Below are positions 1-64,000 of a stretch of 64,000 bases of DNA, piece after piece; the first letter of the stretch is position 1, and every line of letters starts with the position of its first letter. The notes under the pieces are model-generated. The model was not told the origin of the DNA, did no database searches, and saw only the letters and a list, made by a program, of their open reading frames with translations. Source of the DNA: a virus; IMG/VR virus record IMGVR_UViG_3300009130_001466, positions 1-64,000 of that record, one strand, 5' to 3'. The position numbers and the translations under genes were made by a program.

Positions 1-648
1 GCAGAAATAAAATGAATAACTCCCAATCGAAGTCACGCTATCGCCAATAGTTACGCTTTCAAGACTAACGCAGTCCCTGAAAGCATTAGTCCCAATCGAA
101 GTCACACTATCAGGGATATTTATACTGGTAAGGCTGGTGTTCTCGAACGAACTATCCCCAATCGAAGTCACACTATCGCCAATAGTTGCGCTGGTAAGGC
201 TTGAGCAGGCGAAAAAAGTAAAAGACCCAATCGAAGTCACGCTATCAGGAATAGTTATGCTTTCAAGATCTTCGCAGGAGCCAAAAGCATAATCCCCAAT
301 AGAAGTCACGCTATCAGAAATAATTACGCTTGTAAGATTTTCACAGGTATAAAAAGCATATATCCCAATCGAAGTCACATTACTTCCAACGTAAATAGAA
401 GTAAGATTTTCATTTTCAAAATATCCTTCCGAGCTAGTAATACTCGTAAGATTCCGTGTCTGCTCTGTGCTAGACTGAAAGTCCGTTGTGTAGGGGTAAG
501 ATTGCGCAAGAGCAGCATCGCTCATTGGCAAATTAGCCAAGGTAATTTTCTTAGTTTCCCCAGCGCTAGTATCGACAACTGGCAAAATGTCAGTTGCTGC
601 GTTAGCCGAAGTAAGTTCCGTGAGTTGTGATATTTTCTTGTCTGCCAT
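1..648 (-). CDS. BspA/TpLRR (LRR_5) leucine-rich-repeat protein with phage fibre-like N-terminus, truncated by window edge
   Basis: Not in ORF track. ATG at 648 reads MADKKISQLTELTSANAATDILPVVDTSAGETKKITL, then 22-23 aa repeats (LTSITIPDSVTSIGxxAFxxC) open to position 1. Confidence 0.85.
   Translation of the reverse strand, partial: MADKKISQLTELTSANAATDILPVVDTSAGETKKITLANLPMSDAALAQSYPYTTDFQSSTEQTRNLTSITSSEGYFENENLTSIYVGSNVTSIGIYAFYTCENLTSVIISDSVTSIGDYAFGSCEDLESITIPDSVTSIGSFTFFACSSLTSATIGDSVTSIGDSSFENTSLTSINIPDSVTSIGTNAFRDCVSLESVTIGDSVTSIGSYSFYFC
22..378. repeat. Coding tandem repeat, 66-69 bp period (LRR units)
   Basis: cccaat(c/a)gaagtcac at 22, 91, 157, 226, 295, 364; encodes VTSIG on the minus strand. 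Confidence 0.9.
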
Positions 649-656
649 AATTTATA

Positions 657-662
657 TTACAC
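657..662 (-). promoter_or_regulatory. GTGTAA-N8-ATG motif (putative leaderless late promoter)
   Basis: aaGTGTAAtataaattATG in front of the LRR gene. Confidence 0.65.
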
Positions 663-697
663 TTAAAGAATAGAATTTTAACAAAACATTGCCTAAT

Positions 698-1216
698 TTA
701 AATTGTTGTGTTCTCACGGAAATATGATTCATAATTTATTTCCAAAAGATAGCAATCAGTATATAAACTTTTTATATATTCATCTTTGGGGTCAAACTGT
801 TTATTGGATCTGAAAAATATTTTGTTGTGTTTTTTAAAAACTTCGAAATTTTTTCTATTTTTGTCTAAAGGCAAAATCGCGCAAGAAATATTTTTTTGGG
901 AAGTCCTTTTAAAAAATTCTTCAAAAAACCATCTAACAATTTCCATATTATATTCATAAGACATCTCATTCCAAAAGAAAATGTCTATAAAAACCTTGTC
1001 CTCATATATATATCCCAAAGCTCCGCACAATAAACGATTGTCTTTTTGTAAAAAAAGTTTGTATTCTTTTTGACCATTGAAAAGTTCATTAAAATTGTAA
1101 CTAAATTTTATCTCATTAAAATTATTAATAATTTTTGTAAATTGAAGTTTCGCAATTAAATAAGATTCTTTATAATTTGCTTCTTCTGTAAAATAATATT
1201 GGCTCATATTAATCAA
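698..1216 (-). CDS. Hypothetical protein, possibly GNAT-like fold
   Basis: 172 aa ORF; segment LLCGALGYIYEDKVFIDIFF weakly resembles GNAT strands. Confidence 0.55.
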   Translation of the reverse strand: MINMSQYYFTEEANYKESYLIAKLQFTKIINNFNEIKFSYNFNELFNGQKEYKLFLQKDNRLLCGALGYIYEDKVFIDIFFWNEMSYEYNMEIVRWFFEEFFKRTSQKNISCAILPLDKNRKNFEVFKKHNKIFFRSNKQFDPKDEYIKSLYTDCYLLEINYESYFRENTTI

Positions 1217-1805
1217 AATAAAATGTTTTTTTGTTGCTGTATTCGCTGTATGTATCTAAATCAAACCCCAAACTGTTCATTTTGCCTACAATTTCATGTT
1301 CTAAAGAATTTATGTTTATCTGTTCTATGATTTTTTCATCCTTTCTCATTGTTGTGACGTATTTGCCAACTTGATAAATTTTGTCCCTTATTTTTGCTCC
1401 TGAACTTCTGCGAAATTCTTTGCAAAAAATTTGAGAAAAGTCTTTTTTTAAGAAATAAATTTTGATTTCATCATTTTCTATATCCCAGCCAATCCCATAC
1501 CATTGGAAGCCGTCTGGTTCCGACTCTTGAATATTAAGAGCTTTTAGCATTTTTTGAGCATTTTTTTGGAATAAATTCGGATTGGTTTTAGTCCCAAAGA
1601 TAAATCTAGAGCAATTTACAGATTTACCGCAAATGCTAATGGGATAAGAATAACTGGATAAATGTCTGTTTTCCCGAATGTCGTCCTCGCTTATTAAAGA
1701 TAGGGTTTTCACAATAAAGTCGTACTCTTGATGGCTAACTAAATCGATTATTAAGCAAACTTCTTTCTGAAAAATGTAAAATTTCTCTTTAACTTCTTCA
1801 AGCAT
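1209..1805 (-). CDS. Hypothetical protein
   Basis: 198 aa ORF preceded by TATAAT-N5-ATG; overlaps the next gene. Confidence 0.7.
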   Translation of the reverse strand: MLEEVKEKFYIFQKEVCLIIDLVSHQEYDFIVKTLSLISEDDIRENRHLSSYSYPISICGKSVNCSRFIFGTKTNPNLFQKNAQKMLKALNIQESEPDGFQWYGIGWDIENDEIKIYFLKKDFSQIFCKEFRRSSGAKIRDKIYQVGKYVTTMRKDEKIIEQININSLEHEIVGKMNSLGFDLDTYSEYSNKKTFYFD

Positions 1806-1831
1806 AATTTATTATAAATTTAATTTAAAAA

Positions 1832-1837
1832 GTGTAA
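1832..1837 (+). promoter_or_regulatory. GTGTAA-N8-ATG motif
   Basis: aaGTGTAAacttaaatATG in front of the gpL-like gene. Confidence 0.65.
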
Positions 1838-1845
1838 ACTTAAAT

Positions 1846-2817
1846 ATGGCGGAAGGAATAAATCAAAAAGTAGCTTCAGAGGCAATGTCTCTTGATCCAA
1901 GTCAAATTTTGGAATTTTATTTGATATATTATGATTGGCCAGAAGATCAAAATAGTGTTTTAGCTCTAACCCCATATCAAAAATCAATTTCAGATAGGAT
2001 CATATGGCAAGGGCAGGAATTTATATCATACCCAATGGAAGCCGAAGGTTTCGAAGTCAAAGGGGATAATAGTTTACCAAGACCTAGGCTCAAAGTATCC
2101 AACATACAATATGTTATATCTAAATATTTAAAAGTCCATAATAATCTAATCGGGGCAAAAGTAGTTAGAAAGCGAACTTTTGCAAGGTTTTTGGATGACA
2201 TAAATTTTGAAGGAGGTAAAAACCCATATTTTGACATTTCTACACAAGCAAGCGAGGCTTCTGGCGAAATGTTTCTGCCTGATCAGACCTTTTACATAAA
2301 CAGAAGAACTACAGAAACAAAAGAATTAGTTGAATTTGAATTGTCTACCGTTTTTGAGTTAGATAATGTTTATATACCAAATAGAAACGTTTATTCTAGA
2401 TATTGTACATGGATATACAGAGGGCATGGCTGTAGGTACGCGGGGAAGCCAAAAACAACCTCAAATTCTCAACCATTTACGGATTCTAGCGGAGCTACTG
2501 TTACTCCATCGACAAATAAAGGATTATGGAAAAGCGGCTCAACTTACAGTAAAGGTGATTACGTTTTCGTCCAAATTGAAAATTTCGTCATAAGAAAAGA
2601 AGATGAAACAGATTTATCTGCACCAGCAGAAAGGCTAAAAACATTTTATGTTTGTGTCGCTAATAGTGTATCGGGGAATGAAAATTTTCCACCGATATCA
2701 AAAAATTGGCAAAAAGATGAATGCTCAAAAAAAGTCTCTGATTGTAAATTAAGATTTGGAGGTCAATTAAGGTTTGGAGGATACCCAGGAACTCATGCAT
2801 ACCCACCAAAAGGATAA
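1846..2817 (+). CDS. Minor tail protein L (lambda gpL-like)
   Basis: YPMEAEGFE, LPRPRLKVSN, GAKVVRKRTFARFLD, Cys pattern CTWIYRGHGCRY...DECSKKVSDCKLRF, FGGYPG. Confidence 0.92.
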   Translation: MAEGINQKVASEAMSLDPSQILEFYLIYYDWPEDQNSVLALTPYQKSISDRIIWQGQEFISYPMEAEGFEVKGDNSLPRPRLKVSNIQYVISKYLKVHNNLIGAKVVRKRTFARFLDDINFEGGKNPYFDISTQASEASGEMFLPDQTFYINRRTTETKELVEFELSTVFELDNVYIPNRNVYSRYCTWIYRGHGCRYAGKPKTTSNSQPFTDSSGATVTPSTNKGLWKSGSTYSKGDYVFVQIENFVIRKEDETDLSAPAERLKTFYVCVANSVSGNENFPPISKNWQKDECSKKVSDCKLRFGGQLRFGGYPGTHAYPPKG

Positions 2818-3187
2818 ATTTATAAACGATCTTGTAAAATATGCAAATACAGACACGAGTAAAGAGGTTTGTGGTTTTGTATGTTATAGAGACGGAGAGC
2901 TTTTTTTAAAGCCAGCAAAGAATCATTCAAAAGATAATGATATTTTTATAATAAACCCCGCAGATTTTTTAGAAAGAAAATTAAGCGGCGAGCTTTTGGC
3001 AATATTCCACACTCACGTTAATGCTAAAGAAGATCCCTCTGAGTATGATATTGAAAATTCAAAAAATTGTCTTTACCCCTTTTTGATATATTCTTTAGCT
3101 ACTGAAAGATTTCACTTATTTGACATGCCTCATTTCGAAAGACCAGAAAAAGGTGTAATAAGATTAAAGGAGTTTTTGGATGACTAA
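2795..3187 (+). CDS. Tail assembly protein K-like, JAB/MPN domain only
   Basis: EVCG...AIFHTH...PSEYD JAMM motif; no NlpC/P60 part; ATG at 2795 preferred to TTG at 2774. Confidence 0.85.
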   Translation: MHTHQKDKFINDLVKYANTDTSKEVCGFVCYRDGELFLKPAKNHSKDNDIFIINPADFLERKLSGELLAIFHTHVNAKEDPSEYDIENSKNCLYPFLIYSLATERFHLFDMPHFERPEKGVIRLKEFLDD

Positions 3188-3782
3188 TGTTATAATACAT
3201 GGAGAATTAGCTACAATCTGCGGCAAACAGCACGGATTTAAAGTAAACAAGCTTTTGGATATAACAAGAGCTTTGAATGCGAATAACCCCAGAGTTAGAA
3301 ATTTTTTAATTTCTAAATTTAAAGAAGGACTAAGTTATGCGTTTATAGATCCAAAGAATCCAAATAAAAAATGGGAAACTGTGGAGCAACTTTCTTCTGC
3401 CAAAGCTCCCGAAGAAGTGCATATAGTCCCCGTTGTAAATGGAGCTTTTGTGGTGTCAGCCGTTGTGGCAGCTGTAACGGCAGTAGCTGGTTTTGTAGGT
3501 GCAGCTTTTGCTGCACTGGGAACCGCATTAGCTAGTGGCGGATTTTTGGCAAATTTGGGCATAGGCCTATTAATACAAGGTGTTATGTCTTTATTGTTTC
3601 CTGTTGAAATGCCAAAGCTTGCCGATCAGAAGGTGGAAACCAAAATCGATCAATCTAGTTATATTTTTAGCAATTTAGAAAACAATGTAGTGCAAGGATT
3701 TCCTATTCCTTTAGTTTATGGAGAGTTGAGGATTGGATCAAATATTATCTCAACAAACGTTATTGCTGAAGATTTAGTATAA
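3180..3782 (+). CDS. Tail assembly protein I (lambda gpI-like)
   Basis: VIIHGEL, IVPVVNGA, hydrophobic Ala/Gly segment, SYIFS...QGFPIPLVYGELRIGSNIIS. Confidence 0.9.
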   Translation: MTNVIIHGELATICGKQHGFKVNKLLDITRALNANNPRVRNFLISKFKEGLSYAFIDPKNPNKKWETVEQLSSAKAPEEVHIVPVVNGAFVVSAVVAAVTAVAGFVGAAFAALGTALASGGFLANLGIGLLIQGVMSLLFPVEMPKLADQKVETKIDQSSYIFSNLENNVVQGFPIPLVYGELRIGSNIISTNVIAEDLV

Positions 3783-6700
3783 TGAGTTTTTATAAAAACA
3801 GATTTAGGAAAAAAATATCAATCGCTGGTAGAAGTAAGGGAGCTAAGCCCTCTTATCTTATGCCTCCGAATGGAGCTTTTTCAAAAATTGGTTTCCAGAT
3901 TTATGAAGCATTAGATTTGATATGCGAAGGCCCAGTAGCTGGCCTCACAGATAAAAGAGGATTACTTTTGCAGGGGGATTACGCCAAAAAAGAGTTTAAA
4001 CAAGACGATAATAAAATTGGCAGTTCAACAAATGGAATTGATAAAGGTATTTACTTTAACGATGTCTCATTAAGGGAAGAGACTAACCAGCCAACGCATT
4101 CAAAATATGATGTAGAATTTAGAGATGGATCTGAATTTCAAAAAGCTAGTTCTATAGTAAAAACGCCAAGTAAGCTACATAAAATATCAACTCCGATAAA
4201 GGGGCCATACGAAATGGGCGTTCCATTGTTTGAAGGTTCTGTTGCTAGTGTATCTTGGATTGATCCTAATGATTATATCGAAACAATAAACCAAACGTCA
4301 TCGGGATTTGCGCGTTTATTTTTGTTCTTTGCATTGCTGGGTAATAAAAATGAAAAATATCGAGTGATCACGTCCTCGCCTCATGGAATAACAAATGATG
4401 ATATGGGATATGCTTTTGTTGTTTCTGGCTCTAACAATCTAAATCTTAATGGCACCTACGCTGCAATAGAACGATCCGTAAGTCCTACAGAAATTGTAGT
4501 GTCTTTGCCTAAGAGTAATAATAACTATTATAACGCTACGGGCGGAACATATAAAGTTTTAGAGTTGGGTTCAGAAAACGGAGCGAGAAAAGGTACGGGA
4601 AGTAGAGATGTAAGAAGGGAGGGTACGAGCGCTAGAGACTTTGTAAATTGGCAAAATCTTGGAGTAAGAGAGGTTTTAGAAAAACCATATAACTATGTAA
4701 ATTACGATAAAAATGTAAACAAATTAACAATCGGTTTGCAAATAGACGGTCTTAGCGATACAAAAAGTTATGCAACCGCAAGTGAAAATGATGCAGGAAG
4801 AAGCAGAATGGGTACGCCGCTGCCATTAACCGTAACTCTCCAGGTGCTCGTAGGAAAGGTTGATAAGGATGGTATAGAAACAATCCAAACAGCATCATTC
4901 ACAACAAGAAGCGGCAAAGGGGTGACTCTCGGCGATGGTAACGGGATAATCTCAATAAGCGGAATCATATCTGCTCCATATTCAATTAGTTTGGAAAATA
5001 TAACTTTGCCAGCTTTATCTGATACTGATATATATAATTTTGTAAGAGTGAGAAAATCACAATACGAAACTTATTCCAATTTAATTAAAAGAGATATTGG
5101 GGTCGCCACTATAACAGAAATAAATGATCAGACTTATGTATATCCCAATTCCTGTTATGTAGCGACTTCTATAGATTCAAAATATTTCCCGCAAGTTCCG
5201 AGTAGAACTTTCAGACTTAAAGGTAAGAAAATTTTAATACCATCGAATTATAACCCAATTAATGCGAATGGGTCTGATAGAAGATTTTCTAGTGACGGAT
5301 CAACAAGAGGTAATCAAATTTACAGTGGCAACTGGGATGGAACATTCAAATTTGGATGGTCCGATAATCCTGCTTGGATTTATTATGATCTTTTAATCAA
5401 TACTAGATATGGAATAGGGTCCCACTTAAGGGATGTAGAAATTGTTGATAAGTGGACTTTATATGAAATAGGTATGTATTGTGATGCGGTCACAATGAAT
5501 GACGGAAGCAAAACAACAAATGATTATGGCGGTGCTGGCTATTTCATTGGTTTAGATGATGGATTTGGAGGCTTAGAACCAAGATTTAGCTGCAATATTA
5601 TTATAAAAGATCAATTAGGGGCTTTTGAAGCGCTTCAAGATTTGGCTCGGTCTTTCAGGGCGATGACTTACTTTAATAATTCTTGTGTGACTGTCAAAGT
5701 GGATAGGCCGTATTTTTTTGAAGACTTCAATAATACGGCCACCACAGCACCAAAAGAAAATAAGTTTCCCCCTCATCTAATTTTTAATAATTTAAATGTT
5801 AAAGACGGAATGTTTTCTTATGCAGATGTAGATAAATCAACTAAATTATCTGCTGTAGAAGTTTCTTTTTTAGATAAAAAAAATAATTACAGAAGCGCAA
5901 CAGAATACGTCGAAGATACTGAGGCTATTAAATATGTCGGATTAAACTTTAAACAAATAGATGGCATTGGTGTCACTTCCAGGTCTCAAGCTCATAGATT
6001 AGCTAAATACATTTTATTTGAATCTCAATACACGACCGAAACAGTTTCTTTTAGTGCTGGGTTTGAAGGTCTTCTAATAGAACCAGGAGATATAATCATG
6101 GTTGAAGACGAAATGAGAAATTTTACTAAAAATTTCGGAACAATATTGGGGGCAAGTGGAGAGACGACTTACTACGATCCAGATGGAGTTGGAAATCTTG
6201 CAACATTAACTACTGGGAAAGGCCCAGAAGCTATAATTGTGGAACCAGCTATTGGCAGCGATCAATTAGATTATATAACTGGAGGGAATATACACATATA
6301 TAATCCAGTAGGCAAATCTGGAATCGATGATTTTTACAAAAATCCATCTAGTAATAATGAACTTTATAAGGAAATACATAATCCACAAGTAATATCTTTG
6401 CAAATTAAACCAGGTGGTTCTGGATTAAGCTATGATATAGTAGATAGTGGAGTAGCTATATATATAAATGGCTTAAACAATTTTGCAAATGGGAATGCTC
6501 AAAGCCAATGGTTCTCGGAAAAAGATGTGAATATAAGACATGGATCTATCTACAATATTGATGCAAGCGGTAGATCTCCAAACTATTATAGAGTATTAAA
6601 TATACAAGAAGATAAAGAAAAAGGATTCAATATATCTGCGACAATTCACCATACTGGCAAATTTAAATTTGTTGAAGAAAATATAGCCTTTGATATAGAA

Positions 6701-9238
6701 GATGATACGTTCCAACCAGATTTAAGATTAACTGAAGTTATTAGACCAGTAAAGCCAGCTTCAGTAGTCACTGGAGCAAAAATTGAAAACGCTGATAATT
6801 CTTTAAGTTTGCCTATAACCATAACAGATCCAGCTTCGGGGATACCTGAAAAATATATTGTATTTCTAGAAGAGCCGAATACAAATGTTATAATTTCTGA
6901 AGTTTTTAAAAGTCCTAGTTCGCAAACAGTATTTACTTTAAGTGGGACAGCGAAAATAGATCAAGTTGGAGATTATGAAATCAATGTATTTTCGGAAAAT
7001 ATAACTCCAATTAAATCAAGAAGTACCGATGCGACATCGGTATCTTTTACTACACAAGTGTCCGATTTCGGATTAAGTCCTCAGGATAATTTTGTTGAAT
7101 ATCAAAATATTTTTATAAATACTGCATACCAGTCATCATATGACAATACAAACGAAACTGGAACTGCTCAAAATTCTTTTTTTGAAAATGATCCGAATAT
7201 AAATGCCGTTATTAATTTTGAATTTGAAGATATATTTGGTAATAGCGGCGCATCTGTAACGGACACAGTAAATGATCAAGTAATTAATTTAAAAGATTCT
7301 GAGGGCAATATTATACAAAATAATTTTAAAACACTTTCTAATCAAAGTTCTGTAACTATATTAAATTCAGAATTAAATAATGCATTTAATTACACTGGAG
7401 ACGGAAAATATATAATGCCTCCAAGTCTAGACTTTGAAGTTTCAAGTTTTGAATTAGCTGGCTCCGAACCAACAACTCAAATTTTTGATTTTGAGCAAAG
7501 CTTTGATGAGACTCCTACTGTTTTTATGTATGAAGTAGTTGATGGAGATTATAGTGATTTTTCTAAGCCTATCGGAAGAGTAAGTTCTACAAGTGAGAGT
7601 TTTTCTGTTACTGGTGTTTCAGATAGAGCTGCAAAATACGCTTATATAGCCTCAAAAACAGGGGTTTTTAAATTTAATGGAGCTTCAAAAACAATACAAA
7701 TAGGCAATGCAAATAACGATAATACTTCCAATTATCAATTTGTAGGTTTTCATGAAGATTTTAATGTCGCTCCTAAAGTATTCGTACAGCTTCAAAAACC
7801 CGACACCGCAACAGAAACTTATTTTTCAAATACTTGTATAACAGGGGTTTCTACAAGCGGCTTCTTCTTTAAATCTTTTCAATCAGATTTGACTGTTGCC
7901 GATGGAACTGGATTATATGCTTATATAGCTTTAGATCAGAATATTTTTAATGTTTCCTCTTCTAGTAATCTTCCAATATTATCATTGAATTATTGCGCTA
8001 CTGGGGAACAATCTTATCAATTTTCATCTGATAATATTTTAGAGCCAGCAAATGGATCCAATAATGTGGGATTAAGATTTGACCACGATCAATATGCTGT
8101 TATGTGTCAAAGATCTGGAGATAATTCATACTTCAATGATAAATTCTTTGTTGTTCATAGGACAGGAAATGAAAATAAAGTTTTCCAGCATATGTTAGAA
8201 ACGGGTTTGGAGCCAGGACTTAGATCTCAATTAACTGGAGGTGCTACAAACCATATACTTATTACTGGAGGCGGTTTGCAAATAGACACTGGTAATTTCA
8301 CATTAGCTGCTTGGGTGAAATTTAATAACAATTTAAATGGCAAACAATATCTATTAGAGTCTCACAAAAATGGAACTGGCGTGGCTTGGTTCCAATCTGG
8401 CGATGGAAAAAATTATTTAAATTTAAATGGAACGGATTATTTGGCAGCTACTGGCGCAACTACATTAAATGATGATAATTTACATTTCTTGCAAATAGTT
8501 GTTGATAGAGAAAATGGTTTAACGGGGTATTTGGACGACGCTACAAATTTCAATGTAAATACGTCTATAACTGGTCTTAGAGATGAATCTTTTATAACTG
8601 AATTTAATATTACTGGAGTTGGAACTGGTGTTTCTGGAAATGCAAATACATTTGATGGAGAATATACTGGATCTTCATCTTTGTTCCAAAATACAACCAC
8701 AAGTGGATTAAGATTTAAATTAGATGGAGTTAAATGGATATTGACTGACGAAGATGTTGGGAGTCCAAGTTTTGGGAAAATAGCTTGGGAAGGTGGTAAC
8801 AATATTAATTACCCTTGGAATGTAACTTCTTGGACTGGGGTGGACGCTTTGGGGACAAGTTCTGCTCCATCTTTCTCTGGACTTTCTCCTTTTGTTGGTG
8901 TGAGTTTAAATTCCCAAACAGGTTTTAAAGTTTTAGGAAATTCGGAACTAAACGGAGAAGCCTTAACTAGTGGACATATTAATAAATATTTCTCATTAAT
9001 AAGCGGAACAACCGTAGGAAATTATTTTAGCAATCCAAACAGTTTTTTCACTAGCTTTACAGGAAATACAAATACAGAATTTATATTCAATATAACAGGC
9101 TTCCCATCATTGATAGATGCCTCCGAAAATACAACAATAAGCTTATTAGGCGATATAGAAAGATCAGAAGAAATAATAAATAGATCATTTAGCTCTAATT
9201 TTAATTTTATGCAAATAGGGGTTACAGGTACATTATGA
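3782..9238 (+). CDS. Central tail tip / host specificity protein J with C-terminal lectin-like domains
   Basis: DLICEGPVAGL, WDGTFKFGWSDNPAWIYYDLLINTRYGIG, EPRFSCN, GVTSRSQAHRLAKY, PGDII; C-terminal LamG-like NFTLAAWVKF. Confidence 0.92.
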   Translation: MSFYKNRFRKKISIAGRSKGAKPSYLMPPNGAFSKIGFQIYEALDLICEGPVAGLTDKRGLLLQGDYAKKEFKQDDNKIGSSTNGIDKGIYFNDVSLREETNQPTHSKYDVEFRDGSEFQKASSIVKTPSKLHKISTPIKGPYEMGVPLFEGSVASVSWIDPNDYIETINQTSSGFARLFLFFALLGNKNEKYRVITSSPHGITNDDMGYAFVVSGSNNLNLNGTYAAIERSVSPTEIVVSLPKSNNNYYNATGGTYKVLELGSENGARKGTGSRDVRREGTSARDFVNWQNLGVREVLEKPYNYVNYDKNVNKLTIGLQIDGLSDTKSYATASENDAGRSRMGTPLPLTVTLQVLVGKVDKDGIETIQTASFTTRSGKGVTLGDGNGIISISGIISAPYSISLENITLPALSDTDIYNFVRVRKSQYETYSNLIKRDIGVATITEINDQTYVYPNSCYVATSIDSKYFPQVPSRTFRLKGKKILIPSNYNPINANGSDRRFSSDGSTRGNQIYSGNWDGTFKFGWSDNPAWIYYDLLINTRYGIGSHLRDVEIVDKWTLYEIGMYCDAVTMNDGSKTTNDYGGAGYFIGLDDGFGGLEPRFSCNIIIKDQLGAFEALQDLARSFRAMTYFNNSCVTVKVDRPYFFEDFNNTATTAPKENKFPPHLIFNNLNVKDGMFSYADVDKSTKLSAVEVSFLDKKNNYRSATEYVEDTEAIKYVGLNFKQIDGIGVTSRSQAHRLAKYILFESQYTTETVSFSAGFEGLLIEPGDIIMVEDEMRNFTKNFGTILGASGETTYYDPDGVGNLATLTTGKGPEAIIVEPAIGSDQLDYITGGNIHIYNPVGKSGIDDFYKNPSSNNELYKEIHNPQVISLQIKPGGSGLSYDIVDSGVAIYINGLNNFANGNAQSQWFSEKDVNIRHGSIYNIDASGRSPNYYRVLNIQEDKEKGFNISATIHHTGKFKFVEENIAFDIEDDTFQPDLRLTEVIRPVKPASVVTGAKIENADNSLSLPITITDPASGIPEKYIVFLEEPNTNVIISEVFKSPSSQTVFTLSGTAKIDQVGDYEINVFSENITPIKSRSTDATSVSFTTQVSDFGLSPQDNFVEYQNIFINTAYQSSYDNTNETGTAQNSFFENDPNINAVINFEFEDIFGNSGASVTDTVNDQVINLKDSEGNIIQNNFKTLSNQSSVTILNSELNNAFNYTGDGKYIMPPSLDFEVSSFELAGSEPTTQIFDFEQSFDETPTVFMYEVVDGDYSDFSKPIGRVSSTSESFSVTGVSDRAAKYAYIASKTGVFKFNGASKTIQIGNANNDNTSNYQFVGFHEDFNVAPKVFVQLQKPDTATETYFSNTCITGVSTSGFFFKSFQSDLTVADGTGLYAYIALDQNIFNVSSSSNLPILSLNYCATGEQSYQFSSDNILEPANGSNNVGLRFDHDQYAVMCQRSGDNSYFNDKFFVVHRTGNENKVFQHMLETGLEPGLRSQLTGGATNHILITGGGLQIDTGNFTLAAWVKFNNNLNGKQYLLESHKNGTGVAWFQSGDGKNYLNLNGTDYLAATGATTLNDDNLHFLQIVVDRENGLTGYLDDATNFNVNTSITGLRDESFITEFNITGVGTGVSGNANTFDGEYTGSSSLFQNTTTSGLRFKLDGVKWILTDEDVGSPSFGKIAWEGGNNINYPWNVTSWTGVDALGTSSAPSFSGLSPFVGVSLNSQTGFKVLGNSELNGEALTSGHINKYFSLISGTTVGNYFSNPNSFFTSFTGNTNTEFIFNITGFPSLIDASENTTISLLGDIERSEEIINRSFSSNFNFMQIGVTGTL

Positions 9239-10131
9239 GACTAAATCAACCAGTAGTAGGGCAGCATCCAGCAACATCTGGATATCAACTTGAATGCTTT
9301 GTCAGTTCAGATGGCGGAGCTGGCTTTTCTAGCGGGTCTGGAACTTTGAACGTCGAATTCCCAAGGTTCGCAATCACGGGAATGGAATTCAATGGCGAAA
9401 ATCTTCTTTTTGAGCCGACTGGTGAAGGATTATTGCTCATGGAAGATATAAACGTTTTAGAAGGTTTTATAACTTTAGAAACTTTTTTTTCTGGCGATTT
9501 AAATGGTAATACTGGCCTATCAATCCAAAACATAAAAAGTGTTGATATTTATACTGGATCCGACCCAACATTTAAACCAGATACTATTAATTTCGAAAAT
9601 AGAATTGATTCTGAACCCGTCTCATTGCAATCTGGAGATGAATCTATATTCATAACAATTAATTCTGGCGATATCGACAATAGAATCGAGGAGAATATAT
9701 TTTACAAAGCATTGCCAGTTGATTATTTAACTTTTGGTCAAGAGTCTAATGCGGTTAGCGGTACTATGTTCGGGGGATTTGAAGATTTTTCTAAAATCAC
9801 AAGTTCATCAGATGTTGTCATTTCTAGATCAAATGGAAATGATATAAGATATTATTCTGCCTCAATAACAGATATATATACAGGTGTTAAAATTATCATT
9901 TCAAACGAAGTCCCAAAAGATTTTGTAGCTAGTTTTAGGGTTAGAACAAACAGCGAAGATATTATAATTTCTGGAAGTGGCAGCGCAAATTTGCAGTCTT
10001 CTGACGATAACTTTGTCGTTTCAAATAATTCAATAACGCTGCCAGCTGGAAATGATCTTGCGGAATTTGAAATTAGTTCTTTATTAGACGAAAATGAAAC
10101 AAGAACGGCTTTTGTGGTGGGTGGTTTATAA
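9235..10131 (+). CDS. Putative virion tail-tip accessory protein
   Basis: 298 aa acidic, beta-rich ORF coupled to J by ATGA overlap. Confidence 0.6.
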   Translation: MRLNQPVVGQHPATSGYQLECFVSSDGGAGFSSGSGTLNVEFPRFAITGMEFNGENLLFEPTGEGLLLMEDINVLEGFITLETFFSGDLNGNTGLSIQNIKSVDIYTGSDPTFKPDTINFENRIDSEPVSLQSGDESIFITINSGDIDNRIEENIFYKALPVDYLTFGQESNAVSGTMFGGFEDFSKITSSSDVVISRSNGNDIRYYSASITDIYTGVKIIISNEVPKDFVASFRVRTNSEDIIISGSGSANLQSSDDNFVVSNNSITLPAGNDLAEFEISSLLDENETRTAFVVGGL

Positions 10132-10572
10132 TTCTTTTAAATACATACTCTCTATATGTTTGTATTTTTTTCTTGTATAGAGCTTTTTTAATTTATCTGG
10201 CATTGAATTTTCCAAATGGACCATTGCAATTCTTTTACAGCCTATAGATTTTGCATAATCTTCAAATTTATTAAAAATTTTAATCCCAGACCCTCTGTAA
10301 TTCTCATGGACATACCAAAAAGCTTCAGTACAACATAAAGCGCCATCTTCTACTGCGGGAGTTATAAAAAAACCCAGAGCGCCAATGATCTTTTTGTCTT
10401 TTTCCAGAGCGAAAATTTTACCACTTTTGGTTTCAATTAATTTTTTCCAGGTTGGAAGCCAGTTTTTTCTAAAACCATTTACATCTTCTTTATAGGGCAA
10501 GGTTTTATAAAAGATTTCAATAATATCTTGAAGCTCCCTTAACTGGTCAACTGTTTTTACTTCAAATATCAT
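10126..10572 (-). CDS. GNAT family N-acetyltransferase
   Basis: WYVHENYRGSGIKIF acetyl-CoA binding motif; start at 10572 (TAATG overlap) preferred. Confidence 0.85.
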   Translation of the reverse strand: MIFEVKTVDQLRELQDIIEIFYKTLPYKEDVNGFRKNWLPTWKKLIETKSGKIFALEKDKKIIGALGFFITPAVEDGALCCTEAFWYVHENYRGSGIKIFNKFEDYAKSIGCKRIAMVHLENSMPDKLKKLYTRKKYKHIESMYLKEL

Positions 10573-11330
10573 TACATTAGCTTGAGTAGCTTCCGACATT
10601 CTTTTGCTGGAATATCTTTGTAGTTTTTCCAGGTCTTAATGACCTCTGGGTCATTTTCATATTTATTATCCACGTAAAGCTTTCGTAGCTTAGTTAGAAA
10701 TGAATTGAAGTCTGTACCCGCCTTTTCTTTTAGAATCCCTTGTGGGCTAATATCCTTAGCTCCAGAGGACGATGGAGGAGCTACAATGGGAGACTTATTC
10801 TTGGACGAGTCAATCTCGTCAGCCCCCACAATATGAATACCCAGAAAGTTACGCACAGCGCGAACAAAAGCACGATTTTCTGCGATACATTCTAAGAACT
10901 TCGCAGCAAAACCATTTGTATTGTGAAGTGTTGCATTAGCAATGGAGGAGAACTTCGCACCATGATCACTGCAAAGGTGTGTTGGATTTTCATAATTGCA
11001 AATAAAAGTGATAACGCACTTGACGACAGATCTCTCTTCAGAAGACTCAACGATGTCGTAATTAACAGTGTCGATACCTCTAAGCTTCGCAAGCTCCTTA
11101 ATCCCAGCAAGCTTAATTAGAAGCTGGTTGTCTTCCAATCCTTCGATAGAATCTGGAACTGGCATCTTGCGCATTTCAAAGTGATCTTTGTTTGGGTATA
11201 GATGTTCTGGGCTAATCATAGCTCGCCAATTGACGGAGCCATCCTCGTTAAATACATATGCAACAGACTCAAGGAGTCCATGTTCGTCGCGCTTCCAGAT
11301 ATCTGGGCCAAATAATTTATTTTTCTTCAT
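10572..11330 (-). CDS. Putative Rad52/Sak-like ssDNA annealing protein
   Basis: IKLAGIKELAKLRG and AENRAFVRAVRNFLGI..GADEI resemble Rad52-fold annealing proteins. Confidence 0.5.
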   Translation of the reverse strand: MKKNKLFGPDIWKRDEHGLLESVAYVFNEDGSVNWRAMISPEHLYPNKDHFEMRKMPVPDSIEGLEDNQLLIKLAGIKELAKLRGIDTVNYDIVESSEERSVVKCVITFICNYENPTHLCSDHGAKFSSIANATLHNTNGFAAKFLECIAENRAFVRAVRNFLGIHIVGADEIDSSKNKSPIVAPPSSSGAKDISPQGILKEKAGTDFNSFLTKLRKLYVDNKYENDPEVIKTWKNYKDIPAKECRKLLKLM

Positions 11331-12438
11331 ATAGGTATAAACTTTCTAATTCTTTAGATGAAGCTTCATCATAGACGAAGCTGTTTGATTTGTCAAGTCT
11401 TTTTGCAGAAGATTCTGATTTAAAAACTTGACCATCGGATACGAATATTTTTTTGGAAATAAATTTTGCGGCTTTTATTTCTTGATGAGGGTTTTTATCT
11501 TCCAATACATTAAAATCAAAATACTTTAAACGTACCGAGGAAATCTTACTCTTATCTTTGACTCTGATTATGACTTGAATTTTTTTATTTTTTAAAGTTT
11601 TAAAAAATTCTGAAAGATCGGTTTCTTTAGGCTCGTCATATTCGTAAATGACTTGCTTAAGGTTAGGCATATATTGCAAGGCTTCGGTATTAAAAATTTC
11701 AGACAAATGTAAGCTCACTATGCACATTTGACTCCATTTACAAACATTCTCTAAATTAAAGAATAAATCTCCTCTTATGTTTACTGACTTGTTAACTAAT
11801 TCTTTTGAGTATGCAAAAAAGTTAGGTACGATCTCGATGGTCTCATTATTGAAATTTGATCCCACTCTAATTGTTTTGAATTTGATTTTTTGTTTAACGC
11901 CTATTTGATCTAAAATAGCTTGAGCGATTTGTTCTGGTTTGATTTCGTTAATTCTATTGCAATTGGAAGAAAAGGATGGTTTTGTTTTTGAAAAATCTGG
12001 CTCAATACTTATGCAAGAATTGTCCTTATGCCATATTGGTTTTGAATTTTCTTTATAAAGATTAAAGTGCAAAATGATTGAAGGTATATCGTAAACGCTA
12101 GCAATATGTGCGGGAAGGCTGTCGCAGCCACAATGAGCTTTAGCATTTTTAATCACATAATTCATTTGTTTATAAGAATTACCTAGAGTAGTTAAATCTA
12201 TTCCACTTATTCGATTATCATTTGGACCTCCGACTTGAACTATCTTTATATCACCAAGATGAGGTTTTATCAAACCGATTACTAGGTCCCAATACAAATA
12301 ATTTGCTGCTGGCATCTTGTTTGATGCTTGAATAGTTATATATTCATTAGGTAATCCTGGAAAAAAATGATCTGTTATTACAGGCTGGCCAATCTTGACC
12401 CCTAGATCTTTTGCGTAAACTTCAGCTATATGACTCAT
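11317..12438 (-). CDS. Glycosyltransferase, GT9 (heptosyltransferase)-like
   Basis: IVQVGGPND, IKNAKAHCGCDSLPAHIASVYDIPSIILH (DS..HIA motif of GT9). Confidence 0.75.
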   Translation of the reverse strand: MSHIAEVYAKDLGVKIGQPVITDHFFPGLPNEYITIQASNKMPAANYLYWDLVIGLIKPHLGDIKIVQVGGPNDNRISGIDLTTLGNSYKQMNYVIKNAKAHCGCDSLPAHIASVYDIPSIILHFNLYKENSKPIWHKDNSCISIEPDFSKTKPSFSSNCNRINEIKPEQIAQAILDQIGVKQKIKFKTIRVGSNFNNETIEIVPNFFAYSKELVNKSVNIRGDLFFNLENVCKWSQMCIVSLHLSEIFNTEALQYMPNLKQVIYEYDEPKETDLSEFFKTLKNKKIQVIIRVKDKSKISSVRLKYFDFNVLEDKNPHQEIKAAKFISKKIFVSDGQVFKSESSAKRLDKSNSFVYDEASSKELESLYLYEEK

Positions 12439-12832
12439 ATGATTTTACTTCTTTTATGTCTGAATTTGTTATTTGATTAATTTTGTTTTTGATATTAAAA
12501 CGTTCGTCGTTTGTGTAATAAACATCTCTTGCAAGTCGAATAAATACTGCACCAAAATCTTTGTTTCGTTCACATTCTCTGATTTGATCTTCAATCTTCC
12601 ATAACCCTAGATTGATTTGATACAGATCCGCTTTTAAAGCGCAAAGATCTGCTCTGGAAAAGTTAAAACCAAGCGCTGGATTAATCAAATCTGCAAATTT
12701 TTTATTTAATTCAACTCTTTCATTTTTAACTTCTTGTAGCTTCTCTACATCTTTAATCATTGACGATTTGATTTCAAGGATTGTTAGTTTATCAAGAAGC
12801 TCACCTACTGATATAGGGATATTAATTTTCAT
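12422..12832 (-). CDS. DUF6165-like helical protein associated with glycosyltransferases
   Basis: IPISVGELLDKLTILEIK...LWKIEDQIR...LARDVYYTNDERF.IK..IN. Confidence 0.8.
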   Translation of the reverse strand: MKINIPISVGELLDKLTILEIKSSMIKDVEKLQEVKNERVELNKKFADLINPALGFNFSRADLCALKADLYQINLGLWKIEDQIRECERNKDFGAVFIRLARDVYYTNDERFNIKNKINQITNSDIKEVKSYESYS

Positions 12833-14510
12833 ATAATTCGAACTGTGTTTTGTCTTGACCGTTATGGTGGTAATTATGGAAGCGCTGAGTCCCGTAGTGC
12901 GGCAAAAACGCTATATCAAAAAATCCTTTATGGCCTTGTTTGCCCTCTAGAAAATGCAAGTTATCAATTTCTTGGGAGTATGGCAGTATTTTGTAAACCG
13001 CTGGATGGTCTTCTATATAATCAAAGAATTGAGATTTGGTAAAAACATAAATGTCATGAGAGGGGTAAAGCTCTTTAAGGTTATGCATTAATGAATTAAC
13101 CCATAAAACATCTCCAGCGGATTCTGGCATAAGAACGGCAATTCGACTTCCTTCATCTAGTAGATCTTCTATATTTATTCCTTGTTTTTCTTCTTTCCCC
13201 CAATCAAAGTCATAATCAACGTCTGGCATTGCATCTAGAATCTTTTCGAGCTTCTTGCCTACGGCTTCTGTTGAGTAGTTATCTATAGTCCATTGTCGGC
13301 CTTTTTTACCCATCTGAATGCGTTTGTTTTCATCCATTTGCCAAACTTTTTTAAGCTGTTTTGCTATGCTTGATGGATAAGTAGAAGCTTTAATAAACTG
13401 GGTTCCTGGTTCTCTGTATTCCGACCAATCAAGGGCGAAACTCCCAGATTCGGTTGTGGAAGAATCCTCGCCGCATGAATAATTTGTTACAAGGGTAACA
13501 AGTTCAGTCATCTTCGCTTCAAAAATTGGAATTTCCATGCCGCCGCTTGTAAAAGGGTGGCAATAAACATCCATAAGATTATAAACCTCATTAAGCTGTT
13601 GTTCATTAACTCCTGCTTTTGTGTTTGTTGTATTGAGGGATTTTTCAGTCCCGCAAAAACGACATTTTTGTTCTTGGCCTGTAAACGGGCGAACTTCATA
13701 TTGGCCGCAAGCAGTGCAATAATAAGTGGTTAGAATGTCATCTTTATTTAATCCTTTTTCTTCAATAAGCCTTGGAATATCCCAACCCTCAGACCAATGG
13801 GTGTGTAAAAGCAGTTTTGCTTTAGGGCAATCTTTTTTAAATATTTTAAAACCTTCCATCAGATTTGGAACGCTTTTTCTTAATTGATTTCTAAATACAA
13901 AACCAATAATGAACTCATCTGAAAGGCCTAATTTTTTTCTAAGTCCTTCCCGTTCGGAATTTGAAAAACGGTAAAAATCACCTGTATCAACACTTCCATG
14001 GAGAGTGTCAACATGATCGTGGCCCATTTCTTTTAAATCTCTTTCTGCAAAAGACGCCCAGCTATAAAAGTTTTTTGTTTTAAGTGCAGCCTCTACGGCT
14101 TGTGGTAAAATTGGTTGACTATCTAATGTAGTCCAAATCATATGATTGATTTTATTCCACCACGGCTTTTCCCAATAGCCACCAAAGGCCCAAATATCTT
14201 CGCAGCCTATGTAGATATCTGGCTTATATTCTTTGATTGCTAAATCAATAGTTTCCGCTCCATATCCAGCAGCACGACCTCTTTGTGGGTCTTGGTTTAA
14301 TTGTCGAATAATTGATGGATCGTTTGGTAGGGAACCTTGAGCCCTCCAGGGTCTTAATTTTAATGACGCATCATTCCATTGCATTCCATTCGCGAATTCA
14401 ATAATTTCATACTTGCCAGTTTTATAAAGATGACGAAGAATGTTTTTTGCGTTTTTACCAAAGCCTGTAAAAGCTTTTGCAGAATTTGAATGAAAAAGAA
14501 TCCGCTTCAT
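12822..14510 (-). CDS. GT4 glycosyltransferase with inserted Zn ribbon and C-terminal GT9-like segment
   Basis: TGFG, FRNQLRKS, VYNLMDVYCHPFTSGGMEIPIFEA; CTACG...CRFCG insert; C-terminal MPESAGDVLWVNSL. Confidence 0.88.
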   Translation of the reverse strand: MKRILFHSNSAKAFTGFGKNAKNILRHLYKTGKYEIIEFANGMQWNDASLKLRPWRAQGSLPNDPSIIRQLNQDPQRGRAAGYGAETIDLAIKEYKPDIYIGCEDIWAFGGYWEKPWWNKINHMIWTTLDSQPILPQAVEAALKTKNFYSWASFAERDLKEMGHDHVDTLHGSVDTGDFYRFSNSEREGLRKKLGLSDEFIIGFVFRNQLRKSVPNLMEGFKIFKKDCPKAKLLLHTHWSEGWDIPRLIEEKGLNKDDILTTYYCTACGQYEVRPFTGQEQKCRFCGTEKSLNTTNTKAGVNEQQLNEVYNLMDVYCHPFTSGGMEIPIFEAKMTELVTLVTNYSCGEDSSTTESGSFALDWSEYREPGTQFIKASTYPSSIAKQLKKVWQMDENKRIQMGKKGRQWTIDNYSTEAVGKKLEKILDAMPDVDYDFDWGKEEKQGINIEDLLDEGSRIAVLMPESAGDVLWVNSLMHNLKELYPSHDIYVFTKSQFFDYIEDHPAVYKILPYSQEIDNLHFLEGKQGHKGFFDIAFLPHYGTQRFHNYHHNGQDKTQFELYEN

Positions 14511-14977
14511 TAGTAATTAAAATACTTAAATAAGAAAAGGTCAAACAATCCTTTGAGCGTTCTAGCTTCCGCCAATTCGACACCCATTCCAAATTTTAAA
14601 GTAGAATTTTTTACCACGCTAAAGGAAAAAGCTTTTTGTCCGTTTTTCTTTGTATACGGCTTAAAAGAAATTTGAGTTTTATCATCATTATAACTATGAA
14701 ATGCAGAAAATTCTGTATAGTTTTCAATTGCATTTAACATGCCTCCAACTTCATTTTCACCAAGCTTGAAGTAAATGTTTTTTTCTGGATCCTTGGCGTT
14801 TGCGCTAAACGAGCCAGTTTTCTTTTTGCTATCCCAAGTCGCTTGTTTAATTGACTGGACGAGCAAAGTTGGTTTAATTTTGTTTCCTTCTTTATCTGTT
14901 TCAACGATCTTGAAGGAAAACGCACAACCAGTATTGAAAGAATTTGGCTTGTAAATATCGTGTTGTTTATGACTCAT
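14510..14977 (-). CDS. Hypothetical protein, possibly Whirly/PC4-like ssDNA-binding fold
   Basis: IYKPN...AFSF...FKLGENEVGGML pattern; preceded by TATAAT-N5-ATG. Confidence 0.5.
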   Translation of the reverse strand: MSHKQHDIYKPNSFNTGCAFSFKIVETDKEGNKIKPTLLVQSIKQATWDSKKKTGSFSANAKDPEKNIYFKLGENEVGGMLNAIENYTEFSAFHSYNDDKTQISFKPYTKKNGQKAFSFSVVKNSTLKFGMGVELAEARTLKGLFDLFLFKYFNY

Positions 14978-15007
14978 GCGAGATTATAAACTATAAAATG
15001 CAATATT

Positions 15008-16165
15008 CTATGTATCTTCTCCCATTTCGGTAATAATTTTTAATTCTTCCATGTCATAAGTTTTAACTGATGGAACTGGGGTATAAAATAATTTATCGAA
15101 ACTCTTGACGTGTTCTGGGAAATACTTTTCAACTGTTGGTCTGAGATTGTTATAAAGATTTAAATAGTGAACTAAATTTTTGCATCTATAAAAAGCTCCA
15201 TACGCATGAAAATGAAAAAGTATCTTATGTAAAAGATCTTGAAAGAGCAAAAGCCTGTTTGTTTCTTTTTTTTCTTCATATTTCGCTAAAAAATCAGGCA
15301 ACGAAACTTCTTTAAGAAGATTTGAGCATTCGTAATACTTTTTAAGAAAATTTTGTACATCTTTTCGAGAAAAATATAATCCCAAATTATTAACAACCTT
15401 TAATAAGCTATAATACAAGTCAGATTGATGCGCCTTCTCAAAATTGATAAATTTAATGAATCCTGACTGATACAAAATATTACTTTTTTTTAAATCGGAA
15501 TGACATAAAACACAAATATCTTCAGAGTAATTTTGTTGGTAAATTTCTTTTAATTTCGAGAAAATGCAAGAAAGTTTTTCAAGGTTTAAATCAACAAGTT
15601 TTTCAAAAATAACAAGTTCTTGTGGTTCTCCTTCTTGAACTACATCAAGGATTGATTCATTTTGCATAAATTTTTCTTCAAAAGAGGGTAATTTTGAATT
15701 GTCGGATTCATGGACAAAATCTAGATTGCAAGCAAACGTACCGATATTAAAAATGAGATCATTGATTCCATAATGATCGAAGTTTTCCCCATTTTCCCAT
15801 GTTGTTAATAGAAATTCCAAATCATGATCGATATTTTTTGTATAATTAATGATTTTTGGTGAAATTAAATCACTGACAGAGGTTAAGCAAAAATTTTCTA
15901 TTTTTAACTTTTGGTTTTCTGGGTCTAGGCTAATTTTTAATAAATATTTTTTATCTTCAATTAAAAGCGAGTAGCTTTCATAAAAAAAATTTGAACTTAT
16001 TAATGCTATATCCGCTTCTTTAATTTCGTAATTTGGGAAAAGGTCTTTTAGATACCTTCTTATCAAACTTGTTTCAAATTCAGATATTTCAGAATCTCTT
16101 TCTTCTGTTTTGTTATCCAGAACAACAAAATTATTTAACCGAAACTCTTTTTCCTTTTCAACCAT
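15008..16165 (-). CDS. APH/choline-kinase-like phosphotransferase
   Basis: YLLKIS, HSDLKKSNI catalytic loop; IKFINFE at the usual DxE position. Confidence 0.8.
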   Translation of the reverse strand: MVEKEKEFRLNNFVVLDNKTEERDSEISEFETSLIRRYLKDLFPNYEIKEADIALISSNFFYESYSLLIEDKKYLLKISLDPENQKLKIENFCLTSVSDLISPKIINYTKNIDHDLEFLLTTWENGENFDHYGINDLIFNIGTFACNLDFVHESDNSKLPSFEEKFMQNESILDVVQEGEPQELVIFEKLVDLNLEKLSCIFSKLKEIYQQNYSEDICVLCHSDLKKSNILYQSGFIKFINFEKAHQSDLYYSLLKVVNNLGLYFSRKDVQNFLKKYYECSNLLKEVSLPDFLAKYEEKKETNRLLLFQDLLHKILFHFHAYGAFYRCKNLVHYLNLYNNLRPTVEKYFPEHVKSFDKLFYTPVPSVKTYDMEELKIITEMGEDT

Positions 16166-16173
16166 ATGTTATA

Positions 16174-16179
16174 TTACAC
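16174..16179 (-). promoter_or_regulatory. GTGTAA-N8-ATG motif
   Basis: tGTGTAAtataacatATG directly after the terminator U-tract. Confidence 0.65.
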
Positions 16180-16205
16180 AAAAAAGGCGGTATTTCTACC
16201 GCCTT
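16180..16205 (-). terminator. Intrinsic terminator
   Basis: Minus strand AAGGCGGTA-GAAA-TACCGCCTT followed by a U-tract. Confidence 0.9.
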
Positions 16206-16210
16206 AGATG

Positions 16211-16420
16211 TTAGATCTGAGTCTTGCCCATTGAGAGCGTTTGAAGACTCGTTTTGGCAAATTTTCGCATTACGCTCGCGTTTCGATCTCGAACTACCAC
16301 GTATTTAGGGGTCTCTCGCACGAATTGAGCGTTAAGTGTTTCGCCTTGCCGAGTAGTGAGGCCAAAAAAACGGCCCTTACTTGCGCTGATTGCTTTTACA
16401 ATACGGTTTGTCTTATTCAT
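16211..16420 (-). CDS. Small basic hypothetical protein
   Basis: 69 aa ORF between the Clp gene and the terminator. Confidence 0.75.
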   Translation of the reverse strand: MNKTNRIVKAISASKGRFFGLTTRQGETLNAQFVRETPKYVVVRDRNASVMRKFAKTSLQTLSMGKTQI

Positions 16421-16441
16421 TTTATTTATTTTATTTATTTG

Positions 16442-17944
16442 TTAAAATCCTATTCTACCAGAAGATGGTATATTTTTGTTTTCTTTAATGTTTTCTTTCG
16501 AGGTATTTAATTTATTTGCAAATATATCATATATAGTATCCATGTCAACATTAAAAACTTTATTTTCCAAACTTTCTCCCCATTTTTGTATAATCTTTGA
16601 ATACTTCTTGTGGAATTTTTCGTATTCGGGAGTTTTTTGGAACTCTTTGTCAGTTAGTTTGTCCTCCATATCTTTGGCTTTTTGTGGTCGTACTATATTT
16701 GTCTTTTTTGTTTTTGCCCCCGATTCGTCCAAGATGTCAAAAGCTTTGTCTGGAAATTTTTTATCATTTAAATAAATATCGCACAAGTCTACAATTTTTT
16801 TAATCAGGTCTTCTTTGTACTCTACTTGGTGAAATTTTTCATAAGATTTTTTTGCACTCTTAATTAATTCAAAAGTTTCTTCTTTAGTTGGCTCTGAAAC
16901 GTCTATTTTTTCAAATCTACGATTTAGTGCCGAATCTTTCTTAAAAAAACGATCATATTCATCTTTAGTCGTAGCTCCAATGCAGGATATGTTGCCCCTT
17001 GATAATGCTGGCTTCAAAATGTTAGCAAAATCTAAGCTACCTTCTGAGCTTCCAGCTCCAACTATAGTGTGAATTTCATCAATAAACAAAATATAATGAT
17101 CTTCTTTTGATAAGTGTTCTAAAATGTTTTTAAGTTTTTCTTCCATCTGTCCTCTGTAGATAGTGCCAGCTAAGACGGAAGTTAAATCTAGCGAAAGTAT
17201 ATTCTTGTGAAGCAGTAAGTCTGGACATTCTCTCTTGATGATTTTTTCCGCCATGCCTTCTACAATAGCTGTTTTACCAACACCAGCTTCTCCGACTAAA
17301 ATAACATTACTTTTATTTCTACGCAACAAAATTTCAAAAATTCTTTCTATTTCTTTGTCTCTGCCAAAAATTTCAAACTCTTCTTTTTGGGAAATTTTAT
17401 CATTTAAGTTTTCACACCAATTTTCCATTTGGTTAAGAGCCTCTTCTGGTTTTTTGTTTGCAGAATTTGAGCCTACAGAACATGGAACGTTCTGCCTTGG
17501 AATGCCATCTTTAATAATTTTGCTTAAATCCTTGATTAGCTTAGTTAGATCTATATCCAAACTAATTAAAAAGTCTACGATCTCCTCTCTGGTGCTGAGT
17601 ATAGAAAGAAATATGTGGTCAATACCAATATAATCATCTTTGAATTTTCTTGATTTTAAAGCAGCAAAATCTAAAATTTCTTTGATTTCTGGCGCAAAGA
17701 TTGATTTTTTTCTTTTGGGTTCTTTGTAATTTAATAAAGCGTACTCTATACTTTTGTTAATACCTTCTTTAATTAGATCGTTTGATATTAAAACATAATC
17801 AATATTACTGTGATCTAATTGCAATATACAAGTCATTAAGTGTAAGTCTATGACTTTGAGGTGGCCAAAGTCTTTAGCAATAGAGACTGAGTCGCTAATC
17901 GCTTTTTTGGCAGAAGGAGTTAGGTTATAACTGGAAAGATCCAT
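16442..17944 (-). CDS. ClpA/ClpC-like ATPase with N-domain and first AAA+ module only; C-terminal IGF
   Basis: Clp-N repeats (HL..., YIGIDHIFLSIL), GRDKEI, GEAGVGKT, LFIDEIH, DSALNRRF, PDKAFDILDE; ends SSGRIGF. Confidence 0.9.
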   Translation of the reverse strand: MDLSSYNLTPSAKKAISDSVSIAKDFGHLKVIDLHLMTCILQLDHSNIDYVLISNDLIKEGINKSIEYALLNYKEPKRKKSIFAPEIKEILDFAALKSRKFKDDYIGIDHIFLSILSTREEIVDFLISLDIDLTKLIKDLSKIIKDGIPRQNVPCSVGSNSANKKPEEALNQMENWCENLNDKISQKEEFEIFGRDKEIERIFEILLRRNKSNVILVGEAGVGKTAIVEGMAEKIIKRECPDLLLHKNILSLDLTSVLAGTIYRGQMEEKLKNILEHLSKEDHYILFIDEIHTIVGAGSSEGSLDFANILKPALSRGNISCIGATTKDEYDRFFKKDSALNRRFEKIDVSEPTKEETFELIKSAKKSYEKFHQVEYKEDLIKKIVDLCDIYLNDKKFPDKAFDILDESGAKTKKTNIVRPQKAKDMEDKLTDKEFQKTPEYEKFHKKYSKIIQKWGESLENKVFNVDMDTIYDIFANKLNTSKENIKENKNIPSSGRIGF

Positions 17945-20514
17945 TATTTTATTTCTGATAGTTTTGTGTAAATTTTTTCGTCAAGAATGGTTATTTTATC
18001 TCCAAAGACAATATCTTCTCCTTTACTTCCGTAAATAAAGACGATTTGTTCTTCCTTTGGTTTTTTGCCTCCATTGTTTAAATAGTTATCCAAAGTAGCG
18101 GATCGCCTATTATTCATAAGCATAAAATTGATTTTACCAAAATCATCTTGAATCTCTACTCTCATATATTTATTTCCTGCCGCACTTGTTCGCGATACGC
18201 AGTCTGTGACAACTCCCACAAATTTAACTCTATCGTTATTTGTTAAAGACTTCAGGGTTATGCTATTATACATATCTCCGCAGTTTTCAAACACATCTTT
18301 GATTTCTGTAGAGTGACTATAACCAAGATACTTGCGTTCGAAGAACCAATTTGCAAATTTTAAATGGTCTTTGTTCTTGTCGTAAATTTTTCTATAAGAA
18401 GAGTATTTTTTCTTAAAGGTTTCAAATCGTGATGGTTTCATGATGGGTTTGCCGTCATCAGCTATTAGAGAATCTTTAATAACGGAATGAATAGTATTCA
18501 ATACGTCATAATCAAATTTCTCGCCTAAATGCACTACGTTACGCTTCTCTCTTTCTGTTAGTATGTTGAAGGCTTGAGATTCTAAAACTAATCGACAGCG
18601 GTTTGGTATCTTTGAACTTGACTCACAAAAAGAGTCCATCATGCCTCCTTGTATCAAGCCAGAAAGCACGCCAATGTTGAGGCTACATTGTTTTGCTGTA
18701 AGGAATATATCGTATTTATTTTGATTGCTTTCTTGAGCTTTTCTGAAGCCAACCAAACTCTCTAGTGTTTTTTCTGAAACTCCTTTAATGCTATTTACTC
18801 CAAATCTGATATTACGGCCTTCGATACCAAAGTTAATGTCGGACTTAGATAAGTCTGGTGGGAGGAGCTTCATATTAAATAAACAAAACTCTTGATTGAT
18901 CAGAGCAATCTCTGCATGTGAATCTGGCTCATGCTTTGTCATTTTCAACAAACTAAGAAAAAACTCTTTAGGATGCTTGAATTTAAGGTAGGTGGTAATT
19001 GCAGCTAGAATAGCGTAACTGATTGAGTGGGATTTATTAAACGAATAGTTTGCTGAATCTTCAGCCACTTTCCACAAAACTTCCCCTACCTCTTTATCCA
19101 GATTATTTTGAGCAATTTTTTGCTCAATCTTAACTTTCCAAGCTGACATTTGATCCACTTTTTTCTTACCAACAATACGCCTGAGTTGTTCTGATTCGTC
19201 GAGGGTAAACCCAACCTTTACTGCCATCTTCATTAACTGCTCTTGGTAAAGTGGAATGCCACCAGTGTAAGAGAGGATATCGTCAAAATGTTTATTAACA
19301 GACTGGAATTCACCAGTGCGGGTATAATCGCTATAGACATCAAGATAGTCAAGTGCGCCAGGGCGAGCAATAGCAACAACGGCCGAAAGCTCTTCAAGAT
19401 TTCTGGGAGATACTTTTTTACATACTTTAAAATTTGTGTCTGCTTCGATTTGAAATAGCCCTTTAGGCGCTTCGATGTTTTTAAAGTTTTCATAAATTTC
19501 TGGTAATTGTACATCAATATCTTCTATATTGATTCCTAATTGTTTGCAAGTGTCGTTGACAACTGACAGGGTGCGTAAGCCAAGGATATCAAACTTAACC
19601 ATTAAAGCTGCGACATCGTTCATGTCGTATGCGGAGATTAAATCCCCGTCGCTAGTTTTCTGCATTGGCATAATCTCTTCAACATCATAGAAGCTAATAG
19701 CGATTCCTGATGGGTGAACCCCAGTATTTTTATTTAAACCCTCTAGCTTTTTTGCTATTCTAAAAACTTTGGGATTTTTATCTGCAAACTCTTTGAATTT
19801 TTCGCTTTCTTCGTAAGCTTTATCTAGTTTTGCTACCTTTCCGAATTGCTTTGGAATTTGAGAACTGACTGAATTTACATCATCTTCCGATAGCTCTCCA
19901 ACTATTTTACCGCACTCTTTAACGCACAGCTTACTACTTAAAGTATTTAATGTCAGTATTTTGCAAGTTCTACCTTTGTGTTTTCTTTCGATGTACTTAA
20001 TTACTTCTTTTCGTCTGTCGTAAGAGATATCATTATCAACATCCGCTAGTAGCGATCCATCGAGATAGGTAATTCCATCAACTATTGTTTTTTTAGCTCG
20101 ACTCTTGGAAACGAATCTCTCGAAGAAAAGATCGTATTTAATTGGATCTACGTTCGTAACTCGTAACAGGTACAAAACCAAAGAACCAGCGGCAGATCCT
20201 CGACCTGGCCCAGTGGGTATCTTGTTTTCATGGCAAAAATTTAAAACATCCCAATTGAGCAGTATATAATCTATAAAGCCTAAATCTTTTAAAACATCAA
20301 GCTCCATTTTAACTCTATCAAAATACTTCTGCTTGTTGCTTAGAGCATTTATACCTCTATCCTTTACCCCTTTTAAACATAATTGCCTAAGGAGATTAAA
20401 ATTAGAAGTGTCGCTGGGTATGTTTAGTTCTTCATAGAACTTTGCATCTACCTTAATTTCGGGTAGTCTTACCCCAGGTGGCATGGGCTGTTTGTATGGC
20501 TTTAACTCTAACAT
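17944..20514 (-). CDS. dnaE: DNA polymerase III alpha subunit core (lacks the N-terminal PHP part)
   Basis: GPGRGSAAGSLV, LFFERF, DVDND and KFDILGL catalytic Asps, YQEQLM, YSFNKSH, C-terminal OB fold. Confidence 0.95.
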   Translation of the reverse strand: MLELKPYKQPMPPGVRLPEIKVDAKFYEELNIPSDTSNFNLLRQLCLKGVKDRGINALSNKQKYFDRVKMELDVLKDLGFIDYILLNWDVLNFCHENKIPTGPGRGSAAGSLVLYLLRVTNVDPIKYDLFFERFVSKSRAKKTIVDGITYLDGSLLADVDNDISYDRRKEVIKYIERKHKGRTCKILTLNTLSSKLCVKECGKIVGELSEDDVNSVSSQIPKQFGKVAKLDKAYEESEKFKEFADKNPKVFRIAKKLEGLNKNTGVHPSGIAISFYDVEEIMPMQKTSDGDLISAYDMNDVAALMVKFDILGLRTLSVVNDTCKQLGINIEDIDVQLPEIYENFKNIEAPKGLFQIEADTNFKVCKKVSPRNLEELSAVVAIARPGALDYLDVYSDYTRTGEFQSVNKHFDDILSYTGGIPLYQEQLMKMAVKVGFTLDESEQLRRIVGKKKVDQMSAWKVKIEQKIAQNNLDKEVGEVLWKVAEDSANYSFNKSHSISYAILAAITTYLKFKHPKEFFLSLLKMTKHEPDSHAEIALINQEFCLFNMKLLPPDLSKSDINFGIEGRNIRFGVNSIKGVSEKTLESLVGFRKAQESNQNKYDIFLTAKQCSLNIGVLSGLIQGGMMDSFCESSSKIPNRCRLVLESQAFNILTEREKRNVVHLGEKFDYDVLNTIHSVIKDSLIADDGKPIMKPSRFETFKKKYSSYRKIYDKNKDHLKFANWFFERKYLGYSHSTEIKDVFENCGDMYNSITLKSLTNNDRVKFVGVVTDCVSRTSAAGNKYMRVEIQDDFGKINFMLMNNRRSATLDNYLNNGGKKPKEEQIVFIYGSKGEDIVFGDKITILDEKIYTKLSEIK

Positions 20515-20522
20515 ATACCTAT

Positions 20523-20550
20523 ATTATAGGTATACTATTTAGAATTGCAA
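20523..20550 (-). promoter_or_regulatory. sigma70-type promoter of dnaE, overlapped by a 21-bp palindrome
   Basis: TTGCAA-N16-TATAAT-N8-ATG. Confidence 0.75.
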
Positions 20551-20551
20551 G

Positions 20552-21175
20552 CTAAAAATGATTATAAAAGGGAATAATGATATACCTAACCACTTTTAAG
20601 AATGAAGCCCAAGAGGGATATTTGTATGCAATTTTGTTTAAATATAGATCAATAGGTTTCAGCCAAAATTTTAAATAAACTTTTATTAATTTGGTTTTGA
20701 AAGAAGCTTCTTTGATTATTTTGCCAACTAATTCTCTCTGATCTTTTTTTCTTTCAACGTTGTCCACGCTTTGGCAATTAATGCAAGTAGTACTGACCAA
20801 AAAACCAGACTCAAAAATAAGTTTAAAGTCTAAGCTCCAATCTTGGTCTAAAAAATCTATAGGCTGGTCTGGGGAAATTATAATTTCTCCATTAAAGTTT
20901 TCATCCATCCAGTATTCTCCCCTTCTCTTTATTGCCATTTTGATGGGTACGTCGTTTGAATTCAAATATTCATACTCTTCAAAGTGCTGGGACTTTAAAT
21001 TACCTTCTAGTGAAATTAAATATGTCATCATATCGCTTTCAAAGCTATTTGTAAGAAAGCTGTTCTTGTCTTTTAATGATCTGATAACCTCAGAAGGGAC
21101 AACTATTTTAGTCCAATCGACTGATTGGGCGAATTTCTCTGAGCATTCAAACGACACTTTATCGAACAATTTCAT
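20552..21175 (-). CDS. Hypothetical protein
   Basis: 207 aa ORF preceded by GTGTAA-N8-ATG (21184-21189). Confidence 0.7.
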   Translation of the reverse strand: MKLFDKVSFECSEKFAQSVDWTKIVVPSEVIRSLKDKNSFLTNSFESDMMTYLISLEGNLKSQHFEEYEYLNSNDVPIKMAIKRRGEYWMDENFNGEIIISPDQPIDFLDQDWSLDFKLIFESGFLVSTTCINCQSVDNVERKKDQRELVGKIIKEASFKTKLIKVYLKFWLKPIDLYLNKIAYKYPSWASFLKVVRYIIIPFYNHF

Positions 21176-21189
21176 ACTCTATGTTACAC

Positions 21190-21822
21190 TCACACCTCTA
21201 ATTCCCACAGTTGTTTTTGGAAAATCTCAAAATTCTTTTCAATGTCATATAGAGCATCATGTAGTTTAGCTTCATCAAACTGTATTTCATAATGTTGTAA
21301 CAAGAACTTCTGATTCGTTTTTAATCCTCTTTCTCTGTAATTTAGATACCTTAGCTGCCAAGAGATAAAATCATCCTTGTCGGGAGTTTTATTGCCCTTA
21401 GCGATGGCTGTAGCTATCGCCTTAGTATCAAAACACCTCTTTGCAAAAGAGAAGTCTGCTTTTAAGTTTAAATTTCTAGCAATTACCCCAAGCATGTATA
21501 GATCATACCCAAGAATGTTCTGCCCAACAACAATGACGTCGTCTTGGCTGATTAGGTCCATAAACTCTTTGAATACTGTGATAGGATCTTCAGCTTTAGA
21601 TAAGTAGTCTTTCTTATTGAATCCAGTGATCTTGGCTGCTCCCTCTGAGACATTAATCTCATCCCATTTTAAGAATCTGTTTTGCTTTTTTGTAATCTTC
21701 TTGCCAGTAGCTTCAATCCAAGCTAGTTGCCAAGGTTTTGATGACACAAGGTTGAGGCCTTCGGTTTCAGTGTCGAAAATAATGTATTTTTGATCAAATT
21801 TAAATCTAAGTAGGTCTTCCAT
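21190..21822 (-). CDS. DEDDh 3'-5' exonuclease (DnaQ/epsilon-like)
   Basis: IFDTETEGL, GQNILGYD, LHDALYD; start MEDLLRF at 21822. Confidence 0.92.
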   Translation of the reverse strand: MEDLLRFKFDQKYIIFDTETEGLNLVSSKPWQLAWIEATGKKITKKQNRFLKWDEINVSEGAAKITGFNKKDYLSKAEDPITVFKEFMDLISQDDVIVVGQNILGYDLYMLGVIARNLNLKADFSFAKRCFDTKAIATAIAKGNKTPDKDDFISWQLRYLNYRERGLKTNQKFLLQHYEIQFDEAKLHDALYDIEKNFEIFQKQLWELEV

Positions 21823-21824
21823 AA

Positions 21825-22505
21825 TTATTTGTCCTCCTTCCAGGCTTCTATGCAAAAACGATCACTGCCAAAATGGTCAAGTCGTGGATTAGATAGGCTG
21901 GCTTGTTGGCCAGGCTGACGATTGCAAATACACTTGTATGTTTGAAATGCTTCGACATCTTCTCTATTTTCATAATAAATTGATTTGGCTTTTTTTATTG
22001 CTTTTTTAGGGCTAGTAGCAACATACTGTTCAACTTTTTCTTTAAGAAGAAAGTCAAAGGGAAGATTATTGTCTTCTATAATAAAATCTATCTCGTCTGG
22101 CAACCACGGCATACAGTTGGCAAAACCAGTAAGGTTCTTATGTAAGAACGAGTCGTAGAACGGGATGCAAAATTTTATATTCTTATAGTCAAGCCAAGGA
22201 GTCTTAATTTTTTTCTCAAAACTTTCTGTGTGAAGTTTGTACAACTCCCTGCACCCTTCGTCTCCGTCAGGATAAGCTAAGATTTTACTTTCTGAATCTG
22301 GGCTCTCGTCATCATTAAAGATTGATAGGCGTAGGCCAAAGCGTAACCTCTCCCCGAATAGGCGAAAAGCTTCTGGGAAGCCAGTCATGCTATCTTCAAC
22401 TAGATATATCTCGTTGATTTGATTTTCATTAGCAATTCGTTCTACGTCGTCTAAACGCAATATGCTTTTACCTATAGAAAAGTGAGTCTTAAATAATGGT
22501 GTCAT
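21825..22505 (-). CDS. Stand-alone PHP domain (N-terminal part of Pol III alpha)
   Basis: PLFKTHFSIGKSIL, LVEDSMTGF, FGLRL, GCRELYKLHT; start MTPLFK at 22505. Confidence 0.8.
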   Translation of the reverse strand: MTPLFKTHFSIGKSILRLDDVERIANENQINEIYLVEDSMTGFPEAFRLFGERLRFGLRLSIFNDDESPDSESKILAYPDGDEGCRELYKLHTESFEKKIKTPWLDYKNIKFCIPFYDSFLHKNLTGFANCMPWLPDEIDFIIEDNNLPFDFLLKEKVEQYVATSPKKAIKKAKSIYYENREDVEAFQTYKCICNRQPGQQASLSNPRLDHFGSDRFCIEAWKEDK

Positions 22506-22511
22506 GCGGGA

Positions 22512-22540
22512 ATGATACGCTATCAATATCTATTTGTCAA
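22512..22540 (-). promoter_or_regulatory. sigma70-type promoter, leaderless geometry
   Basis: TTGACA-N17-TATCAT-N6-ATG. Confidence 0.75.
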
Positions 22541-23524
22541 GTGTTTTGGGCAACCAGGATAGTGTTTTATTTCGTGGCTGCCTCCCTCTGGAACCATTTC
22601 GCTTTTAAAGTCTTCTTGAAAGCACGAGGAGACAAATTCACCATCTTTATTTTTAATTTCCGCATAAAAGAAATCAAACTTATATGGGCAGTGCCACATT
22701 ACTGTCCCATCCTTTTTAAGCTGACCTTTTTCTTTGGCGAACCCACATTGAAGTTTTCCCCCAAAAGAACCGTCATCTGGAAACCCTTTATCTAGAGCAA
22801 AATTAGATACAGCATCTTGTTCATTAAAATTTTCTAAATAATCTTGGATGGATGCCAACTGCAACTCAAAGCCCTCCAAGTCATCCTCGTCGATTGGGTT
22901 CATTTTCATTAAGCCGTCTTTATTTAAATCGAACTTAAGGAATAAAAATTCTGAGGTTCGGTTGACATATTCTGGGAAGAGATGCTTAACAGCTAGGCAA
23001 TACATGTAATCCTGTAGGTTGTCTTCTTTTTCTTTCCCTTCAAATTTCTTCTTGCTCGTCTTATAGTCTCGAATGATTGCTATTTTCTTATCTTTATAAA
23101 GGAACAATTGGTCAATAAAGCCACGGATATGATAGCCGTTTTGTTCGATATCAAAATCTAATTCAGCATGAGCCTCGTCTGGAATCCCTAACTCTTCCCC
23201 ATAAAAGTTACAACTAAGGCCATTGAGGATCATCTCCTTGATCATATTCATGTTTTCGTCATCTGTTACCCCCAATTCAGAAGCATCAGACATAATCAAA
23301 TCCTTGACCGCTTTTGCTGCGAACGGATCTTTGGCTTTTGTGATTTTATTAAAATGAGTTTTTGTTTTTTGTTTAGACAGAAATTCAAAAACATTGTGGC
23401 AAACAGTACCACGTCTTGCTCCGTCATTATTTGTGTCGGGGAGCTTCTGTTTATATTTGCTCCAGTATATCCAACTGCATGATTGCGCCGTTTTGATGCG
23501 ACTTGCTGATAGTTTAACTTCCAT
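22523..23524 (-). CDS. PD-(D/E)XK RecB/Cas4-like exonuclease
   Basis: LSASRIKT..SC, RGTVCH, IRGFIDQL, IRDYKTSK, QDYMY, C-terminal Cys. Confidence 0.9.
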   Translation of the reverse strand: MEVKLSASRIKTAQSCSWIYWSKYKQKLPDTNNDGARRGTVCHNVFEFLSKQKTKTHFNKITKAKDPFAAKAVKDLIMSDASELGVTDDENMNMIKEMILNGLSCNFYGEELGIPDEAHAELDFDIEQNGYHIRGFIDQLFLYKDKKIAIIRDYKTSKKKFEGKEKEDNLQDYMYCLAVKHLFPEYVNRTSEFLFLKFDLNKDGLMKMNPIDEDDLEGFELQLASIQDYLENFNEQDAVSNFALDKGFPDDGSFGGKLQCGFAKEKGQLKKDGTVMWHCPYKFDFFYAEIKNKDGEFVSSCFQEDFKSEMVPEGGSHEIKHYPGCPKHLTNRY

Positions 23525-24557
23525 TTAATATTTTAATTAATTTTTTGCAGTGTGTATTTTTTGACAATTTGTCGTTTGATTTGATTTTCTTTAATACATA
23601 CTCTTGAAATTTATTGTCGCCAAGGCTCCACTTGTCGCATCGACTATGCCACTCTTTAAAACCGTCAAGAGACCCCGTATCAGATTCAAGCATGTCTCCA
23701 AAGTCATTGCATAGGGGTGGGTTTATTTTAATAATTGAAAGATCAAATATAGAGGACAGCTTAGAAGCTATCTTGATTGAAGCCAATGCGCCAGAATTGT
23801 TTTCTTTAGTATTGTCGTTATTTGTCGCTATGATAATTCTATCAAGGTCAAAAGAGTTTAAATAGGACACAAGCTTTGTTGAAGCGTCTAACCCAAATGT
23901 TACTAGTACGTTATTAAAACCAGCTTCATAAAGGGCTAGGCAGTCTCCTATACTTTCTACCAAGATTACCTCGTTAGAGTCTTCTATGTACTTGCGAGAA
24001 AGATTATGGGGATATACCCAACCACTCTTTCTCCCTAAGTGTTTCCATTTTGGAACATTATCCAAGTCAATTACAGAACGACCAGAAAAGCCGTGAATTT
24101 GGCCATCTAAATTATATATAGGAAAAACCATACGGCGATACATCTTACCCCCGCCAGCGTAACCACATTTAAATTTTTCTTGCGTTTTAGATGAAACGCC
24201 ACGCTTTTCGTAGAAAGTCTTCATGGGTAAAAGTTTTTCTAGGTCAGAGTCTGGGTATATTTTTTCCATTTCTATTTTTTCTGCTTTAGGCTCGTTCGTT
24301 TTGTAGGATTCTGGATTATCAATTAAGTATTCTTTGAGTAATTTGGGGTCTTCTGTATTTAGGGTTTGTTTAATTAAAGCGGAAAAAGGTTTTGCTTGTT
24401 CGTCCCCACCAAAGTCTCGCCAAACGCCAGAGTCTTTATATATAATAAGAGACGTATTGGTTTTTCCATTTCTAAAGACTGCGCGAGTTCTCCAATGAGA
24501 ACCGCAATCTTGCAGCGGATATCCTAATTTTTCTAAAGAGTTTCTGTAGTGGTTCAT
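23514..24557 (-). CDS. dnaG: DNA primase (Toprim)
   Basis: RMVFPIYN..GFSGR, PKWKH, VILVESIGD, IIATNND. Confidence 0.88.
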   Translation of the reverse strand: MNHYRNSLEKLGYPLQDCGSHWRTRAVFRNGKTNTSLIIYKDSGVWRDFGGDEQAKPFSALIKQTLNTEDPKLLKEYLIDNPESYKTNEPKAEKIEMEKIYPDSDLEKLLPMKTFYEKRGVSSKTQEKFKCGYAGGGKMYRRMVFPIYNLDGQIHGFSGRSVIDLDNVPKWKHLGRKSGWVYPHNLSRKYIEDSNEVILVESIGDCLALYEAGFNNVLVTFGLDASTKLVSYLNSFDLDRIIIATNNDNTKENNSGALASIKIASKLSSIFDLSIIKINPPLCNDFGDMLESDTGSLDGFKEWHSRCDKWSLGDNKFQEYVLKKIKSNDKLSKNTHCKKLIKILNGS

Positions 24558-26071
24558 AGATCATCAAATGAAGGGATGTTGTTTGATTCGCTGCCAACTA
24601 GATCGCCACCAGTATTTCTAAAATTTACAATATCTCGCAAATCTCCACATTCTGTAATATTAAAGTTTTTAAACGCTAGATTAACAAAATTCTTTCTGAG
24701 GTTATCATCAACTTGGACTGGTTCAATTGCGCCAGCTATATCCTTGCCCAAGTGTCGAGATTTGACATTGATTAATTTATGGGTTCCAAACTGCGGACCT
24801 TCTTCGGCTATCTCATCGCTAGTCTTTTGGCGAAGAATAAACATATGGGAACAGAATTGAGTAATTCGGTCAGAAAGAGAAACGATGGATTCGTCGTCAA
24901 TGATGTTTGCGCTTTGTCTATTTGTTGTGATGCCACTACGATTCGACTGAACGGACGTAATCATTGGAATGACTGGAGCGCCTTCTTCCAGTATTTCTTT
25001 TTGGATGCATTTTTTGAATTTATCAACCATTTCTCCAACAAGCTGCCATTCGTTTTTGTTCCCACCGCCAGAGTCTGAAGAAGTTTTAATATAATCAAAG
25101 GAGAAAACCATTTTATTCCCGCGACCAACTTTTGAATAATAAAACCTTTTTAAAGTATTGATCATAGAATCAACATCCATACCACCAACGTTATAGTAGT
25201 AAAATTTTAGATTTTTGATTTTATTCCAGACAGAGCGAACCTTTTGAACTGTCTCATCGCCCGCCTGCCTCCACTTACCGCTTTCTAGTAAATACGAAGG
25301 TACGCCAGAAACTGCAGCACATTGACGAATGATAAGCTCTTCTTTACTCATTTCTCCATTATCAAAATGAAGAACAGGTACATCGTACTTTGCGGAAACT
25401 TTTGTAGCGTAATCCATGCAGTATTGGGTTTTACCAACACCAGAACGGGCAACAATAACAGTAATATTCCCTGGGCGCAAAAGAGATCCATACATGTCGT
25501 TTATTTTCTCGTGTGGCCCCATCATGCCAAATTCTTCTAGGGGATTATTCCCGCGATCTTCAATAAAATCCTCCATCTCTTCGTAGATGTTTTCTGGGGT
25601 ATCTGAACCAACTTCAAATAAATTAATCTTCTCGTTATAAATCTGGTCAGCAGATTCGATAATTTTAAGATACGACATTTCTGGAGAGATGCTTTTCATG
25701 GAATCTGCAATCTTTTTTGCAGTTTTACCAATCTCTCTTCGAACGCTATATTTCTTTAACTCTTTAATTGAGGATTCGATCTTTTCCTCTGAGTGAATTT
25801 TGCGCATCGACAACGATCTAACATAATCAATCAAAGAAAGGTCTTCCTCAAACTTGATCCCAAGATCTTTAATCCGCTGAACTAATACGATATCATCAAT
25901 AGATTCATCCTGCTGGCAAGCTCTCTTGATGACAGCAAAAAGAGTTCTGTGAAGAAGAGAGCCGTCGTGAAAATCAGACTCACTAATAAGGTGGATAAAG
26001 TTTACTAAAACTTTTGGTTTTTGAATAAATGCGGCTAAAACCTGCTTTTCTATTTCGAGACTATATATCAT
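24554..26071 (-). CDS. dnaB: Replicative DnaB-like helicase
   Basis: ARSGVGKT Walker A, FDNGEMS, FDYIK, SVQSNR. Confidence 0.92.
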   Translation of the reverse strand: MIYSLEIEKQVLAAFIQKPKVLVNFIHLISESDFHDGSLLHRTLFAVIKRACQQDESIDDIVLVQRIKDLGIKFEEDLSLIDYVRSLSMRKIHSEEKIESSIKELKKYSVRREIGKTAKKIADSMKSISPEMSYLKIIESADQIYNEKINLFEVGSDTPENIYEEMEDFIEDRGNNPLEEFGMMGPHEKINDMYGSLLRPGNITVIVARSGVGKTQYCMDYATKVSAKYDVPVLHFDNGEMSKEELIIRQCAAVSGVPSYLLESGKWRQAGDETVQKVRSVWNKIKNLKFYYYNVGGMDVDSMINTLKRFYYSKVGRGNKMVFSFDYIKTSSDSGGGNKNEWQLVGEMVDKFKKCIQKEILEEGAPVIPMITSVQSNRSGITTNRQSANIIDDESIVSLSDRITQFCSHMFILRQKTSDEIAEEGPQFGTHKLINVKSRHLGKDIAGAIEPVQVDDNLRKNFVNLAFKNFNITECGDLRDIVNFRNTGGDLVGSESNNIPSFDDL

Positions 26072-26080
26072 ATATTAAGC

Positions 26081-26108
26081 ATAATACATATCATCGTGGC
26101 ATTGTCAA
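26081..26108 (-). promoter_or_regulatory. sigma70-type promoter of dnaB
   Basis: TTGACA-N16-TATTAT-N9-ATG. Confidence 0.75.
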
Positions 26109-26111
26109 GGT

Positions 26112-26357
26112 TTAATCTAATTCTTCTTCTGTCTCTAAATTGTTTTGAGCGTATTCTTCCAGGTATGTTTCAATTGATTTTATTAATCCAGACTCTGTGA
26201 TCTGGGACTCGCAGCTTGTATATATAACAGGCGTCCCATTCTCGTCACAATAAGCGATTATAAAGCCCTTATAACATTCTGCCGCACCAGTGAGTTCATA
26301 AAGCTGTCTCAAAATATTTTCTGGAAGCTCGAATTGCTTAAATTTAGGTTTTTCCAT
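26112..26357 (-). CDS. Small acidic hypothetical protein
   Basis: 81 aa ORF with GTGTAA-N9-ATG upstream (26367-26372). Confidence 0.75.
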   Translation of the reverse strand: MEKPKFKQFELPENILRQLYELTGAAECYKGFIIAYCDENGTPVIYTSCESQITESGLIKSIETYLEEYAQNNLETEEELD

Positions 26358-26372
26358 TTAAGTATTTTACAC

Positions 26373-26774
26373 TTACCCCAAAAGGTTTGCAAAAAATTCT
26401 TCTGACAATTTGTCGTCTGGATAGATTTCTAACAATTTTATTTGATTTAACTCACAAAACTCTATTTTTTTGTCATCTCTACGTATTTGTCGCAAAAAAT
26501 TAGCGCGAGTTTTGTGAAAATGCTTAACAAACTGTAAGTGTTGCGCTCCTTGAACTTCGATTGCTATTTTTTCTGTGTGATTGTAAAAATCTAATGAAAG
26601 TTGGGTTCCGACTACCCTAAACTCCTCATAAACAGAGTCATATTTCCAATATTTGTATAAATATTTCCTTACTTCTGCTTGAAATTTACTGCGACATTTA
26701 CCGTTCCACTTAATTTTATACTTATGTGGGCTCCTGAGAGGCTTCTCTTTTCCGTATAGAGTTATAAATTTCAA
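26373..26774 (-). CDS. DUF559/Vsr-like endonuclease
   Basis: SKFQ, LSLDFY...IAIEVQGAQH, RDDKK..FC. Confidence 0.8.
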   Translation of the reverse strand: MKFITLYGKEKPLRSPHKYKIKWNGKCRSKFQAEVRKYLYKYWKYDSVYEEFRVVGTQLSLDFYNHTEKIAIEVQGAQHLQFVKHFHKTRANFLRQIRRDDKKIEFCELNQIKLLEIYPDDKLSEEFFANLLG

Positions 26775-26777
26775 AAT

Positions 26778-26942
26778 TTAATCGTTTTTGTCTTTTCTTT
26801 TGTTATGAAAATCGAATGAAACTTCCACTTTTTCGTTAATGCTTTCGATGTTATAGTGCGTTCCAGCAAGGACTACGGCAAGAGTCGTAAAGCCAATAAA
26901 AATTGGTCACAAGAAGGATAGAACCGTGTATATGTCAGACAT
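26778..26942 (-). pseudogene. Small membrane/coiled-coil (holin-like) gene with internal TGA
   Basis: MSDIYTVLSFL*PIFIGFTTLAVVLAGTHYNIESINEKVEVSFDFHNKRKDKND; TGA at 26907-26909; GTGTAA upstream at 26955-26960. Confidence 0.6.
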
Positions 26943-26984
26943 GGGTATGGTTATTTACACCCGACTGACTCTATTTTCAATAAC

Positions 26985-28097
26985 TTAAACTAATTCGCCA
27001 ATATTAGATTTAAAATAATTAATTAAAAATTTACAAAGCTGGTCATTTTCTTCAATGATTTTAAATAAATTAGTTTCACCTTGAATTTTTTCTGGTAAAT
27101 CTGGAGCAACTTCTTGGACAAGTTCTTTGAATTCTTCTCCAATTGTAATCCAAGAGGCTTTTTTGCTGACGAACTCCCACATATACAATAAGTCGACGAG
27201 CTCCTTCTCTACCCAAATAGACTTGCCTCCAGTTCTGCCATACCTAATTGGATATAGGATGGTATTGTTTGTTTTCTCATTTGGAGATTTTTTGATTGTA
27301 GCTTTAGCCCAGTGACCAATAATTGGATTTGTTTTGGGGCATGGCTGTTTTTTAGATGGGTCTTGAAGAATCATATCAGACTTATACCGAGGTTCGAATT
27401 CAATGATATAGTTAGAAAAGTGAAGGAGTGCATTGCCTCCCGTTGCTGAGGTCTGACGCACTGGAGCTTTTGAGTATGGGTCTAGTTTAATGTCTGCCCT
27501 CACTTGGCTTATAAAGATAGCCATATGACCTCTTTTTGCGAGCTTAATTGACATTCTCTTCATGAAATTCGCTGCGATCACAGCTCCACCAGCTACTTTA
27601 TTAGAGTCGTAGAAAGATTTATCAATGTCTTGCTTGGAAATTAACCCATCGACAGAATCCAAGAGAAAGCAGTATTTGAATTTTTCTTCATTCTGTTCTA
27701 CTAAGGTGTGCATAGCGTCAACAACAACTTCGTAAATATTGCTTTCAAAAACGAAGCACGTTCCTTCTACCCATTCTTTTGGATCAAAAACAAATTTAAC
27801 TCCAGATCGAGCTTGCATTTCTTTTGACAGCCTACCTTCCGCTTTGATATAAAACCCCTTAGAGCCAGGAACGTCGTTAAGCATATTTTTCATTACCTCT
27901 AAAGAAGCGGAAGTTTTACCTCCTTCATTCATTCCAACAAATCTATGCAAGCCTGGACCTAGGCCACCGCCCATTGTCAGATCAAGTTGCAATGACCCGC
28001 TTGATGCCTTGTAATCTATAGCTTCTTCAAAGTTATAGTGATCGCCTTTTTTCTCTTTGAGAAATTTTTCCAGTAGTTCTGAATCTTTGTCGCTCAT
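26985..28097 (-). CDS. recA: RecA-family recombinase/ATPase
   Basis: SGSLQLD..GGGL, GMNEGGKT, LLDSVDGL, IFISQVR, TGGNALLH. Confidence 0.85.
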   Translation of the reverse strand: MSDKDSELLEKFLKEKKGDHYNFEEAIDYKASSGSLQLDLTMGGGLGPGLHRFVGMNEGGKTSASLEVMKNMLNDVPGSKGFYIKAEGRLSKEMQARSGVKFVFDPKEWVEGTCFVFESNIYEVVVDAMHTLVEQNEEKFKYCFLLDSVDGLISKQDIDKSFYDSNKVAGGAVIAANFMKRMSIKLAKRGHMAIFISQVRADIKLDPYSKAPVRQTSATGGNALLHFSNYIIEFEPRYKSDMILQDPSKKQPCPKTNPIIGHWAKATIKKSPNEKTNNTILYPIRYGRTGGKSIWVEKELVDLLYMWEFVSKKASWITIGEEFKELVQEVAPDLPEKIQGETNLFKIIEENDQLCKFLINYFKSNIGELV

Positions 28098-28450
28098 TTT
28101 AATAAATCTTTTGTATTCTTTGGTTTATTATCACTAGAAACGTAATCTTTTCCAGTCTTTTCTCCTAAAATAATAGTGTCATACTTAGACAGGTCAACCT
28201 TAAAGTTAAAGTTTCTCCATTTTTTGTCCATAGTTTCCTTCAGTTCTTTAGACACAAGGTAAGCGAGACTGTCATACTTCTTGGGGAAGGTAACAATTTC
28301 TAAAAATTCCAAAGAATATCTAGACTCAAGATCCTTCAGGAGTTTCATTTCCCTAGCCCAAAAGAATCGCTTTTGGGCTTTGGGAACATCAATAAGCCTT
28401 CCTATGGTAAGTTGTCGCCTTTTATGTGGCGTTAATTTCTTTGAAGTCAT
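28094..28450 (-). CDS. Hypothetical protein
   Basis: 118 aa ORF overlapping both neighbours. Confidence 0.7.
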   Translation of the reverse strand: MTSKKLTPHKRRQLTIGRLIDVPKAQKRFFWAREMKLLKDLESRYSLEFLEIVTFPKKYDSLAYLVSKELKETMDKKWRNFNFKVDLSKYDTIILGEKTGKDYVSSDNKPKNTKDLLK

Positions 28451-29471
28451 GTTCGCACATTCTGCACACTAATGATTCAAAGTCAACCTTTTTCTTCCAG
28501 CCTAATTCTTCTTCTGCCTCAGAGGGGTCCCCAAGGAGCAAATCGACCTCTGCGCGGCGATAAAAACCAGGATTCACTTTCATTAGAGTGATATCTACGG
28601 GGACTTCCCCTATTAATTTATAAACTTCATCAACACCCTCGCCAGACCAATAACCTTGGATGCCAGCATTATCAAAAGCAAGTTCGACAAACTCTCTTAC
28701 AGCGTGAGCTTCTCCAGAGGCTAGTAGATAATCTTTGGGACTGTCTTGATTCAACATTAGCCAAACAGCTTCTACAAAATCTTCTGCGTGGCTCCAGTCT
28801 CTCTTGGCGTCAACATTGCCAAGTTCAAGTGGCTTAAAATGTCTATCGCCGACCTGCAAGGCTTTTGCGATTCGTGCTACATTTTTTGTTATTTTTCGTG
28901 TTACAAATTCTTCGCCACGACGTTCTGATTCATGATTAAATAAGTAGCCTTGAAGAGCGTACAAATCATAAGAGTCGCGCCACACCTTTACAATCTGTCT
29001 CGCGGCAACCTTAGACGCTCCATAAGGGCTTCTTGGTCTTGCTGGGTGCTTGAGGTCTTGTGGGGTGTAAGCTACATCACCAAACTCTTCAGATGATCCT
29101 GCATTATAGTAGCGGCAGCTTGGGCAAATCTTACGAATCGCTTCAAGTTGGCGCATGACGCCAAGAGCATTTGTGTCGAAATGATTTACGGGCATGTGCC
29201 AACTATTGCCTACAAAAGAGTTTGCGGCAAAATTAATAAAATAATCTGGCTTAATATTTTGAACTGTAGTGAAAATACTGTGTTCATCGGTTAAGTCCAT
29301 TTCAATAAGCTCAAAACGATCTGAATCAATGTGTTCGATGTTTTTGTGATTTGGCACGCTGAGTCTACGAATAGCTCCGTAAATCTTGTGATCTGTATTC
29401 GCCAAAAGGTAATCGACCATATATGAGCCGACTTGACCCGTTACTCCTGTTACTATTACTTTTTTAATCAT
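28422..29471 (-). CDS. gmd: GDP-mannose 4,6-dehydratase
   Basis: VTGVTGQVGSY, AGSSEEFG, PRSPYGASK, FNHESERRGEEFVTRKIT, LGNVDAKRDWSHA. Confidence 0.95.
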   Translation of the reverse strand: MIKKVIVTGVTGQVGSYMVDYLLANTDHKIYGAIRRLSVPNHKNIEHIDSDRFELIEMDLTDEHSIFTTVQNIKPDYFINFAANSFVGNSWHMPVNHFDTNALGVMRQLEAIRKICPSCRYYNAGSSEEFGDVAYTPQDLKHPARPRSPYGASKVAARQIVKVWRDSYDLYALQGYLFNHESERRGEEFVTRKITKNVARIAKALQVGDRHFKPLELGNVDAKRDWSHAEDFVEAVWLMLNQDSPKDYLLASGEAHAVREFVELAFDNAGIQGYWSGEGVDEVYKLIGEVPVDITLMKVNPGFYRRAEVDLLLGDPSEAEEELGWKKKVDFESLVCRMCEHDFKEINAT

Positions 29472-29832
29472 TGTTTTCTAAAAATTTTAAAGTGTTTTCC
29501 CAATCTTTGAACCTGTACCCCCTGTCATCTATATAAATAAATGATCTTGGTTTTTCTGCGGTAACATCTGAAATGTATGGACTGTATCCATGCTTATCCA
29601 ACCAATCACACACTAACTCTTTGCCTGTTTTGTTGTTTATTAGTGGTCTTTCTGTTTTTGCTTTGGCTGTAAATATGACTATTGTGTATTTTTTATTTAA
29701 TTTTTTAATAGCTTCTAGCGAGCCCTCTACTGGATCGTCATACACGGTCCCGTCGTAAAACCCTTTGGAGCATTTGTGTATTACACCATCAAAGTCTATA
29801 GATACTGTTTTATTTTCTTGATCCTCGAACAT
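29464..29832 (-). CDS. Minimal HAD-family phosphatase
   Basis: IDFDGVI, IFTA, EKP, YIDDRG. Confidence 0.85.
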   Translation of the reverse strand: MFEDQENKTVSIDFDGVIHKCSKGFYDGTVYDDPVEGSLEAIKKLNKKYTIVIFTAKAKTERPLINNKTGKELVCDWLDKHGYSPYISDVTAEKPRSFIYIDDRGYRFKDWENTLKFLENND

Positions 29833-30679
29833 AAGAGATTATATTTTCTATGGATTCTTTTTCCATCTTTTTTCTAGATTCTTCTGAAAAGCTTGCTACG
29901 TGAGGCGTGGCAAAAATATTGGGAAGTTGTAATAATTTTTTATTTGTAGTCGGCTCTTCTTCGAAGACATCCAGGGCGGCGCTAGCCAAAGGCGTTTCTT
30001 GTAAAAATTTAAAAAGATCTTCTTCGTTAAAGATAGAGCCTCTTGATGTATTAATTAATACAACATTTTTTTTCATTTTTTTAAAATCCTTGTGAGTTAT
30101 TTTATCTTGAATTTCTGGTATGTGAAAAGTTATAATATCAGATTTTTTGAAAACGGTTTCTAGTTCAAGATAATTATTTTCATAGAACGGGTCATGGATT
30201 ATCACATTTTTAGGATTAAATGACTGTATTTTGGACTTGACCAATCTGCCGATGCGACCGTAGCCGACGATTCCAATACTTAATTCGGTTAGATCTTTGC
30301 ATAGATGCTTTTCCCAGTTATATACATCTTGTTTATATAACTTTTTAATCATACATAAGATTAAAGAAACTGTAAATTCAGCAACGGAGCTGCTTGGCGC
30401 AGATGGAGTATTTAATATTTTTATTCCTCTTTTTTTGCAGGCTTTGTTATCTATAGAAGAGGTTCCCACACCAACTCTAGATATAACCTTCAGGTTTGGG
30501 CAAAGATCCAATTCTTCTTCCCCGTATTTTTCAGTGCCAGCAATTATGCATTCTGGATTATATTTAGAGAGTATATTTTTTATTTCTTCTTGTGTGTGCT
30601 TTTTTGTGTCGTTTTTATAAACGACATTTAAATTCGAAAAATCTGCATAAAAGGGGAATGTTGTTATAATTGTTTTCAT
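29810..30679 (-). CDS. D-2-hydroxyacid (phosphoglycerate-like) dehydrogenase
   Basis: SRVGVG, GIVGYGRIG, INTSRG, ALDVFEEEP, TPHVAS; start MKTII at 30679 (ATGA overlap). Confidence 0.92.
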   Translation of the reverse strand: MKTIITTFPFYADFSNLNVVYKNDTKKHTQEEIKNILSKYNPECIIAGTEKYGEEELDLCPNLKVISRVGVGTSSIDNKACKKRGIKILNTPSAPSSSVAEFTVSLILCMIKKLYKQDVYNWEKHLCKDLTELSIGIVGYGRIGRLVKSKIQSFNPKNVIIHDPFYENNYLELETVFKKSDIITFHIPEIQDKITHKDFKKMKKNVVLINTSRGSIFNEEDLFKFLQETPLASAALDVFEEEPTTNKKLLQLPNIFATPHVASFSEESRKKMEKESIENIISYVRGSRK

Positions 30680-31296
30680 TTTAAATCTTTCTGCCAGTCT
30701 ATATCGACGCATTCTTCACCAGTAAGTTCATAAAAAAATGGCTTATGTCCAATTCTACACCTGCACTTTAGTAGAGCTTCTTTCGTTATTCCGTATAAGC
30801 CCGTTGTCTCTTCGAGTATTGGTTTGGAGTCTTGGCTTCTAGGTAAAACGGACGGTCTATAAGTTACGGGAATATTGTTGTACCAAAACCATCCAAAATG
30901 TTTTTTAACTGTTAGGATGGAATCATATTTTTTTTGATTTTTAACCAAAGACTCTACGCAATTTTTTATTGAATCTGGTTTTAAGTTTGGAGCAGTAGCG
31001 AATAACTGAAAATAATAGTCACAGTCTACTAAGGATTGGTGATGATTTAGTAAATCATTTCCGTTTGCAGTATCCAAAGATAATTCTGGTTTTCTTGTTA
31101 TTAATTTACAATTTTTAGAAAGAGCAAATTCTTCTATTTCCTTTGAGTCTGTATCTATGTAAATATGATCGAATGAATTTGATTCAATGCTAGCATTAAT
31201 TATATGAGTATATAGCTTCTTTCCGTTGAAAATTAAAAAATTTTTATCTTTAATTCTTTCGCTGTAAGATTTTATTGGTATAAAGCAATTTATCAT
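30676..31296 (-). CDS. Cytidylyltransferase (NeuA/KdsB family)
   Basis: IPIKSYSERIKDKN, YIDTDS, ATAP, PRSQD, ETTGLY, VDID. Confidence 0.9.
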   Translation of the reverse strand: MINCFIPIKSYSERIKDKNFLIFNGKKLYTHIINASIESNSFDHIYIDTDSKEIEEFALSKNCKLITRKPELSLDTANGNDLLNHHQSLVDCDYYFQLFATAPNLKPDSIKNCVESLVKNQKKYDSILTVKKHFGWFWYNNIPVTYRPSVLPRSQDSKPILEETTGLYGITKEALLKCRCRIGHKPFFYELTGEECVDIDWQKDLK

Positions 31297-32078
31297 ATTT
31301 CGTCAATAGAGTTAGGGTGCATTGGGTTTTTTGTAAACCAATCTTGATCAACTCCTCTATAATAAGGTTGATCTTTATTGTGTCTAGAGGAATTTGCACT
31401 AAATTTAAAATCGCCAAGCTCGGAAATAGGTACAATGTCGAAGCATTTTTTCATATTTTCTTTGGATTCTTGTAGGGTTGCTTCTTTTTTTAGAATAATT
31501 TCACAAGAAGTTTTACCAAATATTGATTCGGGGCGAGGCTTAAAAAAATCTTTATTCGAATCAAAATAAACCAATTCGGTATTTTCTTTTTTGAAGCCAA
31601 AGTTGTGAGAACTTTCGCATATACGTGCACATTTTTTATAAATATCTATGAGCGTTTTTGTTTTTGAAAGAATTAAATGATCTGACGGGTGGTACTTATT
31701 ATCAATATCTCTTTGTGACATTATATTGGTTGTCACTATTTTATCATCTTGTAGTTTGTTTATGAGTGAATCTAGGGTTGAAAAGCTTTCATCTGATCTT
31801 GTTTTGATAGAATATTTTTTAGTAGACAGGCTTAAACCATTTAAAGTAGATAAGCATTGAAAATAAAAATTACCATAATTATATTCTTCTTTTATTGATG
31901 GAAGTGGGGAAACTAAAGTTTTAATATTTTTGTATTGAGAAAGGTCACAGCTAAAGGGTTTGTCGCTCCATGTTGACACAATCACCTCTGAAAATTGACA
32001 ATAATAATCAAGATTATTTAAAGAAATTTCACTTATGGGGCCTTGAATTATTATTGAAATATCTTCTTTGCTTATCAT
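31293..32078 (-). CDS. WavE-like glycan biosynthesis protein
   Basis: ISIIIQGPI, VIVSTW, NFYFQCLSTLNGL, IKTRSD, YHPSDH. Confidence 0.8.
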   Translation of the reverse strand: MISKEDISIIIQGPISEISLNNLDYYCQFSEVIVSTWSDKPFSCDLSQYKNIKTLVSPLPSIKEEYNYGNFYFQCLSTLNGLSLSTKKYSIKTRSDESFSTLDSLINKLQDDKIVTTNIMSQRDIDNKYHPSDHLILSKTKTLIDIYKKCARICESSHNFGFKKENTELVYFDSNKDFFKPRPESIFGKTSCEIILKKEATLQESKENMKKCFDIVPISELGDFKFSANSSRHNKDQPYYRGVDQDWFTKNPMHPNSIDEI

Positions 32079-32332
32079 TTTTTATACTTAAACCACACAC
32101 CAAGCATGACTATGGCAGATAATAAACTTAAACCATAATTAATCAACCACCAAAAATCAAACCCGACTCTTAATATTGTATAGGAGATCGCTGATATGTA
32201 ACCTACAATAGAAAGCACAAAGAGAGAAATGCTTACATCTTCTACTTTTTTTGTTCTTATACTTTTAATTATCTGTGGCCAGATGCACGTACTAAAACAA
32301 ACTGTATAAACTAATCCTAAGAATTGTTCCAT
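32075..32332 (-). CDS. SemiSWEET / PQ-loop membrane protein
   Basis: 85 aa with three hydrophobic helices; WPQIIKSIRTKKVEDVS. Confidence 0.88.
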   Translation of the reverse strand: MEQFLGLVYTVCFSTCIWPQIIKSIRTKKVEDVSISLFVLSIVGYISAISYTILRVGFDFWWLINYGLSLLSAIVMLGVWFKYKK

Positions 32333-32338
32333 AAAGAT

Positions 32339-32530
32339 CTATCTTAATAAATCTCTATGTGTTTTCCAGTCTGATCGGTGTTTTCTAACCCAAATCATTA
32401 GCGCTCTGTCAAAACCTATATCTTGACCAGCTTTTTCTGACTCAATCCATTTGAGTTTGAGTATTTCTTCTCTCTCTGCCAAAAACTCTTGGTATAGTGT
32501 AGAACCAGTGGCAAAGTGATCGTTCATCAA
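32339..32530 (-). CDS. DUF4032-like small protein
   Basis: LYQEFLAEREEILKLKWIESEKAGQDIGFDRAL..W. Confidence 0.8.
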   Translation of the reverse strand: MMNDHFATGSTLYQEFLAEREEILKLKWIESEKAGQDIGFDRALMIWVRKHRSDWKTHRDLLR

Positions 32531-33417
32531 TAATCTCCCTGAATTGTTTCTGCTTTAGAAAGTTCTGGATTAATTTCAAGAAGGGCGGCGTCTGACTCAA
32601 GCTCTTCTGAGCCTTCTACTTTTTTGCCCGCTCTCCACTGTTTGCAGGACCAGTATCGCGCTTTATATTTTGGGCCTGGGTTTGTATCACATTGGTGGCG
32701 AGCTCTGAATGATTTGCGACGCTCTGGATCATCTCTTTTTATCTCCATATTTGGATCGCCAAAAGTAACTTTTACTACATTGCCTTTATCGTTTTTTACA
32801 TAAACGCCAAATTTCTTTTTAGATCCCTTGGGAAGTCTAAATGGTTTATTTAGAGTTTTCTTTTCTGCTTCTGTTTCACATTCCCAATCTTCCGATTCTG
32901 AATATTCTAATATTTCTGTATCTGAGATTTTAGAAGCCAATAAATCTATTTTAGCTAGAGCTAGTTCTACTTTTGAATAATCATCAAATCCCGATTCGAT
33001 TGTAAGGTTTGAGATATCTTCTTCTGAAGCTTTAGCAACATCTTGATCGGCTTTGCGGTAGGAATCCTTAACTTTGCCCCCGCGCATCATTTTTAAAAAC
33101 ATATTTACACGAGCCATTGCCCAGCTACCTCTAGTTTGGCCAGGTCTGTGTGATGTAGAAAATGCTCCAGCTCCTCTACGGTAAATCTTCTTAAGCATAC
33201 CAAGGGTTACTTTCTTATTAGATTTTTCATTGTGCTCTTTGACTTTGTTCTTTAGTGAGGTTGTGACCTTTTCACTGAAAGTTATTGCCCCAGCAGCAGA
33301 GCCTGGTTCGTTTACAGAGGAACCCTTTTTATTTTCTTCTGGTTTTGCTGGTGTTTGTGCGGCGCTTTTGGGGCCTGGCCTGCCAGCTTTAAGCTTTTCT
33401 GAAAAATCTAATTCCAT
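32527..33417 (-). CDS. Basic two-domain viral protein (DUF5824-like plus DUF6321-like)
   Basis: IYRRGAGAFSTSHRPG..WAMARVN and KVTFGDPNMEIK..ERRKSFRARH.C..ARYWSC; GTGTAA-N9-ATG at 33427-33432. Confidence 0.7.
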   Translation of the reverse strand: MELDFSEKLKAGRPGPKSAAQTPAKPEENKKGSSVNEPGSAAGAITFSEKVTTSLKNKVKEHNEKSNKKVTLGMLKKIYRRGAGAFSTSHRPGQTRGSWAMARVNMFLKMMRGGKVKDSYRKADQDVAKASEEDISNLTIESGFDDYSKVELALAKIDLLASKISDTEILEYSESEDWECETEAEKKTLNKPFRLPKGSKKKFGVYVKNDKGNVVKVTFGDPNMEIKRDDPERRKSFRARHQCDTNPGPKYKARYWSCKQWRAGKKVEGSEELESDAALLEINPELSKAETIQGDY

Positions 33418-33447
33418 ATATATATGTTACACTTTTTTTAAAAAAAA

Positions 33448-33732
33448 TCAACCCCAAAAATTATATGCCAAAATACCAGCGGCGGCTGTTAGTAATCCGC
33501 TGACAAAAACCCACGTCAATTTATTAAAGCCGTTTACAAAAGCTCTTGTTTCTGCTGTGATTTTTTCCATTTCAATCATTCTGTTGTTCATGTCTTCTAT
33601 TTTCTTGAACAGAACGTCGGTTAAAGTCCCAAGTTGAATTAATTTTTCTTCAGCTCTGGCAATAGAAATAACCGCATCTGAAAGTTTGTCAACTTTTTGC
33701 TCTATTCTTAGTAGTCTATCCTCTTCTGGCAT
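33448..33732 (-). CDS. Coiled-coil protein with C-terminal TM helix (XhlA/holin-like)
   Basis: RLLRIEQKVDKLS coiled coil then LTWVFVSGLLTAAAGILAY; GTGTAA-N8-ATG at 33741-33746. Confidence 0.65.
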   Translation of the reverse strand: MPEEDRLLRIEQKVDKLSDAVISIARAEEKLIQLGTLTDVLFKKIEDMNNRMIEMEKITAETRAFVNGFNKLTWVFVSGLLTAAAGILAYNFWG

Positions 33733-33740
33733 GGTTTTGT

Positions 33741-33986
33741 TTACACTAAATCTCCAAATCTTTCTTGAGGAAATAAAATTTCTCTTTGTTCTTTTTTGTC
33801 TATATTATAGAACTCACACGCTTCAGATAAGGTATCAAAATATCTCCACCCATCAACTGGATAAGTGTATGTTTCCTTTAGGCTGATATCTAAAGTATAA
33901 TCTTTATGTTCTAAATGAGTGGCAAAAATCGTTACTGATCTTTTCGCTCCTACTTCCAGTTTATAAAATCCGTTTTCTTCTTCCAT
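33741..33986 (-). CDS. Small fibre-associated protein
   Basis: 81 aa; TYPVDGWRYFD; directly downstream of fibre genes. Confidence 0.6.
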   Translation of the reverse strand: MEEENGFYKLEVGAKRSVTIFATHLEHKDYTLDISLKETYTYPVDGWRYFDTLSEACEFYNIDKKEQREILFPQERFGDLV

Positions 33987-33987
33987 A

Positions 33988-35754
33988 TTACAAGTTTAGT
34001 GTCCAACCTTTATTTGTTGCTATAAGTTTATCAGCAGCTGTTAAATCCGCTGTAAAAGAATTATTTCTCAAATCTAGTGTTGCTGAATGAGTAATTGTAA
34101 CTAAGTGGTTAAAAATTTCAAGTATAGCATCTCTATTTAAGGGACAATATCGTAATGACACACTATACTTAAATCCAGTTTCATCAGTTGCTGCTCCAGG
34201 AAATTTAATATAGTTTATGTTTCTAGCGAGGCCGAACGTGTTGCTGTAATCCCCAGAATCATTTGCATACGAGAAATCAATGCCCTCAATGTATTGTAAG
34301 GAGGCAGCGTTATAAAAACATTGATAATATTCTCCATCACTTGGTCCAGCGTTCATTCCTACAAGTTTTACTGATGTTAAAGATTCGGACCCGAAAAATG
34401 TTCTATATAGTGAGCCAGTGTTGGTCAAATTATTGACATGTATCGGTGGAAGCTCTTTTAACGCTGCCATACCATTAAAAGAATCCCGCATATCAGTACA
34501 GTTCGTAAAATCCAAATGTGTATATTGCGAATCAAACCTTTCAATCTGGGTTGCCCCTTGAAACATATTTGACGCATTACTAGCCCGTGTAAATTGCCCT
34601 AAATAAGGAAATACTTTCAATGAATCGAAATTATAAAACACCTGACTCATATCAAAATTGCTGGTTCGTTCAATAGCGTCAAGCCCTCCTTGCTCTGTTA
34701 AAACTGAAAAATCATAACATTCTCTTAGATTACCAAACGTTCTATCAATTCCTTGACCATCCATTTTGCTAAGATCTACACCTTGCGGTATTGCTCTTAA
34801 ATCTAAGGCATTATAAAACATGTAATCAAGGCGAACACTGCCTGTATTCCGTACTCCAACGTATGGTATATATTTTATATTTCGACAATCAGCAAAAGTA
34901 AGATAGAAGGAGCTACAAGATGTAAGCATTCCGCTTCCAAACAAACCTTCTGGCATGTACCTAAGCGCATAGCAATAACGAAAAGTCTCTTGCATATTAC
35001 TTGGATTTTTAAACCAGTATCTATCATTGCTAGCAAAATCATCTGGTAAATATGTTAAGGAGTTGCAATCATAAAACGTCCTTACGTAAGATTCAGATCC
35101 AGCATTTCGAATATAAGGCACAAAAGGTATTGATCTTAAAGAACGACAGCCACAATAAAGTCTTTCTGGTTGCGTTAACCTATTACTTGAAGTGTTTCTG
35201 ATTTCAATTTGCTCGACCATTCTCATTGGACGACTATAATTAATCGTATGAGTCGTAGCATTCGAACTACTTACAAATAAATCTAAAATATTTGGACCAG
35301 CCCTATACGCCAAAGTAGCATTGGTGATGTACGGACCGTCTATATCAAAATTAATCTGTCCAAGACTACCTCCAAAAACCACTCCATCACCTAAAGTAAC
35401 TTCGAACACTGCTTGTCTGTATCCTCTGAATTCTGTACTAGCTGGCAAATCGTCATAATCATATATGTGAGTAACAGTAACATTAGAACCAACAGTTTCA
35501 ACATTACCATCACCCCAATCTACGGTGTATGGAGAACTATCATCAGTATCTAAATTGAAAGTTACATAATTTTGTGCAGCTCTTTCATTAGGAAATACCG
35601 CGACCAAGCCAATAATCTTTTCTGGCACGCCGTCTGGCACATTTAAATCAAGCCATTCGGTAGGTCGAGACCATTGATCATTTACATCGTATTTTGCATC
35701 GGCTGGCAAAAGATTTGGAACGTTGCCTGGAGATAAACTAGGTAAAAAACTCAT
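33988..35754 (-). CDS. Putative receptor-binding protein: PKD-like domain plus DUF285/BspA-like repeats
   Basis: WSRPTEWL, YTVDWGDG, repeated F..C.sL..iP units, IATNKGWT C-terminus. Confidence 0.75.
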   Translation of the reverse strand: MSFLPSLSPGNVPNLLPADAKYDVNDQWSRPTEWLDLNVPDGVPEKIIGLVAVFPNERAAQNYVTFNLDTDDSSPYTVDWGDGNVETVGSNVTVTHIYDYDDLPASTEFRGYRQAVFEVTLGDGVVFGGSLGQINFDIDGPYITNATLAYRAGPNILDLFVSSSNATTHTINYSRPMRMVEQIEIRNTSSNRLTQPERLYCGCRSLRSIPFVPYIRNAGSESYVRTFYDCNSLTYLPDDFASNDRYWFKNPSNMQETFRYCYALRYMPEGLFGSGMLTSCSSFYLTFADCRNIKYIPYVGVRNTGSVRLDYMFYNALDLRAIPQGVDLSKMDGQGIDRTFGNLRECYDFSVLTEQGGLDAIERTSNFDMSQVFYNFDSLKVFPYLGQFTRASNASNMFQGATQIERFDSQYTHLDFTNCTDMRDSFNGMAALKELPPIHVNNLTNTGSLYRTFFGSESLTSVKLVGMNAGPSDGEYYQCFYNAASLQYIEGIDFSYANDSGDYSNTFGLARNINYIKFPGAATDETGFKYSVSLRYCPLNRDAILEIFNHLVTITHSATLDLRNNSFTADLTAADKLIATNKGWTLNL

Positions 35755-37679
35755 ACTACGTTACCTCCTAAAAATGCGTATTCTGGTGATTTGAAAATGA
35801 CTTGGGCTTGGCCATAAATACCAGCTATTTGATTTGCGGAATTAAAAGAGTTGAAGCCAGATATCCCAGCCCCAGTTGCAAAAACAACACTGTTGGATGT
35901 TTCAGCAATAAATGTTGTTGTATGTCCAGAAACTTGAGCTGGTATAGTTACTGTCATTGGGGCTGAATTTTGAAGAAGTACTGTGGCTCCTCTATGTGTA
36001 GACCCCATGGTAAAACTACCAGTCTCTGTAACAAATGAATTTTCTGATAGAGATATTTTGCCGAAGGATTTAGTGCCACTTATTGTTTGGTCTCCAGTTG
36101 TGTAGACGACATTTTCAACTGTTCCGCCGCCTCCGCCTCCGCCTTCGCCTATTAAAAGAACACCAGTTCCATTTACTGTTGGGCGACTACTAAATGATGA
36201 ATCACCAGATACCGAAAGATCTTGATTTATTGTAAAGTTGTAATTAGCATCAACGTTTCCGTTATTTCTAATACTGACTGCTTCTATTGATGCGCAATAC
36301 AGTCCAAGGTCAGAGTTTCGTGTTGAACCTTGTTCCATTCCCTTTGTACTGCCTCGCTGTCCTCTGATACCAACACTATAACCAGCTCTTAAGTGACCTG
36401 AATCTAAATATAAGTCATTTGCCCCAAATCTAAATTGTGTGTTATTATTTTTGTTTTTAATAACACCGTTTTCTTGGAGCATTAAATCACCGCTAACTTC
36501 TAACTTTTCAGTAGGTGATGATGTACCTATACCAACATTGCCATTTCCATCAAATCTAACTTTTTCAGAAACTGTACCATTATTAGTGGTAAAAAAAGAT
36601 AAGCCATAATCATTAGAGCCTTCGCCTTCATGTCTAATTATAGTTCTTTTGGATAAACTTCCATCTGTAACCATTTCAAGACCTGGGCCTGCATTATCAT
36701 TTGTCCCTATCAAAGAAACTCTTGCACCAAATTGAACACCGTTGTCATGAAGTTTTATAGATCGATCGTAAGAATATGCAGGTGTTGATCCAATTTGAAG
36801 ATTACCTCCAGACAAGATTGCACCGCCAGAAACATGAAGTGGGGCTTGTGGTGATGATGTACCTATGCCAATATTGCCAGAAGTTGTAAGATTATTAACT
36901 ACCGCATCTTCTCCAGAAACCAAAAATAATCCAGTCTCAGAGTTTTGAACATAAGAAGATAGATCGACGCCAGTGATGAAGCCGCTTGGGTTAGAAGAAA
37001 CGTAAAACGCTCCCGTTTCGGAGTCTTGAACGTAGCTAGATAGATCGACGCCAGTAATATAACCACTTGGGTTAGAGGCGGCATAAAATTGTCCAGTTTG
37101 AGACTCAGATATAAAAGAACCCGTTTCTGATTTTAACGCAAAAGATCCAGTACTATTTACTATTTCTGTTATCTCTGAATCGTTTGATGAAATTTGGCCC
37201 TGCAAATATCCGCTTACGCCAGTTACAAATTCTTCGGTTGTGTAGGCGGATAAATCTACTCCAGTTATGTAGCCGCTTGGATTTGAAGACGCATAAAATG
37301 CGCCAGTTTCAGATTTTTCTACGTAATCTGACAGGTCTACTCCAGTTATGTAGCCACTGGGGTTTGATTTTGGATAAAATGAATTAGTGGCTAATGTATT
37401 GTAATCGCCAGTTGCAGTGATTATTTTTGAATTTATCTGATTTTCAGTTAAGAAGTCAGATATTTCAGGGGGTCTAACAACGTCTCCCGTGGCATAATTA
37501 CTATAATTGCCCGTTATTGTTATTGGGTCGCCAGAGCTTACTATAACTGTAGCTGAATCGCCGCTAAAAGCTGTAACATCAATAAATTGATCACCAGATA
37601 TAGAAATTAACCCAGTTTGAGGTTGGGTTAAAATAATTGACGTAGAATCTTCTCCAGAAACTGTTGCAGATATGCTCAT
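35751..37679 (-). CDS. Tail fibre protein
   Basis: Four FYxxSNPSG(Y/F)ITGVDLS repeats; GNIGIGTSSP and GNVGIGTSSP; TGDQTISGTKSF. Confidence 0.8.
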   Translation of the reverse strand: MSISATVSGEDSTSIILTQPQTGLISISGDQFIDVTAFSGDSATVIVSSGDPITITGNYSNYATGDVVRPPEISDFLTENQINSKIITATGDYNTLATNSFYPKSNPSGYITGVDLSDYVEKSETGAFYASSNPSGYITGVDLSAYTTEEFVTGVSGYLQGQISSNDSEITEIVNSTGSFALKSETGSFISESQTGQFYAASNPSGYITGVDLSSYVQDSETGAFYVSSNPSGFITGVDLSSYVQNSETGLFLVSGEDAVVNNLTTSGNIGIGTSSPQAPLHVSGGAILSGGNLQIGSTPAYSYDRSIKLHDNGVQFGARVSLIGTNDNAGPGLEMVTDGSLSKRTIIRHEGEGSNDYGLSFFTTNNGTVSEKVRFDGNGNVGIGTSSPTEKLEVSGDLMLQENGVIKNKNNNTQFRFGANDLYLDSGHLRAGYSVGIRGQRGSTKGMEQGSTRNSDLGLYCASIEAVSIRNNGNVDANYNFTINQDLSVSGDSSFSSRPTVNGTGVLLIGEGGGGGGGTVENVVYTTGDQTISGTKSFGKISLSENSFVTETGSFTMGSTHRGATVLLQNSAPMTVTIPAQVSGHTTTFIAETSNSVVFATGAGISGFNSFNSANQIAGIYGQAQVIFKSPEYAFLGGNVV

Positions 37680-38014
37680 GCTGTTTCATTTTCGACGATA
37701 GTGACGGAGCCTTTTAACAATTTTTCTGAAGTGCCATCGTTTTTATCAATAAATAAATCGTAAGAACTTGGGGCTGTAGAAAGATTAGATGTTTGTGTTT
37801 TAGATAAAGATAATGTAGCTATACCATCTGTAGCTATACCAACAACCGTTGTCGTAAAATCTTCCTGCAAGGAATTTGAAGAATCAATTCTAATTTGAGA
37901 GTGAAGAGAAGCGTTTGAAAGATCATACGCACTTCCATCTGCATTTTTAATAGTTAGGGTAATTGAAAATGTCGCTCTTTTTTCGATTGTGATGTTATAT
38001 GTACCTGCAGCCAT
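37676..38014 (-). CDS. Fibre adaptor (LtfC/BppU-like)
   Basis: AGTYNITIEKRATF, LSLSKTQT, YDL, LLKGSVTI; GTGTAA-N8-ATG at 38023-38028. Confidence 0.7.
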   Translation of the reverse strand: MAAGTYNITIEKRATFSITLTIKNADGSAYDLSNASLHSQIRIDSSNSLQEDFTTTVVGIATDGIATLSLSKTQTSNLSTAPSSYDLFIDKNDGTSEKLLKGSVTIVENETA

Positions 38015-38032
38015 ATAGCAATTTACACTTTT

Positions 38033-38770
38033 TTATAGCAGCATTCCTTCAAAAACACAGTGGACATGCATATTATTAGATGTAGAAGATACCACTTGAA
38101 ACATTACATCGCTGCCTCCAGGGATTGGAAGCGGCATATCTAATCCAATTACGCTTGGGGAAAAATTTGATAGGGCTACAATTTCTTGTGTTCTAAAAAC
38201 TGAATCTTTTAGCCTAACGATTAACTTTATTGTTAGATTGGCGTTTGTGTTTGCTGTTTTTGCGTCGCAAGAAAGATGGTAGGAAGATAAGTTGAATTGC
38301 TTATCAATGGGGACGGTGTAAATGGCTTGCATTGTTTGGTTGTGGCCATTTTCAATAATTCCCTTTACATTGCTTGCTACATCTGGAGTCCCGTCTGTAT
38401 TCGCTCCGCCTGTATATACAAAAATATTCCCAGCTATATCATTAGTATCGTCGTTAAAGACCCTGTTAATTCTTGACCATTTTCCGTCTAAAGTTATGCG
38501 GGTTTGACCCTGCATAACCACGGTCTCCTCCTTTTCTTTAAAATCTTCATCTAGTCCTTGAATTTTGATTGGGATAGTATCTAGTGCATTATTGCTAGAA
38601 ATATACATTGTTTCTCCAAGATTATTGGGAAAAACATAATCCCCAGAAACATCTGCATAACTCCAGATAGCTTCGTTTGAAGTGTTAGAATCTACATCAT
38701 CATGCGTACCAAATTTTCTAACAAATTTGCCAGTTTTTCTTTGTATATCTGCTAGGTGAAATGAAGACAT
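38033..38770 (-). CDS. Putative virion structural protein
   Basis: 245 aa beta-rich; VRKFG...IQGLD...QTMQAIYTVP; GTGTAA-N8-ATG at 38779-38784. Confidence 0.6.
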   Translation of the reverse strand: MSSFHLADIQRKTGKFVRKFGTHDDVDSNTSNEAIWSYADVSGDYVFPNNLGETMYISSNNALDTIPIKIQGLDEDFKEKEETVVMQGQTRITLDGKWSRINRVFNDDTNDIAGNIFVYTGGANTDGTPDVASNVKGIIENGHNQTMQAIYTVPIDKQFNLSSYHLSCDAKTANTNANLTIKLIVRLKDSVFRTQEIVALSNFSPSVIGLDMPLPIPGGSDVMFQVVSSTSNNMHVHCVFEGMLL

Positions 38771-38784
38771 GTATTACTTTACAC

Positions 38785-40428
38785 TTAACCAGAGCAGGAT
38801 TGGCATTCTAATATATTTCTGCTTAATTCTTGGGCTGGATTTGCGCTTCTTTGATAATAAAGTGTTTTAACTCCAAGTTCCCAGGCTTCGATTAGTAATT
38901 CACTAACCTGTTTAGGTTTTACTTCTGGTGGAATCATTACATTTAATGATTGAGCTTGGTCAATGTATTTTTGGCGACTGGCTGCTTGAATAATAATATC
39001 TTTTTGAGATATTTCTCCGAATGTTTTAAATACAGCTTTTTCTTCGTTAGTTAAAAATTCTAAATGTTGTACTGATCCACCTTTAATCAAGATTGATTTC
39101 CAAATGGCGCTTGTATTTTTTTTATGTTTTTCTAATAACTGAGTTAAGTAAGGATTTTTGTAAGTAAAATTCCCTTTTGCGAGTTTTTTTACAAAATAAT
39201 TACTATTAAGAGGCTCAATAGAAGGAGAAACTTGACCTAAAATAAATGAAGATGAAGTTGTTGGAGCGACCGCAAGTGTTGTAACATTACGGCGGCCATA
39301 ACCTTTTAAGAGTTCTGGTTCACCCAGTAGCTCGGCCAATTGTTGTGTAGCTGAGTCTGCTCTTTCTCGAATAATTGACCAAATCTTATTGTTTTCTATT
39401 TGGGCCTGCAAACCCTCAAAGCCGATGTTTTTAGATTGTAGGTATGAGTGCCAGCCAAGCGCGCCCATTCCAAGGGCTCTTTGGTTTTTTGCAAACTTAT
39501 GAGGAGCTTCCATAAATTTGATGTTTTTTGTTTTTTGAACAAATTCTTCATTAACTGCATCAAGAAAATAAACTAATGTTTGAACTGCGTCAGTTTTTTC
39601 TATTTTGTCCCATTCTACTAAATTCAAAGACGACAAGACACAAACAAAAGATTCTTCCTCATTTGATTGTAGAGTAATTTCACTGCAAAGATTTGAAGAA
39701 TTTATTTTGTAATTTTTATCCTTATAAACTTGTGGTGCTTCGTTGTTTACGGTATCGCTGTACATAATATATGGATACCCAGTTTCAAAACGTTTTTTAA
39801 TTATTTTGCCCCAAATTTTACGTTTTTCTTTGTCTCCTTCAATTAACGATTTCATCCATTCATCGGTAATTGTTATACCAATACTCATATTTTGAATAGG
39901 GTGACCGTCCTCGCGAATCTGAAGAAATTCTTCAATGTCTGAATGCTCAACTGGTAAGTAGGCCGCAAAGCTCCCGCGACGAGCAGATCCTTGAGAAACT
40001 ACGTCAGCGACCTTGTCATAAAGTTCCATAAAGTGAACGGGGCCAGAAGACTGGCCACCAACACTAATATCAGCTCCTCTCGATCGAAGATCTCCAAAAA
40101 ACCCAGATGTTCCTCCTCCCATTTTAGACATGATTCCAACCTCTGCATTTTTTTCAAGGATTGACTCCATTGTGTCAGATACATGGGAATTAAAACAGCT
40201 AACTGGTAGGCCACGACTGTTTCCAAAATTAGTCCACACTGGAGTAGAAAGCGAATAAAAACCTTCGCTCATATATTTTTGGAATTTTTCAGAAAAGCCC
40301 TTAATGCCTAATATTTTTTCTGCATTATTGGCGATTTCAGCGATTCTATCTTCCGCATTTTGACCTTCTTTTAAGTAGCCTCTTGACAAAAAGAGGCGAG
40401 AATCTTCGTTTAACCATTTATAACTCAT
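38785..40428 (-). CDS. nrdA: Ribonucleotide reductase class I alpha subunit, no ATP cone
   Basis: LPVSCF, GGGTS, SNLCSE, APTTSSS, KTLYY, C-terminal CQSC. Confidence 0.95.
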   Translation of the reverse strand: MSYKWLNEDSRLFLSRGYLKEGQNAEDRIAEIANNAEKILGIKGFSEKFQKYMSEGFYSLSTPVWTNFGNSRGLPVSCFNSHVSDTMESILEKNAEVGIMSKMGGGTSGFFGDLRSRGADISVGGQSSGPVHFMELYDKVADVVSQGSARRGSFAAYLPVEHSDIEEFLQIREDGHPIQNMSIGITITDEWMKSLIEGDKEKRKIWGKIIKKRFETGYPYIMYSDTVNNEAPQVYKDKNYKINSSNLCSEITLQSNEEESFVCVLSSLNLVEWDKIEKTDAVQTLVYFLDAVNEEFVQKTKNIKFMEAPHKFAKNQRALGMGALGWHSYLQSKNIGFEGLQAQIENNKIWSIIRERADSATQQLAELLGEPELLKGYGRRNVTTLAVAPTTSSSFILGQVSPSIEPLNSNYFVKKLAKGNFTYKNPYLTQLLEKHKKNTSAIWKSILIKGGSVQHLEFLTNEEKAVFKTFGEISQKDIIIQAASRQKYIDQAQSLNVMIPPEVKPKQVSELLIEAWELGVKTLYYQRSANPAQELSRNILECQSCSG

Positions 40429-40456
40429 TTTTATTTATAATCTTTGTGGATTTACC

Positions 40457-40484
40457 ATACTAACAGGCACGGTTTAAATTGCAA
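40457..40484 (-). promoter_or_regulatory. sigma70-type promoter of nrdA
   Basis: TTGCAA-N16-TAGTAT. Confidence 0.6.
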
Positions 40485-40507
40485 TCTTTTTTACAAAATG
40501 TTTGTAA

Positions 40508-41476
40508 TTAAAACAGATCGTCTTCATCGAAAGACTTGTTTGCTTTACTGTACTCTGTTGGGCGGGAATGAAAAAAGTCAGTAGACGAATTTCCTAATAC
40601 CTCCTCATCAAACCAAAGGGTTTTTTCCACCATTGCTTCTTCTACTTCAAAGATTTTCTTATACCCTATTTGTTGTAGGGATTCATTTATTCGGTTTTTT
40701 ACAAATTCTTTTAAAAGGGGAGCGTTAAGGTTTTCGTCTTCGATTCCATTGATCATCCAATCAATAATTTGGGATTCTGATTTAAAAGCCTCTTCAGCTT
40801 CATGTAATATTTTTTCCTCTAAATCTTTATCGAAAAGATCTGGGTATTCCTGACGTAAAACGTTAACGAGTTTAATGCCTACTTTTGCATGAATATCTTC
40901 TTCTTTTGCGGTGTAAGCGGTTTGTTGATTTGTGTCTTTCAATAAGTTCTTCTTGCCAAACCAGTTAACTACATAAAATTGAGAAAATAGAGATACGTTT
41001 TCTACAAAAAGAGTAAACAAAATCAAAGCGTAGATGAATTGTTTTTTGCTGTCTTTATAGTATCTATGTGTGTATTTTCTTAGATAGTTTACCCGACCTT
41101 CAATCCAATCAAGTTTTAAATTGTCTTCAAATACGTGCTGTAAACCAAGCACATCAATTAGTCGTTCGTAGGCTTTATTGTGAATAACTTCGATATTGGC
41201 CATAACATACCCCATGTCTCGAATAGATGGGTGCGGAAGGTTGTCTCCTAGTTTTGCCCAAAAAGTTTTAACAGCAATTTCAATCTGACCAATAGCAGAA
41301 AGTGTTCTAATAATGATCTCTCTTTCTTGCTCTGATAAGTTTACCTTATAGTCTTGGATGTCAGAGGAAAAATTGAACTCTTTATCTGTCCAATGCCCCT
41401 CCCACATAGCTCTAGCAAAAGTATCCGCCCACGGATACAGATCAGGTTTTCTTGAAATTTGTTCTTCGAATAACAT
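40508..41476 (-). CDS. nrdB: Ribonucleotide reductase beta subunit, class Id-like
   Basis: QIEIAVKTFW, EVIHNKAY, ENVSLFSQF, EEDIH, DFF..RPTEY; start MLFEEQ at 41476. Confidence 0.93.
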   Translation of the reverse strand: MLFEEQISRKPDLYPWADTFARAMWEGHWTDKEFNFSSDIQDYKVNLSEQEREIIIRTLSAIGQIEIAVKTFWAKLGDNLPHPSIRDMGYVMANIEVIHNKAYERLIDVLGLQHVFEDNLKLDWIEGRVNYLRKYTHRYYKDSKKQFIYALILFTLFVENVSLFSQFYVVNWFGKKNLLKDTNQQTAYTAKEEDIHAKVGIKLVNVLRQEYPDLFDKDLEEKILHEAEEAFKSESQIIDWMINGIEDENLNAPLLKEFVKNRINESLQQIGYKKIFEVEEAMVEKTLWFDEEVLGNSSTDFFHSRPTEYSKANKSFDEDDLF

Positions 41477-41483
41477 ACTCACC

Positions 41484-41511
41484 AATTTACACCAACCCAA
41501 ACTAAAGTCAA
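41484..41511 (-). promoter_or_regulatory. sigma70-type promoter of nrdB whose -10 coincides with the GTGTAA motif
   Basis: TTGACT-N16 (ending GTG)-TAAATT-N7-ATG. Confidence 0.7.
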
Positions 41512-41548
41512 CTATTTTTAACTAAATCGAAAAAAAAGATTTTTGCAC

Positions 41549-41733
41549 TTGACTTTTTGTGTATTCGATGTAAAATAGAGTATGATTACGAATGAGCGGA
41601 CGAAGGACGCGAATGAGTAATTATATAATAAATATATTAAATATTTATAAGATACTTAATAAATATATATAAGAAATAAGACAAAATTTTTTTGTCTTGA
41701 CTTTTATTCATTTTTGAACAATAATGTTTGTAA
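41549..41733 (+). other. Divergent control region / candidate replication origin
   Basis: TTGACT-N16-TAAAAT promoter, CGAATGAG direct repeats 21 bp apart, about 60 bp of near-pure AT, AAGACAAAA-TTT-TTTTGTCTT palindrome over a second TTGACT. Confidence 0.45.
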
Positions 41734-42021
41734 ATGATTAAATTAGACACTTCCAAAGAGAGTTTTTATTTTTGCACAACAGCTGGTTGGTCAACTATTG
41801 TTCAGGCTGAAGACGAAAATAAAGCGGCAGGTAAAGCCATTTCCGAAGGAATTAACTTGCTTAAAGAAGAAGCAGAAGTTTCTCCATGTATTAGGGTTAA
41901 AAAAATTAAAGAAAAATTTGAAGATTCAGATGTTCTGATTAGAATAGATGGTGTATTCGCGGACATTGGGATGCATAAAGAATCTCGGTCAATGGTAGAA
42001 ATAATTAAAAATTTAAGATAA
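41734..42021 (+). CDS. Hypothetical protein
   Basis: 95 aa; first gene of the rightward operon. Confidence 0.7.
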   Translation: MIKLDTSKESFYFCTTAGWSTIVQAEDENKAAGKAISEGINLLKEEAEVSPCIRVKKIKEKFEDSDVLIRIDGVFADIGMHKESRSMVEIIKNLR

Positions 42022-42608
42022 TGATAGGAATAGCAGGATTAGCCAGATCAGGTAAAGATACATTAGCGAAAAATCTATCCGAGATTATAAAAGAAGATCT
42101 TGGTATTGAGGTTAAGTTATATTCTTTTGCTTTGCCTATAAGATGTCAGGTGGGTAATTTGCTAGAAGATTATTACCATATATCACCATTCACAGAAGAT
42201 AGTGACGAAAAGCTTATAATTAGGCCACTATTAGTTGCTCACGGAGAGCAAATGAAGAAACAATGGGGTGAAGATTTTTGGCTAAAAGAACTGATGACTC
42301 AGATCGAAGAGGATAGATGTGGGGATAAAAAAATATTTCCCATCATTTCTGATGTTAGATTTGTTCCTGAAGCGGAAACAGTGAAAGCTAAAAATGGTCA
42401 AGTCGTCCATATATCCAAAATAGGAAACGCGCCTCCAAATGAAATTGAAGCAGAAAATGACCCATTGGTTCGCCAATGCTCTGACTTACAACACTCTTGG
42501 CCAGCTTACGACTTAGAAGAAATTCATCAATGCAAATATCACGCACAAATCTTGTGGCAAATGCTAAAACAAACCCAAGGAGATGAATGGAAGAAGATTT
42601 ACTGTTAA
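42021..42608 (+). CDS. Deoxynucleoside monophosphate kinase
   Basis: GIAGLARSGKDT, SFA.PI, IRPLLVAHG, IISDVRF..E. Confidence 0.88.
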   Translation: MIGIAGLARSGKDTLAKNLSEIIKEDLGIEVKLYSFALPIRCQVGNLLEDYYHISPFTEDSDEKLIIRPLLVAHGEQMKKQWGEDFWLKELMTQIEEDRCGDKKIFPIISDVRFVPEAETVKAKNGQVVHISKIGNAPPNEIEAENDPLVRQCSDLQHSWPAYDLEEIHQCKYHAQILWQMLKQTQGDEWKKIYC

Positions 42609-43144
42609 TTAATAAAGTAAAAGAAAGCCAAGATGTAGAGAGCCTAAAAGAATTAATTAATAGGCATTCTGGAATTTACGTCGAAATGGTCAACAAGTAT
42701 TTACCAAATTCCTTTGAGGGGATAAATAAAGATGATGTTATGGATGATAAAGATTTTTCCATTTATGATGCCGCAATAAAATTTGACAAGAATAAAAATA
42801 CAAAGTTTAGTACGTATGTAGGAAATCTAACACGTTGGAAATGTTTGAATATTTATAACAAAAATATAAAATACCCCAAAATCTGCATAAACGATAATTT
42901 AGAAAAAAATGTATCCTGTGGGTCGGGCGTTAAATCAATTGAGGAGCAAGAAGATATAAAAAGAATTTTTTCGATTATACAAAATCATTCAGACAAAAGA
43001 GTTCGTACTATTTTTAAAATGCGCTACAAAAACGGGAAAAAGTTAACTCCTTGGAAAAAGATTGCGAAAAAGCTGAATCTATCAATTCAAGGATGCATTA
43101 ATATTCACAATAAATATTTAACAGAAATCAAGAGGTATGTCTAG
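42587..43144 (+). CDS. Phage RNA polymerase sigma factor (regions 2 and 4)
   Basis: LKELINRHSG, AAIKFDKNKNTKFSTYV, IFKMRY...PWKKIAKKLNLSIQG helix-turn-helix. Confidence 0.85.
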   Translation: MEEDLLLINKVKESQDVESLKELINRHSGIYVEMVNKYLPNSFEGINKDDVMDDKDFSIYDAAIKFDKNKNTKFSTYVGNLTRWKCLNIYNKNIKYPKICINDNLEKNVSCGSGVKSIEEQEDIKRIFSIIQNHSDKRVRTIFKMRYKNGKKLTPWKKIAKKLNLSIQGCINIHNKYLTEIKRYV

Positions 43145-43227
43145 GTAATCTAAAAAAAATCGAATAAAACACTTGACAAATAAATACAAGGATGTATAAA
43201 TATTCACAATAAACATTTAACAGAAAT
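43088..43227 (+). repeat. 41-bp imperfect direct repeat (43088-43128 and 43187-43227)
   Basis: 38 of 41 identical, 99 bp apart; duplicates the 3' end of the sigma gene. Confidence 0.9.
43173..43200 (+). promoter_or_regulatory. sigma70-type promoter of ssb
   Basis: TTGACA-N16-TATAAA(T). Confidence 0.6.
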
Positions 43228-43234
43228 AAAAAAT

Positions 43235-43624
43235 ATGTATAGCAAAACAGTACTAGTAGGAAATCTCGCAAGAGATCCAGAGTCACGCCAAGCAGGGGAA
43301 ACAAACGTTACCCGTCTTGTTGTAGCAGTTAACGATGCCTATTCTAAGGATAAGGTATCTTATGTAGACGTAGAAGCTTGGGGTAAGCTTGGCGAAATTT
43401 GCCAAAAGTATCTAAGCAAGGGCCGCCAGGCATTGGTTGATGGCCGTTTGGTTCAAGACACCTGGGAAAAGGATGGAAAGAAGAACTCTAAGCTTTACGT
43501 AAAAGCTGACAATGTCCAATTTCTTGGCAGCAAAGACAAAAATAGTTCACCTGATTCAGCATCCGCTCCAGCTGGCAATACAGCCCCCTCATCAACTGGA
43601 TCAGACGAAGACATTCCCTTCTAA
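43235..43624 (+). CDS. ssb: Single-stranded DNA-binding protein
   Basis: LVGNLARDPE, VEAWGKLGE, KGRQALVDGRL, acidic tail DEDIPF. Confidence 0.95.
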   Translation: MYSKTVLVGNLARDPESRQAGETNVTRLVVAVNDAYSKDKVSYVDVEAWGKLGEICQKYLSKGRQALVDGRLVQDTWEKDGKKNSKLYVKADNVQFLGSKDKNSSPDSASAPAGNTAPSSTGSDEDIPF

Positions 43625-44715
43625 TGCAATTAATCGTAGAAGCTCCTATTAATTCACTGAGTTTCGGAAACGTAACTTACAACCTCTTGCGTCAATTTTG
43701 GCGCAAGGGCGTTGATGTTATTTGGTATCCACTATCAGGTAACGCAAGCTTTGAATCTTTTGGCGATAAATTAGATAAAGATTTTGGCAAGTGGTTGCAA
43801 GATTCAGCCGCTAACGCAAATAAGAAAATTAATCAAGACATCCCTTCTTTTAAACTTTGGCACCTAAACGGTTCTCAATCTAGGATTGGTAGCAAGCAGT
43901 TTTTGTATTCATTTTACGAACTCGACAAACCTACAGAAGAGGAGATTAATTTGGCAAAGTTCCAAAACAAGGTTTGGTTTTCAAGTAATCATGCCGCAAA
44001 CCTTTTTAAGCAAGAGGGTGTGGACGCTGGCGTTATTCCTGTTGGTTTTGATGAAGATTTTCACAAAACAAATAAGCAGTATTTAAACCCAGATGTGGTT
44101 CATTTTGGACTAATGGGTAAATTTGAAAAACGAAAGCACACAGAAAAGATTATTAAGCTTTGGCTTTCTAAATATGGAAACAATAATAAATATCAACTAA
44201 GCGTTCTTGTTACAAACCCATTCTTTAAAGAAGAAGAAAACAAAAATCTTCTTGCAAACTGTCTGGAAGGTAAACGGTATACAAATATTAACTTTTTACC
44301 CTATTTAAAAACAAATACAGAAGTTAATGATTTCCTAAATGCAATTGACATCGACCTCACTGGTCTAAGCGGTGCAGAAGGTTGGAATTTGCCAGCCTTT
44401 AATGCGAGTTGTCTTGGAAAGTGGTCTATTGTTCTGAATGCTACATCCCATAAAGATTGGGCAACAAGTGCCAACTCTATTTTAGTTGAACCAAATGGGA
44501 TCGAACCCTGCTATGATGACAAATTTTTTCAAGAAGGGTCTGCCTTCAATCAGGGCAACATCTTTACTTGGGATAGTGACGTAGTGTCGCAGGCGATGGA
44601 TAATGCTGTCTCTAAAAAGGGACAAATTAACACAGAAGGAGAGAAGCTAAAACAAGAATTTTCTTATAGTCGTTCTGCAGACCGCTTACTTAAAGGGATT
44701 AAGGAATCTGTATAA
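43624..44715 (+). CDS. GT4-like glycosyltransferase
   Basis: SFGNV, MGKFEKRKHT, GLSGAEGWNLPAFNA. Confidence 0.85.
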   Translation: MQLIVEAPINSLSFGNVTYNLLRQFWRKGVDVIWYPLSGNASFESFGDKLDKDFGKWLQDSAANANKKINQDIPSFKLWHLNGSQSRIGSKQFLYSFYELDKPTEEEINLAKFQNKVWFSSNHAANLFKQEGVDAGVIPVGFDEDFHKTNKQYLNPDVVHFGLMGKFEKRKHTEKIIKLWLSKYGNNNKYQLSVLVTNPFFKEEENKNLLANCLEGKRYTNINFLPYLKTNTEVNDFLNAIDIDLTGLSGAEGWNLPAFNASCLGKWSIVLNATSHKDWATSANSILVEPNGIEPCYDDKFFQEGSAFNQGNIFTWDSDVVSQAMDNAVSKKGQINTEGEKLKQEFSYSRSADRLLKGIKESV

Positions 44716-44718
44716 AAT

Positions 44719-44734
44719 TGGCACAGGCATTGCA
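44719..44734 (+). promoter_or_regulatory. sigma54 (RpoN) -24/-12 promoter
   Basis: TGGCAC-AGGCA-TTGCA, an exact match to TGGCAC-N5-TTGCA, ending 13 nt before the hsp20 ATG. Confidence 0.8.
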
Positions 44735-44747
44735 AAGATAAAAGCCT

Positions 44748-45113
44748 ATGTATACAAAATTAATAGATCAAATTGAAAACGCCTTCTATGAAGGCTTTAC
44801 TGACAAGTCTTTTCGTAAACACGGCAAGGGTTATGTTGGGCCATTAGAAATTAAAGACGAAGAGGATTTTTATATCGTTAAAAAGGTTATTGTTGGATTT
44901 AGTTCTGACGAAATTACTGCGAATGTCCGTAAAAGTATCTTAAAGGTTTTCGTTAATGATGAAAAACAAAAACCAATTGATATTGTCAATTTAAGAATTG
45001 ATACCGACTATATTGACGCTTCCAAAATTTCATCTAAATTAAAAAACGGAATTATGGAAATCAAACTCCCAAAATCTGAAAATTCTAAAACAGTTCAAAT
45101 CTCTGTAGATTAA
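44748..45113 (+). CDS. Small heat shock protein Hsp20
   Basis: IDASKISSKLKNGIMEIKLPK and C-terminal IxV (QISVD). Confidence 0.88.
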   Translation: MYTKLIDQIENAFYEGFTDKSFRKHGKGYVGPLEIKDEEDFYIVKKVIVGFSSDEITANVRKSILKVFVNDEKQKPIDIVNLRIDTDYIDASKISSKLKNGIMEIKLPKSENSKTVQISVD

Positions 45114-45118
45114 ACAAG

Positions 45119-45150
45119 AGCCCCCGATTGAAAAAGTCGGGGGCTTTTTT
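45119..45150 (+). terminator. Intrinsic terminator overlapping a sigma70 promoter
   Basis: AGCCCCCGA...TCGGGGGCT plus T-tract; TTGAAA(45128)-N16-TATAAT(45150). Confidence 0.88.
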
Positions 45151-45160
45151 ATAATCAGTT

Positions 45161-45574
45161 ATGCCGTTATATTTATACGAAAATGTAGAAACTGGAGAGA
45201 TCTCAGAGATCCTTCAGAGTATGAACGATGTCCACGAGTACCACGGTAAGGATGGATTAGAGCAAGGGCTTTGGAGGCGCGTTTACGTCAATCCTACGCT
45301 ATCTTTTGACACCAAGATGGATGCGTTTGACTCAAAATCTTTCGTTGCATCCACAGTCAACAAAAATGACACATATGGAGACCTTCAAAATAGAGCGGCA
45401 GAAGCATCAGAAATTAGAGCTGGAAAGAATGGGGGCATAGATCCAGTAAAGGAGAAATACTACAAAGACTATAATAAAAAAACGAATGGCAAGCTCCACC
45501 CTCAAGAACAAAAAGAAAAATTCAAAAAGGCTATAGAAAAAGCAGAAAAAAAAGGCTTAAACGTAGAGCTTTAA
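45161..45574 (+). CDS. FmdB-like protein (Cys-less zinc-ribbon-type N-terminus)
   Basis: MPLYLYENVETGE...WRRVY; TYGDL. Confidence 0.65.
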   Translation: MPLYLYENVETGEISEILQSMNDVHEYHGKDGLEQGLWRRVYVNPTLSFDTKMDAFDSKSFVASTVNKNDTYGDLQNRAAEASEIRAGKNGGIDPVKEKYYKDYNKKTNGKLHPQEQKEKFKKAIEKAEKKGLNVEL

Positions 45575-45590
45575 TATTAATATAAAAAAT

Positions 45591-45740
45591 ATGAAAATAA
45601 TATTAGAAGAAAAAGACTTTAATTATATTTACAGCATTTTAATGTCCCTGCCAATAAGAGAACTTGAAAAAGTTCAAGAAATTTTGAAAGCACTGGAATC
45701 AAAAAAAGATTCTAAAGATCAACCTGTAGAAGAATCTTAA
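45591..45740 (+). CDS. Small hypothetical protein (49 aa)
   Basis: Below the ORF-track cutoff: MKIILEEKDFNYIYSILMSLPIRELEKVQEILKALESKKDSKDQPVEES. Confidence 0.6.
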   Translation: MKIILEEKDFNYIYSILMSLPIRELEKVQEILKALESKKDSKDQPVEES

Positions 45741-45743
45741 AAT

Positions 45744-48700
45744 TTATACAGCGGAGGTATTTATTTCTCTCCAATTTGATCCATTGTGAATATACATATT
45801 GTCGCCACTATACATAATCTGGCCACCTACGCCTGGGGTACTTGCGCCAGTCCATAAAGGCACATTCATATAAGTTCCTTGGTCAAAATCTAAGAAAAGG
45901 GTGTCTTCTCCCTTGGATTGTGTTTGGGTTATTTTACTGTCTTTTATTACGGACCCAGCTATATGCTGAGAATCTATATTATCTCCAAAAACAAAAGTGT
46001 TTTGCCCGCTTGATTCTATATCTTCTCCAAAGAAAGTAGATTTGTTTGAATTTTGTACATTTATTCGATCTCCGTATATAAAAACATTACTAGAACTCTT
46101 AACATTATTATTAAAGCCCTTAATTGATAAATTTGAAACAAAACCGCCAACGCCCGACAGTGTATTTCCGTACCCTAAAATATCACAATGCCTAAAGTCA
46201 ACAAAAGTACTAGTGTCACCAAATTTAACAAAAGTAATATCTTCCCCAAGAATCCTTGAATGCTCTACTCGCACCCTTCCAGTTAAATTAATATTGGAGC
46301 CCAAAATATCTGAGTAATCTAAATCATGATCTATGTTAATATTATTCCCTTGAATTTTGGAATCGGCTGCATTGCTTATATCGCTTTGGATTAAATTAAA
46401 AACAGAACAGCGATTAATGCCACTCAACTCTGAATCGTTAACATAGTTTAAATTAGACGACAATATGGATCTTGCATTAGAATTTATTAAATTATTTGCG
46501 GAAGAACTCGATAATCCAAGAACATTACAGTTACCAAGATTCGATATTGATGAATCGGTTACGCTAGATAAGTTTGAAGCGTAAATATTTTTGATTTCTG
46601 AGTAGAATGCACCAGAAACCGTAGATTCGTCGTGGTTGAAACAAAAAACGTCTAGAGAAGCCCTGAAAATATTATCGGATGAATTCTGACTACTTCGAGT
46701 AAAATTATGACCACCAATAACGAACAAATTAGAACAAAAATCAAGTTTATTCTTTTTCCCAAATATATAATTTGAATCTTCTCGTGTATTCTGAGTGTTG
46801 AATGCCGCCCCAGTAATACTATTTTGCTCGCCTATAATAAGTGAGTAGACTGAAGGTTCTTCACCTACAATTTCGTTTTCGTCTCCAAAAATTAAATTAT
46901 TACGACCAGACAAAGTATTTTCAGCACCATTTATAATCGTACTTTTCCGACCATAAATAGTATTATTTAGCCCATTTAAAATTGTAGAGTAGGTGTTGTT
47001 AAGGACGTCTGTTGCATCTAACTCCGATACTTCAGTTAATATTTTATTTCTGTTTCCATTTAAAATGGTTGAATTGGCGCTTTTGATTCTTTCCCCGCTT
47101 TGTGATATTTCGTTTCCGATACCATTGAAGATTGAAGAATAATGCGCCGCTTTAACTAAAGATCCAAGACTGTTGGAAATATTACAAAATATTGGATAAT
47201 TATCCGAATCTTGAAAGCTGCTAACATTAGGGCCCCTATAGCCGCTTTCTATGCTTGAATTCATAGAATTGCTTATTGATAGAAGTTGTCCATGTGTGCT
47301 GCACCTAACTGAAGAAAAAATGGAAGAGAGACTTTCCCAAGTCTGCCTTCTGTCATTAAAATCACGAAGTAAATCGCTTTCTTCCATACCGCTTAATTCT
47401 GGTATTACAAAATCGTGTCCAAAATTAAAAGTATTTCTAAAACCGAATTCGCCATACAGGGAATGGGTCACTGCATGTATATCATTTCTTTTCCCATTTA
47501 ATATAAAACCGCCTATTCCGTCTACACTATTCTCTTCTCCTCCGAATATATGAGAATGTTTGTTTTGCACAGCTTCCAAATTTGAGCCGTTAGCGAAGAC
47601 GCCCTCTATAACGAATCTCTCACCAGCCTTGTTTGAACCTATTACATTGTTTTCTCCATTAATTATCGTGTTGTAATTTTTATAGTCTCTGTTGAAATAG
47701 TAGAATCCTTTATCTAAATTTTCTGAAGACGACCCAGTTAAAAAACTCAAATTAATTGTATTACCTGTGCCGCCAAATATGTAAGAATTGTGCCCAGAAG
47801 CTTTATTGTTTATGCCCGCTACTATTGAGTTCGCTCCAGCTAACTCATTTCCAGATCCATTTAAAATAGTAGAAAAATCAGACTGAACTTTATTTTCGAT
47901 TCCATTCAGAATAGACGCATAAACAGGGGCATCAAAAACCTTTTGTTCAAACCAATAACCTGAAATTCTCTCAAAACCATCTGTGGCCGACCAAGTATAC
48001 CAAGGTTGAGGATGAATATCGCTTTCATAAATTTCGCTATACAGCAGGTCTTGAAATGGAAACTTAGTAAACTGAGCGGCAAAACCCACTTCTCTGATAA
48101 TTCCAGTGTCTGCGGTTGTAAAACTAATTGTCACGTCGGTATTTGTATCGATCGTAGAACCATCTGGAGTTAAAATAACTCCATTATCTGACTCAATAAT
48201 AGAATTTCCAGTTCCACCAGCAATAAATGAATCACTAGAGTCAATAATATTATTACCTCGGCCAGCCGTTATAGAACATCTTTCAGAATCTTCCACAACG
48301 TTTATTCTGCCAGCAGAAATGCAAGAATCTAAAGAATCTTTGACATCATTGTTTCTTCCCGCAAGAATTGCTACACCAGTTCCAGTTAAATTATTATCCT
48401 GTCCACCAAAAAGGGTAGCATAAAGACCTGATGCGGTGTTATTTTGCCCGCCAACTAAAATAGTCTCGTCACCAAATACATCATTATTTGAACCCCCAAC
48501 TAATACGCTTCTGTCTCCACTTATTGAATTATTATTGCCACCTACAAGGGAAGACTCAGTTCCAATAATATAATTAGATCTACCTCCCACTAAAGAGGAA
48601 TGAGTTGAGTTTTGTATTTTGTTTGTTTTCCCTCCGAGTAAAACAGAAGAAGTGGAACCAGTTATAGTATTATCATCTCCTACTCCAACTAAAGATCCAG

Positions 48701-51011
48701 TTGATGACGCTATTACATTCGTCGAGCCAGCGGCAATGGAAGATTGGTTAGAGTTTTGTAGTAAATTTCCAGTTCCCGCTCCAACCGAGGAGTCTTGAGA
48801 ATTTATTAAAGTATTACTTGATCCCGCTGTAACCGAGGAGTCTTGAGAATTTGTAAACGTATTATCTTTGCCCGCACCAACGTGGGACCTTTGAGAATTT
48901 TGCATAAAATTCCCAGTTCCCGCTCCGATTGAAGAATCGTCCGAAAGTTTTATGGAGTTTTCTCTACCAGCGACGACCGTGGAAGCCACGCCGCTCACCT
49001 TATTATTTTCGCCAGCGAAAAGCGTGACAAATTTTCCAGAAGCGGTATTGGACTCGCCGCCCATCAAAACGATTCCGTCGCCCACTAACTGATTTCCGCT
49101 ACCCCCGACAAGAACGCTCTTATCTCCGTGAAGGGTATTATTGCTACCTCCGAGCAGAGAAGAGGAAGAGCCAGATACTACATTTTCTATCCCGCCGAGC
49201 AAGGAAGAGTAGCTTCCAGTTCTCAATTCATTATCTCTGCCGCCTAAGATAGAAGCGGAAGAAGTGTTTTCTCCGACCAGATTGTTTCTGCCGCCGAGTA
49301 TCGAAGAGTTGTTTCCGATAGCTTGATTTAAGAAACCCCCTCCAAGAATGGAGTCCTCTCCGCTCACAATATTTTGAAGCCCCGCCAATATCGCTGCGTT
49401 TTCGACATAAACCTTGTTGCGGTTTCCTCCACCGATGAAAGAAGAATTTCCGCTTATGTAATTTTCGTCGCCAGCGGCAATGGAAGATCGGTTAGAGTTT
49501 TGAATGTAGTTTCCAGTTCCAGCGGCAATCGAAGAATCGCTTGAGCCGCTAATTTTATTAAAACCGCCCCCTACAATTGCAGAATTAGCAGAACCACTCA
49601 GTTTATTTTGATTGCCAGCCCCCAGGAAAGATTCATTTGAACTTATAATTCTATTTCCAGTTCCAGCAGAACTTGAAGAATTATTAGACCCTGATAAAAC
49701 ATTTTCTTCGCCAGCTAAAATAGAAGACCCAGTTGAATCAGTCAAAGAATGGCTATCACCAGCACCTATCCACGAACTACTAGAATTTAAAACATTATTT
49801 CCAGAGCCAGCTCCTATGAAAGAACTGGGAGAGTTAGAGAATATATTTTCAGACCCAGCACCTATGAAAGAATTATCCGACGTATTTAAATGATTTTGGG
49901 TTCCAGCCCCCAGTAAACTATCACTTGAACCAGAAATTATATTAGATAGCCCCGCACCTAAAGTTGATCTTGGTGAATTTTTTACTAAATTCAAATTACC
50001 ACCGACAAGAATAGCATTATCCGAAACTAAATTGTTTCCACTTCCTCCAACTATAACACTTTTTTGCCCAGAAATGTTGTTGTTTGATCCACCTACAAGA
50101 GAACTTAAAGATCCACTTATTTCGTTGTTTTCTCCGCCAAGAAGAGAAGAGTGGGTTGAATTTTTTACAATATTTTCCTTGCCTCCAACTATTGTAGAAT
50201 AATTTCCCGTTTTTATTTCATTATTATCTCCGCCTAAAATAGCAGATTTCTGACCGTCTATAGAATTTATATGACCACCAGCAATTACAGAACCTTCGCC
50301 AGTAATTGTGTTATTTGTACCCGCTATTATCCCACCTAAATTAGAATTTACTTGATTCCCATTGCCTCCAGCAATTGCAGATCGATCAGAATTTACTATA
50401 TTATTTTGTCCAGCACCTATGAAAGATTTATTGCCAGAAATTTGGTTTTGGCTGCCAGCCGATATAGAGGATTGATTACCTATCAAATCATTTCCAAGTC
50501 CACCATTTACAGTAGATGAATTTCCAGTAATATGATTTCCAGCACCAGCGCCGATAAAAGAAAAGTTCCCACTTAGAGAGTTATGAGTGCCAGCGGAGAT
50601 AAACGAGTCATCCCCTATTAAAGAATTATATGTGCCAACACCAATGGCGGAATAATCCCCACTTAGAAAATTATTATTGCCAGCTAATATAACAGAATAA
50701 TTCCCACTTAAAGTATTTACGTTTCCAGCAAATATAACAGATCCTTGCGAATTTTGAGCCATTTGAAGCTGACCCTCCCCCAAACCAGAAAGCGAATTAT
50801 TTTTATAAACAAGCTCTAAACCTTGATAAGTTGGTATAGAATTGAAATTCTTAACTCCAGATATGTTCTGATCGCCAGTTTTTAATACTATTTTGTTTCC
50901 ATCCCAATCTATATCAGATCCATCTCCATTTGTGACTATCGCAGTGTTTGGATCTGAATTCAGTATATAGATATAACTAGAATCTATTCTTTTTCCGTAA
51001 AGGTCTGCCAT
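45744..51011 (-). CDS. Giant beta-solenoid tail fibre/adhesin
   Basis: Dozens of 14-16 aa SxIxGGxxNxI repeats; N-terminal TGDQNISGVKNF; start MADLYGK at 51011 after GTGTAA-N8 (51020-51025). Confidence 0.85.
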   Translation of the reverse strand: MADLYGKRIDSSYIYILNSDPNTAIVTNGDGSDIDWDGNKIVLKTGDQNISGVKNFNSIPTYQGLELVYKNNSLSGLGEGQLQMAQNSQGSVIFAGNVNTLSGNYSVILAGNNNFLSGDYSAIGVGTYNSLIGDDSFISAGTHNSLSGNFSFIGAGAGNHITGNSSTVNGGLGNDLIGNQSSISAGSQNQISGNKSFIGAGQNNIVNSDRSAIAGGNGNQVNSNLGGIIAGTNNTITGEGSVIAGGHINSIDGQKSAILGGDNNEIKTGNYSTIVGGKENIVKNSTHSSLLGGENNEISGSLSSLVGGSNNNISGQKSVIVGGSGNNLVSDNAILVGGNLNLVKNSPRSTLGAGLSNIISGSSDSLLGAGTQNHLNTSDNSFIGAGSENIFSNSPSSFIGAGSGNNVLNSSSSWIGAGDSHSLTDSTGSSILAGEENVLSGSNNSSSSAGTGNRIISSNESFLGAGNQNKLSGSANSAIVGGGFNKISGSSDSSIAAGTGNYIQNSNRSSIAAGDENYISGNSSFIGGGNRNKVYVENAAILAGLQNIVSGEDSILGGGFLNQAIGNNSSILGGRNNLVGENTSSASILGGRDNELRTGSYSSLLGGIENVVSGSSSSLLGGSNNTLHGDKSVLVGGSGNQLVGDGIVLMGGESNTASGKFVTLFAGENNKVSGVASTVVAGRENSIKLSDDSSIGAGTGNFMQNSQRSHVGAGKDNTFTNSQDSSVTAGSSNTLINSQDSSVGAGTGNLLQNSNQSSIAAGSTNVIASSTGSLVGVGDDNTITGSTSSVLLGGKTNKIQNSTHSSLVGGRSNYIIGTESSLVGGNNNSISGDRSVLVGGSNNDVFGDETILVGGQNNTASGLYATLFGGQDNNLTGTGVAILAGRNNDVKDSLDSCISAGRINVVEDSERCSITAGRGNNIIDSSDSFIAGGTGNSIIESDNGVILTPDGSTIDTNTDVTISFTTADTGIIREVGFAAQFTKFPFQDLLYSEIYESDIHPQPWYTWSATDGFERISGYWFEQKVFDAPVYASILNGIENKVQSDFSTILNGSGNELAGANSIVAGINNKASGHNSYIFGGTGNTINLSFLTGSSSENLDKGFYYFNRDYKNYNTIINGENNVIGSNKAGERFVIEGVFANGSNLEAVQNKHSHIFGGEENSVDGIGGFILNGKRNDIHAVTHSLYGEFGFRNTFNFGHDFVIPELSGMEESDLLRDFNDRRQTWESLSSIFSSVRCSTHGQLLSISNSMNSSIESGYRGPNVSSFQDSDNYPIFCNISNSLGSLVKAAHYSSIFNGIGNEISQSGERIKSANSTILNGNRNKILTEVSELDATDVLNNTYSTILNGLNNTIYGRKSTIINGAENTLSGRNNLIFGDENEIVGEEPSVYSLIIGEQNSITGAAFNTQNTREDSNYIFGKKNKLDFCSNLFVIGGHNFTRSSQNSSDNIFRASLDVFCFNHDESTVSGAFYSEIKNIYASNLSSVTDSSISNLGNCNVLGLSSSSANNLINSNARSILSSNLNYVNDSELSGINRCSVFNLIQSDISNAADSKIQGNNINIDHDLDYSDILGSNINLTGRVRVEHSRILGEDITFVKFGDTSTFVDFRHCDILGYGNTLSGVGGFVSNLSIKGFNNNVKSSSNVFIYGDRINVQNSNKSTFFGEDIESSGQNTFVFGDNIDSQHIAGSVIKDSKITQTQSKGEDTLFLDFDQGTYMNVPLWTGASTPGVGGQIMYSGDNMYIHNGSNWREINTSAV

Positions 51012-51019
51012 AATCTTAT

Positions 51020-52144
51020 TTACACAAAACTGTTCCAAATAAAGTCATTATGACTGAAAATAGTTCCGTTGTTCTTATTCCAAAGGTAAACAGAGGCGCC
51101 AGTTAATATATTTATATTATTTGCGCCAAAAATTAAATTTGCATCTTCTGATAATTCTGATGAAATAGAGTTACTGAAGTTTTTGGACTGTAAACTTGCT
51201 CCAGAAATATTGACCATGAAGTTTTTGCCATTTATCTTGCCACCACTTATGCTTATATAATAAGTTTCTGAATTTTTTAAAAAATTTAATAAAGAATGAT
51301 CGGTTTCTATGTCTGAAACTTTATTTTTTAAAGAAATTTTTCCTAAAAACGGAGGAGTCGCCACCCTTCCCATTGGAAAATATTTATCTATAGAATTTAT
51401 TCTTTTTCTGTTAAAATCGAGATTTATGTCGAAAGATTGAATATTATCTGGCTTAATCAAGAAAGAATCTTCTGTTCCTATCCCGCTTATTTTTACATAA
51501 GTATTGTATCCAGCAGTCCACTCTCCCATAAAGTTGGACTCAATTAATTCATCGTATATGCCAGTAAACACAAAATTACCAACTGGTTGTTGATCTCCAG
51601 TTAAATTAACAGATGGAGACTTGCCACTGCTTAATAAATACTGCCCATCGCTACCACTATATTCTTGCGCAATTATATTACTTCCGATGTATGAATAGTC
51701 ACTGGTTAAAATACCACCAACTTTTTGATTTATTTTTACAGAGTCAAGAAAACAATTTCCTATTGAAAGCGAACTCTCATATTGACTAAGAACAGTTCTT
51801 TCTTCGTCTCTACCAACAATAGAATAAAAGTTTTTCCCCCGATTTAAATCTTCACGAAGTTGCCCTCCAGTAAAAACATCTTCAAACAATGTTTCAAAAT
51901 TTTCAAGTATAGATAAGTTTACATTGACATCTGGGGCTTGATTTGAATAAATAAAATTTTTCTTTTTTGATCCCACTGAACCCTTACTACTAACTAAATT
52001 AGATCCAAAATCAAAATCAAAACTTTGCACCCCTGGCAAGAAGAACATACCGCTTCCGTTATTCATTTCTTGCTGATGAAACTCATCCTCGCTATAAAAC
52101 AAGCAAACATCCGCGTATCTATTTACAAATCTAGACGCACTCAT
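51020..52144 (-). CDS. Tail-tube-fold baseplate protein (paralog A)
   Basis: GVQSFDFDF, PSVNLTGDQ, IQSFDINLDFNRKRI; paralog of the neighbouring gene. Confidence 0.6.
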   Translation of the reverse strand: MSASRFVNRYADVCLFYSEDEFHQQEMNNGSGMFFLPGVQSFDFDFGSNLVSSKGSVGSKKKNFIYSNQAPDVNVNLSILENFETLFEDVFTGGQLREDLNRGKNFYSIVGRDEERTVLSQYESSLSIGNCFLDSVKINQKVGGILTSDYSYIGSNIIAQEYSGSDGQYLLSSGKSPSVNLTGDQQPVGNFVFTGIYDELIESNFMGEWTAGYNTYVKISGIGTEDSFLIKPDNIQSFDINLDFNRKRINSIDKYFPMGRVATPPFLGKISLKNKVSDIETDHSLLNFLKNSETYYISISGGKINGKNFMVNISGASLQSKNFSNSISSELSEDANLIFGANNINILTGASVYLWNKNNGTIFSHNDFIWNSFV

Positions 52145-53181
52145 TAAACCCTCCCAAAATCAAAAATATTAAAATTAAAAGAAAAAGAAGAGTTTAGATT
52201 TTGACCCAAAGAAATTGACTGGGAGTTAGAAGATAATCTTGCTCCAGATATCTGAAACTCTTGAGTCTCTGAATTTCCATTTTCAAAACTTAAATTCACT
52301 ACATAAGAATCGTTTGTCTCTAGAAAATCTTTTAGATTAGACTGGGACCCGCTTAAGTTAAATTCTGAAGATATAAAAGATGCAGAAAGTGACCCCTCCG
52401 TAGTATGTATGAACTTTCTTTTTATTGGGTATTTCTTTCCGATTGAAAATATTTTTTTTCTATTAAATGGCATAGATAAGGAAAAATCTTGAATCATGTC
52501 AGCTTTAATTAAAAATATATTTTCTGAGTTAACTCCAGATATCGACAAATTGGTTTTATAAGCTGGGAAAATATCATCTTGAAGATTTGTCTGAGCATTA
52601 AGTAGGCCTTGAACATTCGGAAGGGTTGTTGTAATGATTTGTGATTGATCTCCAGTTAAATTAACAGCTGGGTTATTTATCTCATTTGAGACTATGGTTT
52701 GAGCATTGATATTACTACAAGAATAAGTGTATTTTGATGTTAAAAACTGATTAATAGATTGCGTTAAAGTGAAATTTTCAAGGAAAGCATTGCCAAAATT
52801 TATGGTTTCATCTGCATCAGAAAAGTCTGAGTAATATTTTTTTTTACCTATCAGAAAATAAAAACTAGCATCTTGATCTAAGTCTTCTAAAACGGCATTG
52901 CCGCTAAAAAATCCAGAGAACATATCTTCAAATGTCTCAAAAATGTTAACATCTAAATTTACATCAACGTCATATCTATTTACGCTTTTTGAATAGAATT
53001 TATCACCAAGCGTTAGTATATCTTCGGTTTTTGTATTAAAATCAAATGAAAAATCCTGCACCAACGGGACTAGTTTTATAGATGATGCGTCATTAGACCC
53101 GCTTAAAAATGATCCAGCGCCACCCTTCAACAAACAAACATTTTCATATGTTATTGTTGGTCTATTTATATTAGTTGTCAT
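52144..53181 (-). CDS. Tail-tube-fold baseplate protein (paralog B)
   Basis: LVQDFSFDF, PAVNLTGDQ, IQDFSLSMPFNRKKI; start MTTNIN at 53181. Confidence 0.6.
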   Translation of the reverse strand: MTTNINRPTITYENVCLLKGGAGSFLSGSNDASSIKLVPLVQDFSFDFNTKTEDILTLGDKFYSKSVNRYDVDVNLDVNIFETFEDMFSGFFSGNAVLEDLDQDASFYFLIGKKKYYSDFSDADETINFGNAFLENFTLTQSINQFLTSKYTYSCSNINAQTIVSNEINNPAVNLTGDQSQIITTTLPNVQGLLNAQTNLQDDIFPAYKTNLSISGVNSENIFLIKADMIQDFSLSMPFNRKKIFSIGKKYPIKRKFIHTTEGSLSASFISSEFNLSGSQSNLKDFLETNDSYVVNLSFENGNSETQEFQISGARLSSNSQSISLGQNLNSSFSFNFNIFDFGRV

Positions 53182-54214
53182 AATAATAATTATCAAACAT
53201 TGCGTCGGATTTAAATTTAATTACTTCATCTAAATTTAATGTAATGTCGTTACAATCTTTATAAACAAATTTATGTTGCAGAGAATTACAAACAAAAAAC
53301 TTTCTTTGGTTGTATAATTGAGGCAAGTTTAATTCAAAAGGTTTGTAATCTTCGTGTTTTTCTATAAAATGAATTATTGATCTAGTTTCTTTATTGCTCC
53401 TGTTTTTTAGTGTTAGGGTTAGCCCTTTTATTAATCCAGCATTTGCATCTGTTTTCGCAAAAGAAGAAAAAGAATCTTTTAATTTTACAATTTCAGATTT
53501 TTTGTCTGTAGAAATGGAAACGTTATCGTCCAAATCATAAAAAAATGATCTAGTCCATTTTGAGGCGGTTCCAGTTGGACTATTTGAAGTATTTGATGTA
53601 TGATCGCCGCTACAATAATAAAATCTTTCAATCCTATTGGCCGCTGTATCGAAATTGCTATGCCCTCCAGTATTGTATTGTGGAAAATAAATAACATCAA
53701 ATTTTTCATAATCACTTGAAGACGACCATCCAGTTTGAAAATTTCCAGTATTTAAATACGAAGATGTTGCCCAGTTCAAAAAAGAAGAATATCCATTTTT
53801 TGAAACAACCAAATCTATATCAAAAAGTCCGTCATGAAACCTAAAGTCGTAATTTTCTACATAAAGTTCATTTATTCTTTGATACACATCTCCAGTCGGG
53901 AAAGCTAATTCAACATTATTTATATCAAGTTGATTAAAATCAAAAAACCCCAAACTATTTCTACTAACGCCCTCCAAAAAACTCAAAAAAGATTTAGCCT
54001 CCTCTTCTGTTTTGTTAGAGAATTTTAAATTAAATTTTATTTCTGTCCCGTTTAAACCTTTAGAGAATTTTTTATAATGGTTGTCTGCTGTATAAAAATG
54101 CACATTTTTATTTTCAAAAGACACGGTGGAGCCATATTCTGGGACAAACGAGTTAGCCTCGATAGTGCCCGTTACGTTATTGTCTCTATCGTAAGTTGCT
54201 AATACTTCGCTCAT
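53171..54214 (-). CDS. Distal tail protein (duplicated gpM-like halves)
   Basis: Directly after the tape measure gene; KGLNG..LKFSNKTEEEAKSFLSFLE and LTLKNRSNKETRSIIHFIE. Confidence 0.7.
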   Translation of the reverse strand: MSEVLATYDRDNNVTGTIEANSFVPEYGSTVSFENKNVHFYTADNHYKKFSKGLNGTEIKFNLKFSNKTEEEAKSFLSFLEGVSRNSLGFFDFNQLDINNVELAFPTGDVYQRINELYVENYDFRFHDGLFDIDLVVSKNGYSSFLNWATSSYLNTGNFQTGWSSSSDYEKFDVIYFPQYNTGGHSNFDTAANRIERFYYCSGDHTSNTSNSPTGTASKWTRSFFYDLDDNVSISTDKKSEIVKLKDSFSSFAKTDANAGLIKGLTLTLKNRSNKETRSIIHFIEKHEDYKPFELNLPQLYNQRKFFVCNSLQHKFVYKDCNDITLNLDEVIKFKSDAMFDNYYYDN

Positions 54215-54216
54215 TT

Positions 54217-57200
54217 TTATGACTTATATAAATAGTTTAGAGTTCCCCCACTTCTAGACTCTTCTTGTATCACTGTCGTGACTGCCGATCTGATTCTAGA
54301 AGCAAACTCTCTTTGGTTCTCTGAAGAGCCCTGGCCGCCTTCTTGACTAACTTTGCCATCTTGTATATTGAAAGTAAAATCTGAGTTATTTGTTATTTCG
54401 CCTCCGCCAAGTGCATTACTTCCAGCCTCTGAAGCAACAGGAGAAACTGCTCCTCCATTTTGAAATCCTTGCATTGGGAGCATACCTTTATTTAGGCTAG
54501 ACAGAAAGTCGGTTCCATATTTATCTACCGCAGATTTCTTAACTACAAATTCTCCAGGGGTTAGCATAGCTGGTACTGTATCTGTTCCTCTACCAACTGA
54601 TCCGCCAGCATTAAAGAAACTGAATAAACTACCCAAGCCACCACTCAAACCACCGAGAAGGCTGCTAAATATTCCACCAATTCCGCTCCCTATTCCACCT
54701 AGTCCGCCGAGAAGGCTACTAAATATTCCGCCGCCACCTGCGCCACCACCAAATAAACCTACGAGACTGTCTTTTAGTCCACCAAATATTCCACCAAGTT
54801 TATCTTTTAAACCTCCGAATAAATCGCCAAATCCGCTTTTTATTTTACTGAAAAAGCCCTCCTGCCCTTCTCCTTCTTTTCCAGTTATACCCTCTAAAGC
54901 TTTTTCTGCTCCGCTAGTGGCTCCTCCACTTATGGCATTAGCTACATCTTGAACAAATAGTGGATTTGTTGGGCTGCTTCCTAGAGCGCCGCCACCTTTT
55001 TTACCTCCACCAAATAAGTCACCAAAAAACCCGCCAACTTTTGAGAAGAGTCCTCCGCCGCTAGCAGCTGCACCGCTAGCAGCTGCACCGCTAGCAGCTG
55101 CGCCGCCAGAAGCTGCGCCGCCAGCAGCGCCAGAAGCTCCCCCTCCGCCGAAAAGACCACCAATAGATGAAAATATATTTTTTTGACCACCGCCCCCAGC
55201 GCCGCCAAAAACTCCAGTTGGGCCTCCACTAAATAAAGTGTTTGTAAATTGATCTGCGGCTTGTTGTAGAAACGCATCCCTAATGAACCCTAAGAAATTT
55301 CTTCCAGCATCGGATAAAGCCTCATCTAAATCTTTGGCCCCGCTTACAGCATCTTTCATAGCGGAACCCAAATTATCACTAAATTGAAGTGGTATATTTT
55401 CACCAAGCTCATCTTTAAAAAAATCTATATCGTCTTTAACTTGTCCCAATCCTTTGCTAAATCCATCGGCAAATCCTTGCGGTTTATTAAGGTTATTTAT
55501 TTCTTGTTGTAATTTTATTTCTTCTAGCTTGTCGTCCAATACTCTTTGCTGAATTTCTGCCTTAGCTACAGCAAGGTCAAAATCGGTTTTGGCTTTTTTA
55601 GATAGCTCTATACCAGCCTCGGCAAGCCCCTCTTCAATTGAAAGTAAGCTAGCCCCTGCCTTAACCTGGCCCTCTATAAACTCTTTCTGCTTTTCAGAAA
55701 AAACACTGGCATCTGTGATTGATTTTACGTATTCTTCTGTGATTTTGAATTCTTCTTTAGCTCTTTCTATGAGAAATTCCCCCATAGCTATCTCATTTTC
55801 TAGACCCACTTTCCTTACTGTTGTTACAGCTTTAGCTAAATCAAGTTCTTTGCCTCTTATCGCGGATAAAGCTCCTTCTTGAAATATAGTCGCTCCTATT
55901 TCTCCAGGCTTCGTAGGCTCTAACTGCTTTGTTGTGTCAAATCCACCAGCCGCAAATCTTCCTTCGCCTATGCTTTCTTTAAAGCTTTTTTTTGCTGCAG
56001 ATCCAATTACCCCTTTCTCTCCAAAACCAGATGCAGCTATTAATGCTGCATCGGCGGCTTTTTTGGCGGCGGCATCAATCTGCTCAATAGCTTTGATCAT
56101 GTTTTCCGCAAACAAAACTGCATTAAACTCCTTCTCGACTGTAGTTCTTGTTGTCCCACGCCGTGGATTGAAAAATTCCTTCTCAACATCTGTGCTGCTC
56201 GCATCAATGATCTTTTGCAACTCGGTTGTGCTCCCAACTTTTGCCAAAGACGCACTCAATGTTTCTTTATCTTTTACTCCTCCAAAAAATCCTTTATTAA
56301 TTCCTTTTAATCCTTTTACTTGTTTTTCAAGTATATCACCTATATCTGCATCCGCTTCAACATTTAATTTTTTTGCAAGTTCAGCCTTTTCACTTGCTCT
56401 TTTTATCTCCGCAACGAAAGAAGACTTCAAAGCGGCGGAAGCTTCTATTGATCCAGCTGATAACTCTCCCAGATCAATATTTTTAAGTGATTCGTTTAGT
56501 TTTTCGAACCCTGTTTTTGTTTTTGTTAATTCTAGAACAAGCGGAGCCACCACTGCTCCCACAGCTACAGCAGTACCAATTCCAGGCAAAGCTCTACCAA
56601 CTCCAGCTATGCCTCTACCCAGGCCACCCCTAGCTCCCCTCAGTTTGCCCTCTGAACCCCTCATTATTCCACCTGTTCTCGGACTCCGAAAGGTAGCTAA
56701 CTCTGTTCCAAAACTAGACAACTTAGCCCCAACATTTTCAAGCGGCCCTTTCAATAAGCTTAATCCACTTAATAATGATGCGGCTAAACTCACCTCACTG
56801 ATAAACTTCCCAAGACCACTTTCGGCTCCACTAAAAGCAGAGCTTAAGAAAAATAAAGCAGTAGACGCTCCTAGTGCAGCATTCGAAAATTTATCTACAG
56901 ACTCTGTAGCTCCTGCCGTTCCTCTTTTTGCAAAATTAGGTATCCTGCCAGTTGGCTCATCTCTTGTATTAGTGACGGCAAGACCTTGTGGATTTTGAGA
57001 ATTGCGAAGCTTCCCGCTTTGATTTATTCTTATTTGATTGATTGGAAGGCCAGCAGCTTGCTCTCTTGCAACTGCTTCATCCAAAGCTCCACGAGCAAAA
57101 TTTGGGATATAACCTCCAGCACTTCTTCTGTTAAATTCTGCTGTAACGGCTTTTCTACTAGGTCCAGCAACTCTGCTTTTTTGTAGTTCCCCTAAACCAG

Positions 57201-59637
57201 TCTTGGAAACACCCTTGCCTCCAGCGCCAAATTTTTCCATCTTATTGGCCATACTGTTGTATATACGAGTATTACCAGAGATTTTAGCCTCTATAAATCT
57301 AGCCTGGTCAGAGATTCCAGGATATAATTTTGCTATATCGTTTCTGGCCGCACTACCAACAAAATCAAATGTAGCTGTTTGAGATAAATCATATTGCGGG
57401 CTTTTTAATATGGAGCTAATAGCGGCTTCATAAATTACACCAGCCAAAGACGATACAGATCCTCGGTTTCCCAGTTCGTTTATTTTCGTTGCGGCTGGTC
57501 TTCCTCCACTTATTTTTTTAGCTTCTAGATTAGCTAATCCTACACCAAATTTTCCGACAGATTTTACATAATCCTTCGTTTCTCTGCCTTTTATTTGCGC
57601 ATCATTATAGCCCAAAATTGGAAATTGATAACTTTTGCCAGTTTTTGATTTTCCTACAGCGAATTTGCCCAAATTTTTATCTGGAGTAATTAAAGCGAAT
57701 CTACGGTCTTGTATTGGAGCTGCTTGCCTCTTTGCAAAATTAGGAATAAATCCACTAGCCGCATTTATCTTTTTCGCCCCACTTGGAAGGCCCATCGACC
57801 TAACCATGTCTTGGTTAAATATAGCATCTCCGCCTCCAGCATAATTAGGAACAAAATATTCACTAGTGTTTGCGACCATTGTGCCACGTTTGCCGCCACC
57901 AAAAGCAAAATTAGGAATTGAAACAACTTTGGAGCTAGACGGGGCGCCACCAACACCACGAGAAACGTCACGAGCTTCGGCAGCAACATAACCATCAGAT
58001 GCTCTTCCTTTAGGGGTAACCCCTTTTGTCCCGCCACGCAGTCCAGCACCAAAAAGTCCAGGCGTTACAGTTGCAGCGGCTTTTTGAACCCTAGCGAGCG
58101 CGGCGGCTTGTTGGTTATAAATTTTTAGAAGTAATTGTTCTTGAGCTACCTTATTTCCTTCTAGGGCTAAAATCTCTCTTTGGATACTTTCATTTTGCAG
58201 CAGTGTCTGAAGGACGGACTGTTGAAGCGATTTTTGAGCCTCCGCAGCCTTGTTAATACCAAGCAGGCTTTTTAAGGAACTAGCTCCAAACTTTGCCAAG
58301 TCTACAAATAATTTTACAAATATAGCACTAATTAAAGCTAACCCTGGGCCAGTTAAAACGCCACCTATCCCCTTAACTATGCTTTGTGCGAATTTTGAAC
58401 CTATTGAATCTCCCTGCAATAAATCAGTAATCCCACTAACTACAGAAGAAAACACCTTTAAAATATCTTTCGCTGCATCAGTAAAACCCAATTCTCCAAC
58501 AACAGAAGAGAGTTTTTGCGCCCCAACTGTCAAATTATTTATCAATGCTTCTAGCGTATCATTTAATTGGGCGTTTTTTCTATCTAAGGCGCCAGCAGCT
58601 CCAGCGGAAACTTGAAGAGATTTTGCAAACTGACTTTGGCTAGAATTTAAATCTTCGACCAAACTAATTAAAATATCACGCTGGCGAACGCCAGCAACTT
58701 TTTGGATAATCTCTCCAGCCTCAACACTTTTTAAACCAAGCTTGTTGAGCTCTACTGCGAGTTCCTGAAAAAGAGGTATAGCGCTTCTTACATTACCTTC
58801 CACGTCTACAACATTTATTCCCAAGTCTTCAAGCGCGGCTAATGTATCAGTTCTGCCCAATCTAGCAAAAATGGTTTTAAAAGCATTACCAATAACAGCG
58901 CCGCCACGCTGAGTTCTTTCTTGCACGGTTGTAATGACACCTAAAAGCTCATCAAAAGATACGCCAGCTACACGAGCCGATGCGGAAGCTCGTTCAAGAC
59001 CGTTAATCAAATCCTCCGTAGACACAGCGAACTTTGTATCAACTTCGGCTAATTTATCCGCTATTTGAGCTACATTTAAACCAGCGCCTTCAAAACCCTT
59101 TATCGCTGCAGTCAAACCAGCTACAGCTTGTTGAGAATCAATACCAGCGACGCGAACTAATTTCAAAGAAGTTTCAACACGAGAAAGCGACTCTTCTACG
59201 CTTAAACCCTGACGAGCTAACTCTAAAGCGCCATCGGCCACCTGATCAAAAGATGTCGCTGTTTTTTGAGCTACAGCGAAAATACCATTACCAAATTGTT
59301 CTAATTCTTTTTGGGTCCCCCCTAAAATAGTATTAATTTTTGCAAAAGTAGCTTCTACTCTAATAGTGTTTTCTACTAGCGCCCCAAATGCTTGAGAAAG
59401 TTTATTAATAACAGCAACCGAAGCACCAAAAGCTAAAACACGAGCATTAGAAGCTTCTAATGATTTTTGGAATTCAGTGGCTTGCCCTGTTATTTTTCCA
59501 AGCGGGCGAGATAGCTTTTCAATGGATCGTGCCCCGCTTCCAAAATCAACTCCCTTAGCTTGAGTCTGTATTCTAGCTAAAGCCGCCTCAACCTTTCTTG
59601 TATTTGGTTCTAAATTTACTCCTACATTTACCGCCAT
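54217..59637 (-). CDS. Tail tape measure protein
   Basis: 1806 aa Ala/Gly-rich helical; ALELARQGL, DKLAEVD..AVS, RGGAVIGNAFKTIF, TDTVPAMLTPGEFVV; GTGTAA-N8-ATG at 59646-59651. Confidence 0.93.
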   Translation of the reverse strand: MAVNVGVNLEPNTRKVEAALARIQTQAKGVDFGSGARSIEKLSRPLGKITGQATEFQKSLEASNARVLAFGASVAVINKLSQAFGALVENTIRVEATFAKINTILGGTQKELEQFGNGIFAVAQKTATSFDQVADGALELARQGLSVEESLSRVETSLKLVRVAGIDSQQAVAGLTAAIKGFEGAGLNVAQIADKLAEVDTKFAVSTEDLINGLERASASARVAGVSFDELLGVITTVQERTQRGGAVIGNAFKTIFARLGRTDTLAALEDLGINVVDVEGNVRSAIPLFQELAVELNKLGLKSVEAGEIIQKVAGVRQRDILISLVEDLNSSQSQFAKSLQVSAGAAGALDRKNAQLNDTLEALINNLTVGAQKLSSVVGELGFTDAAKDILKVFSSVVSGITDLLQGDSIGSKFAQSIVKGIGGVLTGPGLALISAIFVKLFVDLAKFGASSLKSLLGINKAAEAQKSLQQSVLQTLLQNESIQREILALEGNKVAQEQLLLKIYNQQAAALARVQKAAATVTPGLFGAGLRGGTKGVTPKGRASDGYVAAEARDVSRGVGGAPSSSKVVSIPNFAFGGGKRGTMVANTSEYFVPNYAGGGDAIFNQDMVRSMGLPSGAKKINAASGFIPNFAKRQAAPIQDRRFALITPDKNLGKFAVGKSKTGKSYQFPILGYNDAQIKGRETKDYVKSVGKFGVGLANLEAKKISGGRPAATKINELGNRGSVSSLAGVIYEAAISSILKSPQYDLSQTATFDFVGSAARNDIAKLYPGISDQARFIEAKISGNTRIYNSMANKMEKFGAGGKGVSKTGLGELQKSRVAGPSRKAVTAEFNRRSAGGYIPNFARGALDEAVAREQAAGLPINQIRINQSGKLRNSQNPQGLAVTNTRDEPTGRIPNFAKRGTAGATESVDKFSNAALGASTALFFLSSAFSGAESGLGKFISEVSLAASLLSGLSLLKGPLENVGAKLSSFGTELATFRSPRTGGIMRGSEGKLRGARGGLGRGIAGVGRALPGIGTAVAVGAVVAPLVLELTKTKTGFEKLNESLKNIDLGELSAGSIEASAALKSSFVAEIKRASEKAELAKKLNVEADADIGDILEKQVKGLKGINKGFFGGVKDKETLSASLAKVGSTTELQKIIDASSTDVEKEFFNPRRGTTRTTVEKEFNAVLFAENMIKAIEQIDAAAKKAADAALIAASGFGEKGVIGSAAKKSFKESIGEGRFAAGGFDTTKQLEPTKPGEIGATIFQEGALSAIRGKELDLAKAVTTVRKVGLENEIAMGEFLIERAKEEFKITEEYVKSITDASVFSEKQKEFIEGQVKAGASLLSIEEGLAEAGIELSKKAKTDFDLAVAKAEIQQRVLDDKLEEIKLQQEINNLNKPQGFADGFSKGLGQVKDDIDFFKDELGENIPLQFSDNLGSAMKDAVSGAKDLDEALSDAGRNFLGFIRDAFLQQAADQFTNTLFSGGPTGVFGGAGGGGQKNIFSSIGGLFGGGGASGAAGGAASGGAAASGAAASGAAASGGGLFSKVGGFFGDLFGGGKKGGGALGSSPTNPLFVQDVANAISGGATSGAEKALEGITGKEGEGQEGFFSKIKSGFGDLFGGLKDKLGGIFGGLKDSLVGLFGGGAGGGGIFSSLLGGLGGIGSGIGGIFSSLLGGLSGGLGSLFSFFNAGGSVGRGTDTVPAMLTPGEFVVKKSAVDKYGTDFLSSLNKGMLPMQGFQNGGAVSPVASEAGSNALGGGEITNNSDFTFNIQDGKVSQEGGQGSSENQREFASRIRSAVTTVIQEESRSGGTLNYLYKS
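55058..55117. repeat. 15-bp coding tandem repeat (AAASG)
   Basis: ccgctagcagctgc(a/g) three times plus a degenerate copy. Confidence 0.85.
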
Positions 59638-59651
59638 ACAGAATATTACAC

Positions 59652-60626
59652 TTAAACTCCGTGCAACTTCATCATTTCTTGCATATTCAAAGATCCCCCT
59701 CTTTTCTTAACTTCTTCGCTTAAATTCACAGCCCGCTCATTGTCTGATTTTAAGCTTTCGAGATCCTCCTCATTGGCTCCAAAATAAGCTGAACCACCCT
59801 CCCCGTGCTGGGATTTTGTTTGAGTTCTTTCTGTTTTTTGGTTTTGGTGGAAATTTACCAATAATTCAGGGTCTTTAGCTACGTTTTCAGGTATTTCCTT
59901 GCTTGAGTTTTTAAAAATGTTTAAAAAATACCTCCCATAAGAAATCATCTTTAATTGGTATGCCGTTAAATTGACCAAGGGTTTTCCAAATAACCCCAAA
60001 ACATCTTCAGAAAATGGCAAATACATAGAAAAATAATCGCTCAATACTGCAACCGATATATTTTTATCATCAAATTTTTGAAAAAAATCTTTTTGCAGAC
60101 TGTATATTTCCATTTCTTTGTCTTTTTCATTTATATACAAGCTGTCAAATATTGGATCTTTAAAAGCCTTATCAAAAAATACAATTTTTTCTATGGTAGT
60201 TTTTTGAATTTGATTATTTACAAATTTTTCGCAAGTTAAACCCATTAAAGATTCCTTGTCTGAATTTATTTTGAACAACTTTTTATTCAACCTCTCAATT
60301 GTTTTTTGTAGATTTTTTATCTTTGAAGGCAATATTTGAGCTTTCATTGAATTTGAGTTCAATTCAATTTCATTTTTGTATCGCTTTATTTCTTCTTCTT
60401 CTTCGTGCCCCCACATCCCCTGAGAGTACAGTTCATCCATTGCCTCTTTTTCGGTCATAAGGCCTTTAGATTTTGCTTCCTTTAGAAAAATGGAAGATTT
60501 AGAAAGTATTTCTCTCTGCTCTTCCTGAAGCAGGTGTTTGAAGTACAGAATCCCTAAATCGCTATCTACAATAGAGACACCCTGCAGTACTTCAGATACT
60601 ATTTGTAAATTTTGATCATTGTTCAT
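59652..60626 (-). CDS. Putative tail assembly chaperone (gpT position)
   Basis: Helical protein immediately upstream of the tape measure gene. Confidence 0.55.
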   Translation of the reverse strand: MNNDQNLQIVSEVLQGVSIVDSDLGILYFKHLLQEEQREILSKSSIFLKEAKSKGLMTEKEAMDELYSQGMWGHEEEEEIKRYKNEIELNSNSMKAQILPSKIKNLQKTIERLNKKLFKINSDKESLMGLTCEKFVNNQIQKTTIEKIVFFDKAFKDPIFDSLYINEKDKEMEIYSLQKDFFQKFDDKNISVAVLSDYFSMYLPFSEDVLGLFGKPLVNLTAYQLKMISYGRYFLNIFKNSSKEIPENVAKDPELLVNFHQNQKTERTQTKSQHGEGGSAYFGANEEDLESLKSDNERAVNLSEEVKKRGGSLNMQEMMKLHGV

Positions 60627-61353
60627 CTCCGTCGACGAACTTATCTATATTTTCTTTACTAGAATCTTGGGCATAAAACCAATAGCCAATTATTTTAGAT
60701 AATTTTGCGACAACCTCAAAATCAAACCCTTCTTCAAGTTCGTATTTTGTATAAAAATCTTCTAACTTTTCTTCGTAATCAAAACCATTAAACCAGTCTT
60801 TTAATTCCCCATCTTCGCCTTCAACCTTTGACAAATTAATCACATACCACAACAAAGTCTCTCTTTCAGCTTTTGCGTCGGCAGTATGTTGATAGACGGA
60901 TTGTATAGAACTTTCTAGATTTATCATATCTCTTCTAAGGGTAGAGATTTCAAGCTCTAATTCTTTTTGTCTTTCTTCTTTCTTTTTGTCTTTTGTGGCA
61001 ACTACTAGCTTATATTCGTTTTCTAAGTCGTTTAATTTTTTCAAAGACTTTAAAAGATCTTTTGACTCTTCTTCAGATAAAGCTCCGCCATTGTCTGCAT
61101 ACTTTTTAATAAGCATTGCCTTTGTAACAATACCCATTTTAATTGCTTTACTTAATTCAACGGAATAAAATACTTCGGCTTCATCAGCTAATCGGCGTGT
61201 CGGCTTTTTAACAACAAATTTGACTGGCGTCTTGACAGTTTTATTTTGAATAACTGTTTCTACCTCTCCAGTCTTCTTATTTTTTCTTTCTACCTCGATC
61301 TTTTTCTTCTCAGATTTATTAATCGTGAACTCGTAAATATTTTTCATAGCCAT
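60616..61353 (-). CDS. Putative tail assembly chaperone (gpG position)
   Basis: KFVVKKPTRR then coiled coil; two genes upstream of the tape measure gene. Confidence 0.55.
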   Translation of the reverse strand: MAMKNIYEFTINKSEKKKIEVERKNKKTGEVETVIQNKTVKTPVKFVVKKPTRRLADEAEVFYSVELSKAIKMGIVTKAMLIKKYADNGGALSEEESKDLLKSLKKLNDLENEYKLVVATKDKKKEERQKELELEISTLRRDMINLESSIQSVYQHTADAKAERETLLWYVINLSKVEGEDGELKDWFNGFDYEEKLEDFYTKYELEEGFDFEVVAKLSKIIGYWFYAQDSSKENIDKFVDGDEQ

Positions 61354-61643
61354 TATTTTTTAAAAGTAAATTCTACTGTTAAGTTTTCCAACTCACTATT
61401 ATAATCTCTTAAAACACAATTTCCAATATCTAGAATTTTTTTTCTATATATTTCGTAATGATCTTCATCAAAATAATCAGCCATCTCAATTAAGTCGTGA
61501 TGTTCTTCTGGTAAGTTGTCGTAAAGTTTGCCGAAATTTATTTCATGCACCCTCTGCATCTCTTCTAACGTTTGTAAAAAAGATTTAAATAAATAACGAA
61601 TGTGATGATCAGATCGATCATACAGAAATTCTTTTGCAATCAT
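61353..61643 (-). CDS. Hypothetical protein
   Basis: Start MIAKEF at 61643; GTGTAA upstream at 61668-61673. Confidence 0.7.
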   Translation of the reverse strand: MIAKEFLYDRSDHHIRYLFKSFLQTLEEMQRVHEINFGKLYDNLPEEHHDLIEMADYFDEDHYEIYRKKILDIGNCVLRDYNSELENLTVEFTFKK

Positions 61644-61667
61644 AATAATCCTTATCCCCAATATACG

Positions 61668-61707
61668 TTACACTTTTTTAAGAGGCTGGTTCTATTTTCT
61701 AGTGTAA
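61668..61707. promoter_or_regulatory. Back-to-back divergent GTGTAA motifs
   Basis: ttacac at 61668-61673 (minus) and gtgtaa at 61702-61707 (plus, N8 to ATG 61716) at the strand switch. Confidence 0.65.
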
Positions 61708-61715
61708 TTATACAT

Positions 61716-62174
61716 ATGCCAAGCTCTTTAATTTCGGAATCTCAAAAAAACACAATCAAAACTATCATTGACGATATTCATGAAACCTTCGCTAGAAATA
61801 TTACTGTCTACGAAGAAGGAAGAAAAATATTAATTGCTGCTAGTTCTGAATACAATGGCATTTACGGCAAAACAAGTGGGGGAGAAACCTCTACCACTAA
61901 AACGGTTGTTAGCCATATAATAAAAGCAAGAATCAAATATATAAATTCAAGAGAGGAAAATTTAGCTGGCGCAGGCATAGGCTCCCAATTGGATATAAAT
62001 TTAATTGATGGCTCTGTAAGAATAACCGTAGATGAGGGCGGTTTTGAAATTTTAAAAGAAGCAAAGAGATGCGAATTTGAAGGTCGAAAATATACTATTG
62101 ACAGCAAAGGAAATCCAACTGGTATTTTTGGACCACAATATTATCATTTTTATCTATCGCCAATTGAAGAATAA
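61716..62174 (+). CDS. Putative head-closure/neck protein
   Basis: Start MPSSLIS at 61716; IHETFARNITVY...IKARIKY...FEGRKY; position before tail completion genes. Confidence 0.6.
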   Translation: MPSSLISESQKNTIKTIIDDIHETFARNITVYEEGRKILIAASSEYNGIYGKTSGGETSTTKTVVSHIIKARIKYINSREENLAGAGIGSQLDINLIDGSVRITVDEGGFEILKEAKRCEFEGRKYTIDSKGNPTGIFGPQYYHFYLSPIEE

Positions 62175-62755
62175 TGGCTACTTTAAATTTGCAGTCAGAA
62201 ATAAATAAAAAACTGGCTCCTCAAGTTAGGCCAGAAATCAGAAAATTATTTCAAAGGTCTTTTCAGAAAAAAAAGAATGAAATGATAGCTGAATTTTTAA
62301 ATCACCCAGTGACTATAGAAATAAAAGGAGGTGTTAATTCTACAAACATCAGTGGAACATTAGGCGGAGGAAGCGGGAATTTGTTTTCTTTTATAGGTTT
62401 CGATTCCAACGACGATCCGATAGAGCCTATTTTAAGAATACTTGAACAAATATCATTTGACTACCTAAACACGTCAACAAAAAGGATAAATTACAGAATT
62501 AATCTACCATCGTCAAAAGAAATTTTCGCCGCGACCCCAATGCCGTGGGCTACTGGCCGTAGTTGGGCAAAAGGAATTGAGACTGGAATATCTGGACTTG
62601 GATTTTATTTAAGAAAAGAAACCTCTAACAGTAGATCTGGATTAGGTATTCAGTCCCCAAGAAAAGTTAGAAAAAAATCAAAATTTAAAAATATAAAATA
62701 TATATCTGATTTAATTAAAAGGTATGAAAAAGAATTTTCAAACCTGCAGATATAA
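62174..62755 (+). CDS. Putative neck/tail completion protein
   Basis: HPVTIEI, GNLFSFIGF, PMPWATGRSWAKGIETGISGLG; synteny. Confidence 0.55.
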   Translation: MATLNLQSEINKKLAPQVRPEIRKLFQRSFQKKKNEMIAEFLNHPVTIEIKGGVNSTNISGTLGGGSGNLFSFIGFDSNDDPIEPILRILEQISFDYLNTSTKRINYRINLPSSKEIFAATPMPWATGRSWAKGIETGISGLGFYLRKETSNSRSGLGIQSPRKVRKKSKFKNIKYISDLIKRYEKEFSNLQI

Positions 62756-62770
62756 GTGTAAAATATCCTT

Positions 62771-63619
62771 ATGAAACCACAGTATCAACACGAACTCATG
62801 ACAAGTTTCATGCTTTGGTTCGATCACGAACTCCTTCAGAAAGGAGAGGCTTACTCTAACCAAACAGGCGCTTTTTATTATTCTAACGATACCAGACTGC
62901 CGAATGAGTACAAAGCTTATTCAAGCCCATATAAGCAATGGGTAAGCGATTCTTCAATAAACGGAGACACAAATCCAATAATACCATCATCTCTTATGGG
63001 TAGCGGCAGAAACGATGGAATTATATTTGATTTTGAAAACGGGAGAATCATTGAAACAGGCGGTAATTTTGGAATAAACAGCACTATTACTGGAAGCTTC
63101 GCCGTAAAAGATTTTAATGTTTATTTAACAAACGAAACTGAAGAAGATTTGATTCTAGAAAACAAATTTCAATTAAATAGCAGATACTCAAAAACAGAAA
63201 CTGGAGTTGAGCCATATGATCAAATGGCTCCAGCTATATTTTTAAATTGCGAATATATGAGGAATGAAGGTTTTGCCTTTGGCGGAGAAGAAAAAACAAC
63301 AAATATCGTTAAAGCGGTCGTTTTGGCCGAAAATTCTTATCAACTTGATGGAGCTTTATCTATATTTGCAGATTCCTCTAGGAAGATTATCTCCAAAATA
63401 CCATTTTCCAAACACCCCTCGACCGAGTATGGTGATATTAAAAACGGTTTGTATAATTATGCAAATTTGGCAAATACTTACCTAAACGCAAATCCTTACT
63501 ATATAGAAGATGTGACGGTTTCTAAATTTTCAGAAAAAAACCAAAGTATAATACCTGGAAATTTAAAAATTGGATTTATAGATTTTGAGGTTTCTACAAA
63601 TAGGTTTCCTCGTTCTTGA
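62771..63619 (+). CDS. Putative tail terminator/completion protein
   Basis: PAIFL...GFAFGG...GFIDFEVS; precedes the tube gene; GTGTAA-N9-ATG at 62756-62761. Confidence 0.55.
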   Translation: MKPQYQHELMTSFMLWFDHELLQKGEAYSNQTGAFYYSNDTRLPNEYKAYSSPYKQWVSDSSINGDTNPIIPSSLMGSGRNDGIIFDFENGRIIETGGNFGINSTITGSFAVKDFNVYLTNETEEDLILENKFQLNSRYSKTETGVEPYDQMAPAIFLNCEYMRNEGFAFGGEEKTTNIVKAVVLAENSYQLDGALSIFADSSRKIISKIPFSKHPSTEYGDIKNGLYNYANLANTYLNANPYYIEDVTVSKFSEKNQSIIPGNLKIGFIDFEVSTNRFPRS

Positions 63620-63668
63620 TTTCACATTTCACATTTTAAATTTTTAACTGTAAATATAGACACAAATT

Positions 63669-64000
63669 ATGAGCAGAAATAGAGTCATTTATCAATCAGA
63701 AGCCCTCTTCGCGAGTAAAGAGATCAACTCTACAAGCAAGCAGGACCACATGCAACTTCGCAGAGTTCAATCAGCGAATTATTCCTTTAACGTTTCTCGC
63801 ACTGACATCAATCAGTTCGGACAATTATCCAGAATCGATTCGTTGATCCTTGAAGCACCAACAGTATCTGCTGATGTTTCTTACTATCTCACGGATGGAT
63901 ACAACGAAGAAGCTTTGAATTTCTCGAACTCCAACCTTAATGTTGGTTTTGTTTCTGGACAAATCACTTCTTCCAGCGGTCAAAACCTTTATATTATGAC
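63669..64000 (+). CDS. Major tail tube protein (partial, runs off window)
   Basis: Not in ORF track: MSRNRVIYQSEALFAS...QLRRVQSANYSFNVSRTDINQFGQLSRID...PTVSADVSYYLTDG, open to the end. Confidence 0.7.
   Translation, partial: MSRNRVIYQSEALFASKEINSTSKQDHMQLRRVQSANYSFNVSRTDINQFGQLSRIDSLILEAPTVSADVSYYLTDGYNEEALNFSNSNLNVGFVSGQITSSSGQNLYIM

Follow-up and report, generated by a model that had tools for sequence, protein, structure and literature searches.

A conserved GTGTAA box ahead of start codons, a probable one-box promoter for leaderless messages in uncultured aquatic phages

In an uncultured aquatic phage and its relatives, the sequence (A)GTGTAA, located a short distance upstream of start codons, probably acts as a one-box promoter of middle and late genes, with a phage sigma factor as its most likely reader and leaderless messages as its predicted products. 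The window, i.e. the whole stretch of DNA analyzed (64,000 nucleotides, positions 1 to 64,000 of IMG/VR record IMGVR_UViG_3300009130_001466), belongs to a genome of 112.8 kb. Promoter activity, start point, reading sigma factor and leaderless mode of translation are what we infer from the sequence features described below.

GTGTAA is positioned at a set distance from start codons

The GTGTAA sites of the window are the following ("start" denotes the first base of the ATG).

646..662, minus strand, start 648: GTGTAA-N8-ATG of a 216-aa ORF truncated by the window edge; a TAA stop adjoins the box
1832..1848, plus strand, start 1846: GTGTAA-N8-ATG of the minor tail protein gene, within the 40 bp between two divergent genes
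3153..3182, plus strand, start 3180: distal GTGTAA (N21) of a tail assembly gene, with AAAGGAG in between (duplex energy -8.3); kept in G003
16163..16179, minus strand, start 16165: GTGTAA-N8-ATG of a 385-aa ORF; conserved among relatives
21173..21189, minus strand, start 21175: GTGTAA-N8-ATG of a replication-module ORF of 207 aa
26355..26372, minus strand, start 26357: GTGTAA-N9-ATG of an 81-aa ORF; N10 in G003
26940..26960, minus strand, ATG at 26942: orphan GTGTAA-N12-ATG
33415..33432, minus strand, start 33417: GTGTAA-N9-ATG of a 296-aa ORF; N11 in G003 and N10 in G001
33730..33746, minus strand, start 33732: GTGTAA-N8-ATG of a 94-aa ORF
38012..38028, minus strand, start 38014: GTGTAA-N8-ATG of a 112-aa ORF (phrog_1084)
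38768..38784, minus strand, start 38770: GTGTAA-N8-ATG of a 245-aa ORF
41474..41511, minus strand, start 41476: hybrid promoter TTGACT-N16-(GTG)TAAATT-N7-ATG of the RNR small subunit gene; kept in G003
51009..51025, minus strand, start 51011: GTGTAA-N8-ATG of a 1755-aa fibre-like protein
59635..59651, minus strand, start 59637: GTGTAA-N8-ATG of the 1806-aa tape measure protein; N9 in G003
61641..61673, minus strand, start 61643: distal GTGTAA (N24) of a 96-aa ORF that comes first in a divergent pair; the stretch from box to ATG contains GGGGATAAGGA
61702..61718, plus strand, start 61716: GTGTAA-N8-ATG of a 152-aa ORF, the divergent partner of the preceding gene
62756..62773, plus strand, start 62771: GTGTAA-N9-ATG of a 282-aa ORF

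All ten starts for which the original prediction had given a distance of 8 nt were recovered, as were the three at 9 nt and the one at 10 nt (41476). Two of its more distant copies, 21 nt ahead of 3180 and 24 nt ahead of 61643, also precede genes, but the ATG at 26942 is followed by just 11 codons and does not begin a gene. In the whole genome GTGTAA-N8-ATG occurs 15 times, ten of them inside the window, compared to a mean of 0.66 and a maximum of 3 in 200 dinucleotide-preserving shuffles, so the proposed positional enrichment over shuffled controls can indeed be observed; the reversed control pattern had no occurrence at N8. Total GTGTAA copies are not enriched (30 vs 23.7 expected), i.e. the enrichment is positional. 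Moreover, when all hexamers at all offsets were scanned without bias before ATGs opening ORFs of at least 60 aa, GTGTAA at -14 ranked first (15 observed vs 0.15 expected), and the enriched motif extended to A-GTGTAA. The A of the ATG lies 9 bp past the box in the N8 class, and the base preceding the ATG is T in 13 of the 15 copies.

Shine-Dalgarno sequences (duplex energy -4.5 or lower) were found at none of the 21 start-proximal boxes genome-wide, as had been claimed for the N8 and N9 cases, compared to 18% of the other genes. Between the distal boxes (N21 and N24, and an N21 case in G001) and their ATG, GGAG or AAGGA is present. The start codons downstream of the box are ATG (n = 56) or GTG (n = 3), and thus both features looked for in leaderless mRNAs, no Shine-Dalgarno sequence and an AUG start, can be observed.

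Besides genes for tail, tape-measure and fibre proteins, the box precedes the RNR small subunit gene, three replication-module ORFs and, outside the window, the PhoH gene. The targets, originally described as mostly virion genes, are therefore mixed, spanning replication, nucleotide-metabolism and structural modules, and a late, mostly virion regulon is not supported.

In most copies, the box adjoins or shares bases with the preceding gene's stop codon (TAA-GTG-TAA), an arrangement that the original prediction had noted as frequent. This arrangement counts against a promoter, as it would also fit a coupling or reinitiation signal. Together with the fixed distance between box and ATG and the rarity of Shine-Dalgarno sequences among the other genes of the phage (10-18%), it speaks for reading the box as a non-Shine-Dalgarno RNA signal, acting in ribosome recruitment or in termination-reinitiation within polycistronic transcripts.

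Conservation in related uncultured phages

The proposed scan of related phages detected the motif in four whole related genomes. Of the evaluable orthologous genes, 15 of 17 in G003 and 7 of 12 in G001 have the box ahead of them, and at these sites the box is conserved and the spacer and upstream bases have diverged. The box of the minor tail protein gene is kept in G003, and also in G001 despite a protein identity of just 36%. G002 retains the motif in the form GTGTA(A/T), and single-base variants of GTGTAA are almost unused in three of the four genomes. A position matrix of 137 unique instances was uninformative throughout -50 to -6, hence no conserved -35 element; outside this range an A at -1 and a T-rich stretch from -5 to -2 stand out, and the 6 nt 3' of the box are about 90% A/T. 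The invariant part of the motif across the clade is (A)GTGTAA. It is important to mention that the spacers of orthologous genes range from 8 to 12 nt, which counts against a strictly leaderless start, since some messages would still carry leaders of 1-4 nt.

Evidence for a signal at the DNA level

Two further features of the window, one overlapping and one adjoining a box site, bear on whether the box acts in DNA or in RNA.

1806..1838, minus strand: sigma70-like promoter TTTACA-N16-TATAAT-N5-ATG for the gene at 1209-1805, divergent
16184..16205, minus strand: intrinsic terminator hairpin, whose T-tract leads directly into the GTGTAA box at 16179

An intrinsic terminator hairpin with its T-tract directly adjoins the box in 18 of the 137 unique instances, with seven different hairpin sequences, and the arrangement seen at 16184..16205 recurs in relatives with other hairpin sequences. 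The downstream gene must consequently obtain a new transcript that starts at most 8-12 nt from the ATG. Additionally, boxes stand ahead of genes at divergent junctions (1805/1846, 61643/61716 and 80983/81168); at the first of these, the -35-like hexamer of the opposing promoter is the reverse complement of the plus-strand box. At terminators and divergent junctions alike, an RNA signal would have no upstream message to act in, and the ordinary Shine-Dalgarno sequences downstream of the distal copies also argue against one. Antisense copies within genes are depleted (44 observed vs 106.7 expected from codon-order shuffles, the 15th lowest among 3145 hexamers), whereas sense copies are roughly at expectation (36 vs 49.9). 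Finally, at the RNR small subunit gene the box has its TAA at -12 to -10, separated by 16 bp from the TTGACT -35 element. Taken together, the terminators, divergent junctions, distal-only Shine-Dalgarno sequences, antisense depletion and RNR register favour a DNA-level promoter, and a signal acting in RNA appears quite improbable.

The same observations bear on the possibility that the box is an RNA cleavage site, at which a host or phage endoribonuclease would cut just ahead of the AUG and release leaderless messages. The nearly invariant T ahead of the ATG in the N8 copies and the location of boxes within operons would suit such a site. The terminator and divergent-junction arguments hold equally here, however, antisense depletion is not expected of an RNA signal, and no candidate nuclease is linked to the motif, making cleavage extremely improbable.

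The RNR site is also consistent with a promoter read by the host primary sigma factor, in which GTG would extend a weak -10 element (TAAnnn) upstream in an unusual way. A phage factor blocking -35 recognition, like P23-45 gp39 in Thermus, would then shift transcription from TTGACA-type to GTGTAA-type promoters, leaving the sigma-like proteins of the phage to act at other promoters, or at none of the GTGTAA type. The TAA at this site, kept in G003, is exactly at the -10 position expected relative to TTGACT with a 16-bp spacer; TAAnnT is present at 10 of 13 window sites, and the hexamer-to-ATG distance of 5 nt matches that of the sigma70-type promoters of the phage (5-6 nt). The invariant bases are nevertheless GTGTAA, and the T expected at -7 reaches just 44% over the 137 unique clade sites, so that the TAAnnT pattern originally described holds at most window sites but is weak across the clade. 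The TG lies at -14/-13, one base out of the canonical TGn register as set by the TTGACT-N16 case at 41511; it adjoins TAA with no spacer base, and the box thus differs from a canonical extended -10 element (TGnTAnnnT). Sigma70 -10 elements are normally degenerate, in contrast to the box, whose single-base variants are almost unused, and a dedicated sigma factor is conserved in the phages. We therefore regard reading by the host sigma factor as unlikely.

Sigma70-type promoters with leaderless geometry

The phage also carries promoters of the type TTGACA-N17-TAtAaT-N6-ATG, which are leaderless by geometry. Two sigma70-type promoters of the window are given here.

22503..22540, minus strand: example of leaderless geometry, TTGACA-N17-TATCAT-N6-ATG
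41697..41736, plus strand: TTGACT-N17-AATAAT-N8-ATG, heading the sigma1 operon

The T of TTGACA was found 35 nt ahead of the ATG for 15 genes in G000 and 13 in G003, a distance that would place +1 on the A of the ATG. For the genes behind the box, too, we infer leaderless mRNAs from promoter geometry.

Candidate sigma factors

The phage sigma factor predicted at 42587 was corroborated as a divergent member of the sigma-70 family by a region 2 profile match and by Foldseek.

42587..43144, plus strand: sigma1, divergent sigma-70-family factor of 185 aa, with its own Shine-Dalgarno sequence; operon promoter at 41697

A profile of 18 sigma1 homologues matched region 2, the part for core binding and -10 recognition, of SigA in the PDB (E = 2e-4, aligning KFSTY...W). 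Sigma1 itself scored 33 bits over residues 19-183 against NCBIfam TIGR02937, under the 42.9-bit cut-off, and 16 bits against Pfam Sigma70_r2. Its AlphaFold model (mean pLDDT 81.7) is all-helical with a disordered linker at residues 100-112, and has the two-domain fold of a sigma factor, with sigma2, a flexible linker and a sigma4 helix-turn-helix. The top Foldseek matches of the model in the PDB were all sigma factors (probability 1.0, E down to 3e-4), including sigma32, sigmaS, sigmaE, WhiG, SigI and SigA. By profile and modelled fold, sigma1 is thus a true but divergent sigma-70-family factor, and 1436 clusters of homologues were found in public data.

A second sigma-like gene, sigma2 (76278-76949), is located outside the window behind a GTGTAA box. 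Sigma1 was found in G001-G003 and sigma2 in G001 and G003. Two observations count against reading by these proteins: no sigma2 homologue was found in G002, although G002 retains the motif, and no -35 element is conserved despite the sigma4-like domain at the C-terminus of both proteins.

Proposed mode of action and its implications

The box is most likely a phage-specific promoter, from which each message would begin on the start codon or right beside it. It would lie at about -14 to -9 with no -35 partner, followed by an A/T-rich stretch that should melt easily. In the N8 class RNA polymerase would start on the A of the ATG, just past the 8-nt spacer, and with spacers of 9-12 nt a few bases upstream of it. 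The messages, with no or almost no leader and no Shine-Dalgarno sequence, would be translated as leaderless mRNAs. The reader would be the host core polymerase with a phage sigma factor, sigma1 and sigma2 being the candidates; expression of sigma1 from a sigma70-type promoter and the position of sigma2 behind a GTGTAA box suggest a cascade. Of the originally proposed -10-only promoter with leaderless translation, the core, a promoter that has no -35 box and would start transcription on or very near the AUG, is well though indirectly supported by the terminators, divergent junctions, distal-only Shine-Dalgarno sequences, antisense depletion, RNR register and leaderless geometry of the sigma70-type promoters; the late virion regulon, the T4 analogy and the TAAnnT pattern are not retained.

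Tentatively, nearly every promoter-proximal gene may be leaderless in a large and abundant clade of marine and freshwater phages (about 140 kb), early genes using TTGACA-N17-TAtAaT-N6-ATG and middle and late genes GTGTAA via a phage sigma factor, in a host that would be neither Thermus nor an actinobacterium. In such a host leaderless initiation would be exceptional. Methylophilaceae and Flavobacteriales are the two host leads. In Flavobacterium, which represents the latter, few mRNAs are leaderless (5.5%; PMC9723704), and this counts against the mode of action proposed above. If true, leaderless expression across the clade would mean a phage-wide translation strategy, perhaps a takeover mechanism favouring leaderless messages.

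If the promoter is confirmed, a compact and almost invariant signal of about 14 bp would set both transcription and translation starts in a very large uncultured clade, judging from the 1436 clusters found for the sigma factor linked to it. Clade genomes could then be annotated with their true start codons and transcription units; in the phage genome the box already corrects the first-ATG calls at four starts (61716, 80983, 106105 and 106398). The box and its sigma factor would also be a candidate orthogonal promoter system.

Comparison with known systems

The originally proposed analogy with the T4 late promoters (TATAAATA, read with gp55/gp33/gp45) extends to one box near -10, no -35 element, use for late genes and a small phage sigma factor of about 185 aa. 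It fails because the motif differs and sigma1 has a C-terminal sigma4-like domain, i.e. two domains, whereas gp55 has the sigma2-like part only. The TATAAATA consensus did not emerge from the hexamer-by-offset scan, in which GTGTAA was the enriched box. T4 late mRNAs also have leaders with Shine-Dalgarno sequences, unlike the box-proximal genes here.

The closest precedents are the phiEco32 gp36 promoters and the leaderless Thermus phages. The phiEco32 sigma factor gp36 reads a single element, tAATGTAtA, with the start 6-8 bp downstream (PMC8948821). As in the 137 unique instances here, there is one highly conserved element and no -35 element, and a TGTA core is common to both motifs. In phiEco32 a divergent phage-encoded sigma factor reads sites before middle and late genes; for GTGTAA, reading by a phage sigma factor is our proposal. 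Gp36 lacks region 4 homology, whereas sigma1 has a sigma4-like domain, and no sequence match was detectable between the phiEco32 sigma factor and the sigma proteins here. The host of phiEco32 is E. coli, and its transcripts are not described as leaderless (PMC8948821).

In the Thermus phages (phiYS40, P23-45 and Lalka27a), early and middle genes have promoters of the host type (TTGACA/TAnnnT), comparable to the TTGACA-type promoters here, and late promoters have a distinct -10 element (TAGGGT) and are densely spaced inside gene clusters; Lalka27a has class-specific -10 elements and leaderless transcripts (bioRxiv 10.64898/2026.04.20.719267). Most of their transcripts have the first base of the start codon, A or G, as their 5' end (bioRxiv 10.64898/2026.04.20.719267), as is predicted from sequence here. 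The motif differs, the box not keeping to the TAnnnT pattern, and the present lineage (about 140 kb, 30-44% GC, aquatic, uncultured) is unrelated. Thermus itself commonly makes leaderless mRNAs, and the host here is probably not Thermus. The leaderless strategy is thus known from Thermus phages and the motif described here is new; if confirmed, it would extend programme-wide leaderless phage expression beyond Thermus and actinobacterial systems.

Position of the GTGTAA box before start codons

The original prediction held that GTGTAA (hereafter the box) located 8 or 9 nt before an ATG (N8 or N9) is a -10-only late promoter, read by a phage sigma factor and producing leaderless mRNAs. When every hexamer was counted at every offset upstream of the ATGs of ORFs no shorter than 60 aa, GTGTAA at position -14 came out first (15 observed, 0.15 expected), and the motif lengthens to AGTGTAA. 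The total number of GTGTAA copies is near chance (30 vs. 23.7 expected); it is the spacing that is enriched. The genome contains GTGTAA-N8-ATG 15 times, whereas 200 dinucleotide shuffles gave 0.66 on average and never more than 3, and the reversed control pattern is absent. Of the start codons downstream of the box, 56 are ATG and 3 are GTG. With spacers of 7-12 nt (proximal boxes), the box precedes 21 genes genome-wide, 14 of them within the window, and a Shine-Dalgarno sequence is absent from all 21, as had been noticed for the N8 and N9 sites. All the coordinates listed in the original prediction were confirmed, and only the gene start assigned to 26942 had to be abandoned, because the ORF ends 11 codons after the ATG.

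A TTG-initiated ORF of 133 aa (window 26373-26984, minus strand), which we take to resemble a DUF559/Vsr-type endonuclease, has a gene-free stretch of about 210 nt upstream of it, and this stretch holds an orphan GTGTAA-N12-ATG with 11 codons. This ORF may be an inserted mobile endonuclease.

The box was also described as preceding mostly virion genes, which proved too narrow: its targets comprise tail, tape-measure and fibre genes, the genes of the ribonucleotide reductase (RNR) small subunit and PhoH, and several ORFs without assigned function inside the replication module. Only two copies are found in the early region, and the box is therefore read as a middle/late class that is not restricted to virion genes.

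Sequence features of the box region

The alignment of 137 unique box instances revealed no conserved -35 or other upstream element. A weak enrichment of A at about -15, -26 and -37 was not relied on. An A is present at -1 in 70% of the instances, partly because TAA and TGA stop codons abut the box, positions -5 to -2 are T-rich, and A/T makes up about 90% of the six bases 3' of the box. The proposed reading of the box as part of a TAAnnT hexamer holds only weakly across these instances, the completing T occurring in only 44% of them. Among the 15 N8 copies of the genome, 13 have a T immediately before the ATG.

Outside the window, a 650-aa gene located upstream of the terminase gene (70478-72430, minus strand) is preceded by GTGTAA and then by TATAAT-N5-ATG. 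These two hexamers are 7 nt apart in this phage and in its relative G003 and 2 nt apart in another relative, G001, so that the box and the -10-like hexamer are separate there; this arrangement is not explained by simply reading TAA as the -10 element.

Promoter or mRNA signal

Five independent observations favour a promoter acting at the DNA level over a signal in the mRNA; promoter activity and start point are both deduced here from the sequence. The following elements of the window are relevant:

16184-16205, intrinsic terminator before the box at 16179
1806-1848 region, minus strand, sigma70-like promoter TTTACA-N16-TATAAT-N5-ATG for the gene at 1209-1805, TTTACA being the -35-like hexamer

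Firstly, an intrinsic terminator (a G+C-rich hairpin and a T-tract) runs straight into the box in 18 of the 137 instances, with seven different hairpin sequences spread over different lineages, and the downstream gene would thus need a new transcript starting no more than 8-12 nt from its ATG. Secondly, boxes stand in front of first genes at three divergent junctions, 1805/1846 (a 40-bp intergenic region), 61643/61716 and 80983/81168. Thirdly, the distal boxes, those at 3180 (N21), at 61643 (N24) and before a 2471-aa gene of G001 (N21), are accompanied by GGAG or AAGGA before the ATG, sequences that are never present between a proximal box and its ATG. Fourthly, antisense copies inside genes are depleted (44 observed vs. 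106.7 expected from codon-order shuffles, four genomes pooled), antisense GTGTAA being the 15th lowest of 3145 hexamers, with TACGTA, TCCGGA and GGACC(T/A) among the lower ranks; sense copies inside genes are near expectation (36 vs. 49.9). Such antisense depletion argues for promoter-like selection and is not expected of an mRNA signal. Finally, at the RNR small subunit gene (start 41476, N10) a TTGACT is located 16 bp upstream of the TAA of the box, an arrangement kept in G003, and the TAA thus falls exactly on positions -12 to -10 of a sigma70-type promoter. A box upstream of the tRNA clusters would have been evidence that it can act in the absence of translation, but these clusters have TTGACA promoters.

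In the window region 1806-1848 two divergent promoters overlap, the GTGTAAA of the plus strand being the reverse complement of TTTACAC.

Sigma70-type promoters and probable leaderless expression

A second promoter class has the textbook sigma70 form: an A/T-rich upstream tract, TTGAC(A/T), a 17-bp spacer, TAtAaT, 6 nt and ATG. These sites are located mostly in the early region at 83-112 kb, outside the window; several are in the window:

14544, sigma70-type promoter
22540, sigma70-type promoter
26108, sigma70-type promoter
28486, sigma70-type promoter
41697, sigma70-type promoter

The -10 element ends 5-10 nt before an ORF in 28 of 43 TTGAC sites, and the T of TTGACA and the ATG are 35 nt apart before 15 genes of this phage and 13 of G003, a geometry that would place +1 on the A of the ATG and implies leaderless early mRNAs. 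Leaderless expression thus appears, from these spacings, to be the rule for the promoter-proximal genes of both classes, and internal genes show coupling, upstream regions rich in A/T or, now and then, a Shine-Dalgarno sequence. Shine-Dalgarno sequences are scarce genome-wide, being detectable in 10-18% of the genes without either promoter class; at many internal genes the upstream region is A/T-rich or the start codon overlaps a stop codon.

Conservation in related phages

The source IMG/VR record (112,801 bp, estimated to be 83% complete; the window is its first 64 kb) represents a tailed phage of about 36% GC with genes for tail, tape-measure and fibre proteins, a DnaE-like polymerase, primase, helicase, RNR, terminase and eight tRNAs. 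No close cultured phage was found: a megablast search with 20 kb gave no match, and the best identities in the search for cultured relatives were 32% for the polymerase and 29% for the terminase. The polymerase is 58-88% identical in at least 80 IMG/VR contigs. Three whole relatives were assembled from pieces: G001 and G002 (IMGVR_UViG_3300025809_002164), both complete, at 140 and 146 kb respectively, and G003 at 92 kb.

The signal is common to all four searchable whole relatives (G001-G004), and further analysis covered G001-G003. The box is kept before 15 of 17 evaluable orthologous genes in G003 and 7 of 12 in G001, at which the spacer (8-12 nt among orthologues) and the bases upstream of the box diverge; at a minor tail gene, GTGTAA-N8 is retained despite 36% protein identity. 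In this phage, G003 and G001, hexamers that differ from the box at one base are hardly ever used. A second pre-ATG-enriched motif of G001, GTTACG, was rejected as an in-frame repeat within a single repeat protein.

In the coding regions of this phage and G001-G003, the hexamers most depleted relative to codon-order shuffles are palindromic or restriction-site-like (GGACC(T/A), TACGTA, TCCGGA and AACCGG), which suggests restriction-site avoidance.

Candidate sigma factors

The phage sigma factor predicted at 42587 (sigma1, ORF 42587-43144) is a real, divergent sigma-70-family protein according to profile and structure-model matches. It matches NCBIfam TIGR02937 (33 bits over nearly the full length) and PHROG 351, a profile built from its homologues matches SigA region 2, and the top PDB matches of its predicted structure model (pLDDT 81.7) are all sigma factors. 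No match was found among 50,697 phage records; the family comprises 1436 clusters in public data, with homologues in G001-G003. The gene has its own Shine-Dalgarno sequence, in an operon headed by the sigma70-type promoter at 41697. Outside the window, a second divergent sigma-like ORF, sigma2 (76278-76949, minus strand, 223 aa), has weak matches to Sigma70_r2 (21.5 bits) and r4_2 (18.4 bits), and its operon is headed by GTGTAA-N10-ATG at the PhoH gene (77975). It is present in G001 and G003, and none was found in G002. Judging from these sequences, sigma1, sigma2 or a host sigma factor are candidate readers of the box.

In G002, GTGTAT is about as frequent before start codons as GTGTAA (8 vs. 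7) and no sigma2 homologue was detected, which may reflect a shifted promoter specificity.

Host and comparison with known systems

Phage-like contigs with an RNR gene fall into MAG bins of Flavobacterium, Flavobacteriales and Crocinitomicaceae, and one sigma1 homologue sits in a Methylophilaceae MAG; these bins point to Flavobacteriales or Methylophilaceae as candidate hosts. The TTGACA/TATAAT promoters of the early class do not match the Bacteroidota TAnnTTTG type, and only 5.5% of Flavobacterium mRNAs are leaderless (PMC9723704). Phage-like contigs of the clade (L115-L119 and P0018) occur in Flavobacterium, Flavobacteriales, Crocinitomicaceae, Bacteriovoracaceae and Methylophilaceae MAGs, a placement that is either a host hint or binning contamination.

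A full-text literature search for GTGTAA as a phage promoter found nothing relevant. The proposed analogy with T4 gp55 fails on both the consensus and the sigma architecture. The promoters of phiEco32 gp36 consist of a single element, tAATGTAtA, without a -35 element and with the start 6-8 bp downstream (PMC8948821). In the Thermus phage Lalka27a, early and middle promoters are of the host type, late ones have a distinct -10 element, TAGGGT, and transcripts are mostly leaderless, as reported before for phiYS40 (bioRxiv 10.64898/2026.04.20.719267); in P23-45, the host RNAP reads the middle and late promoters, which are of the extended -10 class. Compared with the phiEco32 and Thermus phage systems, the box and the clade described here are new, and the kind of host is probably new, within a known kind of promoter strategy.

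Follow-up and report, generated by a model that had tools for sequence, protein, structure and literature searches.

The window of 64,000 nucleotides analysed here belongs to the record of an uncultured marine phage (record length 112.8 kb, 83% complete) and carries on its minus strand, at positions 16442..17944, a gene for a Clp-type ATPase without the second AAA+ module (D2). We call this gene clp-D1. Its product ends in SSGRIGF, followed by a TAA stop codon. In the known ClpP system, docking relies on I/LGF loops, which behave as flexible springs and fit into pockets formed where ClpP subunits meet (PMC7112952). In clp-D1, the [ILVM]-G-[FL] tripeptide is carried by the flexible C-terminal tail that follows D1, instead of a loop of the ClpP-proximal ring. 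The question raised by this locus is whether clp-D1 is a decaying fragment of a larger gene or a functional single-ring protein, and what its terminal tripeptide could bind.

The initial annotation had described a 500-aa reading frame with a Clp N-domain, an intact D1 module and an SSGRIGF end, and this description is borne out by the ORF, by Pfam and by an AlphaFold2 model (pLDDT 84.5) that comprises an eight-helix N-domain, D1 and a lid. All features given here are on the minus strand. The N-domain (residues 1–146; 17507..17944), delimited by alignment with ClpC and by the model, consists of two four-helix repeats, with helices between residues 10 and 146 predicted at a pLDDT of about 90 or more; the Pfam Clp_N match at residues 98–144 reaches 18.0 bits, slightly below the cut-off of 20.7, and Clp_N is listed by Pfam for all relatives of clp-D1. 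A flexible linker (residues 147–175; 17420..17506), variable in the alignment and with a pLDDT below 50 at residues 153–170, leads to the large AAA+ subdomain of D1 (residues 176–352; 16889..17419), recognized by the Pfam AAA domain (residues 214–347) and by invariant alignment columns. This subdomain contains Walker A (GEAGVGKT, residues 218–225; 17270–17293), pore loop 1 (GTIYRGQ, residues 260–266; 17147–17167), Walker B (FIDEIH, residues 287–292; 17069–17086) and the arginine fingers R342/R343 (16916–16921) in the RRF motif at residues 342–344. The small, or lid, subdomain (residues 353–480; 16505..16888), supported by Pfam AAA_lid_9 (residues 354–442) and by the helices of the model, includes a short M-domain-like helical hairpin (around residues 420–462; 16559–16687), marked in the alignment by a gap of 44 columns. 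The protein ends with a flexible tail (residues 481–500; 16445..16504), variable in sequence and fixed in length, whose invariant Ile-Gly-Phe codons (ATA GGA TTT; 16445..16453) immediately precede the stop codon (16442–16444).

ClpC is the best match of clp-D1 both by sequence and by fold. In sequence, the closest solved structure is that of B. subtilis ClpC (residues 8–438), with the N-domain aligning from ClpC residues 8–109 onward, and the top Foldseek matches of the model are ClpC chains, with PDB 4d2q among the matches. With ClpC of B. subtilis and S. aureus (PDB 3j3s, 9rai), clp-D1 shares the N-domain, the D1 motifs, the lid and the short M-domain-like hairpin. Unlike ClpC, it does not have the D2 ring (∼320 residues), which is ClpC's main motor and ClpP-facing ring, it carries the hGF tripeptide at its extreme C-terminus and not in a D2 loop, and it is encoded by a phage in a replication module, without a CtsR, McsB or MecA context. 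The match to PHROG 4871 (‘ATP-dependent protease’) likewise spans positions 7–494 of 764, the D2 half being missing from clp-D1. Among the features of Clp/Hsp100 class I, the N-domain and a D1 with its motifs and AAA_lid_9 are present and D2 is absent; clp-D1 is a derivative of this class and not a strict two-ring member. We rejected an identity as a ClpB/Hsp104 disaggregase, considering that the hairpin is short and dispensable in the family, that the hGF tripeptide is present and that D2 is absent.

More than 119 homologs of clp-D1 (456–503 aa, 48–98% identity) were recovered, all of them with every motor residue kept. In an alignment of 37 sequences (48–79% identity), Walker A and B, the arginine fingers, sensor-1 and the pore loop GxxxRGQ are invariant, as are I498, G499 and F500, and the pore-loop aromatic residue and the N-domain are retained throughout the family. 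In its shortest members (456–464 aa), the M-like hairpin is deleted and the tail is kept. Judging from these sequences, the D1-only family is evolving under purifying selection. That clp-D1 could be a pseudogene, i.e., a decaying clpC fragment, might be suggested by its being 40% shorter than its full-length orthologs, but hundreds of intact homologs of the same length have invariant catalytic residues, no downstream remnant is present and near-identical copies recur in seawater metagenomes from at least seven studies. This reading is refuted by the conservation of the family and retains next to no probability; the proposal that clp-D1 is not a decayed gene holds, since a large family has retained its length, its motor residues and the IGF end. 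No member of the family was detected in GTDB species genomes, and the literature that we searched contained no account of a D1-only Clp protein or of a C-terminal ClpP-docking IGF tail.

The initial annotation had also called for a comparison of the length and terminal IGF of homologs, and both turned out to be conserved. The tripeptide lies at the C-terminus, or at most two residues from it, in 119 of the 121 family matches. One of the two exceptions (P0059) stops in the middle of a domain on a 2-kb contig, and the other (P0107) departs from the family in a stretch rich in lysine, as would be expected of an indel. Among 98 distinct tails, the three positions of IGF have zero entropy, as against 1.8–3.2 bits at positions −10 to −3. 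A fixed tail length is indicated by the spacing between a YxIF anchor and the tail, which amounts to 27 residues in 115 of 118 proteins; in the model of clp-D1, the tail has a pLDDT of 58 and its final 12 residues are coil. Some tails of the family extend past the tripeptide (IGFGV, IGFGA, IGFH, IGFL/I/V), so that the motif seems to matter, and not a free carboxylate. A C-terminal degron was considered and rejected, the one or two residues beyond IGF speaking against a need for the terminal carboxylate. These extensions resemble the sequences flanking the D2 loop in the full-length orthologs (IGFG.., MGFL..).

The full-length orthologs were identified by their genomic position. We found that clp-D1 is the positional ortholog of a full-length ClpC-like gene (795–827 aa) that follows dnaE in 60 contigs of related phages; the dnaE–clp–(orf69) setting holds this full-length gene in 60 of 61 related loci, and clp is adjacent to dnaE in 30/30 D1-only loci and 60/61 full-length loci. 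The full-length proteins exhibit the complete ClpC plan, including the hGF loop in D2, with a [MILV]GF loop located after the D2 sensor-1 in 60/60 of them. In phylogenetic analysis, the D1-only proteins form a single clade (SH-aLRT 100), whose sister group (98) is one of the full-length clades. The best explanation of these sequence relationships is that clp-D1 descends from a full-length two-ring ClpC-like protein and that D2 was lost in its lineage. Six-frame searches of the whole 112.8-kb record detected no D2 domain (AAA_2, PF07724; ClpB_D2-small, PF10431) outside clp-D1 itself, and the next gene starts 21 nt past the stop codon, in agreement with the absence of a downstream D2 remnant. 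We also rejected a D2 supplied as a separate gene, by frameshifting or by read-through: the six-frame family searches were negative and the gap between the stop codon and the next gene is only 4–27 nt in all loci.

A second D1-only lineage (lineage B) is represented by P0188, ending in KAPKQVGF, and P0271, ending in KAPKSVGFGG, which are placed in the tree among ClpC of cellular type, apart from the clp-D1 family. Forcing a single D1-only origin on the tree costs 65 lnL (p-AU 0.034), a modestly significant result for a group that was named after the tree had been seen. When P0188 was scanned against IMG/VR and JGI metagenomes, only full-length ClpA/C-like genes matched.

The neighbourhood of clp-D1 is a replication module encoding a primase, DnaB, a nuclease, an exonuclease and DnaE. 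The dnaE core gene (17944..20514, minus strand), corresponding to Pol III alpha without a PHP domain, is coupled to clp-D1 by a TAATG stop/start overlap, which is real in the window, as first annotated, and kept in 30/30 family loci. On the other side, the dnaE–clp–orf69 unit finishes with orf69 (16211..16420, minus strand), whose conserved product is small and basic and has a predicted Sm/Hfq-like fold; a terminator-like hairpin with a T-run (16184..16205, minus strand) closes the unit. In three loci (L025–L027), orf69 is absent beside clp, a different gene lies downstream and residues are added after IGF, which is kept. A structured RNA in place of orf69 was considered and rejected, Rfam giving nothing meaningful. 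Three short contigs from seawater metatranscriptomes match the window identically (X18, 16221–16412; X19, 16338–16494; X20, 16622–16790), although contigs assembled from RNA libraries are no proof of transcription. A deep peak of matches at 17051–17092 was rejected as a sign of expression and attributed to sequences from other organisms that share the conserved Walker B region.

ClpP is present in nearly all bacteria, and our searches detected it in 10/10 bacterial control genomes and in none of nine phage records (that of the window, those of four D1-only relatives and those of four full-length relatives). A phage-encoded ClpP, S49 protease or ClpS was rejected, none being found in the record of the window (83% complete). 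The phage has no close relative among 50,697 phage records, and the best full-length cellular matches are Verrucomicrobiota ClpC proteins with 31–35% identity, which does not amount to a host call.

The conservation of a terminal IGF across the relatives suggests a new way of hooking a D2-less motor to a host protease. We favour, with moderate confidence, the reading that clp-D1 is an unfoldase with a single ring whose C-terminal tail would dock on host ClpP, much as the tails of PAN or HslU do on their peptidases; host ClpP is proposed as the target since no ClpP was detected in the phage itself. A two-ring ClpC-like ancestor would have lost D2, the ring with the ClpP-docking loop, and would have retained an N-domain for binding substrates or adaptors, one complete ATPase ring of the classic clade and a tail of ∼20 residues ending in IGF. 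In the hexamer that clp-D1 presumably forms, six tails would project below the lower face, and their IGF motifs would enter the hydrophobic pockets between host ClpP subunits. The tail would thus substitute for the lost D2 loop and allow a single ring to feed substrates into ClpP, with a docking geometry closer to that of the PAN/Rpt–proteasome or HslU–HslV tails than to the internal loops of ClpX, ClpA and ClpC. PAN, Rpt and FtsH are likewise members of the classic clade to which D1 is assigned, and in ClpA D1 is the weaker motor (PMC7568338), so that the substrates would probably be loosely folded or delivered by adaptors. Replication-related proteins or early host proteins are possible targets, a hint given by the constant linkage to replication genes. 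Several points count against this reading: a D1-only protease would be weak, given the weakness of D1 in ClpA, and the lower face of D1 is not evolved to meet the N-terminal loops of ClpP. The tripeptide may also derive from the h-G-Q sequence at the start of D2 instead of having been moved, and its conservation may in part reflect constraint on the RNA, considering the codon bias and the AGGA word described below.

The tail could instead bind a partner other than ClpP, such as a phage or host replication protein, the orf69 product or a neighbour in the hexamer, and the protein would then be a ClpP-independent remodelling chaperone. Such activities exist, ClpA alone acting on RepA and ClpX on MuA, and C-terminal hydrophobic peptides often bind sliding clamps and other hubs; the constant link of clp to dnaE inside a replication module also speaks for this reading, and ClpP binding by clp-D1 is itself a prediction. 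However, the motif is identical to the ClpP-docking tripeptide, agrees with the D2 loop found in the full-length orthologs, flanks included, and departs from QL[SD]LF, the consensus for clamp binding; orf69 as the partner is opposed by L025–L027, which keep IGF without orf69 beside clp. The replication context is no argument against ClpP, since it is shared by full-length orthologs that are clearly of the ClpP-partner type. We consider a non-ClpP partner unlikely, though worth weighing. It is quite unlikely that clp-D1 docks on host ClpP without delivering substrates, either as a plug against the host ClpX, ClpA or ClpC, which would protect phage proteins, or as a gate-opening activator, which would deregulate ClpP. 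This possibility draws on the weakness of D1 as a motor in ClpA (PMC7568338), on the fact that occupancy of the pockets suffices to exclude host unfoldases and on the opening of the ClpP gate by the IGF-mimicking ADEPs (PMC7112952); yet a plug needs no intact ATPase, and Walker A and B, the arginine fingers, the pore-loop aromatic and the N-domain are kept family-wide.

A very unlikely alternative is that the terminal IGF has no role at the protein level and is a relic of the G-x-h-G-Q sequence at the start of D2, held by nucleotide constraint, the protein being, if functional, a ClpP-independent D1 chaperone. The start of D2 in the sister clade reads KKGVFGQ where D1-only proteins end in SGRIGF. 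Codon use in the tripeptide is biased relative to the gene as a whole (ATA 20/21 vs. 45%, GGA 14/21 vs. 30%, TTT 21/21 vs. 81%), and its codons include a Shine–Dalgarno-like AGGA word located 8 nt before the ATG of orf69 in L011, L022, L023 and L028. In the window, however, AGGA lies 27 nt from the next ATG, the Gly codon varies (GGA, GGT, GGC) and L025–L027 keep IGF despite their different downstream gene and extra residues. Nor would a Shine–Dalgarno word account for Ile and Phe being held in frame over 98 distinct tails. In addition, the length of the tail is fixed, and in lineage B, which is unrelated, the proteins terminate with VGF or VGFGG.

If clp-D1 docks on ClpP as we favour, it would combine features of several known systems. 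Like ClpX, it would consist of one AAA+ ring, an N-terminal recognition domain and an IGF contact to ClpP, and some tails of the family, of the form G-x-IGFG-x, resemble the G-IGFGA of ClpX. Nevertheless, ClpX has a HCLR-clade, D2-related module with an internal IGF loop, whereas clp-D1 has a classic-clade D1 and IGF on a free tail (PMC7568338). With PAN, Rpt and Mpa it shares a classic-clade single ring, an N-terminal domain and the tail docking proposed here. In PAN/Rpt/Mpa, with HbYX or GQYL tails, and in HslU, flexible C-terminal tails enter inter-subunit pockets of a self-compartmentalised peptidase, the 20S particle or HslV. The motif of clp-D1 is IGF and not HbYX, without homology between the tails, and its presumed peptidase, ClpP, is a serine protease with seven-fold rings. 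The Foldseek match PDB 4d2q is BAP, an engineered ClpB with the ClpP-binding element of ClpA; Weibezahn et al. in 2004 reportedly turned a non-partner Hsp100 into a ClpP partner by transplanting this docking element. BAP is engineered and has both rings, with the element in D2, whereas clp-D1 is natural and apparently carries the tripeptide on a D1-only protein. To our knowledge, all known ClpP partners use a HCLR-clade ring (ClpX, or the D2 of ClpA, ClpC or ClpE) with internal docking loops.

We advance more tentatively, as a proposal that may or may not hold, that a classic-clade D1 ring alone drives degradation by ClpP through IGF tails, in the manner of a proteasome activator, that this arrangement arose on at least two occasions once D2 had been lost, and that widespread marine phages could in this way take over host ClpP, possibly clearing replication-linked proteins of the host or the phage. 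Should the tail have a different partner, this phage remodelling ATPase would still define a new interaction motif, located at its C-terminus. If the family does bind ClpP, the docking tripeptide would be a portable module, a classic-clade ring could feed ClpP, and the docking solutions of Clp and proteasome-type systems would be linked; the short forms of ∼460 aa would offer a natural minimal system for studying lone D1 rings. The phage would then take over a host protease without encoding one and, as the family is common in seawater, the consequences for infected cells could matter ecologically.

The clp-D1 gene (16442..17944, minus strand) lies in a 112.8-kb IMG/VR virus record with an estimated completeness of 83% and is a single ORF encoding a 500-aa protein. 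Pfam detects an AAA domain (residues 214-347) and an AAA_lid_9 domain (354-442), with Clp_N scoring slightly under the cut-off. The match to PHROG 4871, annotated 'ATP-dependent protease', covers only profile positions 7-494 of 764, so that the usual second half is missing. By sequence, the nearest solved protein is Bacillus subtilis ClpC (query 10-446 versus ClpC 8-438, E = 4e-84), the alignment running from the N-domain across the first AAA+ module (D1) and reaching the beginning of the M-domain. An AlphaFold2 model built from 37 family sequences (mean pLDDT 84.5) joins an N-domain of eight helices, through a disordered linker (153-170), to the D1 alpha/beta domain and a lid bearing a short helical hairpin (about 421-459), the final 12 residues being a low-confidence coil. 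Its top structural matches are the ClpC chains of the Staphylococcus aureus MecA/ClpC/ClpP complex and B. subtilis ClpC. The protein retains Walker A (GEAGVGKT), the pore loop (GTIYRGQ), Walker B (FIDEIH), sensor-1 (GATT) and the arginine fingers (RRF), and terminates in ...NIPSSGRIGF followed by TAA. The ORF, the profile matches and the model thus confirm the initial annotation of a Clp protein limited to D1 and ending in IGF, and the TAATG overlap between the dnaE stop and the clp start codon that it had reported is present in the sequence. Downstream of clp-D1 come 21 nt, a 69-codon gene (orf69) and a terminator-like hairpin.

A search of 5.8 billion proteins retrieved at least 120 homologs of 456-503 aa, with identities down to 48%, all from marine or other aquatic metagenomes. 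The terminal IGF is clearly conserved among these truncated proteins: 119 of 121 proteins carry it, 96 of them at the very end and the others with a short extension of one or two residues (H, I, L, M, V, GV, GA or NF), and the two exceptions resemble a fragment and an indel. In the 37-sequence alignment, I498, G499 and F500 are invariant, as are the catalytic residues, and the 18 residues preceding them (480-497) contain no conserved position. I, G and F show zero entropy across 98 distinct tails, versus 1.8-3.2 bits at positions -10 to -3. In 115 of 118 proteins, 27 residues separate the conserved YxIF helix from IGF. Members of a shorter sub-group (456-464 aa; P0097, P0101, P0103, P0106, P0111, P0114, P0116 and P0121) have cleanly lost a 44-residue M-like hairpin from the lid and kept the tail with its IGF; provided that the family is functional, they represent its smallest N-D1-tail forms.

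Conservation of the tripeptide could also reflect a constraint on the nucleotide sequence. The IGF codons are indeed more biased than the gene as a whole: among 21 distinct sequences they read ATA in 20, GGA/GGT/GGC in 14/6/1 and TTT in all 21, against gene-wide usages of 45% for ATA, 30% for GGA and 81% for TTT. This more uniform ATA GGA TTT (16445-16453 in the window) contains AGGA, which in four related loci (L011, L022, L023 and L028) lies 8 nt upstream of the orf69 ATG, where it may serve both as docking motif and as ribosome-binding site. However, a ribosome-binding word would not fix Ile and Phe in frame, the AGGA of the window is 27 nt from the next ATG, and IGF persists in three relatives that have another gene downstream and extra residues after the tripeptide. 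We consider such a constraint a minor contributor and not the explanation.

Scanning IMG/VR with the family alignment yielded loci that split into two groups, at 52% identity or more (n = 19) versus 42% or less (n = 61). All 19 loci of the former encode D1-only proteins ending in IGF, whereas 60 of the 61 latter encode full-length ClpC-like proteins of 795-827 aa with two ATPase modules; in the remaining one (L086), the gene runs off the contig end. The full-length loci and the window share the order PD-(D/E)XK nuclease, orf233, DEDDh exonuclease, dnaE core and clp, often followed by orf69, then orf155 and a glycosyltransferase. This order is kept in 60 of 61 loci, the exception (L090) being full-length without synteny. 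By position, the D1-only gene is therefore orthologous to the full-length phage clpC-like gene. The maximum-likelihood tree groups the D1-only proteins in a single clade (SH-aLRT 100), whose sister (support 98) is a clade of seven full-length phage proteins. A [MILV]GF motif follows the sensor-1 of the second module (D2) in 60 of 60 full-length proteins (MGF 25, IGF 16, LGF 11, VGF 8), where ClpA, ClpC and ClpE have their ClpP-docking loop.

We looked for a D2 remnant downstream of the truncated gene and found none: six-frame searches of the whole 112.8-kb record with AAA_2 and ClpB_D2-small returned only clp-D1 itself or nothing, the same searches did not detect D2 in four related records, and the stop codon is 4-27 nt from the next gene in every related locus. 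The proposal of the initial annotation that the tripeptide had moved to the tail is not established. MAFFT aligns the terminal G-(K/R)-IGF onto the D2 docking loop of the full-length proteins, whose flanks the extended tails IGFG. and IGFN. resemble, but it would be equally simple for the gene to have been truncated right after the G-x-h-G-Q motif at the start of D2, with a Q to F change and a linker 8 residues shorter; the sister clade reads ...KKGVFGQ... at this point.

Two other proteins have a similar architecture. P0188, from the 50%-cluster library (443 aa, ending ...KAPKQVGF), and its sole close relative P0271 (445 aa, ending ...KAPKSVGFGG; 61% identical to P0188 and about 41% to the window protein) have the N-domain, D1 and lid, without M hairpin or D2. 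In the tree they are placed inside a well-supported cellular-type ClpC group, at a distance from the phage family. A tree constrained to unite all D1-only proteins in one clade is worse by 65 log-likelihood units (p-AU 0.034), in a test whose group was defined only after the tree had been seen, making the evidence moderate for what is probably a second, separate D1-only origin by convergence.

The neighbourhood of clp-D1 presents further features. The DnaE of the window (within 17944-22526, minus strand) is a core-only Pol III alpha matching PHROG 405 positions 325-1051 of 1190, and thus has no PHP domain. A separate gene for a DEDDh (RNase_T) exonuclease (21190-21855, minus strand) precedes dnaE, as does orf233, which has no assigned function; about 90 related phage contigs retain this split arrangement. 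Directly downstream of clp, orf69 (16211-16420, minus strand) encodes a conserved basic protein of 69 aa and adjoins clp in D1-only loci as well as in many full-length ones. Residues G16, R17, F19, G20, N30, A31, D45, N47 and K56 of this protein are invariant, and its AlphaFold2 model (pLDDT 92.5) combines an N-terminal helix with a five-stranded bent sheet. Foldseek ranks Hfq proteins highest (TM 0.68-0.76), though with an E of only 6e-3. The product of orf69 may bind RNA as an Sm/Hfq-like protein of the phage, or it may partner the Clp protein. A strong predicted sigma-70-like site inside the clp 3' end (16521-16548, minus strand; TTGACA, 16 nt, TG-TATATT; 11 of 12 matches) could produce a separate orf69 transcript. 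After the terminator, a 385-aa ORF (15008-16165, minus strand) with a faint kinase-like match (EcKL/APH, E = 0.009) is far more variable than its neighbours (25-88% identity among relatives).

Near-identical DNA is present in seawater metagenomes of at least seven studies. Short identical contigs in three seawater metatranscriptomes, one of them covering the IGF codons and the orf69 start, are a weak hint of expression. The 42 nt at 17051-17092, in the Walker B region (LFIDEIH), attract deep metatranscriptome cross-matches from clp genes of unrelated organisms, and this depth should not be taken for phage clp expression.

The I/LGF loops of ClpX dock in hydrophobic pockets at ClpP subunit interfaces and act as flexible springs (PMC7112952). 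Since D2 would start at the C-terminus of the D1 lid, this end would lie on the ring face toward ClpP once D2 is gone, and a flexible 20-residue tail could reach the ClpP pockets. Docking through C-terminal tails is the geometry used by PAN/Rpt (HbYX) and HslU; the D1-only family would resemble them in this respect, with a ClpP motif in place of HbYX. The outcome would be a single-ring unfoldase docking on ClpP via its C-terminal tails and belonging to the classic AAA clade, which includes D1, PAN, Rpt1-6 and FtsH (PMC7568338). That the motor residues are intact speaks for active translocation and against a passive plug. The N-domain is conserved as well, and the link to the replication genes is constant. 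The principal motor of ClpA is its D2 ring; D1 accounts for about 17% of ATP hydrolysis and by itself fails on many substrates (PMC7568338). D1 being a weak motor, the targets are probably labile or adaptor-delivered.

The literature searched, which lacked many subscription journals, yielded no description of a D1-only Clp ATPase ending in a ClpP-docking motif. Given its conservation, its orthology and the probable convergence, we consider the proposed ClpP-docking function of the D1-only family rather likely, and group its members, as putative ClpP-docking unfoldases, with the Clp unfoldases that partner ClpP. The full-length loci L032-L092 represent about 60 uncultured phage contigs with a common replication module and a ClpC-like protein carrying the hGF loop, a group of which we found no description in the literature searched. 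ClpP was not detected in nine phage records (that of the window, four D1-only relatives and four full-length relatives), and this large group seems dependent on the ClpP of its hosts. The wider phage group thus seems to operate with a ClpC-type unfoldase that has to use ClpP from the host; in the sub-lineage of the window, D2 has been lost and the tripeptide is still present.
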